Under the pieces are notes generated by a model that saw only the letters and a program-made list of their open reading frames with translations, had not been told where the DNA came from and did not search any database. Shown piece after piece: positions 1-64,000 of a stretch of DNA of 64,000 nt (within the stretch, counting starts at the first letter, position 1; every line of letters starts with the position of its first letter). This stretch comes from Paragordius varius (taxonomy: Eukaryota > Animalia > Nematomorpha). Both the position numbers and the translations under genes were made by a program. Location: positions 3,720,001 to 3,784,000 of the forward strand of contig OZ176050.1 in the NCBI GenBank assembly GCA_964247055.1. Direction: 5' to 3'.

Positions 1-1312
1 TATTAAACAGAATAGAATGGGTCTTTAGTATGGTTGGGATTTCATCAGTATATAAGTTTGATAAATAGCCAAAATAGCTAAAACAACTCGTTTATTTTAT
101 TCTATGTTTGCGCCAAATTACTTAAACAAATTTTACATTCGATTATGAGGTGGGAAACCATTTAGCATATTTTCGCATTGCAAAAAATAAAAATTGCATA
201 AGAAATTTCTATAAAAAATATAGCTCCTATATAATAATTAACATATACGTAGGTTACATCTCCGACCATGATAGTTTGAGTGACATAAACAGTATCCAAA
301 TGAATCACATACTCCATGACTACCACAAACGCTGCAATTGCATTCTGATATATCATTTAAGAATATATATGAAATCAGGAAATTTTGAAACATATATAAA
401 CCATAATCCTAATCTATATATTTAAATGGAAAATGCTGGCTTTGTGATCTGGTACCAGAAAACCAGTAGACCCATTCAAATCCAAACTTCGAAAAATATA
501 TTCATTAATGAATGCCCCGACAATAGCTTCGCCCTTTTTTTGAAATAGGCCCCCAGTTCGGGCCCACCCCGTGTGAAAAACGGGTTTTTTTGAAAACAGA
601 AGTCCACAAAAATCGTGTCTTTGAGACAATTTTCTGGAGAACGTGTTGGACCATTCAATTTCAAATATGATTTTTGTTTACTTATTTCGATTGCGCCGAA
701 CATAGTCATCTCGCTATTTTGATATAGGCCCTTTTTTACCCGCTCCCCCCGTAAAATGCCATTTTTTAAAAAAGCAAAATCCACAAAAATAATTTTTTAA
801 GTCTATTTTTCCCCCAAGTAAACAATATATTAGTATGAATGCACCGTTTTAAAATTCCTATAAAATCATATTTAAATAATGTTTCGAAATCCACATATGT
901 GGATCATTTTATTGTCCCTTATTTCAAATAGCCCCCCCAGAAGTCCGAACACGAGATTTACGCTAGTAAATTTATAAAGATTGAAGCAGAATCGGCTATG
1001 CTAAACGATAATTGTTTTGGTTTAATTATAATATAATTAGCGAAAATAGGTTCCTTATCTTATAGATGATAGATATTAATTTTTTACTTCATAATTTTGT
1101 TATTTAATATTATATTATAAAATAATAAAACTTAATTTGCAAATATAGAAGCACAATAATTTTTTTAAAAATAAAATTGGAATAATATCAACTGAAAATA
1201 AAACTTTTTTCACAATTGATTCCATAATAATTGGGTTTGCAATCACAATACCCATTCTGTTGACAGACGATAGAAGCCGAGTGGGCCGGATGACATTTGC
1301 AATCTGCATCAA
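1..1312 (-). pseudogene. Possible degraded multi-TM/GPCR-like gene fragments interrupted by a repeat
   Basis: Hydrophobic minus-strand segments: GIVIANPIIMESIVKK (1115-1312, TM1-like GxxxxN), SFSIADSASIFINLL (~965-1010, TM2 LAxAD-like) and a TM-like ORF at 162-356. Stops and frame breaks lie between them; no clean gene model. Confidence 0.22.
400..970 (+). mobile_element. Dispersed non-autonomous repeat family A, short copy
   Basis: 400-800 is the reverse complement of ~33160-33520 (shared ggcccccagttcgggcccaccccgtgt, ttgcgccgaacatag). 810-970 matches ~32340-32550. No coding capacity. Confidence 0.7.
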
Positions 1313-1971
1313 TATAATAATTAAATAAATATCGAATTCTATTCAGAAACAATTTGAAAATGTCGTTTGGTGTTGATCAATAATTTTTTTTAAATGAATA
1401 TATTTTGTCATAGTTTTTATAAAAGTATCCTGTAGGTGGTGCAGAAATCATATTATTACTATCAAAAACAAATAATGTTCAGAAGCTTTAACACCCGTAC
1501 ATGGTAATTTCGTTTTATGATTTTCTTTAAGATTTCAATAATTGATGGATTATTTTAGATTTAGGCAATACTCTTTTTTATGTTTAGCATTCTTAGGTCG
1601 TTTATTAGTAAACATACCAGCATTTACTTTTCCCGGTCGGTTAAGTAGCTGATTAATATATTTTCCAGCAATTCATACAAATTTATTACATCTTTAATCG
1701 AAGTGCACATTATCGAGAAAAATAAGTTGCTTCGATATCGATTTAGCTAACAGTTTGTTTTTACAAAATTTTGCTCGCTTAACCGTTATATTTTAAATTA
1801 ACAGTTGTAGTTCTTATTAATTAAAGTCATTTCAGAAAAAATGGAAAGAAAATCGTTATGAGGCGAATTGGTTTAGCTGGCAGATATTTCCAAAAAAATA
1901 TTTTTAAAAGAAAAGGGTTTTCATATCAGTATAAATCATTTGCAATTTAATAAATAATGACTCAATATCAT

Positions 1972-1973
<2 letters not shown>

Positions 1974-2006
<33 letters not shown>
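1974..2006. repeat. (TA)n microsatellite
   Basis: Uninterrupted TA dinucleotide run. Confidence 0.95.
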
Positions 2007-2012
<6 letters not shown>

Positions 2013-2399
2013 CTTATTTATAAGCAAAATATATTAGAATATACCTTTTACCTAACACTATAAAGTGTAATAAGTTCTCCAATAATTATTTCATTCATAT
2101 AAAAATTTAGTAAGGTAACAGGTGTATAGATTTTGATGTGGAAAATAAAATTTCATACAACTCAATAGAGAACCTTTTTCTAAATTAATTTCTAAACATA
2201 GAAACTAAATCCGTCTTTTGTTTCAAACCTGATAATTTCCTTGTCTATAGCAATTCAATTAGAACTTTATTTCATTCTTACCGTTAGGGGATATCACGAG
2301 TGTGATCTTTCACTACCTTACATATTCATTACGTATGCAACGTGTAAACCAAAGATGGCTACTATTTCACGACTTTAATAGCTGTTTCTAAAACCTTTA

Positions 2400-3000
2400 A
2401 AGATTTTGGGAATTCTTTTACTGATTAAGATCTATCATACCAGTTTTTAGGGATGCGTATATGCGAAACTCATAATATCAAAATGTGAAAACGGACGTGT
2501 GTAAAATTATGTTTTCCTTTTGGCCGCTACTTACTCAATCTTGGGTCGCATTTAACATATTAGGCCCCTTTACGGATATATATCAGTATTTATGGGTATG
2601 CTAACGATCCTTCTCTATATTAAATTTAGTGAGCTAAAATGTGTGCGTACAATGAATGTTTAAAATAAACTACCTTTGTCACATTTTTTTCCGTGAAAAG
2701 CAGGAAGGCAAATGCATTTACCAAGGGAATCACACCACGATCCATTGCTATATCTGCAATTGCAACCTTAACCAAAACATGTATTGTTAAAAAGGTTGTT
2801 AGCTTTATCAATAAATAATATTTTAACGAATTTTTAAGCTCTGCTATAGATGCAATATAACCTAAATCTCTCTTTTATTATAAAAATTAGGTGCAAAGAT
2901 AATATATATATATACTAATTAATAATTAACATATTTTCGCTAATATTTACCAACGGTATACTTTAACAAAAGTAGCAAAACTATATTTTTTGGTATTTGC
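2400..3000 (-). pseudogene. Probable class A GPCR pseudogene fragment
   Basis: ORF 2626-2811 contains VAIADIAMDRGVIP (LAxxD followed by Pro nine residues later, as in TM2 D2.50...P2.59). Flanking segments are hydrophobic but broken by stops. Confidence 0.3.
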
Positions 3001-3419
3001 CTAATTTTAGTGGTTTGTATTACTGTTTTATATTTTATCACTAATTTATAGGGTTGTCATGGGGTCAATATTATGATTTAATGCTGAAGATTATGAAAAG
3101 GTTTTGTGAGGTCTCAGCATTTTAAAACTTTTATAATAAACTTAATATTTTTGATAAATGGTTTGGAGGTAATTAGAATATTTAAAATGCATTTTGGAAA
3201 AATTCATGAGTTTGAGGATATTGCAATTAATTGGAACATCACCAACTGTGTATTATAATCTTAGCTAAAATCTACAATAGCTTTAATACTTCATTACCTT
3301 TTCACTTGTCTTAGTTTACCTTTTGGAGTAGCTTTATATCCTGGGGCTCAATTTTAGAAATAAATTACATTTCAGTTAAAATTATTAAAAAATGTCCTCA
3401 TGTATTAAATAAACTTATA

Positions 3420-3730
3420 TATTTTACAGTTTTGTGACTACTAGAGTCTAAAATTGGGACAGCTCCAAAATACGATTGACAGCTGATATTAAAATCAAAA
3501 TATTTCAAATTGCCGGTAAAATATAGCCTGAAAACTTTTAGAAATAATTATTTAAATTTTCTAACCATAATCATTTATTTGCCTATTAAATTAGCGATTT
3601 AAAAAATATATAAAAAAAATGTCGGCAAAAAAGTTTGAGATGAGGATTTATGCACAATTTTGCCTATTTTTAAATTCGGCCTAATACCTTAAATACTTTA
3701 GATAATCAAATTTCAAATCTAAGATATAAA
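3420..3730 (-). repeat. Dispersed repeat family C copy
   Basis: Reverse complement of ~50060-50400, ~47860-48140 and ~47300-47660 (shared gctgtcccaattt, gtatttaaggtattagg, aaataaatgtatattatgg). Confidence 0.6.
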
Positions 3731-3791
3731 ACTATTCTAAAAGATAATGGAGCGTTCAAAATGGTTAAATACGCAGTTGCATGATATAATA

Positions 3792-3987
3792 CAGCCTGAG
3801 AACGTATACGTTGCTAGAAAGTTATTAATTATTATTGCCAAATAGCATATACAACAAAGGGCAGTATTATTGGCCCATAGTTATTTTTTTCACTTTTTAC
3901 TATTATTAGCCAATAATAATTCTCTTTGCAGCACATGCTATTTGGCAATAACTAATTACTTTCTAACATATACTTACTCATATACTG
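3792..3987. mobile_element. Tc1/mariner-like MITE (near-complete hairpin)
   Basis: TA|CAG...CTG|TA ends. ~90-bp imperfect inverted arms (tagaaagttattaattattattgccaaatagcat vs atgctatttggcaataactaattactttcta). Confidence 0.65.
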
Positions 3988-4339
3988 TAATTTGAAATGA
4001 ACTTTATCGTGGTAACCACATTTTTCTTTCCTACCGAAACCAACAAACTTTTAATTATGTCTGAATCGAATTACTTTATACTAATTTGTAAATTACTGTT
4101 TTAGCCGCACATTTAACTTAATTAATGGTATTTTCGATGGTTATTTTTGAAAGCGATTACAGTCATTGCACAACTGTGATTTTAGGGCTTTAAAATAATA
4201 TTTGATGATTTTTTATGTGTTGTTTTTTATGGAAACTACCATAACTTTTTTTTAATAATATAGATTAATTAGAGATTTATTGTTTGACCTTAATATTTTT
4301 TAAGCAAATATTTATGTTTGTACCTCATAAACTTTTTAA

Positions 4340-4795
4340 CACTTCGATTTAAATTGGGGTATCTTAAACAAAATTTCGTTTTGAAAAAAAAATCCATGTC
4401 AAACTACTTAAACGTCATTTTTATTTTGCAAATTTTTTGAAAAATATCGTCTTCATTTAATTTTAAGGGTTAATGCTAATTTTTATAAAATTCACATCTA
4501 TCATTGATAATATAGAAGTTGTTTATTTTGTATTATTTTTCAATTTTACCATTGCACACATGTCACGTTGACGAAATTTTTACCTTTTGGTTTTAGCTTA
4601 AAATAAGTAATATCACGTATTTTTGAATAAATTTTTTTATATATTTCGGTTTATTAATATTATTTAAGTGCAAAATTTTGCCATGGTTTCAATTCCTTTC
4701 ATATTTTTTAAAGAAATTAGTTTTAAACAGGCCTGGTGTATCCAACTAGCCTAATTTGAATCGAAGGACTGAAATGAATGTGTTGTATCCAAGTG
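4340..4795. mobile_element. piggyBac-like MITE, copy 1
   Basis: TTAA at 4336-4339 and 4796-4799 flank CACTT...AAGTG. Subterminal inverted repeat ttcgatttaaattgg / ctaatttgaatcgaa. Collinear with 7077-7651. Confidence 0.75.
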
Positions 4796-7076
4796 TTAAA
4801 GGAAAGTCAATTTATGTCATTTATTTTCCCCAAATAAATGAGTTGATATAAAAGTAAATCGAATTATCTAATAAAATTTACAATAATTTACCATTATGAC
4901 ATAAAAACTAGTTTTTAAACATAAAAATATGATTTTATAAAATAATTTAGAGATCATAAAATAAAAAAATTACTTAGTTCACAAAATTTTCCATAGTATC
5001 CGGTTGCGCAAACACACTTGTTCTGAAAGTCGTATCCAAAACTGTTTATTTGACTGCAGCCTAATTATTTTATATTACATCATATATAAACAATTGGCGG
5101 CCTCAAACCGATATAGGGCCCTTGAAACTATAATTGTTCTATTTTTCCAATTTAAAATAATTTATGCTACCTAGGAAAAGGGCAAAATAAATCAAATTTT
5201 ATAATCATTTGGTATATAGTGATAAATTAATACATATAATAATGTGTGTATCCTTGGCTTAAAAATACCTGGATTTCCAGATATCCCAGCAATAGTCATT
5301 ATATGTACAATGAGCCAAATATATGTTCCCATAATTATTTATAATGGTATAAATATGAAATGATTAGCCTAAGGTATTTGACTCTTAAACCTTCAAGCAT
5401 TGCATTTTTAATACCATTCACTAATAATATTGAGCATATTTTTAATGTGATAATATTTATAGTACATATTTTTAAATTCATTTTGATGTTTATCTTGCAA
5501 AACATTCAAAATGCAGCAGTTTGTGATGACCCTAATGGCGGAGACATGGCTTGATATCGGAATCAGGAATCTTTTTTGAGATGAATAAATTAGTTTATAA
5601 TTATGCATATATTATAATATTAATATAATTCTACGATCAATAAAATAAAAAAAATAATTAAATTTTAATTTTATAATTATTTTTGGCTTGCTCATTACGA
5701 GCGGTCCAAAATACCCACAAAGTTTTTAAATTAACAAAGATAAATTGAAAATTATCACACAGTTTTAACATAAAGTGCATGATAATAAGCATGAACCAAT
5801 TATTATTTAGCGGCTGTTTTTTTGAAAATTTACCTAATGAATTATAATGCTTCAAATTTTGGGGACTTTTGGAACTTTATTAAAAGGTGTAAAAGAACAA
5901 TAGGTATATTTGTATCTAATTATCAATTAACATTTTTTGTTTGCAATGATCACCCTTTTGTTAAATTGGTTAAATTGGTTTCCTCGATTTATAATAAAAA
6001 TGTCGGAAAAGTTAATGGCTTTAAATAATTTTTTGTTTGATGTATTGTTTAAAATTGAAAATAACTATAATTATTTTTAAATACACTAGTGCGTTTTTTT
6101 GCTAATTAGCCACCCATGCATTCATTTTAAAAACAAGAAAATGCATCGGAAGATATGGTCCTATGTTTAGACATAAGCATTCCATTTCTGGGTCAGCCCT
6201 AACGAGAGGTGGCGAATGATGGATTTTGCTTTGAACATTTAAGTATAATTAAATAGAGGTGTAAATGTGCCATTTATCCAAATAATACGATATTAAGCGG
6301 ATATATTAATCATATCCGTTCGAACAACGTAACAGTATGGTTTCCCGTATCGTAGATAGAATATTATTTGGATTAAATTTAGTTTCTACGATTTATTTGT
6401 CATTGGTTAGCAGCTAACTAGCCTAAAATTTTTTCGTTTTTGTCACTTCGCTGCGACAGGGGGCGGGGTAAATTTTAAAAAAATTTATTATGATTAAATT
6501 GTTATCCATTGTCAATATAATTACACTAACAACAAATTTTGATCTTTTTTAAGTGCCATTTTTGTAAATTTAAAATTTATTTTATTAAACTACGTAAATA
6601 TTATAACTAAAAAAATGGTTTAACGCCTAAGAATTATTTTATTATGGTGTATCGATTTTTGGCCCCAATTTAATAGTTAATTGGAAATTTTAAAAATATA
6701 AAGTTTTGAATATATATCCTATTTTAACAATTGAAAAAACGCACAAGACTGAATCTTTCGAATGGTGGTTAGACATTTAAATCAATCTGATGTAATATTT
6801 GGCTTTATATGGTCAAATTTAACGCATAAATTAGCAAAATTTAGACGTACTAATTTAAATATTATATTAATTATTTAATAAGGATAAATTAGTATAAAAG
6901 TTAAAAAATTTGAAAAAACCTATGGTTTCTGTTTTAATAAAAACATATTAAAATATATTTTACCTAGTGGAGCATAATTATAACTGTAAATTTATTATTT
7001 AAATTTTTTTCTAATCTTTGAGATGAAATAATTATTAGCATTTAAAGATAATAATTTATATTAAAGGTAATTTTAA

Positions 7077-7651
7077 CACTTCGATTCTAATTGGGGTATT
7101 TAAATACCCCAGACTAAATTTGAGGTTCGGATTTTTAAAAAACTACTGAAGGAAACGGTCCCAATATAAATTTATGCTTCTATCCTAATAAAAATTATAA
7201 AAATATGCCAAAATATCTAAATAAAATTTTGTTTTGAAAAAAAAGTTCCATGTCAAACTACTTGGCCGCCATTTTTATTTTACAAATAATTTGCAAAATA
7301 TCGTGCTTATTTAATTTTAACGTTAGAATTTAAGCTAATTTTTTATTTAAATTACATCTAACATTAATAGATATAGAAAAAGCTGTTTATTTTGAATTAT
7401 TTTTCAATTTTACCATTGCACGCATATCACGTTGACTAAATTTTTACCTTTCGGTTTTAGCTTAAAAAGTAATATCAAGTATTTTTGAATAAAAATTTTT
7501 ATATATTTGGGTTTATTTATATAAGTGCAGATTTTGCCATGGTTTCGATTCATTCCATATTTTTTAAAAAATTTAATTATTAACAGGCCTGGGGTATTTA
7601 ACTACTCCAATTTGAATCGAAGGACTAAAGTGAATGTGTTGTATCCATGTG
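7077..7651. mobile_element. piggyBac-like MITE, copy 2
   Basis: TTAA at 7073-7076 and 7652-7655. Left cacttcgattctaattggggtatttaaatacccc is inverted against right ggggtatttaactactccaatttgaatcgaagg. ~120 bp longer than copy 1. Confidence 0.75.
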
Positions 7652-8158
7652 TTAATAAAATAAAAATCAAAAATGGCTGCTTTGAATGAGATAGAAGGAT
7701 AAGTGTTTTGATCAAAAATTTTTAGGCATTATTGCCATCTAAACAAAGTTTGAGCTATTTTCAATTATAAGTGTTAAAAATATATTTATTGACAAAAACT
7801 CTCTTGCTTCGCGGGTTTGTGGCTTCCTATTTCGAATATTAACTATCGATGTAAAACATATTCTGCAATTTATAGAGTTATCATTACTTTTTCTAATGAT
7901 ACATGACAAATAGACATTTGTTGTATATTTAAAAGAAAAATATTTTTAGTATAATTTTAATAAAGAGGGCGTATAAATAAATCAAATTATAAATAATTCT
8001 TATGTAGAATCATTTAATTCATATTTACTGATAAATGATAGAAAATTTTGGGCAGAAATATTTGTTGTTTAAATTTTATGATTTTCAGTGGCTTATTAAT
8101 TTCATTTTGCGCTTAGTGCTTGTGAAAAGGCGCCGTACTTTCTAAATTGATACTTTTT

Positions 8159-11100
8159 TATTATTATTATTATTACATTACATGTTTTCACTCGTAAGAG
8201 CGGTCATGTTATACAACCTGTCTCGCCATAAAACTCTATCTATGGCGTCCTCTGCATTAAGCTCGCATTCTGCTAGCTCTCTTTTTACTGTATCTATCCA
8301 TTTTGTTTTAGGTCGCCCACGTCCTCGTTTTCCCTCAACTATATAACCATCTATTATTTATAATTAGAATCTCTCCTTTCAATGTGCCCGAACCAACGTA
8401 GCCTATTTTTTGACATTCTTTTCCACTATTGGTTTAATATCTGTGCTCCCACGAATAAATCTATTCTCGATTCTGTCCTTTCTAGTTACCCCACACATCA
8501 TTCTGAGCATTTTCATTTCAGTCACGTTAAATTGTCTTTCTTCGGATTTTTTGACACCTCATGTCTGTGAATTATACATCATTGAGGGCTGGACAACTGA
8601 ACTGTAAATCTTACCTTTCACTCTAACATCAATATTTCGATCGCATAAAACGCTCGAAATTTTCTAATTTACCCAGCTGCTCTTTATTCTTAAATTAATA
8701 TCGTCAGTTAACGAACCATCTGCACTTAACATAGCTCCCAGATATTTGCAACTTTCTTTACCCTTCAGAACCCAACTATCGTCAACTACCATTTCATGTT
8801 GTGGACCCCCAAAAGTAATAAGTTCGGTTTTTGCTTTGTTTACTTTCAGACCATATTGATCCAGCATAACACCCCATCTGTTTACCGTTCGCTTTAACTC
8901 AATTAATGAATCAGACAAGATGATTATGTCATCTGCATACATTAAATACCATCCTGACTCACATTAACAACCTTGGCTACCTCGTCCATACAAATTATAA
9001 ACAATAAGGGGCTGAGTGATGAGCCTTGGTAGACTCCATGCTTTATTGAAAAGGGCTCTGATAAACCTTGTGGATTTTTAATCCTGGAGGTGTGTGATTC
9101 GTACATTATTTGTAACAACTTAATATAACTTTCTGGCACCTTTTTACGACGGAGACTCCACCAAATAGTTTCTCTAGGAATCCTGTCAAACGCCTTCTCT
9201 ATATCAATCAAAACCCCGTGTAATTCTTTCTTTTTTTTCAATGTGTTTTTCAATCAACCTCCTAACCGCATGTATAGGATCTATTGTTGACTTTCCTGGC
9301 ATGAAACCAAATTGATATCCTTCTATAGATATCATTTTCCTGATTCGCTTTTCAATTATTTATTCAAACAATTTCATAGTGTGCGACATAAGTTTTATCC
9401 CTCTATAGTTACTACATTCATTTATATCACCTTTTCCTTTAAATAAAGGCACAGTTAAACTTTCCTTCCATTCAACCGGGATTTCATACGTTGAAACAAC
9501 TTTATTAAATACACGCTCCAAAAAATTTAATCCAGAATTTCCAAGCACTTTCCAACAATTTATATTTATGTCGTCCGATCCTACAGCTTTGTTGTTTGGC
9601 ATTTCTAACAAATTAGATTCTACTTCCTTTTGTGTAATTGCTTCTATTGGTCTATCAGTAGCTTCAACTGTATTTGGCAAAAATATCTCGCCTACCCCTT
9701 CATTTAAACTCACAAAGTACTCTTTCCATCTTTTTAATATTTCTACATTTTCGCACAGCAAGCTTCCATCTTTTCCTTTTATTGCAGTCGCATAACCTGG
9801 CAAATCCATCCTGCGTTTATTCCTTTGCTGCGCAACTTTATACACTTTGTTTAAACCTTGCTTACTATTTAACTCATTATAAAATAAATTCATTTTTTCT
9901 TTCTTAACCTGGCCGACTAATTTTTTCAATTCCTTATTTAAATTTTTACACTTATCTCTATCATCATCATTCCTTGTATGTCTCCATTTGTCAAAAGCCT
10001 TACCTTTTTCTCGTGACATCAATATTATTCTTTCATCGTAAAGCCAAGCCTCTCTGTATATTTGAGATTTTCCGCCTTTTAATCCACAAACTAGAGTTCC
10101 TGCCTTTTTGATTAACTGACTTACTTTATCCCAATCACCATTTAACCCACCATCCTCGGATAACCGTATTTCTTTTATAAAAGCCTGCCTTTTTTCGGAA
10201 AATTTCTCCCACTTAATACTTTTTAATCTTTGAATAAGAACCACTTTGTTTAGACTTTTCTTTCACGAAAAATTTACAAATAAGTAAATTATGTTGCGAA
10301 CTAACCTCTAAGTTTGGCACGACCTTACAATCTATTACAAGCTTCAATAAGTCTCTTGGAACAAGTATAAAATCTATTTGAGATTTGTTAATGCCGCTCT
10401 TAAAAGTTACTAGATGACTCTCTCTTTTTTCGAAAAACGTGTTCGCTATCGCCAAATTGTGAGATTGTGCAAATCTGAGCAAATTAATTCCTTCCTCGTT
10501 TCTTTTTCCATAAGAATGTCCCCCGTGCCATATTTCAAATTCCCTTTTTGAACCAAGATGACCATTAAAATCCCCACATAAAAACTTGACTCTGAGCTGA
10601 GGGAGAGCGACTATTTTTTCATCTAGAGTCTCGTAAAATTGCTCCTTTTCTAGTTTCGGTAAACCTATTTGCGGGGCATATATACTAAATACCGTTATGA
10701 CCTCGTTACCTACCAAAATATCTAAATTCATGATTCGGCTGTTATAGCGTCTTACTTCTTTAACCTGATTGAACAATTTGGGATTAATGATAATTGCCAC
10801 TCCATTTCGTCCGCCACTTTCACCTGAGTAATATAGTCGATAATTCTCTTCCAAAGTCCTTGCTCCGTTTCCGCGGTAACGAGTCTCTTGTAATGCCAAA
10901 ATATAAATATGTTTAACTTTCATTATTCCTACAATATCATTTAACTTACTTTTCAATGAACCAACATTTAAACTAGCAAAATACATGTATCCCGTATTCC
11001 TTTGGATTCTCTTTGTATTATTGGCCACAACACCAAAACCGCGGCTGGCCAGGCCTGACCGGCTATTACTATACACATCAATATTCATTTGACAGCTTTA

Positions 11101-11533
11101 AACAAACAAAATAAAAATAAGAAAATTGAAGTGTCGAACTAATTATGACAAATTAATGTTAAAAAAAAACCTAGGCTATAGGTAAAAACGGAAATTATAT
11201 TTCGCAATAAAAAATTTAAAGCAAAATTTATGTATAAAACAATATAAATCAAGGGTCATTTTATGTGTCATAGTAAAAAAATAAATAAATAGTGCTACAA
11301 TACTTATCCAAGAATACAATCTATATATTTAAGAGAATATTAATAGGCAAATTATAGGAAAAGGCCAACGGTAAGTCCTACGTCCAAAAACAAAAATGGG
11401 AATAGGTATGTTATAACAAAATTTAAAGTATAGGATAAGTGATAAAAGATAAAACTTTGAAGATAAATAGATATAATAAATAAGAATTTAGAATTTTTCG
11501 TTTGTATAGTGGTCGAACGCGCGCGCGTAACAA
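8159..11533 (-). mobile_element. Full-length RTE-clade non-LTR retrotransposon, inactivated
   Basis: 17-bp TSD ctaaattgatacttttt at 8142-8158 and 11534-11550. (TAA)n 3' tail. Single APE+RT reading frame, ~3.4 kb total. Confidence 0.95.
8178..11088 (-). pseudogene. RTE APE-endonuclease/reverse transcriptase ORF with stops and frameshifts
   Basis: APE motifs LNVGSL, ALQETR, GDFNGH, SQIDFIL, SQHNLL. RT motifs NYRGIKL, QFGFMPGKST, DIEKAFDR, GVYQGSSLSP, YADDII, KYLG. C-terminus EGKRGRGRPKTKW. Frameshifts near 10244, 9250 and 8942; premature stops at 9360 and 8664. Confidence 0.93.
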
Positions 11534-11799
11534 CTAAATTGATACTTTTTACATATGCAATATCAGTTCCTTAATAGTGTTTCATTTACCCCCATTGATT
11601 AAATTATATGTATCATTTCTTTGTGGGAAATTTGAAAAAAATGAGTTTAAAGTCATTTCTGAAACATATGCACAAAGTTCATAAACAGCTGGCTATATTT
11701 TTTTGTCTATTTTAAGGCAAAATTTTTATCAATAAGAAACTGAAAATGATAAAAAACATACCATTTTATAAACCCAAAACTATCCTTTAATATTTCTGA

Positions 11800-12930
11800 T
11801 TAGTGTGTTTAAAAAAACGACCTGTTAAAATATATATATTCTGACAGGAAAATCCATCTGGATTATTGTGCTTTTGGTTTTGGCTTTTACGAGTGATATA
11901 AGAAAGTTATCATTTGTATGGTAAGCGCTCCTTATCAGAAAATTACAAAATATGAGTACATTTCTGTAATAAGATTTTTTGGTGAATGCTTCATTCCAAA
12001 AAATATTACTAAAATAAATCAAAAACTGGCTATTTAAAAGCAAAACAATATTTTTAAAATATTTTAATTTTAAATGTGGAATCCGAACCCGTTCGCGCTT
12101 GTTTTTTTTAAAAAAAAACGAAAAACTGCCGGAATTGAACGATAACATTTTAAAATATAAGCTACTTTTAACATATAAAAAAATATTTCAAAAAATGCAT
12201 AATTTTAATAAACAATTAATTTTTAGTAAAACATTGTTGAAGTGTACTTGATATTTTTAGGCATGATGGAAACGTTATAAAAACTCTAGGTATTATAAAA
12301 ACACTTGTTCTATATAATTTGGTGATGCTGAACATTCTATCCTCAGAATTATTATATATTTCTTTCTTAAATTAATGTTTAATATAATTTGGTTTTTTTA
12401 TAAAAAATCATCAATTGATAATTAACCTTTAAAATTCGGAAGCGATAGAAAAGTTTAGCATCATCGAATTATATAAAAAAGTGTAATTTTAATATCAAAA
12501 AGTGATTTTATACCGTTTCCATCATGCCTAAAAATAGTATGAGGTATGCTTCAATATAATTTTGCCTAAATTAAATTTTTATTTAAATTAGCCATTAAAA
12601 ATACTTTTATATGTCAAAATTTAGCATATATTAAAAAAAATTTCATATTGCGCATTTTTAATTATATTTGAAAAAACTAGAGGGAAAAATTTGGGACTTT
12701 TGGACATCATTAAAAATTAAAAAAATTAAAAATTGTAAATAGGTAGTTTATGATATATTTTGGTGATATTTTTTGGAATGAAGCTTTAGGTTTCATCAAA
12801 AAAATTTATTACAAAAAATGCTCATATTTGCCATTTTCTGATATGGAGGACTTACCTTACCATAAAAGTATATATAACTTATCTCAAGGGCTAAAACCAA
12901 AAAAATATATATTTCAACAGGTTTTTTATA
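11800..12930. mobile_element. ~1.1-kb foldback (long imperfect palindrome), family 1
   Basis: Left arm 11810-12300 is the reverse complement of 12480-12930 (gcatgatggaaacgttataaaa / ttttataccgtttccatcatgcc; cttcattccaaaaaatatt / atattttttggaatgaag). Related pieces at ~26550-27100 and ~48340-48610. Confidence 0.75.
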
Positions 12931-13869
12931 CCCACCAATGGACAAAATGTTAGCTAAAAACGGTGGTCCTAACGTTAGATTATAGAAACAAAAATTAATA
13001 AGTACAATAAATTAATTTATTCATACCTAACTACACTTCATTTCATTAATAAACCCTTAAAAATTTGCAATCAGACTTTCAGTTTCAATAAACACTCTTC
13101 GATATTCAAATTTTTGAACGCAAAAAATTAAGGATTAATAATTTTTAAATATTTTGATTTCTTGGGCTTTCAGAAAGATAGATATATTAATTAAATGCCT
13201 AAAAGAATATTTTAGATTCATTGCAATATAATATTTGATTTTTATAACATCAGATAAAAATCACTTTAAAATTTAACTATCATTACCATAACCAAAAATT
13301 ATATCTTTTATTAAAATTTTAAGGTCGCTATATACACTCTAAACACAATACCTAAAGTAAATCAATAACAAAATTATATAGTTGTTTAACCTCTGGCTTC
13401 ATTATAAAAAAATAAAAATATAATTATTTAAATTTGCAAGTTAAAATCGGCGCTCATTTGTTATTGTCTTTGACCATCCTACCTCCATTACAAAATTTAA
13501 TTTCTGGGTATTTAACCAAAATTCTGAAACTATATAACGTATATCGCGTGATGGGCCTTATATCCACAATTATATCAGCTATGTATAAGGTGACCAGACG
13601 TCCCGCTTTTGGCGGGACAGTCCCGCTTTTTCACACTTTGTCCTGCGTCCCGCTACGTTTTTAAAATGTCCCGCTTTTTCACGATTATATAAAAAAAATT
13701 TTTAAATACAAATAAATTTTTTTTATCCGTTTAAATTTTTTATCATTAAATATCTTTAAAATCTATATATTTAAATTAAATTTTTTTATTTTTAAATTAA
13801 AAATATTTATTTTTTTTCGAATTTATATCATATGATTATACACTTTGCTTCCTATTACTACTATCATCA

Positions 13870-14130
13870 TTATCAAAAAGCCAAATTTATACCACAAATC
13901 TGTAGATTAAAAGACAAATTGATACCACAAATCGGTACCTTACACGTTTATTCCAGGAAATTAAGGTAATATAATATTTATTATACTAATATTTTAGTTT
14001 TATTACTTGCAACATTATTAAAAAGCCAAATTAATACCTCAAATCGGTAGCTTAAAAGACAAATTGATACCACAAATCGGTACCTTACACGTTTATTCCA
14101 GAAAATTAAGGTTATTTATTATACTAATAG
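13870..14130 (+). repeat. Two-copy ~150-bp direct repeat in the hAT left arm
   Basis: aaaagccaaat...gataccacaaatcggtaccttacacgtttattcca occurs at ~13877 and ~14021. Confidence 0.85.
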
Positions 14131-14138
14131 TAGTTAAT

Positions 14139-15984
14139 ATGAGCACAAAAAGAGGTTGTAAATTCAACGATGAATTAATGAAAGATTTTCCATTTATCAA
14201 AAAAACGAAGAATGAATCATCTGTTAAATGTCTTATATGCAAAGGGAATTCACCTTAGCACATGGCGGCAAGCATGATATTACAAAGCATATGGAAGCAC
14301 AGAAACATAAAAAATGTTTAGATATGGCGGCATCACCTTACAAAATGAGCGATTTTTTTCGAAAAACCGCTTTTGGATAGAAAGAAAAGAATTTGGCACT
14401 AGCTGAGGGCGTGTTATCTTTTCACGCCGTTAATCAAAATCATTCCTTTAGATCTATAGACTGTACCTCACAGGTTATTCGCACGTTCCATAAAAAATTT
14501 ACATGTGCCGTACAAAGGGTGAAGCCATTGTGTGCATGCCCTTTCGCCACATGCATTTTCTGAAATACAAAAAAATTTGCTGAAAATTAATTTCTTATCT
14601 ATATACTCTGATGCATCAAATCACCATGAAACAAAATTATTTCCCACTTTAATAAGATATTTTGATTCAGAAACCGGAGTAAAAATTAAAATTTTTTTAA
14701 TTTTTTTACCCGGTGAAAATTCCGAAATAATATTTACTTCAATAATGCATATTCTAGAAAAAAATAATTTAAAAGACAAAATTATCGCATAGCGCTGACA
14801 ACACCAATACGAACTTTGGTGGAAAAGCAAGGAGGGGAACAAAAAATATTTTTTAATTAACAAATAATCTAATCAAAACATTATTGGCGTTGGGTGTGCA
14901 GCGCATATAATACACAACGCTATTCAAACAGCTGCATATTTGTTATCCCTAGATGTGGAAAATGTAGTTGTAATATATTCCTATTTTTATATATACACAT
15001 TACGTGTTGAAACGCTTAAAGAATTCTGTGAAAATGCAGAAGTTCAATATTAAAAAATCCTTGGATATTGTAAAACTCGTTGGTTAGCTTTTATGCCAGC
15101 TATCGAAAGAATTTTAAAAATGTATGATCCTTTAAAATCTTTTTTTTATCACAGGACAAATGTCCTACTACTTTAAAAAAAAGTGATTCTTCAAAAATAT
15201 GGTTAGAATTCTTACATAATCAAGCTTCTCTTTCAAAATGTTATTAAATTTATAGAAGGTAACAAAATTTCGGCAATCGAAGTAGCCAATGAAGTTAGTA
15301 CTAAAATTCCAATGTCAAGAACGGTTAGAAAATAATTTTATACCATTAAACATCCGCAATATAATAAATAATTTAGAAAAACAAGGCTTAATAAATCGCC
15401 AAGATATCCTGTACCATATAAAAATGTTTTATACAAACTGTAAAGATTATTTGGAAGACTGGACGACACAATTCAATGGAATTGATTATTTTCATCGGAT
15501 AACATTAAAATCAAAATTTAATTGGTGCGATGTTCAAAAATCATTTGATTATATCTGTTTCCAAAAATTATCAAAAAGTAATCTTTCAGAAAATGATATT
15601 TTTTCTGAAGTATCATTAGTTAAAAGATATATTAATAATGAAAAACTTAAATTGTGGGCAAAAGAAAAATATACAGTAGAAAAGAAATGGTTGGAAATAC
15701 TTCATCATTGTGAAGCCAACTATATTACATACAATAATATTTTAAAAATTGTGGAATTCGCACTATCTTTACCTGGAACCAACGCTGCTACTGTGCGCGT
15801 TTTATCCACAGTAAATCAGGTGTCGACATCGGAAAAATCAAATTTAAATGTTGAAACTTTAAAGGCCGTTTTATCTGTCAAATATAATTTGACAAATTTT
15901 TGTGAAGACTTCTACAATGTTTTAAAAAATAATGACAATCTGCTAAAACGCATTCACTCAAACAAAAAATATACCAAAGAATAA
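14139..15984 (+). pseudogene. hAT transposase, frameshifted
   Basis: N-terminal zinc-finger-like KCLICK...HGGKHDITKH. Core SIYSDASNH, DNTNTNFGG, GVGCAAHIIHN, KTRWLAF. hATC dimerisation region LSLPGTNAATVRVLS. Several stops and frameshifts. Confidence 0.9.
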
Positions 15985-16019
15985 AATATTTTCTGTAAAG
16001 TTTTTGTATTAATAATTAA

Positions 16020-16830
16020 AATTATTTAAAATATTGTATAAGTCTTCATAATTTGTCAAATTATATTTTAACACATAAAATGGCTTTTAATCAACATTTA
16101 AATTTGATTCCGTGTCCTTACTTAATTTACTGTGGAAAAACGCGTTTAGCAGTGGTTCAGGTAAAGATAATGCAAATTCTACACTTAAAATATTTTTGTA
16201 TGGAACATAATTTGTTTAAAAATGATTATTTTAACCATTTCTATCCTAAGTATTTTTTTCTGTTGTTCATAATATAAGTTTTCATTCATTATATTTATTG
16301 GGACTTCATAAAAAGTGTCATTGTGCACCGTCTTGTCTTCCAAATAATCATTTCTGTTTGTAAAAAACATTTTTATATTCTGGCTATTCATTGAGACTTG
16401 TTTTTCTGGATGCTTTATGATACGATTAGGTAATGGTATAAAATTATTTTCTAACCTTTTTTGACTTAGAATTTTGACCTTTGTCCTGTGATAAAATATA
16501 GGATTCTAGGAGATCACATTTTTATAAATATTTCAATCGCTGGCAAAAGAGCTAACCAACAGTTCTACAATATCCAAGCATTTTAACATCTATATTTTCC
16601 ACATCCAGGGGTAACAAATCAGTAGCTGTTTGAATAGCGTTGTGTATCTGCCAATAATGTTTTGATTAAGATTATTCGCTAAATTGTTAAAATATTTTTT
16701 GTGCCGCTTCTTGCATCACCCAGCGCCCTTTGTGATTATTTCGTCATTATTATTTTTTCTAGAATATTACAATCACTTCACCCTTGGTTCGTGCAAGTAA
16801 ATTTATTGAATAAGGTACAAACAACCTGTA
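16020..16830 (-). repeat. Deletion-riddled inverted copy of the transposase 3' half, inside the same element
   Basis: Reverse complement aligns collinearly to ~15930 back to ~14700 (atttgacaaat.tgaagact; gattatttggaagac; tatcacaggacaaa; tacacaacgctattcaaacagct). Confidence 0.85.
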
Positions 16831-17385
16831 AGGTACAATTTTTTTATATTTATAATGTATTTGTGTTAAAAATAAATAAATATTACAATAAATTTTTTGT
16901 ATAAAAATTTTTGGTTGTACGCCCCAATGACCCCCCTTCTCAGATTTGTCCCGCTTTTTCCTTCAAAAAATCTGGTCACCTTAGCTATGTATTAACCTTG
17001 TCGCAAAATCATGTACATTGAGATGCAATGGACAATATTAATGAACAAGTTAGCGTGCATCTAGAAAAATGGTATGCAGTAATTTTAAAAAGTTTTTAGT
17101 ATCCCGATTCTGAATTAAAATGTTGAGAGTTTTAAATTTCACCAGACAATTTAAGCTATATTTAAAAAGATTCATACTACAATTTTATTCATAAGTTAAA
17201 AATTAATATTCACAAAATATTATGCTCGCTAATGTTGTATCTCATAAATTATTTATACCATTCATTCTGTTTTTATTATTTTTTTTTCATAGAAGGGGGA
17301 CAAAAGAGACAGAAGAAGTTAATTTGGGCGATTTTCTCCGAAAACCTTTTTCATATCATCAAATTTTATTTACACAAAATCTTTC

Positions 17386-18764
17386 ATGAGTTACATATAT
17401 AAACAGTATTTGATACGTGGCTTAGTCTTTACATTTAGCTGCAAACTTACCATACTATTGGGCATTGCTGCTCTAGAAACCATCGGGTGGATTAAAAATG
17501 TTCGAAAAAAGCGGAAAATCAGAGCAAATATGTTAGGGGAAGACGTGGAAAACTTGGAAGCATTTATTAAACCCCACGTAAGTGAATCTGTATACAGCCG
17601 AGAAACTATTGGCAACTTTAAAAAAATTCTTATAATTTGCATCATTTGTGACATTTATTTGGACAGTCAACATATCGTGAATCTTAACATGGAAAATGAG
17701 GATTGGAATATTATGTCGCATCGGTCATTCAACATTTTCAAATGCAAATTCGACCCTTTCATCTATAAAGTTACAACGGGGATCGGTAACTTTGGAAGGT
17801 ATGTCCTAATTTTGTATAAATTTCAACATTTCTTACCAATCCATCATCCCATGTACAAATTGACGGAGTTTCTTAGCTCAGACATAAATCTTGATTCCGT
17901 GGCTGAAGTGACAGTTATTACAATCTTACTTCTAAATACCCCGTTCATTCTTATGGCCAAGCTTTATAGGATGCAGGGAACGTATCTTTGTCTCAAAAGC
18001 CAATACTTCATAAACTTGGATTCGTTTGTCTTTATACTTATTTGTACGTTTTTACCCCTAGCCATATCTATACTGGTGTATTGGGTCATCCTGAAAGACA
18101 TGATTAATGTCAATTATCAAATTCATAAATCTATGATGCACCATAGGAGAGAACAAGTGCGTGTTTTTATGCGCCGAACAAGCCGAAACATATTTTTTCA
18201 ACAGGTGGATAAAATTAAAGGAACAATCTCAAATATGAGAACGGTTAAATTTTGGATGGAATTTTATGACGTGTGTAAAGCCATTTTGTTTCATACAAAT
18301 GCTCTTTTATACTTTGGTCTTCAATCACTTATTATATCTGGACTAGTGTTAAGCATTAAAAAACCCGTTGCTATCCTGCTCTATCTCAAATACATTTACT
18401 ATGGTTGTGCATTTAGCCTTTTCATCAAAGATTTGTATCATATATACAATTAATTCTTTCCAATTTAATTCTTTCTTTCAAATATAAACAATTTATCAAT
18501 ATATTAACATTGGAGCATCTAACTAAATTTGCAATTGTTTTGTGGTCCGCATATATCTTGTTTTACGGGTTATGTTGCATCACGATTTTTGGCATTTTCC
18601 ATGAGCATATTTTTAATGTTTCTATACGCAATAATAATAATAATAATAATAATAAATATTATGTCGATTGCTCAACAAATACGAGACGTATAAAAAAACA
18701 TAAATATTCCATTAGTAAAATGTGTTGCGTAATGAGCCCAAAAAAACAAACCAAAGCACACTAA
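17386..18764 (+). CDS. Divergent intronless rhodopsin-like (class A) 7TM receptor, ~459 aa, with one frameshift at ~18420-18450
   Basis: Seven hydrophobic segments: TM2 IICDI, Cys atop TM3, HP after TM3, TM4 Pro, ECL2 Cys, TM5 FLPLAISILVY, TM6 Pro. TM7 lies in ORF 18510-18764, whose frame is open from 18417 and overlaps the first ORF. Confidence 0.65.
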
Positions 18765-18779
18765 TTAGTAATTAACAAT

Positions 18780-21350
18780 TTAAAATAAATGGTATATGGT
18801 ATACTTTTTCCATTTACTATGATCCAATTTGGCGAATCCCCCTTTCGATTGTATAGCAATGTGAGATAAATATTTACCCAACCAAAGCAAATCTTCATCC
18901 TTCGTTTCAACGTTATCATGAGTATTATGATAAGCGTATATCTAACATAAACAGTAAAATAGCATGTTCAGTTAAAATAATGCAAAATGATCTTATATGA
19001 TAAATACCAAATTAATATGATATTTCAATATGGCTCTACATAAAAACATAAAAAGTCTTAATGTGATCATTAGATAATGATGTCAAAATTTTTTGAAAAC
19101 ATAAAAAAAATAACTATAAAAGAAATTTATTATCGCCAAATTGCAATGTATAAGATTAAAATCAACCTTAATCCCATTGTTGGGGTTCATGAGGAAATTG
19201 TGTCGACAGTCATCTACAATCACAGTGTTATCTGCATTGTAGTATTCTGGAAATTTACCCCATATAACACCCAACGGTTTGACCTTTTTTACATAAAAAA
19301 TTGTCAGGATACGTCTCAAATGGTACTTTATTAAATAAAAGAGACCATTATATTAAAATAAATAGAATTATTTAAAACGTTGAAGATATGAAATGGTTAA
19401 AATTAAACCCAATATATTTGTCATTATAACATGAAAACCAATTTGCTTGATTAAATTAAAAATACAATTGCCTTTTTAATAATTCAGTATTTATGCCTTA
19501 TACATAGTTTGCAAAGTTAATAGAAAACTTAAATCAATCTAAACGTTAAGGCTTAATAATAATAATTTAAGTGTTAAACACTGGATAATCACTTAAAACC
19601 ATATAAAAACAATTAACACTATATTAAATTTAAATGTTTGTTAAGATCCCAAGAGTTAATCCTGGGTTTTAGCTGTAAATTTATTTTTGTGAAAAATGGC
19701 GATATATATTTATTGTTTAAATTTAAAACTCTATTTAAAACATTCTGTTGTTTTGTTAACCAGTTCAAATTTTTCCTGCAGCTTAGAGTGACGCGGTGAA
19801 ATAAAAAATGACGTAAACATAACATTCTTGACCATATTTTGCGTTTTTAATTTTGTAAGATATTTAGGAGCATTTATTTATTGGTTATAAAGTATTTATG
19901 TGTTACATATTGATTAAAACTATTCTGTATAAATGGATTATAAATTTTATCCTAATATAAAATTTTGAACCATAAATTTTAACATTTTCCAACTTCTGGT
20001 ACTTCCATATGCCTCACCTGAACCTTTTTATGTATTACCCTTTTAGTTGTACAATCATATACCTTCTCTCTGTAAATTAATGCTTATCAATTGTTCTTAA
20101 TAAAATTTGTAAAAAACCAAATATAAACGAAAATGGTGTCATGCACACAATTTATATATAATGATCGCGGAAAATAATTAGCTAAAATATCCGCAAAAAG
20201 GGTCAATAAAGCAATATCTTACATCTACTAAACCGCGGTCCTCAGTGTAAACGGAAATCATTGCAGCTCGATCAAGAAAAAAGCTAATTTTGTAATCAAA
20301 TCCGGTGCCAGATTCCTCCTGTAAAGCTTGTCCTAACTGACTTATTTTCGATTCAATGTATTTCATATTGGTAGCGGCTAAAATTAAAAAAATAAAATTG
20401 TTGTACGGTTGGCATATGTAAAAAAAATATTAGAAATAGTAGTTAGGAGTTAAAATAAATTTGTTTAATTTTGAGAAAAATGGCAATTTCCAATATTTAC
20501 CAAATTTAGTACTTATTACTTTAATATGAATAGAAACAAATTACTTTAATATCAATTAATAAATATTTTTACTTTACCTTAATCATTATTAAAAACCTAA
20601 AGTTATATATAAAAACATACTTAGTAACATAAATAGAGAAATTTGATTTAATTAATTTAATATTTTTCACTATTAAAAAAGGGGGATTTTGGATTATAAA
20701 AAAAGAAACATAAAAAAATTAAAATATTACACCAAATGCATATATCATAATATTCATATACGGTGTGCAAAAAATCATGGAGATATGGGCGCATTAATTC
20801 AGAACCCTTTTCGGCGTATGATTTATGATCTTAAAATAGATAAGTTTATAATAACCAAAAATAGTTCCATCTATGTCCAAAACAAGTAAATTTTTGCCAG
20901 GTCTAGGCTTTGTAAATACATTTATATCATAATTATCAATTCTTTGTTGAATCTTGTCCAAATATATCTGCCTTAAGGGTAATAATTATTTCAAAAACCT
21001 TAAATGAAGGGCTGTTTCTTCTTCAACACAAAAATCGTCTAAATCATTTTTTATTTCTTCTACTGGTTTATATTCATCAAGCTAGCGACTTAAAGGAAAA
21101 AAACTTGTTCGTTTGATCCAATAACCATAATCTTCATCCCATCTTTAATATTTGTTTTTTCCAACGAGTCATCATCATTCCCTGTATATATATATAATTA
21201 AAAAACACCTTTTATCCCAATTAATTTTTGACGATCTGGCAATACATTGGTTAAATCAAATATCTTCAATTTTAAATCTAACAATTTGGACTTTTCATTT
21301 AAATCCGCAATTTTAAAATTGTTTTTATTCCATTTTATGTGTATTAACAT
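18780..21350 (-). CDS. UBLCP1: Ubiquitin-like domain-containing CTD phosphatase 1
   Basis: 8 exons: 21350-21209, 21181-21105, 21081-20999, 20971-20856, 20829-20731, 20377-20223, 19283-19167, 18941-18780; all GT-AG and phase-compatible. [13 protein letters not shown]; HAD motif LLVLDIDGT; [33 protein letters not shown]. One missing T near 18835 in the last exon. Confidence 0.95.
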
Positions 21351-21367
21351 TTGATCATATGCCGACC

Positions 21368-21535
21368 ATGCCTCCGCCACCGTCAAACTTGAAACTTATT
21401 TTGAAAGATTTATACAAAGATCCGTTCAAATTTGCGCTTATTAAAAGTTGGGGAACATTTGCTTTCAGTGTTTGGTTTGTACGGCATGTATTAGAAAATC
21501 TGGATTTATTTGGGATCAATCCTCTGCCATTATAA
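21368..21535 (+). CDS. TOMM6: Mitochondrial import receptor subunit TOM6-like small membrane protein (55 aa)
   Basis: MPPPPSNLKLILKDLYKDPFKFALIKSWGTFAFSVWFVRHVLENLDLFGINPLPL*. The D..F..LI...G.FA..VW..R.L..LDL pattern matches TOM6 as I recall it. GC-enriched island, gccgaccATG context, AATAAA overlapping the stop. Below the 60-aa ORF cutoff. Confidence 0.7.
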   Translation: MPPPPSNLKLILKDLYKDPFKFALIKSWGTFAFSVWFVRHVLENLDLFGINPLPL

Positions 21536-22977
21536 ATAAATGTATATACTTCCATATATATATTGTTTTTAAATGTGATTATATTGAAACATATTAGGAA
21601 AATATTTATTTAGTCTTTATTCAATTATTAATGATTTTTTGTCTCGGTCATAATTCGTAAATATATTTAATTATAACTAGCAATTTATATTAAAAGTCTG
21701 ATAAATTTTTCAAACTCATACCCGTTTTTTTTATATTTCTTTTAATTTCTTTGAATATTTACCCTACAAATAAAATATGTCTCGCCAAAAATATGCTTTG
21801 GGCCCAATCAATTATTGTCATTTTTTGCATATTTGGTTAAGGAATTTTATTTATTAAATTATAAAAAATTATGCGCGTTGTTTTTAAAATATATGAAAAC
21901 AAAGCTTACAAAAATACCTATATTTTAAAGCTAGAAAATTTTTAATAAATTAAAATTGCCTAGAATATAATTATTTGTTTAGGGAGAGTGTATATGATTA
22001 AGAATATTTAATAAGGAAAATTTAAATTTTAAGGTATTTGGTTCTAATTTACGACATTTATATAACAATATTCAGTTAATAGATAAGGTTTGCTTCAGTC
22101 GTAGCCTTTGACAATTCTAGTTAAAGTTATATGGGTATATCAGTGAAAACAGTCAATATGGGGCGTGTATTAAAATTAACAGCTATATTAACTGCTAAAC
22201 TCCCTAAGCTAAGGGGCGTGTAATATCAAAACAACAAATTTTAAATAATTTTGAGATCATAAGGATTAGAAATAGATAATGCCGTCTATCAACGAATGTG
22301 AAGGTGATATTTTAACCGCATGACTGAACAATGGAAGCGGGCTAGATATAAGAAATTGACTTGAAAGAATGGCTAAAAATGTTTCCAATTCCTCATATAT
22401 ATTTTTACGTAACTTTAATTAATTATTTCAAATCAGCACCCATGACCATTTATTTCATAAACTCTTTTTATATATTTTTCCAATTTTAATTTTATGAGCA
22501 GAAGTTTAATATAATATCTAGGTTCATAAATACAAACCATTAAGCAAAAAACCATTTCTAAGGCCTCTTGTGAGTCAGTCTATTATTATAACTGTGATTC
22601 AACCCATATTTTGCTATAAAAATTTAAAGCCATATCAGCAAACAGAGGTAATCACCAAAAAAATATTTTTTTGTCAAAGGCCTTGTACTATATATTGATA
22701 TTCCAAATATCTCTAAATAAGTATATTAAAAAATTAAAATAAATATTCATGGCCATAAAAAGCACTTTTTGGCCACGGTATGAGTTATACCGCTTTACAT
22801 CATATCATATAGCATCAAAGCGAAAAAAATTATTTATTTAATTTTTCGATCGTTTACACATTTTGCAACAGGTGATATAACTTTTGTAATACAAGTTTCA
22901 TAAAATCTTAACAAAAAATTTAAAATATGTTCTGCATGGCAGCATTAAACTCATTAAAGTGATGGTTGCGTTGCTTT

Positions 22978-23916
22978 TTATCCATGATGTTTTCCATAAT
23001 TTCTTGAGCTATATCCTCCGTGGTGGTGATGTCCATAACCTCTATGAGATCTTCCATACGAGCCACCCTGATGTCTCTCATAGTTAGTCCCGTAGCTTGC
23101 GTGTCCGCCATATTGCCTACCATATGATGATCGTCTGCCATGTCCTTTCCAACTCCAGTCATTTAAGGTGCGTTTATATCTTTTGTTATAGGCACCACCA
23201 TGATGTCCCAAAGAGCGATATCCGCTATATCGATGATGATGACCCCCTGAAATAAATCAAACGTTTGAGAAAATACTAAGGATGGGAATAATTGATTGAT
23301 AAATGTATACTATTTTCGGTTTAAAATTTTTAAACCAATATAATTATCAAAGAGCAACACATTACTATGAATAGTAATAACTAAATGCGTAATTATTTAA
23401 TAAAAATTAAAAGAATGAACAATTTCACTTGAAATTAATTTTTATTAAATAAATACGGATGTCCTTTATATTTATCATATTCTTTTGCTTGTATTTAATG
23501 TAGTTTAATGAATAATTAGCTATATACCTCCCCGGTGACCATGACTTTGGCCATAATTGTATCCATAATTTCTTGTTTCATGATGATAACCATAATGTGA
23601 CCTGCCTCTGCCATAATTTAAATCTCGTTTGCTACGTGCTGAACTTAAAGGTAAAATATTTTGCGTCTCATCATCACCGACATCTTGTGCATCTATTGAT
23701 TCTCTGACGTACCTTTTTCCAGTTGAATCGTCTTCAAAATCATTTTCGAATGGGACAGATGGTACTAAATTATCATTTTCAATTTCTTTATTCGCTTGAA
23801 CGCTGACAAATATGAAGAGGCAAATGCTCTATATGACAATAAATAAAATATTTTAAATCCGTTATGACATTACCTTTTTAAGCAGTTTATACTTCAAAAT
23901 ATTGATATATATTCAT
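22978..23916 (-). CDS. Secreted prepro-peptide A, Gly/His/Tyr-rich (197 aa)
   Basis: Exons 23916-23893, 23828-23528, 23246-22978. Signal peptide ...SICLFIFVSVQA; acidic pro-region; RSKR|DLNYGRGRSHYGYHH...; second site RYKR|TLNDWSW...; ends KHHG*. Exon 1 is the least certain part. Confidence 0.8.
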
Positions 23917-25599
23917 TAATGTTGCGTTTTTTACCTTGAGCAATCTTCTTAATATATTTGGATTATGAAATATTGGTTGTATTATGTTTATTTGTGTTTT
24001 TTTTTTCAATTAATAATGATATTTGGATTTCCGAATATGTGGAAACTGTTTTTATTATCTAAAATACTTTAGTATTATATCATTTTGATGTATTAATTGA
24101 AAATGATAAAAAAATTATTTTTATGTTACTTTAACCTTTTTTTAAAACCAAAAAAGCGTTTTGGGATAATTCAGAACCTAAACCGCGGTTTCATAAAATA
24201 TAAGTTTAAAATTTATCTTTTTAATTTTATACGATGAAAATTAAATTTTTTTATATTTTTATTTTTTTCAGCCTTATGCCTCATCAATATTTATTAGTTA
24301 TAGTCATTTTGTAGAAATTAGGTTTGTAAATTCAAATAAGGAACCGAAATCAAAACCATTTTTTATACAAAAAACAACAGAACTAAAATTTTTGGAGCAG
24401 AACACAGTGAAATCGGAACCAATAACCGTTTTAATCCAAGAGCAAAAATGAAAAGTATATAAGGATAAACACATAAAAATTAAGTATAGTGTAATGTAAA
24501 TTACCAATAGAAGTATGAGTTGGGGTTTCATATCAAACGATACAAATGTATTAGATTTGATGAAAAAGTAGTGCTTGCTTAAAAAAACTTGCCTTTTTAT
24601 ACCTTTTTACCAGACACATCAATTGACCACCGTTTTGAAGGTTAACGTTATTGTCGCAATATTAATTGTGGTTTTTATCGTCGATGTAACTTAATTTTGT
24701 AAAATTTATGATAAATTATTATTTAACCTTATCACTTTTATTTAACCGAGGATAACATTTTGATACTATAATTATCAGTGATCTTTATAATTTTTTATGA
24801 ATAATTTATGTATAATGATATTTTTACATGGACAATTATTGTCAACTCTACGATTATGATTTAAAGAATATAAATAATTCAAGTCTACCATGTAATTTTT
24901 GCAATTAAAACCTTGATTTGTCAAAATTACCATTATTGTCATAAAATAATCGATTTATTATAAAATCATAGTTATCATTTGTGAATGATGAACGATTACT
25001 AAACTGTATATGGGTTTTATATGCTAATCTATTCGCTATCCTCTTAGGGGGCAGTCTAAGGATAAATATATATTTAAAAACATTATATGGGTCATAACTT
25101 TAAAGGGATAGAAAATACAAAAATGCTAAATTCAAAATAAACATTATATTTAAATAGATAACGACCTTTAAACCAGTCAACTTTAAATTAATTTTAAAAT
25201 TATTATTTTATATCTATGTTTTTGATTTAAAACCAAATCCTTTTTATCACTTCATTATTATCTTTTTAGGTAGTTTTTTACCCAGAGCGATTGTGAATTC
25301 CAATATTTTAAGACATATAGGACCAAATTTAAAATAAAGCAATCTATGGCAATTTAGGGGCGCAATATTAAAAAATTAAAAGTACTATTGTAAAAACACA
25401 TTCCCATACGTTTTGCCGCCATTTTTTTCCTGGATTTTTTAAGGATAGGCACTTATAATCTATGTTGCATAGAATTCTAGTTTATGCCCTTTAAATCTCT
25501 AAAGATACAGTCAAGAAGGCATTTAATTAAAAAAAATTGGGAGAAAGAAATCCTCAAAAATTAAATGATGAATTAACAGTTAATATTGCAATCATAGCT

Positions 25600-26510
25600 G
25601 TAAATTTTTATGAAATAATTTTAAGTTTTTAAATATTATAAAATAAAATATTTTAAAAATGTCGCTCTTGATAAATAAGTTTTGAGAAAATAAGCTGCTA
25701 ACATTTTCGGTAAGTTTTGGTTAAATTATAAAACTTATTTAATCAGTTAAATTATTTTTATTATAATATCTTGTTAAAGTTTTTTTTATTCACCAAGTTG
25801 GTGTAAAAAGCGGTATACATTCCAAGACCTTTTAATTGATTATTTTTTAAATACTAAAGACAACCAAATATTCGTAAAAATCCCAATACAAATATTATTT
25901 TGTCATTAAACAGACTTGTTACCTGGATTTGTAAGGATTGTTGGATGATATTCCACTACTTTAAAATCCTATTTTAAATAAATTATGTACTTAATAATTA
26001 TAACTCATGTAAGAATTCAAAATAAAACAGTATAAATTTTTTATACACTCATAAACCCGATGACAAAAAATGCAAAAATAAAATACAATATTTTTGGTTT
26101 TATTTTGATATATAAGTATTTTTTACTGAATAAAATATGAATGTTAAGATTTTATTAGTGAGTCTAGGTAGAAAATAATTAAAAAAAATATTTTAATATA
26201 GTTTCATTAAATTTTTTTGTCTTTTAAATTTGATAAACGAAAAACGCCATCTTTAAAGCTGAAATTTTATAGAAACCCTAACTATATTATTTTAAGCTAT
26301 TTATATATTGAAAATATCTTCTAAAATGATAATAAACCATAATTCAAATTTTATCATTATTTTTTAAATTATCCCTAACCTTAATTTTCACTTTTTGCCC
26401 GATTTCGATTTTCTATCAATATTTAAAAAATAGGTTGTCAAAATAAAAAATTTTGCGGCAAATGAATACGCTGGTCATAAGCTATTTCATGTAAAAAAAT
26501 TTTTTTACAG
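25600..26510. repeat. Degenerate copy of foldback family 2
   Basis: 26290-26500 aligns with 39900-40090 (gcggcaaatgaatacgctgg). 25860-25990 aligns with the centre of the 39-40 kb palindrome (ggattgttgg.tgatattcca). Confidence 0.55.
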
Positions 26511-26511
26511 A

Positions 26512-26514
<3 letters not shown>

Positions 26515-26542
<28 letters not shown>
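26515..26542. repeat. (TA)n microsatellite
   Basis: Pure TA run at the junction of two repeat families. Confidence 0.9.
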
Positions 26543-26545
<3 letters not shown>

Positions 26546-26549
26546 TGTT

Positions 26550-27100
26550 ATAACATCTCAACCGTTTATATCGTTTCCATCATGCTCAAAATAGTATGGC
26601 TTCAAAAAAATTAAATTTTTAGTATGCATTTTTTAAAAAATATATTTAGTTATCAAAATTTAGCATATATTTAAAATTATTGTACAATGTCGGAGTTTTG
26701 CGTTTATTTTAAGAGCACAGTCCATTTTGAAAGAGCTAAAAAATTTGGGACTTTCAGAGCCCACATCTAAAAATTTAAATTTTTTAAAAATATTGTGCTT
26801 TTTATATGTAGTTTATGTTATATTTTAGTAATATTTTTGAAATAAAGCATTTAGCATTCACCAAAAAATATATTTGAAAAAATTGCGCACCTTTTGCAAT
26901 TTTATGCGGAGCCCTCACAAAAGTGTAAATAACTTTGTTTGATAACTCGGAAAGGTTAAAACCAAAAGCACCATGATAATCCTAATATTTTTCTATCAGA
27001 ATATGTATATATTTCATTAGGATTTTTTTTGTGGAAATGTGTAATACACCACACCGATGGTGTAAAAATAGGTAAAGTATGTTTTGTTTTGAACTGCGGT
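26550..27100. repeat. Single arm of foldback family 1
   Basis: Begins cgtttccatcatgctcaaaatagtat and stays collinear with 12510-12930. Confidence 0.65.
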
Positions 27101-28024
27101 GAAAGAAAAACCATGTTGAAGAAAAGTTAAGTGATACAAAAAAATGTTTGGAGAATTAATATATTTTCAACATTTTTTATCCACAACTTATATTGCAGAA
27201 GATTCCTAAAGATCATAGCGAGGCATGAGAGGGCACTGCTAGATTATATGTTTAACGCAAAAATTTTATAGCCACATTTTGCTTAATATTTTTTCAACAT
27301 AATGAATGTATTTAGAGACTAATCCCGATGAATAGCTTAGAACGGGCTTAACTAAAATTGTGCAATTCATAAACGTGAAATTTATCCTTATTATTATAAT
27401 TACAAAATATTTTTAGCAATGATCGCTTTTTAGATATACTTTTTGTTAGGTCACAATAAGAAAATAAGACGCTATAGTCAAATAAAAATATGTAAGATTA
27501 GTAATAGCAATCCAGATAAGGTTCATTTGGTAAAACAGGAAAATATTATTACGATCGATTTATGCTGCCTGTTAATGACTCTTTAATGTACAAAAAACTG
27601 AGAGATCCTTATGAATATATTTTTATATAAATTAATTTAATGGCCACAAAATTACTCACGATCATATTCATTATTAAAGAATATTTTTTATTTTATGTAA
27701 ATTTTGAGAATAATAAATTTGTTTTCTGATTTATGCACTTTTGCTTTTTGATTTGAAAAAAATTAAATAAAAAACGTTTGAAATTAAAACATGCTTCGGA
27801 AAAAATGTTTTTAGTTTTTTTAAAATCTCTGGGGAAAATGTTTCGATTAAATTTGAAATATATATTCGCCTGTGGATATTTTTAACTGAGATAAACAATA
27901 AAAAACCATATTAGAATGCGACATATTTATTCAAATTATGATATGAAATGTGTGTATTTTACATAATAAATTTCTTTTGAATTTGGGAAGGCAGTTTTTT
28001 GGAACGTCTTTAGATAAACTGTAA

Positions 28025-28985
28025 TCAACCATGGCGTCTACCTCTTCCAGAATGTCCTTTTCTATGTCCACCAAAGTGACCGTTAGACCCTTGGTGACTA
28101 TTTCTTCCCGAACGGCCCTGGGAACGTTTTCCTCGGTTATGAGATCTTCCGATATTTTTTCCACCTCGCCGATTCCCTAAAAATAAATGATTGATTAAAG
28201 ATTTAGATCAGTGGTACTTAAACCGTGGTTCTATGAGAGCCTTATTATGGTTCTGAAATATGTTAGATGTAATAAAATAATAAAATATTTTTAAAAATCG
28301 GCAATTACAGTCTCTGTGACTAGTTTCAAATCCTAAAAAGGGGATTAATTTTCAAACTGATTATATGAGTGCGACATTGGATGCGTTAATATCGTTACAT
28401 AATATTTTATCTTATATTATTTAACGACTCTTACCATAAAATATAAAAAATGAGCCAGTATTTAAGCAAGAAAAAGGTCATTTTAATATTAAGCGCTCAC
28501 CACTAGAACGTGATCCTCTTCGGGAGCCTGCTCTACGTCCGCGCCCACCTCGACCCCCACTCTTGCGAAGACGTCGGAAAGAGTTTCCTCTCCGACTGTT
28601 TCGGGCACGACGGCCCCCTCTACCAACAGATCTGCCCCGGGCTCCATCTCTACCTCTATTGCGATTATTCAAATCTCGCTTGATTCGCGGTTCTGAAATG
28701 TTTTTGACTTGATCCTCATCAATGTTATCAATAGTATCGTCATCGCCATCAATATCAACATCCGCAGATCTCTTGACCAAAAAGGAATCATCTTCAAAGC
28801 CTTGTTCCAATCCTAAATCATCGTAATCAACTTCGAGATAATCGATTTCCAATTCGGCGCAGCTTACACACATGAAAAGGCACAACCCCTAGCGTATACC
28901 ATAATATCAGTTTTATAATTTACTTTTTTAAGTAAAAACAAAAAAATAAGAGTATTACCGCAATCAGAATGTAGCAAGATTTCAT
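28025..28985 (-). CDS. Secreted prepro-peptide B, Gly/Arg-rich (188 aa)
   Basis: Exons 28985-28959, 28888-28501, 28176-28025. Signal MKSCYILIAGLCLFMCVSCA; 60-aa pro-region with 22 D/E; RIKR|DLNNRNRGRDG...; 108-aa mature part with 32 Arg and 4 Lys; ends RRHG*. Confidence 0.85.
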
Positions 28986-29050
28986 GGCTTGTAGTTATGA
29001 TGAAAGATTGAATTAAAAAAAATAAGTGAATATTGGTAAAATTCACGGCC

Positions 29051-29058
29051 TTTTTATA
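29051..29058 (-). promoter_or_regulatory. Candidate TATA box of prepro-peptide B
   Basis: Minus strand ggTATAAAAAgg ~65 bp upstream of the ATG at 28985. AT-rich background lowers certainty. Confidence 0.45.
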
Positions 29059-29472
29059 CCTTTTTTGGTGACATTCTCGTTTTTTTTGAAGTTTAAAATA
29101 ATATCAAAACAAATTTTAAACACGGATCTTAATTATGCATCTCAATAATTAATTATCCTTGTTGTTACAATAGATATAATTATTTCCACACCTATCATAT
29201 AGCTTTTAAATTCATGACACGACCTTCTGGTCAATACATTTTTCATCTTCTTATTTGATAGTTCTTTTTTTATAATATTCATATAATTGATTTGTGTTCA
29301 TAATTATTTTAATTATATTATTTTTAATGTGTGTTTTGCATAAATTAACCAAACTGATCAACAACAAAATGACCATTTGAAAATATATTTATTATAAACA
29401 AGGTAAGGTCATACATACATACATCCATACATAAAACCAAAAATAATGATAAATCATCAATTATGTTGTCTT

Positions 29473-32400
29473 TTATTTATTTCTCCTGGCCTCCAAAAAC
29501 TTTTCGATTTGTGCCACATCCTGTTCTCCCATAAACTCAGTGTAATCAAAATTTTCTTTGAAATACAATCCCCCCTTCTGTTCCGTAGAATAAGAAGCTT
29601 GCTGAGAAGCATAAGAGCTTGCTTCCTTAGTAGCACCACCTGAAGGATAAGCCGCTGAAGTTGATTTATCTGAAATGGATTTATTGGCATCTCTTGATGA
29701 AGACATTCTCCCGGTACTTGAATAACTGGTTGGATCTTTTGCTGACGATGAATACAGACTAGTATCAATCTCATAACATTCATCTTCCGTTGTGGTTAAA
29801 CTACCCTTTGACGCATTGGATGCTTTATGTTTTTGCTTGTTCTCTGATTCGAGTTGGGCCAGTTTCTTACGTCTTTTTACTATAATGATTACTATTATAA
29901 TGGTGACTAAAATGATAACAAGAACACAAGCTATGATGACATACATAATTTTTGATATGCCATTTCTATGTTCCTCTCTTTGCTGTTGGGATAAACTATT
30001 TGAGTTATTTTTAAACAGAGTAAATTCTATGGTTAGCGTTGTTTTCGCAGTTGATGATTTCTTAGCAACATTTTTACTATCATCCAAAATACAATTTCGT
30101 TCCAAAAATTTTAGGTGATACCGAGCGTTTTTATACGTGCAATAGATATTAACAAACATATTTTTCACTTGTTGTTTGGTAAATCCAGCTCGAAGCAAAA
30201 ATTCAGTGTAATTAGGATACTTCCATGTGTCAGTAACAGCATTGTAATAGTGTACGTAATATGTTTTAAAATGACACATACATTGCAACGGGTTTCCCGA
30301 GAAAGTTAAAAAATCGTAACCCCTAGTGAATGTCGCTTCAGGAACATTTTCTAGCCGATTAAGGTGAAGGTATAAGTGAGTTACACTTTTAGGGATATAT
30401 AAATCCTCCAAACTTTTAATTAAATTATTTTGCAATGATAATATTTGCAATTTGTCCAAGCCTTTAAACGCATCTGAGTGGATGTAATTTATGATATTAC
30501 CCTCTAAAAGAAGTTGTGTCAAGTTGGTGAAAGCTGTCAAATCATTTTCATAAATTTTGGCAATCATATTAAAGGTTACATTTAGGATATCTAGGACAGG
30601 AGATTGCGTTCGTAATGCACCCATGAGTGTTGTAATTTGATTAAAACTCACATCAATACGGGATAACTCAAAGTAATTTGGAATATCAAAAATTTCAAAA
30701 GTTTTTAGATTACAATTCACGAGTGATATATAGTACGGATGAAATGTTTGAAGGTTGAACGGACCATCCACACTCGACGTATCAGCTATAACTGTACCCT
30801 TCACATTGGATAAATCAATGTTTAGGAAAGTTACAGCCCCAAGTGTTTGAAAATTGATTTGTAGCAACGAGGACAAATAGGTGGTTATAGAGACATAATC
30901 CAAATTATTACAGTATAGCATTTGCGGTAATTTGCGGGCTGCATTCATTCTCTTTAAATTTTCCGGTCCAATCACCAATTTATCCTCATCCGCTAATGGG
31001 AAGTAGTGACAGTATTGGACCATTTCATCATACTGCATATTTTCTTGATGATTACATTTACAAGGATTCTCAGGCTGCCAAGCAATTAATTTTATGCTCC
31101 GTTTATTTTCTAAATCAATACATTCCATAGATTCACCATTAGCTGCTCTTAGTAGTGGCATACTACCACATCCACACTCTTTACTTTCCATAGTTTTTAT
31201 GACAAAATTTTTATTATCCTCGGGTATCATTTCACATGGAAAATTAAAACTTGTGGATCTTATAAATTTGAAACTTATGTCAAGGAATCTCATGTTGGAA
31301 AACATGGGCATATTCCCAAAATATTCTAATGGGTTATCCCCAACATACAATTGGATTAGATGGGAAGCCAGGCGTGGAGGAAATACTAGATACGATATAG
31401 ATTTTAGAAAATTCCGTTGCATATATAATATTTCCAAAGCCTCTAATTGATTGAAAATACCCACACCCAACTCCCCAATTTTATTATCGCTGAGATCCAA
31501 TATTTTAAGCCTGGGTAAACCATTGAAAGCCGTAAATGAAATGCTATCGATAACGTTGCTGCTTAAATTTAATTCCTCCAAATGACTCAGGTAGACGAAT
31601 GCATCATTTTTTACACGCGCAATAAGGTTACGTGAAAAATTTATACTTATTAGCGTTTGGCTCATGCTAACTAAGTTATTAGATACCATGCACATTTCAG
31701 GAGAGTACATTATCGTTAGAGTTTGTAACCGTGGTAATTGAGCGATTTCGCCATCTGCGAATATTCCACCGGGATTTATCAGCTTTAAATGAGTTAAAGC
31801 TGTGTCCTTGATATATTCAAGAGTGCATTCGAATGTTTTTACGCTATATTTTGGTTGTGTGTTATTCACACAAGGTGGGGGTGATTTGACCATCGAAGCA
31901 AAAGTACTAGGGACATTGTTGATTATGGTGACATTGTTTAAAGTTACACAAAATTTGGAAAATTGATTTGGCACACTAAAGTTTATTCCGTGAACATCGA
32001 AGAACGCTAAGGATTGAACTGCGACTGTAGTGCCATCGATGGAACCAAAAGATTTGTTAACATTCCATTTACCTGGACCGCATTCGACATCAAACTTGTT
32101 TCCTGATGTTATAAATATAAAGATATCGCTTTATGTTTTTGGCTGGATGTTGAAAAAATGATATTTGCTAAAATATTGGGTGCAATTTATAAAATGAATA
32201 TATAAAAACTTCCTTAAATAATTATATCGATTTGTTCTAAATCAGGGGTAGTTTAACATGGGGCTCTCCGGAATGTGTTGCTTAATAAAATATAATCTAC
32301 ATAAATATTCTATTTATAAAATCTCTTCTATTTAAAATAATTCGAGCGTAAACCTAGGGCTGTTATGCAGCCCGAGTCCTTCGGACTTCTTGAGGGTCGG

Positions 32401-34947
32401 GGGGGCGCTATTTGAAAAAAGCGACAACAAAATTGTGATCCATATATGTGAATTATTTCGAAACATTTAATAGTTAGATTCTCATTTCAAAACGGCGCTT
32501 CATAGAATTTTCAAAACCGTGCATTCATATTAATATATTTTTTACTGGTGTAAAGGCCCCAAATTGACTGCTAAAGGAAAAAACCGCTATACAATAATTT
32601 TTACCTTTTTATGGGTATTATTTAAAGCCTTTATTGAACTCGTATGCTCAATTTTTTGAAAATTAGCTCCAAACCGCGACTGTATGGCGTTTCAGTTTCA
32701 AAGCGGTAGACACTACCCATAGACCTATGTGGAAAAAACGCTGAAAAAAATTCTTTGCCTTTATAGGGCAAATATTTGGAATAATTTTTGGTACCATCGT
32801 GCCATGGGTTACTCGAAAAAATACTCCAGCACTAAATATCGTTATATGATGGAGTGTTTTTAGGGCATAAAGGGCCTAAGTAACGGCTAATTTTAAAAAA
32901 CTACACAACCTAAATTTTTGCCTTGTTACGGATAATATTTTACTATTGAACTCATATGCCTGATAGTTTTTCTGAAGTTTAGCCCCAAAGGCACGGTATT
33001 TCTATATGAGGTGGAAGTTTTTAGCGGGTATCTCCTTACCCAGCAGCCAATATAAAAGAAACTCACGACTAAAATTTTTGCCTTTTAACAGGGAGTACCT
33101 GGAATCCTCATTGAATTTTTTATTGTTTGATACCTTGGGTGAAAAATAGATCCAAAAATCTATTTTTGTGGACTTAGTTTTTTTAAATTACATTTTACGG
33201 AAGGGCGGGTAAAAAGAGGGCCTAAATTAATACGAGTTAACTATGTTCGGCGCAATCAAAAAAAATTTAAAAAAACATATTTTAAAATCAAATGTTCCAT
33301 CACGTTTCCGGAAAACTGTCGTAAAACGATTTTTGTGGACTATTTCCAAAAAAACCCGTTTCTTACACGGGGTGGGCCCGAACTGGGGGCCTAATTTAAA
33401 AAAAGGGGAAGCTATTGTCGGGGCATTGATTCTATTTTTTTGACATTTACATTTGAATGGGTCTACCGGTTTTTCAGAAGCAGATAAAGCCAGCATTTTC
33501 CACTAAATATATAGATTCGATTTAATATACTCAGATTCCTTCAAAAAGATTTTTAAATATTCTTTTCTCAATTCACTCCGATTTCTATCGCTTGAATTTC
33601 CAAAACTTCATTGGTTTATCGATAGAGAATTATAATTAATTTTTTAGGCCCTAAAATGGCCATATGCTAATTTTACCCTTTAAAATTTGAAGTATTAACG
33701 GTAGTTTAAGATATCAATAGTAGTTTATCATTAAAAAAATATTCGGTAACGGATTTTGGCAGTCGATACGGCCCAAATTTGTGTTAGTCACCTCTGTTCT
33801 AAATATAGATTTTCAACGATAGAATCCATTTTAAGGAAAATGATATTTGTATTGAAATATAAAGATTAAATTCTAAATCAACTAAAAACTCTAATATTAA
33901 GTTTATAAAAAATTATTCTAATAATTGGCACATAAAAGTTGTATAAATATTACTTATGTAGTTTTACCGTAAACCAGTTAAAATGGCTAAGAAAATTTGA
34001 TTAAATCATACAATAGCGACCGAAAAGAAAGATTATTTTATAGCGATACTGTGGAACTTCGTTGGCTTGTTATTATTAACACACCCAAATTAAAATTTTC
34101 TCCAATTATTTCCAAATAAATGAGTTTAAAAAGCTGTAAAACTATTATTAATTTAATTTGGGTTAGGTGCAGGGGCTATTTTAACAACGAGTCTAAGTTA
34201 TATCAAAATTATTATAGCTATTAAAAGCATAACGGTTAATATATTTAAATATTAATTTTATTTTTACATTACAATTACATAACATCGTTTGAATAGACTA
34301 ATCCGCAAACGGTAAAAATAATTAAGATTTTAAATTTACACACAATGAATCCTTTAAAAATCCTGTGTACCCTCTTTATACTTTTAAGATAAAATCACGG
34401 CTAAATACATCATCAGTATCATGATCCTAAAAATTATGAAATGTAATATTATTTTTATTGTCTTTTTAATGGATGTTGAGGTTTAAGTCACTTTTAACGG
34501 TTTTTTAAATAAAACTTGGGTCTTTGAAAAGTGGGAAGTGCATAATAAGTTATTTTAGTGGCGCTTTTTATTTCCAAAGGAAGGGTTTTACGAAGGTTGA
34601 TTAAATAAACACTAATCTTGCCTTTTCATACCTTGTTTTCCACTATGATCTCCATTTATTTCGACAGTTTTGCATTTTGCAACGGTGTTGGAGTTAGCCT
34701 GTGCCTGTGCCTGTCCCTGTATACTATTTGTCTTACCAATGTTTGCTGCTAAAGCTCTATTAGTTCTTTTTGTCGTTTCTAATTCGTTGGTTTCAAGCAT
34801 TTCATTTAGCTTCTTTAATTCTTCCAGATAATTTGGTATCTGAAAAATGTCTCCTCCATCTGTCACATTACCTTGGGTTGATTGGGTCAAAATTTTACCA
34901 AATAATATTGTTGTTAGGGCAATGATTACACATGTAAATTGATGCAT
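29473..34947 (-). CDS. Type I LRR transmembrane protein (Toll-like ectodomain, no TIR), 981 aa
   Basis: Exon 1 34947-34632 (signal peptide, donor caag|gtatga, phase 1) joins exon 2 32102-29473 (acceptor catcag|, phase 1) in frame. Two LRR blocks (LEELNLSSNVI, LKILDLSDNKI, LQILSLQNNLI) separated by a Cys cluster; LRRCT NPLQCMC; TM IMYVIIACVLVIILVTIIIVIIIV; KRRKK; ~134-aa Ser-rich tail. Confidence 0.88.
32340..33520 (-). mobile_element. Repeat family A, long copy in the LRR gene intron
   Basis: Inverted relative to 400-970, with ~600 extra internal bp (32550-33160) containing repeated aatttttgcctt-like units. Confidence 0.7.
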
Positions 34948-35125
34948 ACATTAGTATTAGAACGCGTATATCGGCACACAAGTTAAATTAAAATAATTTT
35001 AACGAAACTCATTATTAAACCATTATAAAAAATTAAATTACGGCATTTATAAAATCATAATATTAATAAACAGTTTAAATAATCAAAAGAATAGCATTAA
35101 AATATTTTTCAAATCTACATGATTG

Positions 35126-35416
35126 TTAAATTTTCATACTGCTATAAATAGGTATATATTTATTTATAAATAAAGATTGTACTATAGTACATTGCCATTT
35201 ATTATTAGATGAACATCGAAACGAACATTTTCTGTACCTTTCGGATTTCCCTGCCTGTGATATTATAAAATTTGTTGAGCGATGTTTTAGACAATGAATA
35301 TCAGACAAAATTTGATTACCATTCTGTTTTATGCCGCCTGTCTGGGTAATTATAAAATATTTTTCCTCTAACTCATAGGTAGTTTCATTATCACCTAAAT
35401 ATATTTGGAGTGACAT
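35126..35416 (-). CDS. Orphan Cys-containing ORF or exon of unknown function
   Basis: 96-codon frame with protein-like composition (HCLKHR...RKCSFRCSSNNKWQC) and a good acceptor atatttag| near 35384. No upstream exon or family recognised. Confidence 0.3.
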   Translation of the reverse strand: MSLQIYLGDNETTYELEEKYFIITQTGGIKQNGNQILSDIHCLKHRSTNFIISQAGKSERYRKCSFRCSSNNKWQCTIVQSLFINKYIPIYSSMKI

Positions 35417-35789
35417 TAAAAAGGGATTTTATGTCACTTCAAAATTTTACTAAATTATAAAAGTAGTTTGGATGTGTTGTCTTTTTTTGATTGCATCATT
35501 TTTTATTCAGATAATCGCTTCGATAATTAAACATTTAATTAGAATGAAGAGTATTTTTTTAATATTTTAATGTTGTATTTTTATTATTTTATAACTTAAT
35601 ACTTTTCAACCATGTTGGTGTAAGAAAATGGAAATGATATAATTAAATTTATTTTTATAAAAATAATTTAATAATAATTTTAATTATTTTGACAAATTTG
35701 TATTGTCCATTTTTCGAATTCCTTACTAATAAAATATCCGATGCTGATTGACTTTTGTGATACCATATTATTGTTTTTAAATGGTAAAA

Positions 35790-36500
35790 ATATTGTAATA
35801 AGAATAGCAGGAGAGAGTAATTTAAGGTTTGAAAACGATACTATTCTTATGGCTGAAAATGCAATCAATGGATTTAATTGAAGAGATTCGAAAGGATAAT
35901 TAGAGTTATGGTCTTATGCTTTACCCTAATTAATTAATATTAAGCACTGGATAAAAGCCTTGAATTGTTATATATGTGGTGAAAACAGAAATAGTCAATA
36001 AATTACCGTTTTTGGGTGCTAACGAGAATGGCTTTTCAACTCCTGACACCAAGAGGATGGGTTAAAGCGATGACCAAATAAATAAAACTCTGGAAAAACT
36101 GTAAGAGTTAAAAACCAAAAAAATCACTAAATTGTTTTGTTCTCCCGGGCACCACGTATGGTTGTGAGTTTTAATTACAGAAACAAATAAATGGCTATTG
36201 AAAGTGCTTATGGCGTAGGTTGCTATGATACATTTGGAAAGATAAAATTAATAATTCAAGTCTAACTACACAAATAAATTTTAAAACAATCTTGGAGATA
36301 ATCTATGAAAGAATGTTTAATTATTTTGGCCATGTCATGCCATCTAATTATTTAGAGAAAGAAATAATGTTTGGGAAGGTAGAAGGGCAAAGGAAAAGTT
36401 CACCGATGAAGTGGTTACACATATTAAAAGAGGAGGTTAAGATGACATTGAACGAGTTGAATACTGCGGTAAAGGATGTGGAAATCAATAGTGCAAGCTT
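35790..36500 (+). mobile_element. Degenerate RTE (BovB-like) LINE fragment
   Basis: NLRFENDTILMAE resembles NLRYADDTVLMAE of RT. YFGHVM...LEKEIMFGKVEGQR is the RTE C-terminal signature. Confidence 0.7.
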
Positions 36501-36638
36501 TACCCAAAAAATCGTTTTTAAGAATAAAACAGCCATAACATTATAATAAGATTTGTAATAAACTGATATATTATTTCATTATAAATTTAACATTTAAATT
36601 ATATTTTTTGAAGAAATTGATATATAAAATTGATATAG

Positions 36639-39600
36639 ACTTTGTAAGAACACAAGATTGTTCGGACCATGTTATAGAAGCGAATCGAGATGAGTATGGA
36701 TTTTGCCGTTGCAAGCCACTCTATTATGGGATAACTTGTGATAAAAGTAATTTTCATGCTTTTAGGAGATATTAAAAAAAATAAAAACCAAAGATTTTAC
36801 CCAAATTATCCCATTTGTTATGATTCATAATGGGTTTTTTTGGTGAAAATTTAACTATGTGCATAAATTGTGGGATGTTTTTTCTTATAATCATTGTGTT
36901 ACAATTATTTCTGCTAAATACAGTTTAATTTTTTTATTTTTTTTGAAAAAAATGCGCTTAAAACGCCATTGAATTCATGTTTGTATTAGGCACCGTATCA
37001 TCCGTATTTTTTGGTACATTTAGAGTTTGTTCAGATAAAATAAATTTGAAAAGAGGATGAACATTGTAACTTTTCACTTCATCAGCGAATGACTAAAAAA
37101 ATAAATGCTTGTCAAAAAAATTTTTTTTTCTGGCAAAAGATAAGAGAAATTATATCCGGATTGGTTTGATTCAAGTTATTTTACCTCGGATCCATATATT
37201 TTATGCAAATTTCATAGGCTAAAACCCATATATTCTTTATTGAGCACCTCCCTCTTTTATAAATTACAATATGGAAATATTTAGCCCCCAACTGTACTAT
37301 GACTAATCTTGTTTAATATGAAAAACCGTTTATCTTTTTAAGAATCATTTCATTTTAAATAATTTTTTTCATGTACATAGAAGCCGATTGTTCAATCATT
37401 GGTAGTGTTGGCACCATAAATGATTTTGGATTTTGCAAATGCCATTATGGATTCGGGGGAAAGGGCTGTTATAAAAGTAGGATTTAATATACATATTGCA
37501 GGCATTTAAACTGGTTAATAATATTTTTTTAACAATCTATAGCTATATCAGTTATATTAGTGTTCTAGCAAGTTAAAACATCTCAGAAGCCATTAATTTA
37601 ACATCAATGAATGAATAATTCTTATTTTTGATGCGTTTTTTATTAAAAATATACAATATGAGATAATATATATTTAATTATAAAATATTTATTAGATTTT
37701 ATGGGATAACAAGGTATCTTATTATTTTATACAGAATGTAGCTGTTTAAATTGCAGCAGTTTATCCAACGATTGTGATGTATTTGGGCGATGTATGTGCA
37801 CCAAAAATTATTTTGGAGAAATATGTCAATACCGTAAGTATTAATTGGAATTATTTAAATTCATCAATGATTGAATTTACAGTAAAAATTGAAATTATAC
37901 GGACCAAACGTATAAATATAAATAACAAATATGATTTTTCAAAAGACAACTATACTTTTTTAAAACTTCAATTTTTCCCATATAAATTATATATTTACAA
38001 TTGTAAAATATATATTTGATTGTATTGTGTACATTTCTATCTTATAATTTGCATTTGTTAACATCGGATAAATATTTTAAAATATAAGATTAAAAAAGTA
38101 TGGATGTCCTTAAAACGATTGTCTTTTGTCCGTATAATTTCATTTTTTGGTATATTCAAAACATAAATTTTCGATTACTACGAGCAATCTTTATCGTATT
38201 CTAAACTTGGTCTATTATATCAGATTTTTTTTAAATTTTATCAATTAATATGGATAAAACTATTTTACTAAATTTTTAATTAATTTTGGACATTGGTCTA
38301 TTAACGTATAATACATTACTCATAAAATAATATTATTATTTTTTAATATAACTCCTGATTTTTCTACCAAAACTAAAGTAATTTTACAAGGATAAATCAA
38401 TATGATTGTCAATTACAGTTACATTTACAATGTATATAGTAACACAAATTATATTTTATTTTTAATTTTTGATGTAATTTTAAAAAATTAATAATTCTTA
38501 TTTGTTTAATCGTCAGCTCATGTATGTAATTCCTCCTTTGGAAACGATTTTAATGGAGTTTGTCAGTGTGGATCAGGTTTAACTGGACCTAAATGTTTAA
38601 GTAATCTTAATATCTTTTTTATATTTAGATTCTAATTAATTTTTATAATAAACAATTAAAATCCTATGTTATTATCGTTAAATCAAATGTACAATACATA
38701 CAATTGAATAAGCAACAAATATTTTTCATTCATCAATATTAAAAGTCTCAATTTTCAAATTTTGTCATATTTATTATATGCAGTGATATTAAGGGAGGGT
38801 TCTTTGCTAGGCACAATTTTACAGTAACGAGCACCCATACCTGTATTTTTTATGGCGGAAAGGAAAATTGATTATGTTAGTAGCTATATATAAGATTTTC
38901 GTTTTTATCAATTACATTTTTGAAAGTTGTGGACAAAAAAATATTTATCAAATATGTAACTAAACGAAAAATCTCTCACATGGTATCACTGTGTGCAAAA
39001 AAGGTCAATTTTAACAAAAAAAATTTTTTCACATAGCTTATAACCAGCGAATTCCTTTACCGCAAAAAATTTTATTTGTTGAGGACCTAATTTTTGGAAT
39101 ATTACAAGAAAATTGAAATTAAAAAAGAAAATTAAGAATAGAAAAATAATGATAAACCTTGAGATAAAATTTATTATCATCAGATATTTACGAAATAGCC
39201 TCAGGGTGTTTAAAACTAGATCAAAAAATCGTTTTTTCCTAACTTAGATCAAAAGATCATGTTTTCCCTAATACACAATCAAAATGTTGTGAAACTAGTA
39301 AAATATTTTTTTAATTATTTACTAGCTAAACAAACTATTAAAATCTTATCATTTACATTTTATACCATAAAAATTATATATCAAACTAAAATTAATAAAA
39401 TAATGACTTTTTTTATTTTTTTTGCCATCTGGTTTATGAGTGAATAATATATTAATTGTTTTATTTTCTGGATACCTGATTATCATATAAATTAATCCAA
39501 AACAGTAATTAAAAGTAATAAAATATTTACAAAAAATCCGTATAGATCCTAGTAAAAATATAAATTTGTGTATATACAAACCAGTCACAAGTTATACGGA

Positions 39601-40539
39601 TTGTTGGTTGATATTCCATTTATAAAATTTTTTGTATTATTTTATATACTTTAAAATTCCAATCATGTAAGATATCCAAATAAAACAGTAAGTTTTTTAT
39701 TCGTTCATATACCAGATAAAAAAAATTAAAACAATATTTAATTATGGGATATAAGTTTTTTATGTATATAATTAAAATGTCTAGCTAGTTTAGCTAGTAA
39801 ATTAAAAATTTCCATATAGTTTTAGCATTTTAATATATTAAGTTTAAAGGGAAAACCCGATTTTTTTAATCCAGTAAATAAAAACCCTAACTTAATGATT
39901 TTAAGCTATTAATTATAATTTGATATGGTATAAATTTTTTATCATGTTTTATCAATATTTTTTAATTATCCTTAATTATTACTTTCATAATTTCGATTTT
40001 CGCTCAATATTTAAAAACTAGGTCGACAACAAATAAAACTTTTACGGCAAATGAATTCGCTGGTTAAAGGCCATCTCAAAAAAAATTTGACACTCTAAAT
40101 ACCCTTTCAGCCATTTAGGATACAGAGATGGCCTATAATAGTGTTGCACTCGATGCTGTATTTCATTATTTAATTTTATAATGATTAAATAGTTAATATT
40201 TATTTGCACCAGAGTGCCCGACATGCCAAAATTGCGTGGGTAAATGTGATTACAGAGGCTACTATAAATGTAAAAATGGCTATTATGGGACCCATTGTGA
40301 TAAAAGTATAATATGTTTATAATGATATAATATCTATGAAAATTTTTTTCATTTAATAAGAAGCCTCAAAATTGATTTAATATATACATTTTGGGTCATA
40401 AAATTTTTATCGCTTTTTTACATAAATGAACGCTTTCTTATTCACTCATTGTCAGGAATATATTAGTAAAGTATGGTGTTGTTTGTTCGTGTTAAAACCT
40501 AGATGTAATGGTTTATTAAAATAATTGAATTTTTTATTA

Positions 40540-40573
<34 letters not shown>

Positions 40574-41819
40574 ATGATATATATAATAATATATATATAT
40601 CGATCTCCGTATTATTTAAGTTTATAATTTTTGAACTATCATCAAATTTGTACAAGAATGTAATATGTATAGCTGTATGTTTAACTTAACAAAACAAAGA
40701 TTCTTGGTTCAAATAATATTCACATTTTGCTTAAATGAAAAAATTTCTCTTTATTTATGAGAAATAAAATGTTTTGTATTTTTTGTTCACATTTGCCAGA
40801 GTTGTATCAATTTAGGAGTTTAGTTTTTTGAGCTATTATGAATTATATACCAAAGTTTTTTATTTTTATTAAAACTAAGCTGTTCATATACAAAAACCGA
40901 CTCTTAAAGTTAAAAAAAATAATGTTTTCTTAGAAAGTATATATATCAAAAAAAAGATACACATTCGCCCAGGACGCTTTAACCAAATTTTTTATTGTAT
41001 TTATAACTACAATATCATGTTATTAAGTCAGGTGACAAATATTATTTGTGAGTATGGAATATAATAAATGACAATTTTCATGATAGGATGTGATTATTGT
41101 CTTTCAAACAACCCCAATGCCATGGGGAAATGCGATCTTAATGGTCATTGCTATTGCAAGGAAAATTTTTACAACAAAACATGTGATGCAGGTTGATTAT
41201 TTCACTAAAACCATATTTGCCTATAAGTAATATTTTATGCATATAACGATATTGTTAATCCGTAGCTTCTAGAAGAATATTAATTTAATATACAGTATAA
41301 TAACAAATATGTTTTTAATAAAGACAACCATATTTTTTATTCTTAATTTTGGTAAAAATAACTCATCTTTAGGTTGAAAAATGGTTAAAAATGTATATTG
41401 TTAGAACACTCAATGATATATTAAATTAAAATCACAAAATTTATGTAGAAAACATATGGTTATCTTGTAATTTTTTTGTCTATTGATTGTCAGATTTTGC
41501 CTGTATTCTTTTTTACGCTATTAATTTTGTTGAATTTTAGATATTTTCTAGAAACCTTTTTCCTGACTAAACTAAAACCTCAATACATTTATTTTATTAA
41601 TATACAAGGTTATCTAATCTTGGGTTTGATATCAGAAACGACTCCAAGTAAATTGTATTATGACCCGTTTGATTCAACCATCCCTCCCGTTAAACTTCCA
41701 TTGATGGCACCATGGTAATGAATTTATATAAAATACAAAATACACTTAAAACTAATTTGATTATAAATTAATTTTTATTTATATTTTTATGCCCAATAAT
41801 AGGAGATAATATGATTGCT

Positions 41820-41894
<75 letters not shown>

Positions 41895-44800
41895 TTTATT
41901 TTAATGTTTATAAAACGTTATTTTTTATATGCTTAATAATATCAAATTAAATTTATTTCTCGGAAATTTTACATTAAAAGAATAGAAATTTAACTTTATA
42001 AATCGTTGCTAAAGCCATCTAATTATTAAAATTAAATCTTAGAAGAAAGGTCAATTTGGCAATATGAAAAATTCAGTGTAATTTTTATCCAAATAGTTAT
42101 TCCAAAATTCAATAAATTATTTGACTGCGTATGAAAGGGACTTAACCTCAAAAAGATGGCGCTTAGAGTAATGGATTTAAATACTAATAAGATTAAATTA
42201 AGATAGATAATATTATGATCAACAGGATAATTGAGAGAATATGCATTTACTTGCTTTGCCAAATATTTTTGAAAATAAAGACGAAGAAATGAAAAAGCGC
42301 GTGCTGAAATCTATCTTCATTCTCAAGAATAGTGGAATTTTCACGCATTAATAAATTTAATCATCACAGTCGTCATGTTTGATTCCTCCAACATCCAATT
42401 CGAAATTTAAAGAGGCTGTGCGTTAAAACAGTCATGGAAAAGAGTATCGATTGTTAGTTGTTTGATGTAGATAACAAAATTTTTTTGTGGGAAATATACC
42501 CAAATAAAATATTTTGGTCATATAATAAATGGAAACGGGACGAAATCAATGTAATATTGGCCACCATGAATGGAAAAATGGTCAAAACATTCATGATTAA
42601 TGATTGAAGTTATTAACACGTTCTTCAACCGTAAGTTGAAAAACGGATGAATAGCAGTCTATGGCCGTGTGAATATGCAAAATGATCTTAAATGGCTTAT
42701 AAAGGGAATCCCTTGTAATATATTTTCAATGTATCCCCCTTATGAAAATGTCCTGTAAAATTATTAACAGCGCCCAGCTATTTAGTTCACGCTGATTACC
42801 GTGCACTCATTTGATTTAAACCCTGATTTTAAAATTATACATCTGGTTGTGGATATTATGTTAGTATAATATTAAATTTTAATTAATAAATTTATTTTCT
42901 TAAAAGAGTCAGGATGCGAATAATGGCCCATGTTTTTTTAAACATTCGAGGTTATCATGAGTCTATTGATTAGCTCAATATTCGACAATATATATAATAC
43001 ATGCCTGATGATTTTTAGGTTAGCTGCAATACAAACATATGACGACTATAAATGCAATGGCGTCCTTTTAGGACGAGGTTGGGGACTCAGTTTAAAGGAA
43101 TGCATTCCTAGTGGTTGGAGAAGTTCTCATTTTCTAACGGGCGCTTATTCCTACAACCGTCGGACAATAGGGTCTTCTGAACATTACATCAAAAATTATT
43201 ATCCACGTATGATCATTTGATTTAAAATAAATTAACAGTTTTAAAATTAGAGGCCCGCAAGAGGACCGTTACCAGTTTTAAAGCGATTCTTCTTGAAATT
43301 TAACATCCTGAATAACTTTTCGCTTATTTTGAAAGGTGAATAAAACGTTATAGAGTTAAGAAATCGAAAATAAAGTGTTATAAAAGTTATTAAAACGCAA
43401 TTAACTAGGAATATGATTGATGGAAAATTACAAGTAATTTCTTATTTTGAATTATAAATTAATGTATTATTAGTTAATAATATAATGAACGAGAACAAAA
43501 CTAACCGGTCATATTATAATATAGACCCTAGTGCACCTCTTGTTATGTTTGAACTAAACAAAAAAGTATTTACCTCTCTAAGATATCCACCCCGCTTACC
43601 TCAATCCAACGATAATCTTACTGAAAGTATAGCAATGATGGCGAATTGGATCAAAATAGGTATTTCATTTTTAACATAGACTTGTTTGCAAAAGAGGGCT
43701 TTCTATTTTTAATGTGACCATGAATAGGTATTAGTACCACATCTTTTTATCCGCAATTACATATTGGGGTTGTTTTAAATCCCATAGCTCAAACTTGTAA
43801 ATTAACTGTTTGTAAATTTAGTTAAATTTTAATTATCAAACATTGTTCTCATGTATTAAATAAAAATGCTTAAATTAACAGTTTTGTAATATTAGAAATT
43901 GGCACAGCACTTGCAAAACACGATAAATCAATAAAAATATTAAATTTTGGCCATGGTGCCTAGTTTTTAAACATCTTCAAACCATAATATACATTCAGCA
44001 TTTGTGTGTTGCATTAGCAATTAAAAGATCTAAGGATAAAAATGGCGGCGAAAATATCGATTTTTTACAGGTTAACAAAAAAATTTCTTTGTATAATGCG
44101 TCTAAAAGCTAAAGAATTAACATTTTTAAATTTGACTTAATACTTTAAATACTTTTTATGATCAAATGGCTCTGGGATATAAAACTACCCAAATGGAGTG
44201 TTAAATAAAATTATCATCTTAGGATTACCTTAACAGATAAGTTTAATTGGAAGAAGATTTTTAGTGTCCTACTAAATATCCCATAATTATTTTGCTACAT
44301 ACATGTGTTTTTAGAAAACCATAATGCATCTATAAGCCAAACATTCGCTATGAACATAACATCAGTCAATCAATGCAAACGTCATAATAAAAACCATTCT
44401 GAATACATTTGTGCCGTGGCACCAATCAATTACACGCGCACTTTACTAGATTCGGTTGGTTCACCCTTGACTGAAATAAAAAACGGTTTAGGGATTTTAC
44501 TTGAAAAATTATTGTTTACCTAGTTTGGTATCCATCTTTGTACAAACTTAGAGTAACAATAAGTCTAATATCTCCTGATTTATCGATTTAAATAGTTTTG
44601 ATAGAATATTTATACTCTAAGAATAATTTTGTTTAAATTTTAAATATATCCATTTAAAATTTCATTTTTTGATTTTAACTTATTAATATTGCAAACTTTT
44701 TTAAAACCATAAGAAGTGTATATAAAAAATTCTTTCAATTAATTTTTCAAAGCGTTAAAAAATAATTTTTTGCATCCAGGAATCCACACTTTAGTAGGAT

Positions 44801-44937
44801 TGTACGTTAAAAAAGAACCTGAATGTCATGGAATGTGCTACTGCTATTTTTATAATATTAAACCATATGTCAATTGGATATGTGATATTATGGGTCATAA
44901 TCTATCGATTGAAAACATTAACTATCATGATACATAA
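36639..44937 (+). CDS. EGF/laminin-EGF repeat protein with non-catalytic trypsin-like domain (serine protease homolog); first exon not defined
   Basis: Six phase 1-1 Cys-rich exons: 36639-36746, 37381-37476, 37735-37833, 38517-38600, 40213-40305, 41087-41191. Then 41636-41714, 43019-43206, 43525-43659, 44315-44485, 44780-44937, encoding PWLAAI...CNGVLL...W.LSLKEC, PLVMFEL, RLP, ANW, ICA, DSVGSPL, LVGL, PYVNWI. Possible exon 1 at 35741-35783. Confidence 0.85.
38990..40100. mobile_element. ~1.1-kb foldback palindrome, family 2, intronic
   Basis: Arms pair across a centre near 39570 (accagcgaattcctttaccgcaaa / tttacggcaaatgaattcgctgg; tttactagctaaac / gtttagctagtaaa; aatccgtata / tatacggatt). 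Confidence 0.75.
41824..41886. repeat. (TA)n microsatellite, ~63 bp
   Basis: Longest pure TA run in the window; intronic. Confidence 0.95.
42050..42700 (+). mobile_element. Highly degraded LINE RT/C-terminal remnant in an intron
   Basis: Fragments KGLNLKK, EEMKKRV and KYFGHII in LINE-like order, broken by stops. Confidence 0.4.
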
Positions 44938-45297
44938 AATTTATTTGTGCCAAACTATCATATATAATAAATATATGCATATATTTATATTTGGTTAAAA
45001 CTTTTTTAAATAAATTATGTGGTATTAACAAAAATATAGAGCTCGTTTTAAATTGATTTTTAAAAGTAAATGCTGCTGTATCAAGTACAATTTTAACGAC
45101 AAAACACAAAAAGTAAAATTTTTTTAAAAACCCATTGGAGAAATAAATTTTTATCTCTATCCCGTATCAAGCAATAGGTTACATTACTCAATAAAAAATA
45201 TGAATTTTTTATAAAAATATTGTCATTACTTTTTATATTTTGTACCTTTAAATAATTAATACTCTACTATAACAAATAAGTGTAGTAAATAATTATG

Positions 45298-46961
45298 CTA
45301 TAAAAAGTATTGAAAAGCTTTTTGTTTGGGTATATCCCTGTCTTTGTCAGGTACTGCTTCAAATATAAGCGGAGTTTGACTCCCATCTTCGGCAAATTTT
45401 ATGACTGCGGCCTTATTACCACATCGATAACAATAATTTGGGGCTGACCAAATGGTTACAAGTGTATTATCAAATATATACTTGTATCCTGTATGTATAA
45501 AAATATTCGATAAATAAACTCTTCAAAAAGTTATTTTTTGAAATATGTTAACCAGGAAAAATTCAGTACTAAAAACTATTAAAGGTTTAAAATAAGGTGG
45601 AATCGTAATATGTGTTTTTAGTGTTTATTACCTTCATTAACCAATTGGTGAGCTCGGCAAATGAGTGAGAGGTTATTGGTTCGGACAAACTAAGTAAAAA
45701 AATCATTTCTTTAAAAAATAAAAACAATAAAATATAAATGTTGTATATGTATCCATATAATATATATAAAATATAAAAAAATATTATTTGTCTTTATATA
45801 TACATTTACGGATCCCTATCGACAATTATATATCATTTGTTTGGGCCAATCAAGCAACAAAAAAATGTTAAATTTAAAAATTAAATCTGTTTACCATATA
45901 CGCATACTAGTAGAGCAAATTTAAAAAAATGAGATGCCTTAAGATACGCGAAAAAGACAGAAAATGCAATATACTTCAAGCGTAACATTTTTTCCAAATA
46001 ACCAGCCAGCTCCTCGAGAACTTACAGCCCAATTTTGAGAATTAGCAGAAGAACTCATAAGCTTTCCCCCGAAATTGTTATCCTCAAGGAATGGAAGTTC
46101 ATTGTCATCATCGTCTGCCCCTTCCCCAAATCCACAAGGATCATTTGGATCCGACCAAACTAAATCACAGAAAGGACCTTTTTGAGGGATTTCTTGAACG
46201 CGTTTTATGGTCCGGATTTGATCAATAGTCGCTATGGATGGGGATAAACCACCATGAATGCATAATATACGATTGTCGATAACCTGTGGTGATGTATTAA
46301 TACATAAGAAAAATATTTTTTTACAATAACATACAAATTGATATAAAATGCACTGTAAAAATAAGACAAATATATAAATATAAAGACATAAATAATTTTT
46401 ATAATTATTTGTGTTTAAATAATCAAAAAATACAGCAGCAATCGGTAAGTAATCAAAGAGATTCGTGATAAACTTCCAAGCGTTACCATTCCCATACTTA
46501 GTTAAGCATTCATCTATAAGTGGCATAAAATTAAAAAAAACCATAAAAGCCATATATTCTAGTGGTTTGTCTACTTTCATGATTACCACGGAGTAAAACT
46601 ATTTTATTTGGCCATTTTGCTTTAAGGACTAAAAGTTTCGTAACTGTTTCTAAGCTGTAATAACCTCTATCAACAAAGTCACCCTAATAATATTGATAAG
46701 CGCTTACAAGAAAAATATATTTTTCATCGGGAATTTGTCCAGACTTTTTAAACAATTCTTCCAAGTCGTAATACTGACCATGAATATCACCACAAACGGT
46801 GACCGGTGTTTGAACATTTTGTACATTTGGTTCTTCTATCAAAATATCACATACTATTCTGCATAATTGCTTAAGATAATCATAATAATTACCCTTAAAT
46901 TATTTTCAGATAAATATTTGCACAATTTTGTTTCTTCAACAAAAAAATCCAAGTCAAACAT
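45298..46961 (-). CDS. PPP6C: Serine/threonine protein phosphatase 6 catalytic subunit (336 aa)
   Basis: Exons 46961-46893, 46869-46708, 46683-46542, 46513-46434, 46283-45975, 45689-45632, 45488-45298. GDIHG, GDFVDRG, RGNHE, HGG, RAHQ, SAPNYC, C-terminal YFL. PP6-type KYGNGNAW and GAGWLFG. Confidence 0.93.
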
Positions 46962-47299
46962 TTTTTTGGTTTACAAAAGGTGAATCTGTTGTTTCAATTT
47001 TAGGAAATTATTTAAAATACAGAGGGTATAAAATAGATTTTTTAAACTTTGTTAAAATGATCATTTTTAGTGCTTTTTCGTTTAAGCTTATCGAATGATT
47101 TCGGAATTTAGCACTTTTGTGACAATTGCACATCGAAAAATCGCAAAATTTGCGCGCATTAAACCGAATAAATTTTTTGATAAAATAAATGTTTCTTTCA
47201 AAAATGTTAGGATATATTATTTACTATAATTACAAAGCTAATAGTTATAAAAATTTAATATTTAAATGTGTGCACCGAAGGTGTCAAATTTCAACAGTC

Positions 47300-48140
47300 C
47301 ATTACCTTATGGGATAATTTTATATGCCAGAGGGATTTGAATATCTTAATAGAAAATATGCTTTCTTTAGCCTATTAGGCACATTTTACAAAAAAAGTTT
47401 TTTAAAAAAATGTAAAAAGTATCCTCATCCAAAACTTTTTGGATGCCTTTTTTTCAGAAAGTTTTTTTAAATCCCTAATGCAACAGGCATATAACTGTAT
47501 ATTATGGCAAAAAAATTAAATAATTATCATTAAAAAACTTTCAGGATTTTTATAGAAAAAACTTGATATATTTTGTTAATATCAGCTGTTCGTTTCGATT
47601 GTGTTTAGGAGCTGTCCCAATTTTAGTCCTTAGAAGTAAAACTGTAAAAAATAATAGCTTTTTATCCAATACATGGGAACAATGTTTGGTAATTAAATTT
47701 TAAGTCAATTTTTTAAAAAAAATTATTTACATAAAGCTCTAGAATATAAAACAATGCTAAAAGGTAATAAAGTGTTAATCCTTTAATATGAGCTAGTTAT
47801 ACACTTAAACTTTCGAGGTAGTTTTATATACCAGAGCGATTCAAAATTTAAATATAAAAAATGAAGGTATTAGGCTGTATTCTAATTTAGAGTGTCTTTG
47901 GTAGGCGTAAAAATTAAAAAAATTTAAAATAAATTTTAAAACTCTATCTCAACCTTGTTGACCGGAATTTTCTTCCATAACTTTTTTGAAACGCTAAAAC
48001 AACAAACAAATAAATGTATATTATGGCTAGAAAATGTAAATACTACTCTTTATTAAGGTTTCAGGTTGCATTTTACTAGCAAAAATATATTAATTTATAT
48101 TAAAATCAGCTGAGTTCAATTTTGTTTTTGAGCTGTCCCA
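47300..48140 (+). repeat. Two adjacent family C copies
   Basis: Both end in ...atcagctg...gagctgtccca (47580-47620, 48105-48140), matching 50350-50400 and inverted 3450-3500. Confidence 0.6.
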
Positions 48141-48339
48141 TATATAATTAACAAAAAATCGTTTATTTTTATGATTAGCTGGAAATATAAAACCCATATA
48201 TCACCGCAAACTTAAAAATACCTGGATTGCGCTATAAAAATTATATGCTATATTTTGACATTTATAAAAGTTTTTTTCAAAACATGGATATTTTGCTTAT
48301 AAATTTAATTAAGCAAAATTTTGGCGAAGCGAGTTTTAT

Positions 48340-48610
48340 GTTATTTTAAAGCATGGTGGTAACGGTATAAAATGTTTTAAGTTATTATTTAAACTCTATT
48401 TTTGATAATGCTAAGTATTTCACATTTGCTTTCATTTTAAATGCGATTTTGCAAAAAAAACAATTTTTTAACATAAATCTAAATTTGAACCAATATTGGA
48501 AATTCTGGAGTGATAGAAACGTTTAGCATCATTGAAATGGAAAAAGTGTAATTTATAATATAAAGCGTTTATATACCGTTTTCAGCATCCTTTAAAATAG
48601 AATAAAGCTA
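48340..48610. repeat. Central part of foldback family 1
   Basis: gcatggtggtaacggtataaaa ... tataccgttttcagcatcc, with interior matching 12260-12540. Confidence 0.6.
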
Positions 48611-49064
48611 TTGGGATTTTAATTTTACACAATTTTATAAAATAAATTTTATATTGTTTCATAGGCAAACAAGCCCTCTTTTATGTTAACCAATAGTTGA
48701 GGCACCGTATGTAACATAAACCTCCGGTAAAATCGTGCGAAATATTGACAATCAGTTTTTAAATATCTTTATTTATGAATAATATATTAATTCATTAAAT
48801 GGTGACCACTAACCCACACTGACGGTTATAGGGCAAAGTTCGTATAATAACAAAAAGGAAAAAAAAACAAAAATTCAGAATGTTTTATAAAAATTTTAAA
48901 TTTGGATGAAAAAAAAAATAATTAAATCCTCATGATCTCTTACGGTAAGCAGTTTAAAATTATGATGTATATGTTTTTATATTACCAAAAGCCAAAAATA
49001 TAATACATCCGGTCAAAATATCGGGAAATAAAAGAATTCAATTTTGTTATAAGGATATAAATTT

Positions 49065-49190
49065 TATCATTTTTGAGTCAAAAGCAACATTTTATTATCC
49101 AACGCAAATTTTTTCAAGTAAACGTAATTTTTGATCCAAACGCAAAACTTTGCGTTTGCTTAAATGTTGCTTTTGACTGAAAAATGGTAT
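49065..49190. repeat. Small inverted-repeat element (MITE-like)
   Basis: catttttgagtcaaaagcaacattt is inverted against aaatgttgcttttgactgaaaaatg. Confidence 0.65.
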
Positions 49191-50059
49191 ACATAAATAT
49201 AATACAGTGATTTACCCAATAAAATTGGTACGATCATATGTACATGTTTGCGCTATCAATCTAAGATTAAACCAAAAATTTATGGGAAAAATTACGCTCG
49301 TTGCCGATTAACCACTTTATTTCCTTTGGTGGATGATTTTCTATCGCGGGGATTTCGTTTAAAATTAAAAATATTATTGTGCCGACGAAATTCTAGCTGC
49401 TATTTGACGCATTAATAAAAATACATTTTATAATGTAAATTTATTAAATGCCATTTTAAACTTCTAATGGTATTTATTGAATTTTTAATCACTATATAGT
49501 ATTATTTATAATTTGACAGCAAGTTTTCCTTAATTATATATTTTAAAAAGGAATTGTTTGTTTTAATAAGGATATAACAAAATATTAGGTCTGTGATTTT
49601 GGTTTAATAATGAGAAATTAATTTAAATTTAATAATTTTTTAATTAGTAGACTGTTACAACAAAAACCTCAAAGTATTCTTACAAATAATTTGTGAAAAG
49701 AAGTTTAAAAAAATTCGGTAATCGTAGTCAACCTTGTCCTTATTGCATTAATGGTATAGATCTAGAAAGATTATAACAACATTTAAATTAATTAAATTTT
49801 AAATCAAGCGGAATATATTAAAAAATTAAACCAAGTTTTATTTAAAAATTTTTAAAAAGCATTACAGCGGTCAGGGGAGCAGAAACGCATATTTAAAAAC
49901 CAATGCCAAATAAAACAGCTCATATGGTCACTTTACTCTATAAAATTTTCATTATAAAAAGGATTTTTGAAAAATGGCATATCTAAAAAGGGAGATTTGC
50001 AGTTTATGCTGAATGATAAAAACAATTTAGATCAATTGGCTTCTTTATTACTTCCTGTG

Positions 50060-50400
50060 AGGGCGATTTGAAATTTGAATATCTCAAAAAGTATTTAAGG
50101 TATTAGGTCGAATTTAAAAATATTTGATTTCTTTACGTTTAAAAGCACATGCTTCAAATTTTTTTTCGAAAATTAAACTTGAAAAATATCTTCATCTCAT
50201 TTTTCGCCGCCATCTTTTTCTTTATTTTTTTAATTCGCTAATAAAATAGGCAAATAAATGTATATTATGGTTAGAAAATGCAAATTAATAACTTTAGTAA
50301 GATTTTAAATTACATTTACCAGCAATTAAATAACTCTTTATTTCAATTGTGATTTAAAGCTGTCCCAATTTTTGACTCTAGAAGTTATAAAACTGCAAAA
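50060..50400 (+). repeat. Family C copy
   Basis: Reverse complement of 3420-3730. Confidence 0.6.
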
Positions 50401-51088
50401 ATGGAATTTATTTAACAGGAGAAAGATGTTAAATTTTTTAACTAAAAAGCTTTTAAAACAGTAGATTTACTAGATTGAGTTCTAAGATATATAATTACCC
50501 CAATATATAATCGCAGACAGAAAAGGTCATGGTTAAAAATGGAGGCTACTTACATGGCTTAAACACACTCCAATAAAATATGCATACTTATAATATAGAA
50601 TAAACCCGAAATCTTTGAAAATTTATTTGAATTTGTTTTACCGTAGAAAAATCTATTATCTAGAAGATATTATAAAATTTAAGAAAAAAATGTTACGTTA
50701 AAAAACTAACTCTTCATGTTGTTTTTTAGTTTTAAGTAAAATATGTATTACGCCATATAGCTTAGTGAGTAAAAATGACCTTAGGCCAAAAAATATTTTG
50801 ATAAAATATATTTTAAGCAAAAGCGACCATTCAAATGAATACTTTTGAAATTACATAGTAGTATAAATATTTTATCTTGTAATAAAATATAATGTTTACA
50901 AACAAAAGCAATGTGACTATTTATAATATAATTAAAACGATATTATTTTTAAAGTAAAATTTTATATCAAAGAAGAATTAATTTTTCATTTGCGAGTTTT
51001 TTGATAACTATATACAATTTTCTATTTTTTTTATTTCACACAATTTTTTAAACCGTCCATAATATCAAACATTTTTAAAGAAAACCCA

Positions 51089-53637
51089 ATGAATTACAGT
51101 AGTCAAAGTGATTCGGAAAATCCTGACATCTCCTACATGTTAGAATGGCTGCTGGATCAAAAAGAATATTGCGAAATTCAAAATTTAGCCATAAACAAAG
51201 GCATTGAAGATGTCACTAACGCATCCAGGATACTTAATATAAGCCCTAGTAAGAATAATTCATTAAAAAAATCCCTTATTTTCCATTTTCTTAAAAAATT
51301 AATCATTGGATAAAATTATTTTTTCTAAAAAAATTTGATTTTATGTCAGTTACCTTTGCATGATTTTCCCTTTTCTCTATATTGTTCGCAGCATAATTTG
51401 TGACTTTTTATTATTACTCTAGTCTAGACATAAATATGTTATTTACCTAATATGTTTTTCAACGAAATTATACTAAAGACAATCCAGATCACATGATTTT
51501 TTAGGATGCGTAATAATGGCTAGTAAAATATATTGTTTATATCATCTTTTTGTGGTTTTAGATCCGGGAGCCTGGTCCCATTCAGATTTGATTAAATGGT
51601 TAGAATATAATTTTGGCCAAATTTTAAATGACAATCTTACGACAATACCACCATGGTTAAATGGACCAACCTTACTTCACATACTTTCTCCTTCATCAAT
51701 AAAGAATAGCAATACAACTAACTCTACTAAATATGATAACAAGGGACTTGCCTCGCTTTTATTATGTGATGATACTTTTGAATGCCAAAACATTGTTGAT
51801 AATATCGTGTCCGAACTTGACATATGGAAAAATGGTAATTTTAATATTACTTAATTACTAGTTAAATGATATAATATTAATATACAAATATTAGTAAAAT
51901 GATATTAGGGGTATAATTTATACATTCAATTGGATAAATTGGTAAGGCAGAACTTATATGCAAGTGATGAACAATCACGTTATTTACCGCCTTTTATAGA
52001 TTTTTTTTGTATGATTAATAAATAATAATGCTAGGGTACCTAAATTATGCATATTGATTTGGATTTTTGCAAGAGTTTAAAACTGATTTTATTAATGTAA
52101 AAGTGTGAATAATTTTAAAAAACATTAAGATTTATAAAAATCCTGTTTTAATCAATCGATTATAGTATTATACCATATTAATATTCTTATTGTTTCAGCT
52201 ATAATTGTAATTAAAAACACAATTAAACTCCGTTCTTGATCTTTTGCTTTAATAAGATATGTGTCGCCTCATTAAATTAATAAAAAAAACCATAAATTCC
52301 ATTCCAACAGTTAGCCATATTTTTAACATAATAACGAAATTTAAAAGTTAAGCATTCATCACTGGAGTTATACAATAAAACGGTATAAAAATTTGTTAGA
52401 GTAAAAAAGTTTAATTATATAAAAAAATTAAATTATCAGCACTAATCGTGAATAAAATATTTTTTTAGTTTATGACATAATATCTTCCAAATATAATCTC
52501 ATCCCTAAACCACACGAATCTGGTAACGAAGCAAGCATAAAATATACTGTTTTCAACCCCGAATTAACTAACACAGTTAAAGTCCCGTCTCCAATGCCTT
52601 CAGTTAGAAGTGCAATGACTGATTGGTGTGAGGACAATAAGTCTGAGAGTGGAGATAGCGGATTTTTTGGGTTTGGTATAAAATCCCCCTATACTCCATA
52701 TCAAAATACAGTTGTCAGTGTCAAAGTCGATGAAAATGTTCATAATGCCATCAATCATTACAATAGTCAAGGGTACTTGGACAGTTTTGAAGATTTGTTG
52801 TTTCGACCCATAAATAATAATTTTACCAATGAAAATTTACTTACTAATAAAAATGATGGTCATTTACCAAAATTTAATCGAGATATGGATTATAATAACA
52901 ATATTAACAGCACAATTAATGAAAAATGTAAACTTCCGACAGTCGACCACATCAATCTAACCAATAATTCTAACGGTGATAATAAAAATACTGAATACTT
53001 AAAATTTCAGACAGAAACTCCTACAAACAATACTAATGATAACAATAAACTTATAACTGAACTTTTGGGTTTACCCAACAATTATTTCGATGACTCAGGT
53101 TTGTCGATTTTCTAGTAAAAAATGTGACAAAAATATTTGTCTAATTACTCATTTAAATAAACGTGATACCTATATTATATAAATGTTTATTTTTTTGTTC
53201 AGATATAGCAAATGAAAAGAAAAGTTGTAATAATTACAACAAAAGCAAAAAGAATAATATGCACCTCTGGGCATTCGTCAAAGAGTTACTTGATAATCCT
53301 TCAACTTATGAACAGCATTTAAAATGGTTGGACAGAGAAAAGGGTAAAACATATATATATTTGTAATTGACATTTTAGAAAAAGAAAACAAGTTTGTTTT
53401 TAAAAATAACTTTTTGGACACAATTTTTTTACATAGAATAAATATTTCATAGGTATTTTTCGAATATACAATTCGCACGAGGTCGCTAGATTATGGGGTA
53501 TACGTAAAAACAGACCCGCCATGAATTATGACAAATTGAGCCGATCACTTCGGCAATATTACAAAAAGGGTATTATGCGAAAGACAAAAAGGTCCCAAAG
53601 GTTAGTATATCAATTTGTCGGCAAATATGCTCTTTGA
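51089..53637 (+). CDS. SPDEF: SAM-pointed domain ETS factor (SPDEF/Ets98B ortholog), ~462 aa
   Basis: Exons 51089-51248, 51562-51834, 52469-53098, 53203-53343, 53453-53637. [35 protein letters not shown]...[30 protein letters not shown]...SQRLVYQF, characteristic of the SPDEF subfamily. Confidence 0.93.
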
Positions 53638-54168
53638 TGTCAAACTTTATTCTTTACATTTATTTTTAACAACATATATATATAATGTACCACTCCAAAA
53701 ATCGCCAAGTATATGGCAAAAAGTATCATATTTTATATATAATTAATTTTTTATAAAGTATTCAAACATTTTATTACTCCTACATAAAAGTTTTTGTATA
53801 TATTTTTGCAAGTTATGCAATATTATTATATACATGTATTCAGCTAAACATACATTTATGATAATTTATTTGACATTTTGATATGCACCGGGTATACACT
53901 ATATACACTCTTGAAAAAATATTTATTTCAATAATTTTTTATATACTTTAACAAAAGTGATGAGCAATGGCCTCTGGTAATAGAGGTCAAATCTTTATAT
54001 ATTTCATTATAGCAGTTATACTGTTTACTATGCAATAAAAAGTTTGCCACTGTATACCATATTATATATATATATATATATATACATTAATTATTTTGTC
54101 ACATAATCTTCACATAATTAATAAATGTATCATGCATGTAAAGATTGCAATTTACACCAGAGAGTTTT

Positions 54169-57100
54169 TTAAACATTTTTCTTGAGTGTCCTTTGTTTTT
54201 CAGCCTTTTCCACCAATTTTTCAGCCAGTAGCAAGCCCTTGCGGACTCGTATTGCATTAAGATAAGTTTGAGCTCGATTACGTTTTTCCACATTTAAGGA
54301 ATCACCTTCGTCCATATCTTTGATTTCATCATTAAGCTCGGTTTCATTCGACTTGAAGTGTGTAGTAGTAGAATTATCCAGAAAACTTAATTCTTCCAAT
54401 TCGGCTTTACTTAATGGTTGTTCATCTAATATCTGGAATAAAAAGATAGTTAGTTGTGTTTGAAAACAAAGTGATGTTAGTGTATAAAATATAAGACCCT
54501 TTTATTTGGAATAAATTGGAAAAAAGATTTATCTACATTTGAAAAATAAAATATTAGTATATAAAAAAGAAATTGCGTTTTTGCCAAAAAACTTAATGTA
54601 AAAAATTTGAGTACGTTAAATTTAATAATATATGGAGTAAAAAGATATTCTTAGTAAATATACCTCCCATTTTGCAAATGATAGTTGAGGATTAGCTAGA
54701 CCGCTAGTTTTAGTCCTAAGTTCATGCGTGAATCCAAAACTCTCTACCATTGGAAGTAAGGATTTAACGCTAAATAATTGTGTGCCTTCAATCGATTCCT
54801 CCGATACAATCTTGCCATGACGCTTATGTAAGACACCATACATTTTACCTAAATGCAAAATTAAAGTAAAATTCGAAATTTTTGTGGGAATATCTAGATA
54901 TTTCAGGAAAGAATTAGCCGATTAAAAAAGTCTCGTTAATAGTTAGATAAAATCAATTTATACCTAAAACTTCAACATTGACTTGTACATCGCATGCATA
55001 CATTGCTAACATAAGGCGAAGTGATGATCGATATAACGTGTATTGCAAGCGATTTTTTATTTGAGACCCCACTGTGCCTGCTTGTAAAATTTGTTGACAA
55101 GATTCTTTTGAAAATATTTTCTCCATTCTTTTGTCATCCACAACTGACGGTTTTAGTGGAATAAAACCATTAATTAAAAGGGTTAAACACAATTTTAGCG
55201 AAAGTGTTTCGATAGAAGTGTTCATATTGGCATAAGATCCAGCAAATGCTTCCTCAAACTGTATCTGTCCATTGGCAAATGGTAATTTCTGGTTGGACAA
55301 ATAATTGGCTAAAGCATTCAGCGACACGTAGTAATAATAGTAATTGTTTAATGTACCCGGGCTCTCATCTTCATAATTGGATGATTCGCTTTTATCCTTT
55401 GATAAAGTGTTTTGTAAATATTTGTCACACTGTAAAAGTGATTGATAATTTAATCTTATATACATGTCATTGACGATAAATGATATATTTCGCATAGGTT
55501 CACCACACAGTGGGCCAGAAGCCACGATTTGATTAAATGCATTAATTATACTGCCATTCAATGTTGGTGACATAAAAAACTGCGACAAAATTGTAGAAAC
55601 TGGCATATCCAGTAAATCCACTTGCTTTATGCCGTCTATGGCTCCGGAAAAATCTGAGAGAAACGGAAAATTATAAATCAACAAATTTATGTTTGAGTTA
55701 TCGTATGCGGCAACGTAAGCACGTTCATGGGGTAAATATTTTGTGCGTAGATTATCTTGTGCATATAAAATGCCTAGTGTACACCAACAAAATGGTTTAA
55801 AACTAGGCGTAATAGCAGCATATTTGCCATGCGCTTTTATGTGACTTTTTGATTCAGATCCGGTTGTTTTTGTTTGGCAACCTTTTGTCCCAGGTTTGAT
55901 GATAGAGTCTGAACCACCAGTTTTGTAAGAATCAACAATGGAAACATTGTCGAGTTTGGTGGCACTTAAAGGAATAAAAGAGTCATGCGAAATAATTGAT
56001 GCTATTTCATCCCCATCATTCGAAGGTGTTTCTCCCATTTGTGTTACAATATGCGAGGTATTAAACTGTACTGATGTTGCTTTATTTCGATCTTCCAACT
56101 TAGCTAAACGTTTAATTCGTTTAACTCGGTCACATTTACAGTTTTCGTTGTTAGACGACAATGTTGTGGACAAGAGTTGGATTGCAGAATTAAAATTTTT
56201 CGTGTCGGATGAGAGTGCCAATGATGAATGCTCACCATTCAACAAATCAATGTACATAGGGCACAAACTTTTTGTTAAATTATGCGTTTTTTCAAACGTA
56301 TCAGATGTTTCATTTGCTATATAACGCGTTTCGACATTTAAATCCACCGTTTTATGCACAAGGGAGGGGAGAGCAGGAACCTGTAATATAACTCCCATAT
56401 TTCGAAGGATAGATATAAATTTTGGACTATCTGAATGTTTTGATTGCATCAAAACTGTATCATTTGATCCTAAACATTTTGTATTCTCTTGTAATTGTTG
56501 TTTAGAGTTTTCTGCATGCGTATTATACAAATTCGTTTGCTCATCGGTTGACGTTATAAAATCATACTGATAATTGGATATAATAGTTTCACGAAAGGGA
56601 ACTATTGGTTTAGAAACGCTAAAATGTGCGTGAAATTGTTCAACTAAATCACTGTCATTCATGGTATTTAATGCATTTATATGTGTGGTGGTATCATTGT
56701 TGCCTTCAGAGTAAGATAACTCATCCATAATGTGAGCCAATTCAAGGATGCAATGTTCCAAATGAACTTCCCCAATTATCTTAAGTATGAGTTGACCGTT
56801 ATTGTTGAGATAAAACTTGGAGGATGGGTCGGAAGCGCATAGCAATTTAAGGGCTAAACACAAGAGCAAAATGAACAATTTATCAATATTTGGAACAAAT
56901 TTATTTTAAATTTAATTCTTTAAAAATATGAATAATTATATTTAAACCACGAAAAAAAAATTTAACCTTGATGTAGCTTTTGATATAAACCAATTTTTTT
57001 GGGTTCAATGGCAACTTCCAGCAACGGTTGAGCGTAGTGATATAAATTTGACTAAAAAATAGACAAATATTTAATTAAAACAGTCAATTATAATTTAAAG

Positions 57101-60100
57101 ACAAGGAAAATTTAATTTAACAGAGTGTTAATAAAAATAGCATTATACCAAGCAAGGAGCATATTTATCACTGGATATGGTAAGTGTTTTAGGTAATTGA
57201 CGTAGTATATCGTAAGAAACACGTCTTTTATCATCGATATTTGCTAATTTATTTTCTTCATCAGAAGAATTACTATTGTGTGTAATAAATTCAATTTGGG
57301 CCACTACCACGTTTCCAGCTTTAATTGCGGGTAAAAAATCATGGTTCACATTTTTAGTTTCGACTAAATTATTTGTTTTGCAACAAAGTTGTGTGATATC
57401 AGTTAAATCCTCATTCCCACCTTGGCACATGAAAATGCGTTTAACATAAAGTTTATGTAAATGATTATCATTAGTATCATCTTGCGTATTAGTGGTTAAA
57501 TTGTTAACTCCTTGTTCAAACGACGTTCTTAAATTATCAGAATTTTCACTGTGACTAAACACGAAAGAAAATATCAATGTAAAAATATAATGGAATGCTA
57601 GAAATACAGCAATATAATTTGATAGATAAAAATAATCAACAATACAAATCATAAAAATTAGCCAATTTGATAAAAAACATTAACAATATATAAAATTGTA
57701 AGAATATTAGCAATAAGTACGTTTTAGATTGAAGAATGTAATAATTTTGATTTGGCTCAAGTTGACCGGAATATATTTTGCAAAGTGCTAGAAAAACGAA
57801 TTTGTGATCATCATTATTGCATTTGGAGTGCTCATCTGATGGAATTCCGTCCGTTTCAACAGGTTTATTCTCATCTTGACAAAATACTGGAACGTTTTCT
57901 ATTGTAAAATACATAAATAAACGAATGATAAAATAATTAAGTATCATTTAAGGACTATATACGTTAAAATAACGGTTGTGGCAAAAATGTTTAAACATTT
58001 TTATTAAATATAATATGTTTTTTGTTTTCCGAATTCGTGAATTAGAGAAAAGATTTAGCGAGTCATAATTATAAATTTACTAATGTATTATTTCATAGTA
58101 ATTAAAAATTTGCAATATCGAAACTCTACCGCTGGACATGATAATATTAAAAAAACGCCAAATCACATTAAAAAATACTCCTAATCCCCCTTAATTATTA
58201 TCACTAATTTTTGTAGATAACAAATCTACACACAATAGTTAATAAATTATTATTGTATTCATATTAAAATACCGTTCTTTTCAATATTTTCATTTTCATC
58301 TTTGATAGAATTTTGGTGATTTTCATTGTTTAAAATTGGATTTGTATCATTGAATCTAGCCTTGTATTGCTTTAATTTTTGCCTTCGATCTGCAAGTTTT
58401 TGCATAAATGTTGAATCAGTATTGGAAATATTATCCCTCTCAATATTATTCATGTGATGATAATGAGGAGAGTTTTTAAGGATTCCATTTATATTTCCAC
58501 CATTACAGATAATTTGATAATTAGTTTTTTTAGCAAAAACCGTCGATGTGAGTGCAGCAGAATCGCATTTAAATATTTTACATATAAATGCAATGGTTGG
58601 TACGCTACTTTGTTGCGTGTTGCAATCTTGAATAGTTGTGTCATTGCTTTCACAATTCAATATTGCTAAAAGTTGTTTATATATATACATAATTATTAAA
58701 GTTATAAAGATAAAACGTAAAAATAAAATGTTTTTTTCAATTTAATTAAAGTAGTCATTTTGGATTGCAAAATAAGGATGTGGGATGTAAATTGGTAACA
58801 TAAATTATATATTTCAAAATTGTAATGTAGTTAATGTAATATCGAAGTTTAAAAAGTATGAATGCGTGTATAAAAATGTTGTTTGTTGGTTCCTTTATAA
58901 TTTTTACTAAAATACATTTTAGACAAAAAATATTTAATTATACCTTTGAGGTACTTAGTATTGTATTCTTCTCCATTAACAATATCTTGATCGTGGATCA
59001 AAACTTTTAATCGATTCTCAGTCATCTCCAATGGGCTTGGTAATTTTTCACATATGGAAGCTTTCATAAATATTTGAAAATATGTTTCAAAAATTGCTAA
59101 ATTACATATTTAAGCCAAGTATAGCCTTAAAAATTAAAAATTGATACGAAGTAATATTAAAGTGTTTTTAGAAAATATTTGATATTTTAAGGGTTTAAAT
59201 AAAAGGATACATTAGGCAATTATATGAAATTACGAATTTCAAAAAAATTATACCATAAAAATTAGTTGCTAATGGTAACCATTGTTGCATTATTAAGCAA
59301 GTTAACAGATATTTTGATTCGTAGAAATCCAGTTCTTTTGGCGGAAGAGTTAAACCAAGCCCCTTAAACACTTTTACAAGTGCTACATTATCCCTATTAA
59401 TAAATATAAATAAATGGTTATATAAAAAATAGTAAAATAATTTTAATATACCATTTACAAATATTCACCTTTAAATTCAAATTCACCCTATAAATAAATT
59501 ATGTGTTTTCGGGCAAATATAACTCATCATTAATGTATAATATATTCTTATGGCATAGTTAATTATTCTTTCAGTTTTTAATTAATTTTAAACGAAATTC
59601 AATTTTTTAAACTTATCAAAAAATATTAGTAATTTTTAATATTAAAAAACACACAATTTATTTTAGGCTGAATTTAAATTGCTAGGGTGTATTTTGTTCA
59701 AAGGTAAATTTGAACTGTAAACGGTATATATAAAAACTAAAATCTATTATTGGTTGTTGGAATTTTCTAAAAATATACCTATTAATCAAAACTTTATCGT
59801 ACACATTCCAAACAGGATCCAATATAAAGGATACAAAGAGCGGTTTCTTCTGCTTAATCTATGAATGCAATTTTTTGATAAATTTTGTTAATTATTTAAA
59901 TAAAGAGTAAAATACTATAAAAAATTACAGTTAGATTAATTAATGATTATCACGAAAAAACAAATGAATATCCAAAAGAAAAAATGATTAACACATGGTT
60001 GAAAAAATATGTTAAAATACAGCAGAAAGGAATTATCAAGGATCGTATATGGTGTATTTATTACATATTTTTTAACCATGTGCTAATCATTTATTATAAT

Positions 60101-61917
60101 AAATAATAAAACCTTAGCTCCCTTTCTAATCATTTTTTCTTTGGTATGGAAATAGTAATCACCCCACAAAGTTTTGTTCAAAACGTTTCGACTAAATCCG
60201 AGTTTTTTAGCATATAATTCTGAAAATGTGGCAATACTATATATCAAAATATAATTTATTATCACACATAAATTATTAAAAATGAATAAAAGATTTTGAG
60301 TTTTAAATTTTCATAAATAAACATTTGGTTTAAAGGTAAAAAGTACGTAAAATTGTTAAAATACGACAACTAAAAAAATAGTCCACAAATACTAATCGAA
60401 ATTATTTCTACAAGGATGATTATTAACATGATTGAGTAAGTTAAAATTAATCACTTCATGTATTGTTAAAATAAAATAATTATCAAAAATATTAATAATT
60501 TATTTCATACACAACATATAAACCTAAAAAGCCATCCATCTAAAGCACTAGCAAACAAAACGTTTCCTTTCGTTGGACAGAAATAAAGACTTTCATCCGA
60601 GGGTGCATTAAATTCCATATCGTTTTCTAAAAGTGTTAGATCTTCCTTTTTGTTCTAAAATATTGAAAAATAATTAATTTTAATTACATAGACCCATATC
60701 AAAATATCAAAACTCATATATTTAACAAAATAAATAAACATTTATCAATGAAAATATGATATTTTATGTATAAATTCACTATATACTAAGGGATTTAATT
60801 TATAAACAGTTACAAATAATTTCGAAAAATCTATTTAAAATAATAAAAAAATTTTATAGAAAAACCTTTTACCTCGTTTCGATCTTGCATCGTAAAATGA
60901 GCTGATGCAATAAGTTCACTGAAAAAAGAGTTTACCTGTAAGAAAATAAAAAGTTTAAATTTTATTATATTAATAAAAAAAGAAAAAAATAACTAAAAAT
61001 GTTTACTTCACCCAAAATCTTTTCAATGTGTGTATAAGCTTCCATGGGCGTTAATTTCGTTTCCATAATTAAACGATCTATTTTGTTTAGGACTAATATG
61101 ATGGGGAGACCTTCATTCCATGTTTGCCGAATAACGGTTTGAGTCTATATTTTATTTTTCATATTAATCATTAAAATTATAATATTTGGACATAAAATTA
61201 AAAATATATGTCGCATTATTTAATTAAATAACTTATTATTTTAGATTTATTAAAGGAGAGAATTTAAATTGAGGTTAGTACTTAAATAGGTGATACAGTC
61301 GACAGCTAAGGCTATTAGGGTTTTAAACATACCCGACCCTATACAAACACACACTATGAAACATAAAATCCATAATATAAAATGTTTATTGTAATTAAAA
61401 ATCTACAATCAAAAATATAATTTCCATAAAAATGGTCCTTCAATATTTAATTTTAACTGTATATTAAATTAAAATAATAAAATGTAAAAATTAGCATTTA
61501 AAAACACTTTTTTACTTGCGGACAAAGTCCTTCAACAACATCGATTAAAACGACAGCGCCGTCAGACAATCTGACTGCAATAGAAACTTCATTGCTAAAA
61601 TCGATATGTCCAGGTGAATCTATCAGGTTTATCAAAAATTTATCGTGTTGATTCGCCGCTTCATAAAGTAGGGAAATACAACTAGATTTTATAGTTATCC
61701 CCCTGTCTTGTTCCTCTTTCTTGTTATCCATATACCGTAACTTTCCAGCCGTTCTTTTGGCAATGAGTCCGTTCGAAGATATAAGATGGTCGGCAAAAGT
61801 TGTTTTTCCATGATCAACATGTGCTAACAGACAAATATTTCGTATGCACGATGGATTTTGCGAAACTTCAAAAATTAAATTTGATCGAGTGAGATGGCTA
61901 TTCAAAGAAGAGTGCAT
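54169..61917 (-). CDS. EFL1: Elongation factor-like GTPase 1 (60S maturation), expanded to ~1,530 aa
   Basis: 15 exons: 61917-61516, 61144-61007, 60935-60873, 60655-60524, 60236-60113, 59858-59779, 59393-59254, 59060-58944, 58665-58273, 57898-57721, 57554-57149, 57051-56967, 56853-54964, 54848-54664, 54432-54169. [37 protein letters not shown]; EFL1-specific C-terminus [18 protein letters not shown]. One-base phase mismatch at the exon 3/4 junction. Confidence 0.95.
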
Positions 61918-61961
61918 AAAATGATTTAAAACTCATTTTTTTTACATTCATCGACAAAATC

Positions 61962-63882
61962 ATGCTTGTAAAACATTATAAGGATTTGACCAATTTGGCC
62001 AAACTTATTGATGGTAATTTGATATCAAAGTAAATAATTTTATATATTTTAGACAACTAAAAGAGAAATTAAAGTTAGATGTCGCAAAATTTAAAAATTC
62101 TTATGGATTTGCACCTGGACTAGCTATCGTTCAGGTATTAAAGTTATCAAAATTCATATAGGTAGGAGATCGGACTGATTCCAATGTGTACATAAAAATG
62201 AAATTAAAGTCAGCCGAAGAAATTGGCATGACGGCCAATTTAATTAAAATAGCCAAAAGTTCATCTCAAAAAGAGGTTTTTAAAATTTATATATCAATAT
62301 GATTAGATACTATCCATAGTTAAACAATTAAATTCAGATCAATTAGTACATGGAATTATTATACAATTACCATTAGACACGGATGAAAAAATAGATTCCA
62401 ATTTTCTTTTATCCCACATATCGATTCACAAGGATGTTGACGGCCTCCATCCCTATAATAGTGGTCAACTTTCCCATGGTGATTTATCCAACACATTTAT
62501 ACCATGTACTCCGAACGGATGCCTTCATTTAATAAAATCTACAGGTTTTTTCTACGGTTAACAAAATTAATCTATATTATTTTTTTGATATAATTAATAT
62601 ACATTATGAATTTTAATATTCAAACAATTGGAATAAATAGTTTGTTCATCTAAAAATAGTATTATAGTGCAGAGGTGTCCACAAACGGCTTCGCGGGCCG
62701 CATCGATGGTAACAAATGCACATCAATAATTATTATTATATATGAATCATGAGATTGTAAAAAAATGCGACAACTATGCTACTTTTTAATTTGATTTTTG
62801 TTTGTTCGTTGGAAAAATTTAAAGTTTATTCAGATTTGACTACATTTTTAAAATTTCAAAAGTTAAATTTTAGTAAAATAGTTTGAATTACGTTTTCTTC
62901 TATAATTTTAAACTGATAATGTCTACTTCAAAATTTATTAAATATGAATAATTATAAGCATGATGATTACCATCTCTGGTGTTAATAAACATAATATTTT
63001 AATTTTGAATAAATTAAATAATATTTTAACACTTAATTACCTCACCTTTTTATCCGCGATAACATATTGGAATTTATATCCCAAAACTCAATCTTGTAAT
63101 AAACCACTGTTTAAATAAACAGCTGATTTTAAAATAAGTATCAGTTTTTGCTAAAATGTAATCTGAAAAAGTTAATAATTTACATTATCCAACCATATTT
63201 TTTTAAGAAATATGACGCCTTCTTAGCTAAAGAAAGCATATTTTCTATATAATGAGATTTGTATTAAACAAAAAAGTTATTACCATAACTATGTTTAATA
63301 TTATGTTTTATTGCTGATTGATAAGATTAAAATTCCTTATAAATTAATTTATTTATAATTTTAACATGAATTATTTGTAGGTTGTTCGATTGAAGGTAAA
63401 CGTGCGGTTGTCGTAGGCCGGAGTCGTATTGTTGGAAGTCCCATGGCTCAATTACTTATATGGAACAATGCTACTGTCACAGTTTGTCATTCTAAAACTC
63501 AAAATTTGTCCAACATAGTATGGTTTATTACACATTTTTATTGCCAACTAACTTATAGTCTCTCTTATATTTATTATACTTACCTTGTAATAAGCTCTTT
63601 CTATTACACTGCTTTACTAATGTCTTGATTAATGTAAATGCAGAACACAACATATATTTTAGCTTTTCTTCTCATTTTCATAAAATTTTGACCGTCATTT
63701 TAAATGGTTTAATATTTGGCCTCACGATATGATAAAAACTAAGTTTCACAATTTTTGCATTGTTTTTTAGACAAAAGAAGCTGACATATTGGTAGCAGCG
63801 ATTGGGAAGGCGCATTTCATAAAAGGTGATTGGATTAAACCTGGTGCAATTGTCATTGATTGTGGAATCAATAGTATTCCAG
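61962..63882 (+). CDS. MTHFD1: Methylenetetrahydrofolate dehydrogenase/cyclohydrolase, N-terminal part (C1-THF synthase type); runs off the window
   Basis: Exons 61962-62029, 62053-62134, 62162-62275, 62307-62544, 63381-63517, 63771-63882. [63 protein letters not shown]. Confidence 0.92.
62670..62706 (+). mobile_element. Possible hAT-Charlie-type terminal remnant in an intron
   Basis: cagaggtgtccacaaacggcttcgcgggccgcat resembles CAGGGGTGTC...GCGGGCCGCAT hAT ends. The other end was not found. Confidence 0.35.
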
Positions 63883-64000
63883 GTTTATTTCCATTAATAC
63901 ATATAATTGTTTGTTTGCCCGATAAATATGTTATCTTATAGAATTTATGGTTTAAAATCATTTTACCACATTTCAAATAAATGCACTTTAAATAGATTAT

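Follow-up and report, generated by a model that had tools for sequence, protein, structure and literature searches.

Results

Gene structures in the window

The window (the whole stretch of 64,000 nt analyzed here) contains UBLCP1, PPP6C, and EFL1 on the minus strand and an MTHFD1-type gene on the plus strand. Three or four micro-introns open each of UBLCP1, PPP6C, and the MTHFD1-type gene, and ordinary long introns then follow. These micro-introns are segments of 23 to 31 nt, ten in all, and each of them (10 of 10) begins with GT and ends with AG. Their positions and lengths (27, 23, 27, and 26 nt; 23, 24, and 28 nt; 23, 27, and 31 nt, respectively) agree exactly with the original prediction. 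Read unspliced from each ATG, the genes run into stops within or shortly after every segment; once the segments are taken out, no stop interrupts the exon frames after the ATG. That removal restores conserved proteins, as had been proposed, is borne out by these stop-free frames and by exons that match UBLCP1, PP6C, and an MTHFD1-type enzyme without gaps. Searches were run exon by exon, with split codons evaluated singly.

PPP6C was delineated by tblastn and a junction finder with the mite PP6C protein:

45301–46961, minus strand: PPP6C gene; top named matches are PP6 catalytic subunits
46893–46961, 46708–46869, 46542–46683, 46434–46513, 45975–46283, 45632–45689, 45301–45488, minus strand: PPP6C exons
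46870–46892, minus strand: micro-intron 1, 23 nt, phase 0, after residue 24 of the mite orthologue; Oppia nitens counterpart 52 nt, at equal position and phase
46684–46707, minus strand: micro-intron 2, 24 nt, phase 0, after residue 78; Oppia counterpart 48 nt
46514–46541, minus strand: micro-intron 3, 28 nt, phase 1, after residue 125; Oppia counterpart 51 nt, at equal position and phase
46284–46433 (150 nt), 45690–45974 (285 nt), 45489–45631 (143 nt), minus strand: later introns

The full-length mite PP6C runs unbroken across all three short segments in tblastn, all exons are also matched individually, and the independent junction finder gave coordinates identical to those predicted, with zero residues gained or lost. 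Positions 2 to 35 of the Metallophos profile correspond to exon 2 and positions 38 to 71 to exon 3; micro-intron 2, if retained, would be an eight-codon insert with a stop that is not present in homologues. At shared residues and phases, PP6C introns measure 23, 24, 28, 150, and 285 nt here versus 52, 48, 51, 49, and 60 nt in Oppia, where the counterparts of the three micro-introns are annotated. A 99-nt GT...AG stretch in exon 5 (46062–46160) was considered as an additional intron and rejected: It is in frame, stop-free, and 44 to 46% GC, it has no Oppia counterpart, and its removal would lose conserved residues.

The UBLCP1 gene has the following structure:

21209–21350, minus strand: exon 1, ATG at 21350, N-terminal ubiquitin-like part; Pfam ubiquitin profile positions 1–42, matching the UBL domain of human and fly UBLCP1
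21182–21208, minus strand: micro-intron 1, 27 nt, phase 1, GT-AG; retention gives an in-frame stop; exon 2 has no match of its own
21082–21104, minus strand: micro-intron 2, 23 nt, phase 0, GT-AG; retention gives a frameshift and a stop
20972–20998, minus strand: micro-intron 3, 27 nt, phase 2, GT-AG; retention gives an in-frame stop
20830–20855, minus strand: micro-intron 4, 26 nt, phase 1, GT-AG; flanking exons match 3SHQ
18783–20829, minus strand: remainder of the gene, from conserved peptides and GT/AG boundaries, with a NIF domain match
20731–20829, minus strand: exon 5, then intron 5 (20378–20730, 353 nt)
20223–20377, minus strand: exon 6, then intron 6 (19284–20222, 939 nt)
19167–19283, minus strand: exon 7, then intron 7 (about 225 nt, 3' end approximate) and the last exon

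The third gene, predicted to be MTHFD1, does encode an MTHFD1-type dehydrogenase/cyclohydrolase, although it carries the DC domain only:

61962–64000, plus strand: MTHFD1-type gene, running on for about 800 bases past the window
61962–62029, 62053–62134, 62162–62275, 62307–62545, 63381–63517, 63771–63882, plus strand: exons; the last exon lies outside the window
62030–62052, plus strand: micro-intron 1, 23 nt, phase 2, GT-AG; retention gives a stop; the flanking 22- and 27-amino acid exons have no match of their own
62135–62161, plus strand: micro-intron 2, 27 nt, phase 0, GT-AG; retention gives an in-frame stop
62276–62306, plus strand: micro-intron 3, 31 nt, phase 0, GT-AG; matches to exons 3 and 4 abut
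62546–63380 (835 nt), 63518–63770 (253 nt), 63883 to beyond the window (674 nt), plus strand: long introns

The last micro-intron of each of these two genes is flanked by anchored exons. Residues 116 to 152 of fly UBLCP1 (3SHQ) correspond to exon 4 and residues 154 to 185 to exon 5, with the split codon supplying residue 153. Exon 3 of the MTHFD1-type gene starts exactly at human MTHFD1 residue 43; residues 43 to 79 of the human DC domain (Protein Data Bank, PDB) match exon 3 and residues 83 to 159 match exon 4, as do positions 35 to 72 and 74 to 115 of the THF_DHG_CYH profile. Support for UBLCP1 introns 1 to 3 and MTHFD introns 1 and 2 is weaker, because the adjoining exons of 22 to 27 amino acids give no match alone (searched singly in Pfam and PDB, they returned nothing meaningful). 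It consists of the GT-AG ends, the logic of the reading frame, and a fitting residue count from one anchored exon to the next, which in UBLCP1 is about 54 here versus about 62 in fly.

Comparison with Gordionus

EFL1 lies head to head with the MTHFD1-type gene, with 44 nt between the two ATGs:

54217–61917, minus strand: EFL1, from a GTP_EFTU match and a junction finder with Gordionus EFL1

Its first introns measure 371, 71, 227, and 287 nt, and none is a micro-intron. Housekeeping genes had been predicted to carry micro-introns and secreted-protein genes to lack them. The housekeeping gene EFL1 contradicts this contrast; the one secreted-peptide gene that we modeled has a first intron of 70 nt.

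Of the relatives found, the nematomorph Gordionus is the nearest, and orthologues, base composition, and a hairpin-rich mitochondrial genome all point to Nematomorpha. EFL1 exon 1 is 71% identical to Gordionus and at most 67% identical to all others. A PP1-like paralogue, intronless in both genomes, reaches 84% identity to Gordionus at 98% coverage versus at most 72% for others. Both genomes have a GC content of 27%, and the mitochondrial hairpins are zero-loop, with arms of 131 and 97 nt (compare PMC10380579). Gordionus PP6C is missing from the listed matches to PP6C, although Gordionus is otherwise the clear best match. Furthermore, MTHFD does not lie beside EFL1 in Gordionus, so synteny is not conserved there, and a 650–amino acid EFL1 exon, very divergent and of low complexity, gave no match in a word search or in Pfam.

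EFL1 intron positions are common to Gordionus and the Paragordius varius window, and here most of the shared introns are far shorter (in one case, 71 versus 8343 nt). The assembly is also small, at 110.6 Mb versus 288 Mb for the nearest relative and 200 to 300 Mb for published nematomorphs. The proposal that micro-introns are decoupled from genome compaction thus stands in part. These two observations qualify it, and the coexistence of micro-introns with introns of 59 to 2140 nt or more and with transposons speaks for it, indicating that uniform compaction of the genome does not account for micro-introns.

A separate size class at the 5' end

Thirteen further micro-introns (21 to 31 nt) were found elsewhere in the genome, in PP1, PP2A, PP4, calcineurin-like, BiP, and CCT genes; together with those of the window, 23 of 23 are GT...AG. 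The same pattern is present in at least 12 unrelated conserved genes. Exons are open and 60 to 74% identical to orthologues. Micro-introns are absent from EFL1, several CCT genes, and two HSP70 genes. Our estimate of their abundance comes from a homology-guided sample of about 12 genes. It rests on this sample because micro-introns could not be separated from decoys when the window was scanned de novo for GT...AG segments that link one open, coding-like frame to another: The scan recovered 2 to 5 of the 10 known introns, with counts equal to those of decoy dinucleotide pairs.

The sample comprises 20 micro-introns of 21 to 31 nt (mode 23 to 24 nt) and 21 longer introns of 59 to 2512 nt, with none between 31 and 59 nt. 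The length distribution is therefore bimodal, and micro-introns adjoin one another and are biased toward the 5' end. The median intron length in this sample, which is not a genome-wide histogram, does not fall below 30 nt as in Dicyemida and Myxobolidae. The predicted clustering at 5' ends proved to be strict: In all nine genes that have both size classes, micro-introns lie upstream of all longer introns (product of exact order probabilities, 2 × 10−7, with one PP1 paralogue counted). Intron position and log length are correlated accordingly (Spearman rho = 0.70, P = 6 × 10−8).

Micro-introns are AT-rich, with 18% GC versus 32% in the 24 nt of flanking exon (P = 3 × 10−4). They start with GTA less often (9 of 20) than the long introns of the same genes (18 of 21; Fisher test, P = 0.009), and no long polypyrimidine tract was found in those of the sample. 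An A at position −8 occurs in 12 of 20 micro-introns versus 7 of 21 long introns (P = 0.12), which makes the branch-point assignment weak. In Paramecium, stop-free introns of length 3n are depleted. Here, in contrast, 9 of 20 micro-introns are multiples of three, and two of these nine lack an in-frame stop; there is thus no Paramecium-like signature of translational surveillance.

Three PP1 paralogues carry, at one shared position with conserved flanks, a segment of 21, 24, or 23 nt. These lengths differ by non-multiples of three, so the segment is not coding. Another position holds 21, 79, or 114 nt, and the size class is therefore not tied to position.

Spliceosomal RNAs

U1, U2, U4, U5, and U6 all gave full-length matches above the Rfam gathering scores. 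The recognition motifs are intact in U1 (ACUUACCUG), U2 (GUAGUA), and U6 (ACAGAGA/AGC). U12 was not found among the 42 candidates scored of about 10,000 first-look candidates. This inventory does not support the modified spliceosome that had been suggested, or any rebuilding of the machinery.

Discussion

Probable ordinary splicing of shrunken introns

The best reading of the micro-introns is that they would be removed by ordinary U2-type splicing through intron definition. Judged from sequence, they are very probably genuine U2-type GT-AG introns at ancestral positions that have shrunk to 21 to 31 nt and form a separate 5' size class handled by the ordinary major spliceosome. Intron definition itself is plausible here and had been put forward earlier for flatworms, whose microintrons are likewise 5'-clustered (PMC6530080).

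Each gene opens with a block of adjacent micro-introns that alternate with short exons, after which ordinary AT-rich introns, tens to thousands of bases long, take over. The micro-introns would be removed from RNA in vivo and recognized across the intron, with a weak 5' splice site (GTW, with T at +6) and a short, T-rich 3' end (TTWAG). If the branch adenosine lies about 8 nt before the AG, about 13 to 15 nt would remain from the 5' splice site to the branch point, a spacing that would set a physical floor on intron length. Proximity to the cap may aid recognition of such weak sites.

Alternatively, micro-introns might be spliced by a partly specialized route, such as U2AF-independent 3' recognition or loss or change of SF1/U2AF65, in which case the idea of a modified spliceosome would hold at the protein level. 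An example of U2AF-independent 3' recognition is the splicing of short introns in humans that depends on SPF45. From established footprint sizes, an intron of 21 to 24 nt seems too short for the U1 snRNP and SF1/U2AF together, and both the reduced GTA frequency and the lack of a long polypyrimidine tract fit such a route. However, the snRNA recognition motifs are unchanged, and myxozoans with introns of 22 to 27 nt keep canonical U2, U2AF1, and U2AF2 (PMC13644364). We consider a specialized route fairly unlikely.

It is highly improbable that splicing uses more distant sites, with some short exons skipped or forming part of larger introns. UBLCP1 exons 2 and 3 and MTHFD exons 1 and 2, which lack matches of their own, would permit it. 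Yet without them the UBL domain would lose its C-terminal half, or the DC domain its conserved N terminus, the MTHFD exon 3 boundary falls exactly at human residue 43, the UBLCP1 residue count fits, and every PPP6C exon is individually matched. That the segments are never removed, being pseudogene features or assembly or indel errors, is scarcely credible given the universal GT-AG ends, the ancestral positions and phases of PP6C introns relative to Oppia, and the recurrence of the pattern in unrelated genes with open, conserved exons; random errors would not resemble AT-rich blocks of 21 to 31 nt with splice dinucleotides at their ends. Short Paramecium internal eliminated sequences (IES) and the IRE1-cut XBP1 intron of 23 to 26 nt overlap micro-introns in size, but excision from DNA (programmed elimination) or from RNA by a nonspliceosomal nuclease (IRE1/XBP1-like) has a negligible chance of being correct, as the boundaries are GT...AG and not the TA...TA of ciliate IES, other animals have spliceosomal introns at matching positions, and paralogues hold ordinary introns of 79 to 114 nt at the same positions.

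Comparison with known short introns

Ordinary splicing of micro-introns has precedents, as comparable introns in the literature rely on canonical machinery (PMC13644364; PMC6530080). Flatworms (Opisthorchis felineus, Clonorchis, Schistosoma, Echinococcus, and Macrostomum) have microintrons with a mode of about 37 nt, a class below 75 nt, and a second peak at 90 nt; annotation software misses these at its default minimum intron length (PMC6530080). As here, the short class adjoins itself, prefers the 5' end, and sits beside kilobase introns; the genomes are large and rich in repeats, and the worms are mostly parasitic (PMC6530080). Intron definition was proposed as the reason for the pattern (PMC6530080). 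The flatworm mode of about 33 to 37 nt nevertheless exceeds the 23 to 24 nt (range, 21 to 31 nt) found here, the phylum differs (our nearest relative being a nematomorph), and flatworm splice sites are closer to consensus (PMC6530080), whereas the 5' site here is weaker (GTW versus GTA). Thus, 5'-clustered microintrons beside kilobase introns are already known from flatworms (PMC6530080).

Among animals, introns below 30 nt have been reported only for dicyemids and myxobolid myxozoans, with medians of 22 to 27 nt in Myxobolidae (Henneguya, Thelohanellus, and Myxobolus) and Dicyema japonicum (PMC13644364). These parasitic animals share with our genome the length range, a 5' signal cut to GTa, canonical U2, and a likely branch site marked by weak A residues that precede the AG (PMC13644364). 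In them, however, the short class is the bulk of introns in compact genomes, whereas here it makes up about half of a small sample, keeps strictly to 5'-proximal positions, and occurs alongside introns that reach more than 2 kb.

Introns of C. elegans have a mode of about 47 nt. Nematodes are likewise ecdysozoans with a T-rich 3' end abutting the AG and no clear branch-site consensus, but their introns are about twice as long as the micro-introns here, and we know of no nematode report of strict 5' polarity of short introns. The tiny introns of ciliates (about 25 nt in Paramecium and 15 to 16 nt in Stentor, cited in PMC13644364) resemble ours in being GT-AG introns, about 20 to 30 nt long, with a conventional spliceosome (predicted here). 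Ciliates differ in being unicellular and in having nearly all of their introns tiny.

Implications

If the micro-introns are real, the animal phyla in which introns fall below the supposed minimum of 30 nt would number three. Because tiny introns occur beside kilobase introns in the same gene, genome-wide compaction alone cannot explain such extreme shortening. It is possible, though we hold this only tentatively, that nematomorphs independently evolved a strictly cap-proximal zone where introns can shrink to a floor of about 21 nt and still be removed by the ordinary animal spliceosome, convergent with flatworm microintrons but a third shorter. The strict 5'-to-3' order of size classes, common to flatworms, offers a testable case for cap-proximal introns being recognized differently (by intron definition) from distal ones. 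Micro-introns also defeat default gene prediction and completeness scoring, and claims of gene loss in Nematomorpha need to be rechecked with annotation that allows for them.

Results

Short GT-AG segments in three genes of the window

The ten segments of 23 to 31 nt predicted as introns of UBLCP1, PPP6C and the MTHFD1-type gene (MTHFD) all begin with GT and end with AG at exactly the coordinates predicted. They are listed with the longer introns that follow them in the 5' to 3' direction.

UBLCP1, minus strand: 21208-21182 (27 nt), 21104-21082 (23 nt), 20998-20972 (27 nt), 20855-20830 (26 nt); then 353, 939 and ~225 nt
PPP6C, minus strand: 46892-46870 (23 nt), 46707-46684 (24 nt), 46541-46514 (28 nt); then 150, 285 and 143 nt
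MTHFD, plus strand: 62030-62052 (23 nt), 62135-62161 (27 nt), 62276-62306 (31 nt); then 835, 253 and 674 nt

Read unspliced from the ATG, all three genes run into stop codons within or just past every segment; once the segments are removed, their exon frames stay open from the start codon on. Homology searches were made one exon at a time, and scripts evaluated single split codons only. Exon matches abut across segments in all three genes. On the Metallophos profile, PP6C exon 2 covers positions 2-35 and exon 3 positions 38-71, and exon 4 matches PP2A residues 132-157. MTHFD exons 3 and 4 cover positions 35-72 and 74-115 of the THF_DHG_CYH profile, and residues 43-79 and 83-159 of the dehydrogenase/cyclohydrolase (DC) domain of human MTHFD1. 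Exons 4 and 5 of UBLCP1 match residues 116-152 and 154-185 of the fly protein, the split codon being residue 153. The case is less strong for introns 1-3 of UBLCP1 and introns 1-2 of MTHFD, since the adjoining exons of 22-27 residues gave no match when searched alone; these introns rest on GT-AG ends and frame logic. Further support comes from MTHFD exon 3, which begins exactly at human residue 43, and from UBLCP1, where the residue count between anchored exons fits.

The strongest single result is a match to the PP6C gene of the mite Oppia nitens, which has introns after residues 24, 78, 125, 152 and 222 in phases 0, 0, 1, 0 and 0. PPP6C here has introns at the same five places and in the same phases, with lengths of 23, 24, 28, 150 and 285 nt versus 52, 48, 51, 49 and 60 nt in Oppia. 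Aligned to the window, the full-length mite protein crossed all three PPP6C segments with no residue gained or lost, and a junction finder relying solely on alignment anchors, frame arithmetic and GT/AG returned the predicted coordinates exactly.

PPP6C has further peculiarities. Intron 4 (46284-46433, minus strand) is exactly 150 nt long with no in-frame stop, so that a single open frame of 193 codons spans exons 4 and 5; if retained, the intron would lengthen the protein by 50 residues and not truncate it. A 33-residue in-frame insertion, acidic and Gly-rich with 44-46% GC (46062-46160, minus strand), sits in the loop that follows the conserved WSDP motif and has no counterpart in any homologue seen; it happens to have GT...AG ends but looks coding. 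MTHFD (61962-64000, continuing at 557-813 of the stretch just past the window) encodes the DC domain only (~330 aa) and ends without the formyl-THF synthetase domain, although in sequence it resembles human MTHFD1 (79 bits) far more than MTHFD2 (37 bits). Its start codon lies head to head with that of EFL1, 44 nt apart (61917-61962); no MTHFD was found beside EFL1 in Gordionus.

Micro-introns elsewhere in the genome

A search of the assembly (110.6 Mb, 44 contigs) with mite PP6C, followed by mapping of every paralogue, yielded ten further micro-introns, here GT...AG segments of 21-31 nt. BiP and one CCT gene also contain them. None was found in EFL1 of the window, whose introns begin with 371, 71, 227 and 287 nt, in most CCT genes or in two HSP70 genes.

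Micro-introns and longer introns of genes outside the window, in order (nt)
PP4-like gene: 31, then 696, 632
PP1 gene a: 21, 21, 22, then 1,483
PP1 gene b: 24, then 79, 1,908, 371
PP1 gene c: 23, then 114, 2,140, 410
PP2A-like gene: 23, 26, then 59, 475, 202
Calcineurin-like gene: micro-introns of 24, 24
BiP: 23, 28
One CCT gene: 26

One position common to the three PP1 paralogues, flanked by conserved sequence, holds 21, 24 and 23 nt; these lengths differ by non-multiples of three, and the segments therefore cannot be coding. A second common position holds 21, 79 and 114 nt, so either size class can occupy one and the same position.

Nine genes have both classes, and in each of them the longer introns all come after the last micro-intron. 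The exact order probabilities multiply to 1e-8 (2e-7 with a single PP1 gene counted), and the pooled rank correlation between position and log length is 0.70. The proposed clustering at 5' ends was thus right. The accompanying contrast between housekeeping and secreted-protein genes is not established, EFL1 being a housekeeping gene with no micro-intron. The first intron of the second prepropeptide gene (28889-28958, minus strand, phase 0) measures 70 nt and lies inside the signal peptide, nine codons past the ATG at 28985.

Anatomy and spliceosomal RNAs

We compared 20 mapped micro-introns with 21 long introns of the same genes. Micro-introns are 21-31 nt long, mostly 23-24 nt, and the next-shortest sampled intron is 59 nt. 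Their GC content is 18%, versus 32% in the exon ends next to them (p = 3e-4). At the 5' site they carry GTW, with A in nine, T in nine and G in two at +3; GTA is commoner in long introns, at 18 of 21 (Fisher p = 0.009). Long and short introns alike carry T at +6 and lack G at +5, and micro-introns end in a T-rich TTWAG. The commonest A position is -8 (12/20 versus 7/21 long introns, p = 0.12), which hints only weakly at a branch site. Avoidance of lengths divisible by three is known from Paramecium introns. No sign of it appeared among the 20 micro-introns: nine are multiples of three, seven of these with an in-frame stop.

U1, U2, U4, U5 and U6 were all matched over their full length, with scores well in excess of the Rfam gathering scores. 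The U1 5' end (ACUUACCUG), the U2 branch-site box GUAGUA, and the ACAGAGA and AGC of U6 are unchanged; the modified spliceosome suggested earlier thus finds no visible counterpart at the RNA level. U6atac is present, and U12 had no match among the very few first-look candidates scored. The snRNA genes form large clusters with many decayed copies (contig C3, 257000-528000; contig C6, 565000-633000), with at least 46 U2 matches, the majority on C3, and 17 U1 matches, almost all on C6.

Relation to Gordionus and mitochondrial features

Among 1.8 billion representatives, EFL1 exon 1 best matched the nematomorph Gordionus sp. m RMFG-2023 (71% identity; others ≤67%), and EFL1 intron positions and phases are common to both worms. 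A single 650-codon EFL1 exon (54956-56905, minus strand) is highly divergent and insertion-rich, with no Pfam or word-search match; its flanks align to Gordionus EFL1. A PP1-like paralogue (contig C2, 8877340-8878431), extended at its N-terminus by a Ser-rich segment, is 84% identical to a Gordionus protein over 98% of its length (anything else ≤72%) and lacks introns in both worms; it is probably a retrogene old enough to precede their split. Gordionus is the clear best match for these two genes, unlike PP6C, for which no Gordionus protein was among the best matches; it may be absent from the annotation or mis-modelled there. GC is ~27% in both genomes; published nematomorph genomes measure 200-300 Mb, versus 110.6 Mb here.

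The mitochondrial contig (C44, 5980-10320) has perfect or near-perfect zero-loop hairpins with arms of 131 and 97 nt, a described trait of hairworm mtDNA (PMC10380579). It also carries a tandem array of ~72-nt palindromic units; COX1, which contains six TGA codons, lies downstream. A degraded nuclear copy (NUMT) of a COX1 fragment, with several stops, lies on contig C1 (10612280-10612597).

Discussion

From sequence, the segments are very probably ordinary U2-type introns recognized across the intron. The 21-nt floor would be the minimum span from 5' splice site to branch point, and closeness to the cap may aid weak 5' sites. Specialization at the protein level, such as U2AF-independent recognition, would refine this reading and appears rather unlikely. 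That the segments are never removed, are eliminated from the DNA or excised by a non-spliceosomal nuclease, or are spliced at distant sites is very unlikely, because of the GT-AG ends in 23 of 23 cases, the ancestral positions and the comparisons among paralogues.

In a 2026 survey covering 51 animal genomes, introns below 30 nt occurred in myxobolid myxozoans and Dicyema only; the authors reported that splice signals are reduced, that weak A residues precede the AG and that U2 is canonical, and they predicted further such lineages (PMC13644364). Flatworm 'microintrons' have a mode of 37 nt and lie adjacent to one another at the 5' end, alongside kilobase introns; intron definition has been proposed for them, and the authors caution that annotation at default settings overlooks them (PMC6530080). 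The Gordionus genome paper makes no mention of introns, and we found no literature tying hairworms to intron length. The flatworm case is alike in layout, a short 5' class with kilobase introns, and the dicyemid and myxobolid introns are alike in length. Given these published cases and no hairworm report, the combination appears new and its kind is known: on genomic evidence, P. varius would add a third phylum, in which a flatworm-like layout goes with introns as short as those of dicyemids or myxobolids.

Follow-up and report, generated by a model that had tools for sequence, protein, structure and literature searches.

Neighbouring paralogous genes of the hairworm Paragordius varius predicted to encode convertase-processed, glycine-rich cationic peptides

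In precursors of the frog dermaseptin type, paralogues conserve the signal peptide and an acidic pro-piece with KR at its end, while the cationic peptide that follows at the C-terminus diverges beyond recognition; an intron splits the leader region. The antimicrobial peptide families of Hydra have as their hallmarks a bipartite charge, tandem paralogues and a narrow taxonomic range; among them, arminins and periculins combine a signal peptide with an acidic part and, at the C-terminus, a strongly cationic one (PMC10945409). Armadillidins, for which the dermaseptin-type precursors have been cited as a parallel, are Gly/Arg/His/Tyr-rich peptides of ~50 aa that end in Gly and whose mature part varies behind a conserved leader; 3-7 copies of the tetrapeptide GGGX and a conserved 19-aa Ala/Phe-rich signal peptide define the family, and synthetic armadillidins have been tested as antibacterials (PMC7017220). 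In nematodes, the Gly/Tyr-rich NLP and CNC peptides, encoded in tandem clusters, are antifungal effectors (PMC2453101).

We analysed a 64-kb stretch of the AT-rich genome of P. varius (hereafter the window), on the minus strand of which lie two neighbouring small genes of three exons each: gene A (22978-24531, 198 aa) and gene B (28025-28985, 188 aa), both predicted models. All features given below are on this strand. In gene A, a 27-nt exon 1 (24505..24531) codes for MKPQLILLL and ends at the donor GTAATT. It is followed by an intron of 676 nt (23829..24504; GC 22%), an exon 2 (23528..23828; GC 37%) carrying the remainder of the signal peptide, the acidic pro-piece and the start of a Gly/His/Tyr-rich region, an intron of 281 nt (23247..23527; GC 21%), and an exon 3 (22978..23246; GC 45%) with the second half of that region, which includes KR-Y-KR-TLNDWSWKGHG-RR and ends in HHG-stop. 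In gene B, exon 1 (28959..28985, also 27 nt) codes for MKSCYILIA with the donor GTAATA, and is followed by a 70-nt intron (28889..28958; GC 20%), an exon 2 (28501..28888; GC 48%) that completes the signal peptide and encodes the acidic pro-piece and the start of a Gly/Arg-rich region, a 324-nt intron (28177..28500; GC 27%), and an exon 3 (28025..28176; GC 49%) encoding a Gly/Arg/His/Ser-rich end that finishes in RRHG-stop. All four introns are GT..AG. In both genes, as the initial annotation had described, the first is a phase-0 intron within the signal peptide and the second, in phase 1, splits a Gly codon; the first follows codon 9, in the hydrophobic stretch. The two first exons agree in length, phase and donor type. 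Since a stop codon immediately precedes the acceptor of exon 2 of gene A, and this exon contains no Met, an upstream exon supplying the ATG is required. Candidate poly(A) signals, recognised by motif match only, lie at 22833..22842 in gene A (ATTAAA and AATAAA, ~136-140 nt past the stop) and at 27926..27931 in gene B (AATAAA, 94 nt past the stop). The list of open reading frames holds only fragments or wrong frames at both genes, as had been noted, and standard ORF or gene finding would miss such genes in this genome.

Several features point to real coding genes. An identical 18-nt TATA block, AAAAAGGTATAAAAAGGC, stands upstream of gene A (24591..24608, TATA box ~70 nt upstream of the ATG) and of gene B (29048..29065, ~73 nt upstream); it occurs exactly at these two places only in the 64-kb window, where 0.01 chance matches are expected. 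GC content is 37-49% in exons and 20-27% in introns and switches exactly at the predicted borders, and synonymous codon choice in both genes resembles that of a neighbouring LRR gene. In the DNA of a near relative, four of four coding differences among the variants listed are synonymous (chance P ~0.002; 29 further variants fall outside that list), including those at 28748 and 28859 in exon 2 and at 28085 in exon 3 of gene B. Matching introns, GC contrast, codon choice, TATA block and synonymous variants all support the reality of the genes, and we consider it highly likely that A and B are genuine protein-coding genes for secreted products.

Both predicted precursors share one layout: a signal peptide, an acidic pro-piece, the sequence RxKR-DLN and a Cys-free, Gly-rich cationic part. 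The N-termini have a hydrophobic core, positions -3 and -1 are occupied by small residues, and the -3/-1 rule predicts signal-peptide cleavage at VQA|N in A and SCA|E in B; the length of 20 aa first assigned to both signal peptides has to be corrected to 21 aa for A. Other details of the initial annotation were found in the sequence as described, namely pro-pieces of 56 aa (A) and 60 aa (B), FEDDS followed by KR in each of them, and RSKR|DLN (A) or RIKR|DLN (B) at the start of the mature part. FEDDS occupies residues 40-44 in both proteins (23724-23738 in gene A, 28784-28798 in gene B). The R-X-K/R-R convertase motif lies downstream of the signal peptide at residues 74-77 in A (RSKR, 23625-23636) and 77-80 in B (RIKR, 28676-28687), and is followed in both by Asp-Leu-Asn (23616-23624 and 28667-28675). 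Net charge of pro-piece and mature part is -7 and +15 in A and -16 and +34 in B, with pI values of 4.1-4.2 for the pro-pieces versus 10.2-12.0 for the mature parts. Both genes very probably encode secreted precursors with an acidic N-terminal portion and a putative cleavage site in common.

Local alignment of the prepro parts of A and B gave a z of 12.7, a score that none of 2000 shuffles reached, and BLASTP between them an E of 4e-4, whereas the mature parts resemble each other no more than their composition would predict (z -0.6 against shuffles). This indicates that A and B are paralogues, significantly so in the prepro part only, and deeply diverged ones. The proposed tandem paralogues with a conserved processing cassette (signal peptide, acidic pro-piece, RxKR-DLN) and chemically divergent payloads are therefore borne out. 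Mature A (121 aa) is Gly/His/Tyr-rich, as first reported, with 28 Gly, 20 His and 18 Tyr (23%, 16.5% and 15%; 55% together); its exon 3 matches exon 2 in composition, and the comparison of exon 3 with the first half as an internal repeat gave a z of 2.9. Mature B (108 aa) is Gly/Arg-rich, and the earlier count of 36 basic (32 Arg, 4 Lys) versus 2 acidic residues was reproduced; it has no Tyr, only 6 His, and 10 further dibasic sites. Both proteins end in His-Gly-stop. Structure prediction returned no fold (pLDDT 52, pTM 0.11).

Searches for relatives gave no Pfam family match for A or B, collagen included, and a profile search run exhaustively over 1.84 billion proteins (representatives), in libraries from which this lineage is absent, returned no homologue. 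Nor was there any match to structural proteins or known neuropeptide families in the libraries searched. Orthology to a characterised family was thus not found in the databases, and the view of an unrecognised, lineage-restricted family stands within the limits of these libraries. Without homologues, no function is inherited from a characterised relative.

Among the described systems, the Hydra arminins and periculins come close in their signal peptide, acidic part followed by a strongly cationic C-terminal part, tandem paralogues and lineage restriction (PMC10945409). However, the payloads of A and B are much longer, Gly-rich and Cys-free, are preceded by a full R-X-K-R and come from a different animal group; relatedness to arminins found no match either in Pfam or among the 1.84 billion representatives. 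With frog dermaseptins the pair shares a conserved secretory cassette, a hypervariable cationic C-terminal peptide and an intron in the leader region, but those are short amphipathic helices, whereas A and B are long, Gly-rich and hydrophobic-poor, and there is no homology. Like the cationic arthropod peptides armadillidins, holotricin-3, tenecin-3 and acanthoscurrins, the mature parts are linear and Gly-rich with Arg, His, Tyr or Phe as a second residue class. Each half of mature A is, moreover, about as long as an armadillidin (~50 aa), and the Gly end, conserved leader and composition-variable mature part are also common to both; armadillidins lack a long acidic pro-piece such as that of 56-60 aa in A and B. 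Identity with armadillidins was rejected, as A has a single GGGH and B lacks the motif, the signal peptides differ and no homology was detected. The NLP and CNC genes of C. elegans, which belongs to a phylum that would be sister to the hairworms, resemble the pair in being small, tandemly clustered genes for secreted Gly/Tyr-rich peptides with dibasic sites (PMC2453101). Identity with them was also rejected, no YGGYG/GYGG-type repeat being present in A or B and no Tyr in mature B. NLP/CNC precursors are short and are not known to carry an acidic pro-piece.

Our best explanation, held tentatively and at somewhat less than even confidence, is that A and B belong to a family of polycationic peptides, restricted to this lineage and processed by a convertase, whose role is most likely host defence. 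An acidic leader and cleavage site kept in common, ahead of strongly differing Gly-rich cationic ends, is a typical layout for defence peptides. Each paralogue would be driven by its own TATA-box promoter and encode a secreted precursor from which the signal peptide is removed at VQA|N or SCA|E. A furin/kexin-type proprotein convertase would then cut after RSKR or RIKR, and perhaps also at the conserved KR behind FEDDS. This would separate the acidic pro-piece from a disordered, Gly-rich polycation without Cys, which starts with DLN and ends in His-Gly and whose terminal Gly is a possible amide donor; up to that point the pro-piece most likely serves to mask or escort the cationic part. Gene A may yield one or two Gly/His/Tyr/Arg-rich peptides of ~50 aa, and gene B one Gly/Arg-rich peptide of ~108 aa; if all 10 further dibasic sites of B were used, its mature part would be reduced to small pieces. 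The most likely role would be that of non-lytic glycine-rich cationic antimicrobial peptides. Duplication may have freed the payload to take on two different chemistries while the cassette for secretion and processing stayed as it was. We infer from the DNA that the genes are transcribed and spliced and that their products are cleaved, amidated and active. Against a role in defence, the mature parts, with only 6-8% hydrophobic residues, are not amphipathic membrane-lytic peptides, 108-121 aa is long for antimicrobial peptides unless they are further cut, and the Gly/His/Tyr make-up of A would fit cross-linkable structural proteins equally well.

A serious though less probable alternative is that both products serve outside the cell as structural or adhesive material, in the cuticle, in larval hooks or stylets, as egg-string glue or in the cyst wall. 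Product A would be cross-linked via tyrosine or metal-histidine bonds and B would be a polycation condensing with polyanions, the pro-piece keeping the polycation soluble by intramolecular charge pairing until convertase release. Composition of the kind seen in A is known from metal-hardened jaw proteins and from tanned egg-shell and cement proteins, both products are long, disordered chains without Cys and with few hydrophobic residues, and furin-type cleavage of matrix precursors has an established precedent in nematode cuticle collagens. However, with no Tyr and only 6 His in mature B, A and B cannot share Tyr/His cross-linking chemistry; the likeness to Nereis jaw Nvjp-1, squid-beak His-rich proteins and trematode egg-shell precursors concerns the composition of mature A only, B lacks it, and no sequence match to these proteins was found. 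A long acidic pro-piece is usually missing from such matrix proteins, and these three groups are not known to carry an acidic pro-piece and a furin site. Collagen or other periodic structural repeats were not found in A or B, and identity with cuticle collagens was rejected, the longest Gly-X-Y runs being of 2-3 triplets. Of the two roles that the initial annotation had offered, defence or adhesive, cuticle or cyst material, neither is singled out by this evidence.

We regard as improbable that the products are signalling or host-directed peptides, whether from a prohormone-like multi-peptide precursor cut at several dibasic sites (e.g., TLNDWSWKGH-amide from A) or as an arginine-rich effector released by a parasite into its host. 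The conserved KR within both pro-pieces, the Gly end of both proteins and, in A, KR-Y-KR-TLNDWSWKGHG-RR, a textbook dibasic and Gly-amidation unit that contains GHG-RR, would suit signalling, as would the four G-[KR][KR] sites of B; a terminal Gly, or Gly before dibasic residues, is often expected by chance in Gly-rich sequence. However, nothing in B corresponds to the candidate short peptide of A, conservation falls on the acidic pro-piece and the cleavage site and not on any candidate ligand, and no known neuropeptide family was matched. More speculative, and very unlikely, is that the acidic pro-piece and RxKR-DLN form a lineage-specific export module of a parasitic worm whose payloads are not ordinary antimicrobials. 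Either B would be an arginine-rich polycation that is delivered into the insect host, enters cells and binds nucleic acids, or A would be a histidine/tyrosine-rich, metal-hardened material for larval piercing structures or the cyst wall; on both versions one cassette would serve two unrelated extracellular chemistries. That A and B are chance ORFs, decaying duplicates or untranscribed relics with an accidental likeness to precursors seems just as doubtful, for although they are low in complexity, no run recorded as RNA covers the locus and no homologue turned up in the libraries searched, the frame of each copy stays open through its three exons, and the two agree in intron phases, canonical splice sites and TATA blocks. 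Both also have a sharp exon/intron GC contrast, a codon bias like that of the host genome and, among the differences listed in the near relative, synonymous changes only.

On present evidence, this putative family of processed polycations is an orphan of well-known design and not a new principle. Next to nothing is known in molecular terms about the immunity of hairworms, the chemistry of their cuticle or their interaction with the host, and the secretome of this animal is probably under-annotated. The pair provides a compact and testable case in which one cassette for secretion and processing has been conserved in front of payloads of diverged chemistry. Provided that they are transcribed and processed in the way proposed here, the two genes would represent the first described secreted cationic-peptide family from a very poorly studied animal lineage.

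Exon borders were set by script on the minus strand of positions 22700-29300, and the reading gave two neighbouring three-exon genes, gene A (exons 24505-24531, 23528-23828 and 22978-23246; minus strand; 198 aa predicted) and gene B (exons 28959-28985, 28501-28888 and 28025-28176; minus strand; 188 aa predicted), both candidate precursors of secreted peptides. All four predicted introns start with GT and end with AG, their ends being preceded by T-rich tracts, and exon 1 is exactly 27 nt long in both genes (encoding MKPQLILLL in A and MKSCYILIA in B). As the initial annotation had described, both genes have three exons, with a phase-0 intron 1 lying within the hydrophobic core of the signal sequence and a phase-1 intron 2 splitting a Gly codon of the Gly-rich region, and the ORF list holds only exon-2 and exon-3 fragments plus antisense or out-of-frame ORFs. 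The GC content is 37-49% in the exons versus 20-27% in the introns, with the shift falling at the predicted borders (the whole window is at 27.7%, in agreement with the 26.9% reported for the Gordionus montsenyensis assembly). Synonymous codon choice (GGA/GGT, AGA, CAT, TAT, GAT, AAT) resembles that of the neighbouring gene for an 833-aa leucine-rich repeat (LRR) protein, and candidate poly(A) signals follow the stops after 94 nt in B and about 136-140 nt in A.

Exon 2 of gene A lacks a Met, and a stop codon immediately precedes its acceptor, so that the gene needs an ATG exon further upstream. The proposed one is supported by the promoter region: an identical 18-nt block, AAAAAGGTATAAAAAGGC, was found upstream of both ATGs, its TATA box lying 70 nt from the ATG in A and 73 nt in B. 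When up to two mismatches were allowed, the block occurred at three sites in the window against 0.01 expected, and both exact copies are those of A and B. The third site (34620-34637, 2 mismatches) was judged to be due to chance; it overlaps the donor-like AAG/GTATGA that ends another ORF. This minus-strand ORF of 111 aa (34612-34947), with a signal-peptide-like start (MHQFTCVIIALTTILFGKILTQ), could represent exon 1 of a further secreted-protein gene that is not annotated.

The locus is also covered, thinly, by contigs from DNA run X3 of a near relative (organism B). Among the variants listed, all four coding differences are synonymous third-position changes, 29 further variants lying outside this set; with a synonymous share of 22% by chance, P is about 0.002 for these four. 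Among the runs listed for the locus none is recorded as RNA. Three small, presumed-RNA runs under the same species label gave no match there, which does not prove that the locus is silent. Taken as predicted, A and B are in our judgement very probably real genes.

Between the two genes, positions 25800-27050 are occupied by a high-copy repeat that includes an (AT)n tract (26515-26545). In the DNA run of the relative, summed contig depth is in the hundreds to thousands there, versus 2-30 elsewhere, and many variant contigs and internal skips were observed; the repeat is probably a decayed mobile element. On the other side of gene B, the LRR gene (29473-31974, minus strand) ends about 400 nt upstream of the gene B TATA box and consists of a single large exon, whose LRR product carries a transmembrane segment plus a Ser-rich tail. 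Further away on the minus strand, a pair of overlapping ORFs (9360-11088; 291 and 294 aa) resembles, by eye, a non-LTR retrotransposon endonuclease with the start of a reverse transcriptase. An EF-Tu-type GTPase exon (GTP_EFTU, Pfam, E 5.5e-35) sits upstream of a 641-aa ORF without a Pfam match (54953-56878 and 61498-61917, minus strand), and the two may belong to one EFL1-like gene carrying a large lineage-specific insert.

The paralogy of A and B, and the pairing of a conserved cassette (signal peptide, acidic pro-piece and RxKR-DLN) with a divergent payload, had both been proposed from the sequence, and both were upheld when the parts were compared separately. Local alignment of the prepro parts (signal peptide plus pro-piece) gave z 12.7 over 2000 composition-preserving shuffles, none of which reached the observed score, and BLASTP gave E 4e-4; the z score was 6.9 for the pro-pieces alone and 5.8 for the signal parts. 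The mature parts, on the other hand, aligned no better than shuffles (z -0.6), so that their kinship, as far as the sequences tell, is one of position and composition only.

Both predicted signal peptides satisfy the -3/-1 rule, and the 20-aa length given in the initial annotation is right for B (SCA/E), whereas that of A comes to 21 aa (VQA/N). The acidic pro-pieces measure 56 aa in A (net -7, pI 4.2) and 60 aa in B (net -16, pI 4.1), and in both we could see the FEDDS followed by KR that had been claimed, FEDDS occupying residues 40-44 and the conserved KR being joined by a conserved GDD(D/E)T. The cleavage motif is RSKR in A and RIKR in B, with DLN directly after each. Mature A is predicted at 121 aa (G28, H20, Y18, R15; net +15; pI 10.2) and mature B at 108 aa (R32, G29, S14, N10, zero Tyr; net +34; pI 12.0). 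Neither contains Cys, hydrophobic residues make up only 6-8%, and GGGX repeats (apart from a single GGGH in A), YGGYG and collagen-type periodicity were not found in either mature part. An AlphaFold2 model of B exon 2 from a single sequence showed no confident fold (pLDDT 52, pTM 0.11), which is consistent with disorder and is weak evidence by itself. A structural role, as a tanned or metal-hardened Gly/His/Tyr material or a polycation glue, would suit the composition of A but not that of B.

The layout of A and B, read from sequence, is most likely that of a convertase-processed precursor. The signal peptide would route the precursor to the secretory pathway, the anionic pro-piece would partly offset the charge of the polycationic product, and the full R-X-K-R site would be cut by a convertase; the Asp in P1' and the Leu in P2' fit the preferences of furin. 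Mature A shows a weak internal duplication into two halves of about 50 aa each (z 2.9), separated by KR-Y-KR-TLNDWSWKGHG-RR (23070-23114, minus strand, in exon 3), a short Trp-containing unit with dibasic flanks and a Gly amide donor that has no counterpart in gene B; the second half also opens with xLN after KR. Cleavage at every dibasic site would release from A a pair of Gly/His/Tyr-rich peptides, each about 50 aa long, together with TLNDWSWKGH(-amide). The same treatment of B would yield eleven small pieces, and selective furin-type cleavage at RIKR is therefore the more sensible expectation there. Both proteins end in His-Gly-stop. A signalling or effector role for the products could be read from such dibasic and Gly-amide motifs, but a Gly/Arg-rich sequence easily yields them by chance.

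Databases were queried with separate exons or prepro parts rather than full spliced proteins. The four large exons of A and B matched no Pfam family. Neither the B prepro part nor A exon 3 found a match among 5.8 billion proteins by word-indexed search, and a profile of the aligned prepro parts, run exhaustively with HMMER against 1.84 billion cluster representatives, likewise gave none (0 matches at E <= 0.001). Two ESM Atlas feature searches returned no usable match, and when metagenome contigs were scanned with the prepro alignment, none of the 475 pattern matches was confirmed. The hunt for more paralogs suggested in the initial annotation, run as tblastn of both proteins over the window, found no third copy within 64 kb. 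Exact-product look-ups showed that neither the B exon-2 ORF nor the LRR protein is on record, and the latter had no close orthologue among the 5.8 billion proteins, its matches being generic LRRs, mostly arthropod, that align to small parts of the query at 20-47% identity. Since the 1.84-billion library lacks even the proteins of the window itself, the blank tells us little about close relatives of this animal; together with the generic LRR matches, this gap indicates that the whole lineage is unsampled in these libraries. The proposed unrecognised lineage-specific family thus stands as an orphan in all libraries searched, with its strength limited by the absence of the window's own products from them.

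The design of A and B matches that described for the Hydra antimicrobial peptide families, which combine a signal peptide, a bipartite charge and tandem paralogues and lack homologues outside their lineage (PMC10945409). The two genes also match the pattern of a conserved leader with a variable peptide known from armadillidins, cathelicidins and dermaseptins (PMC7017220). Armadillidins measure about 50 aa and are rich in Gly, and their second residue class varies by species (Phe, Tyr, Arg, Ser, Ile); Gly is the final residue of the synthetic CE and PP sequences, and inhibition of bacteria is described for synthetic versions (PMC7017220). By analogy, they are a close functional counterpart of each predicted mature A half. 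Nematodes, for their part, deploy Gly/Tyr-rich NLP/CNC peptides, which come in tandem clusters, against fungi (PMC2453101). Membership of A and B in the Hydra, armadillidin or NLP/CNC families fails on defining motifs and on homology, and our claim is therefore that they would work like such peptides, not that they belong among them. A and B are new lineage-restricted genes of a well-known kind, as predicted precursors of secreted cationic peptides with an anionic pro-piece, and their interest lies mainly in the neglected source animal and in the sharp chemical split between their payloads.
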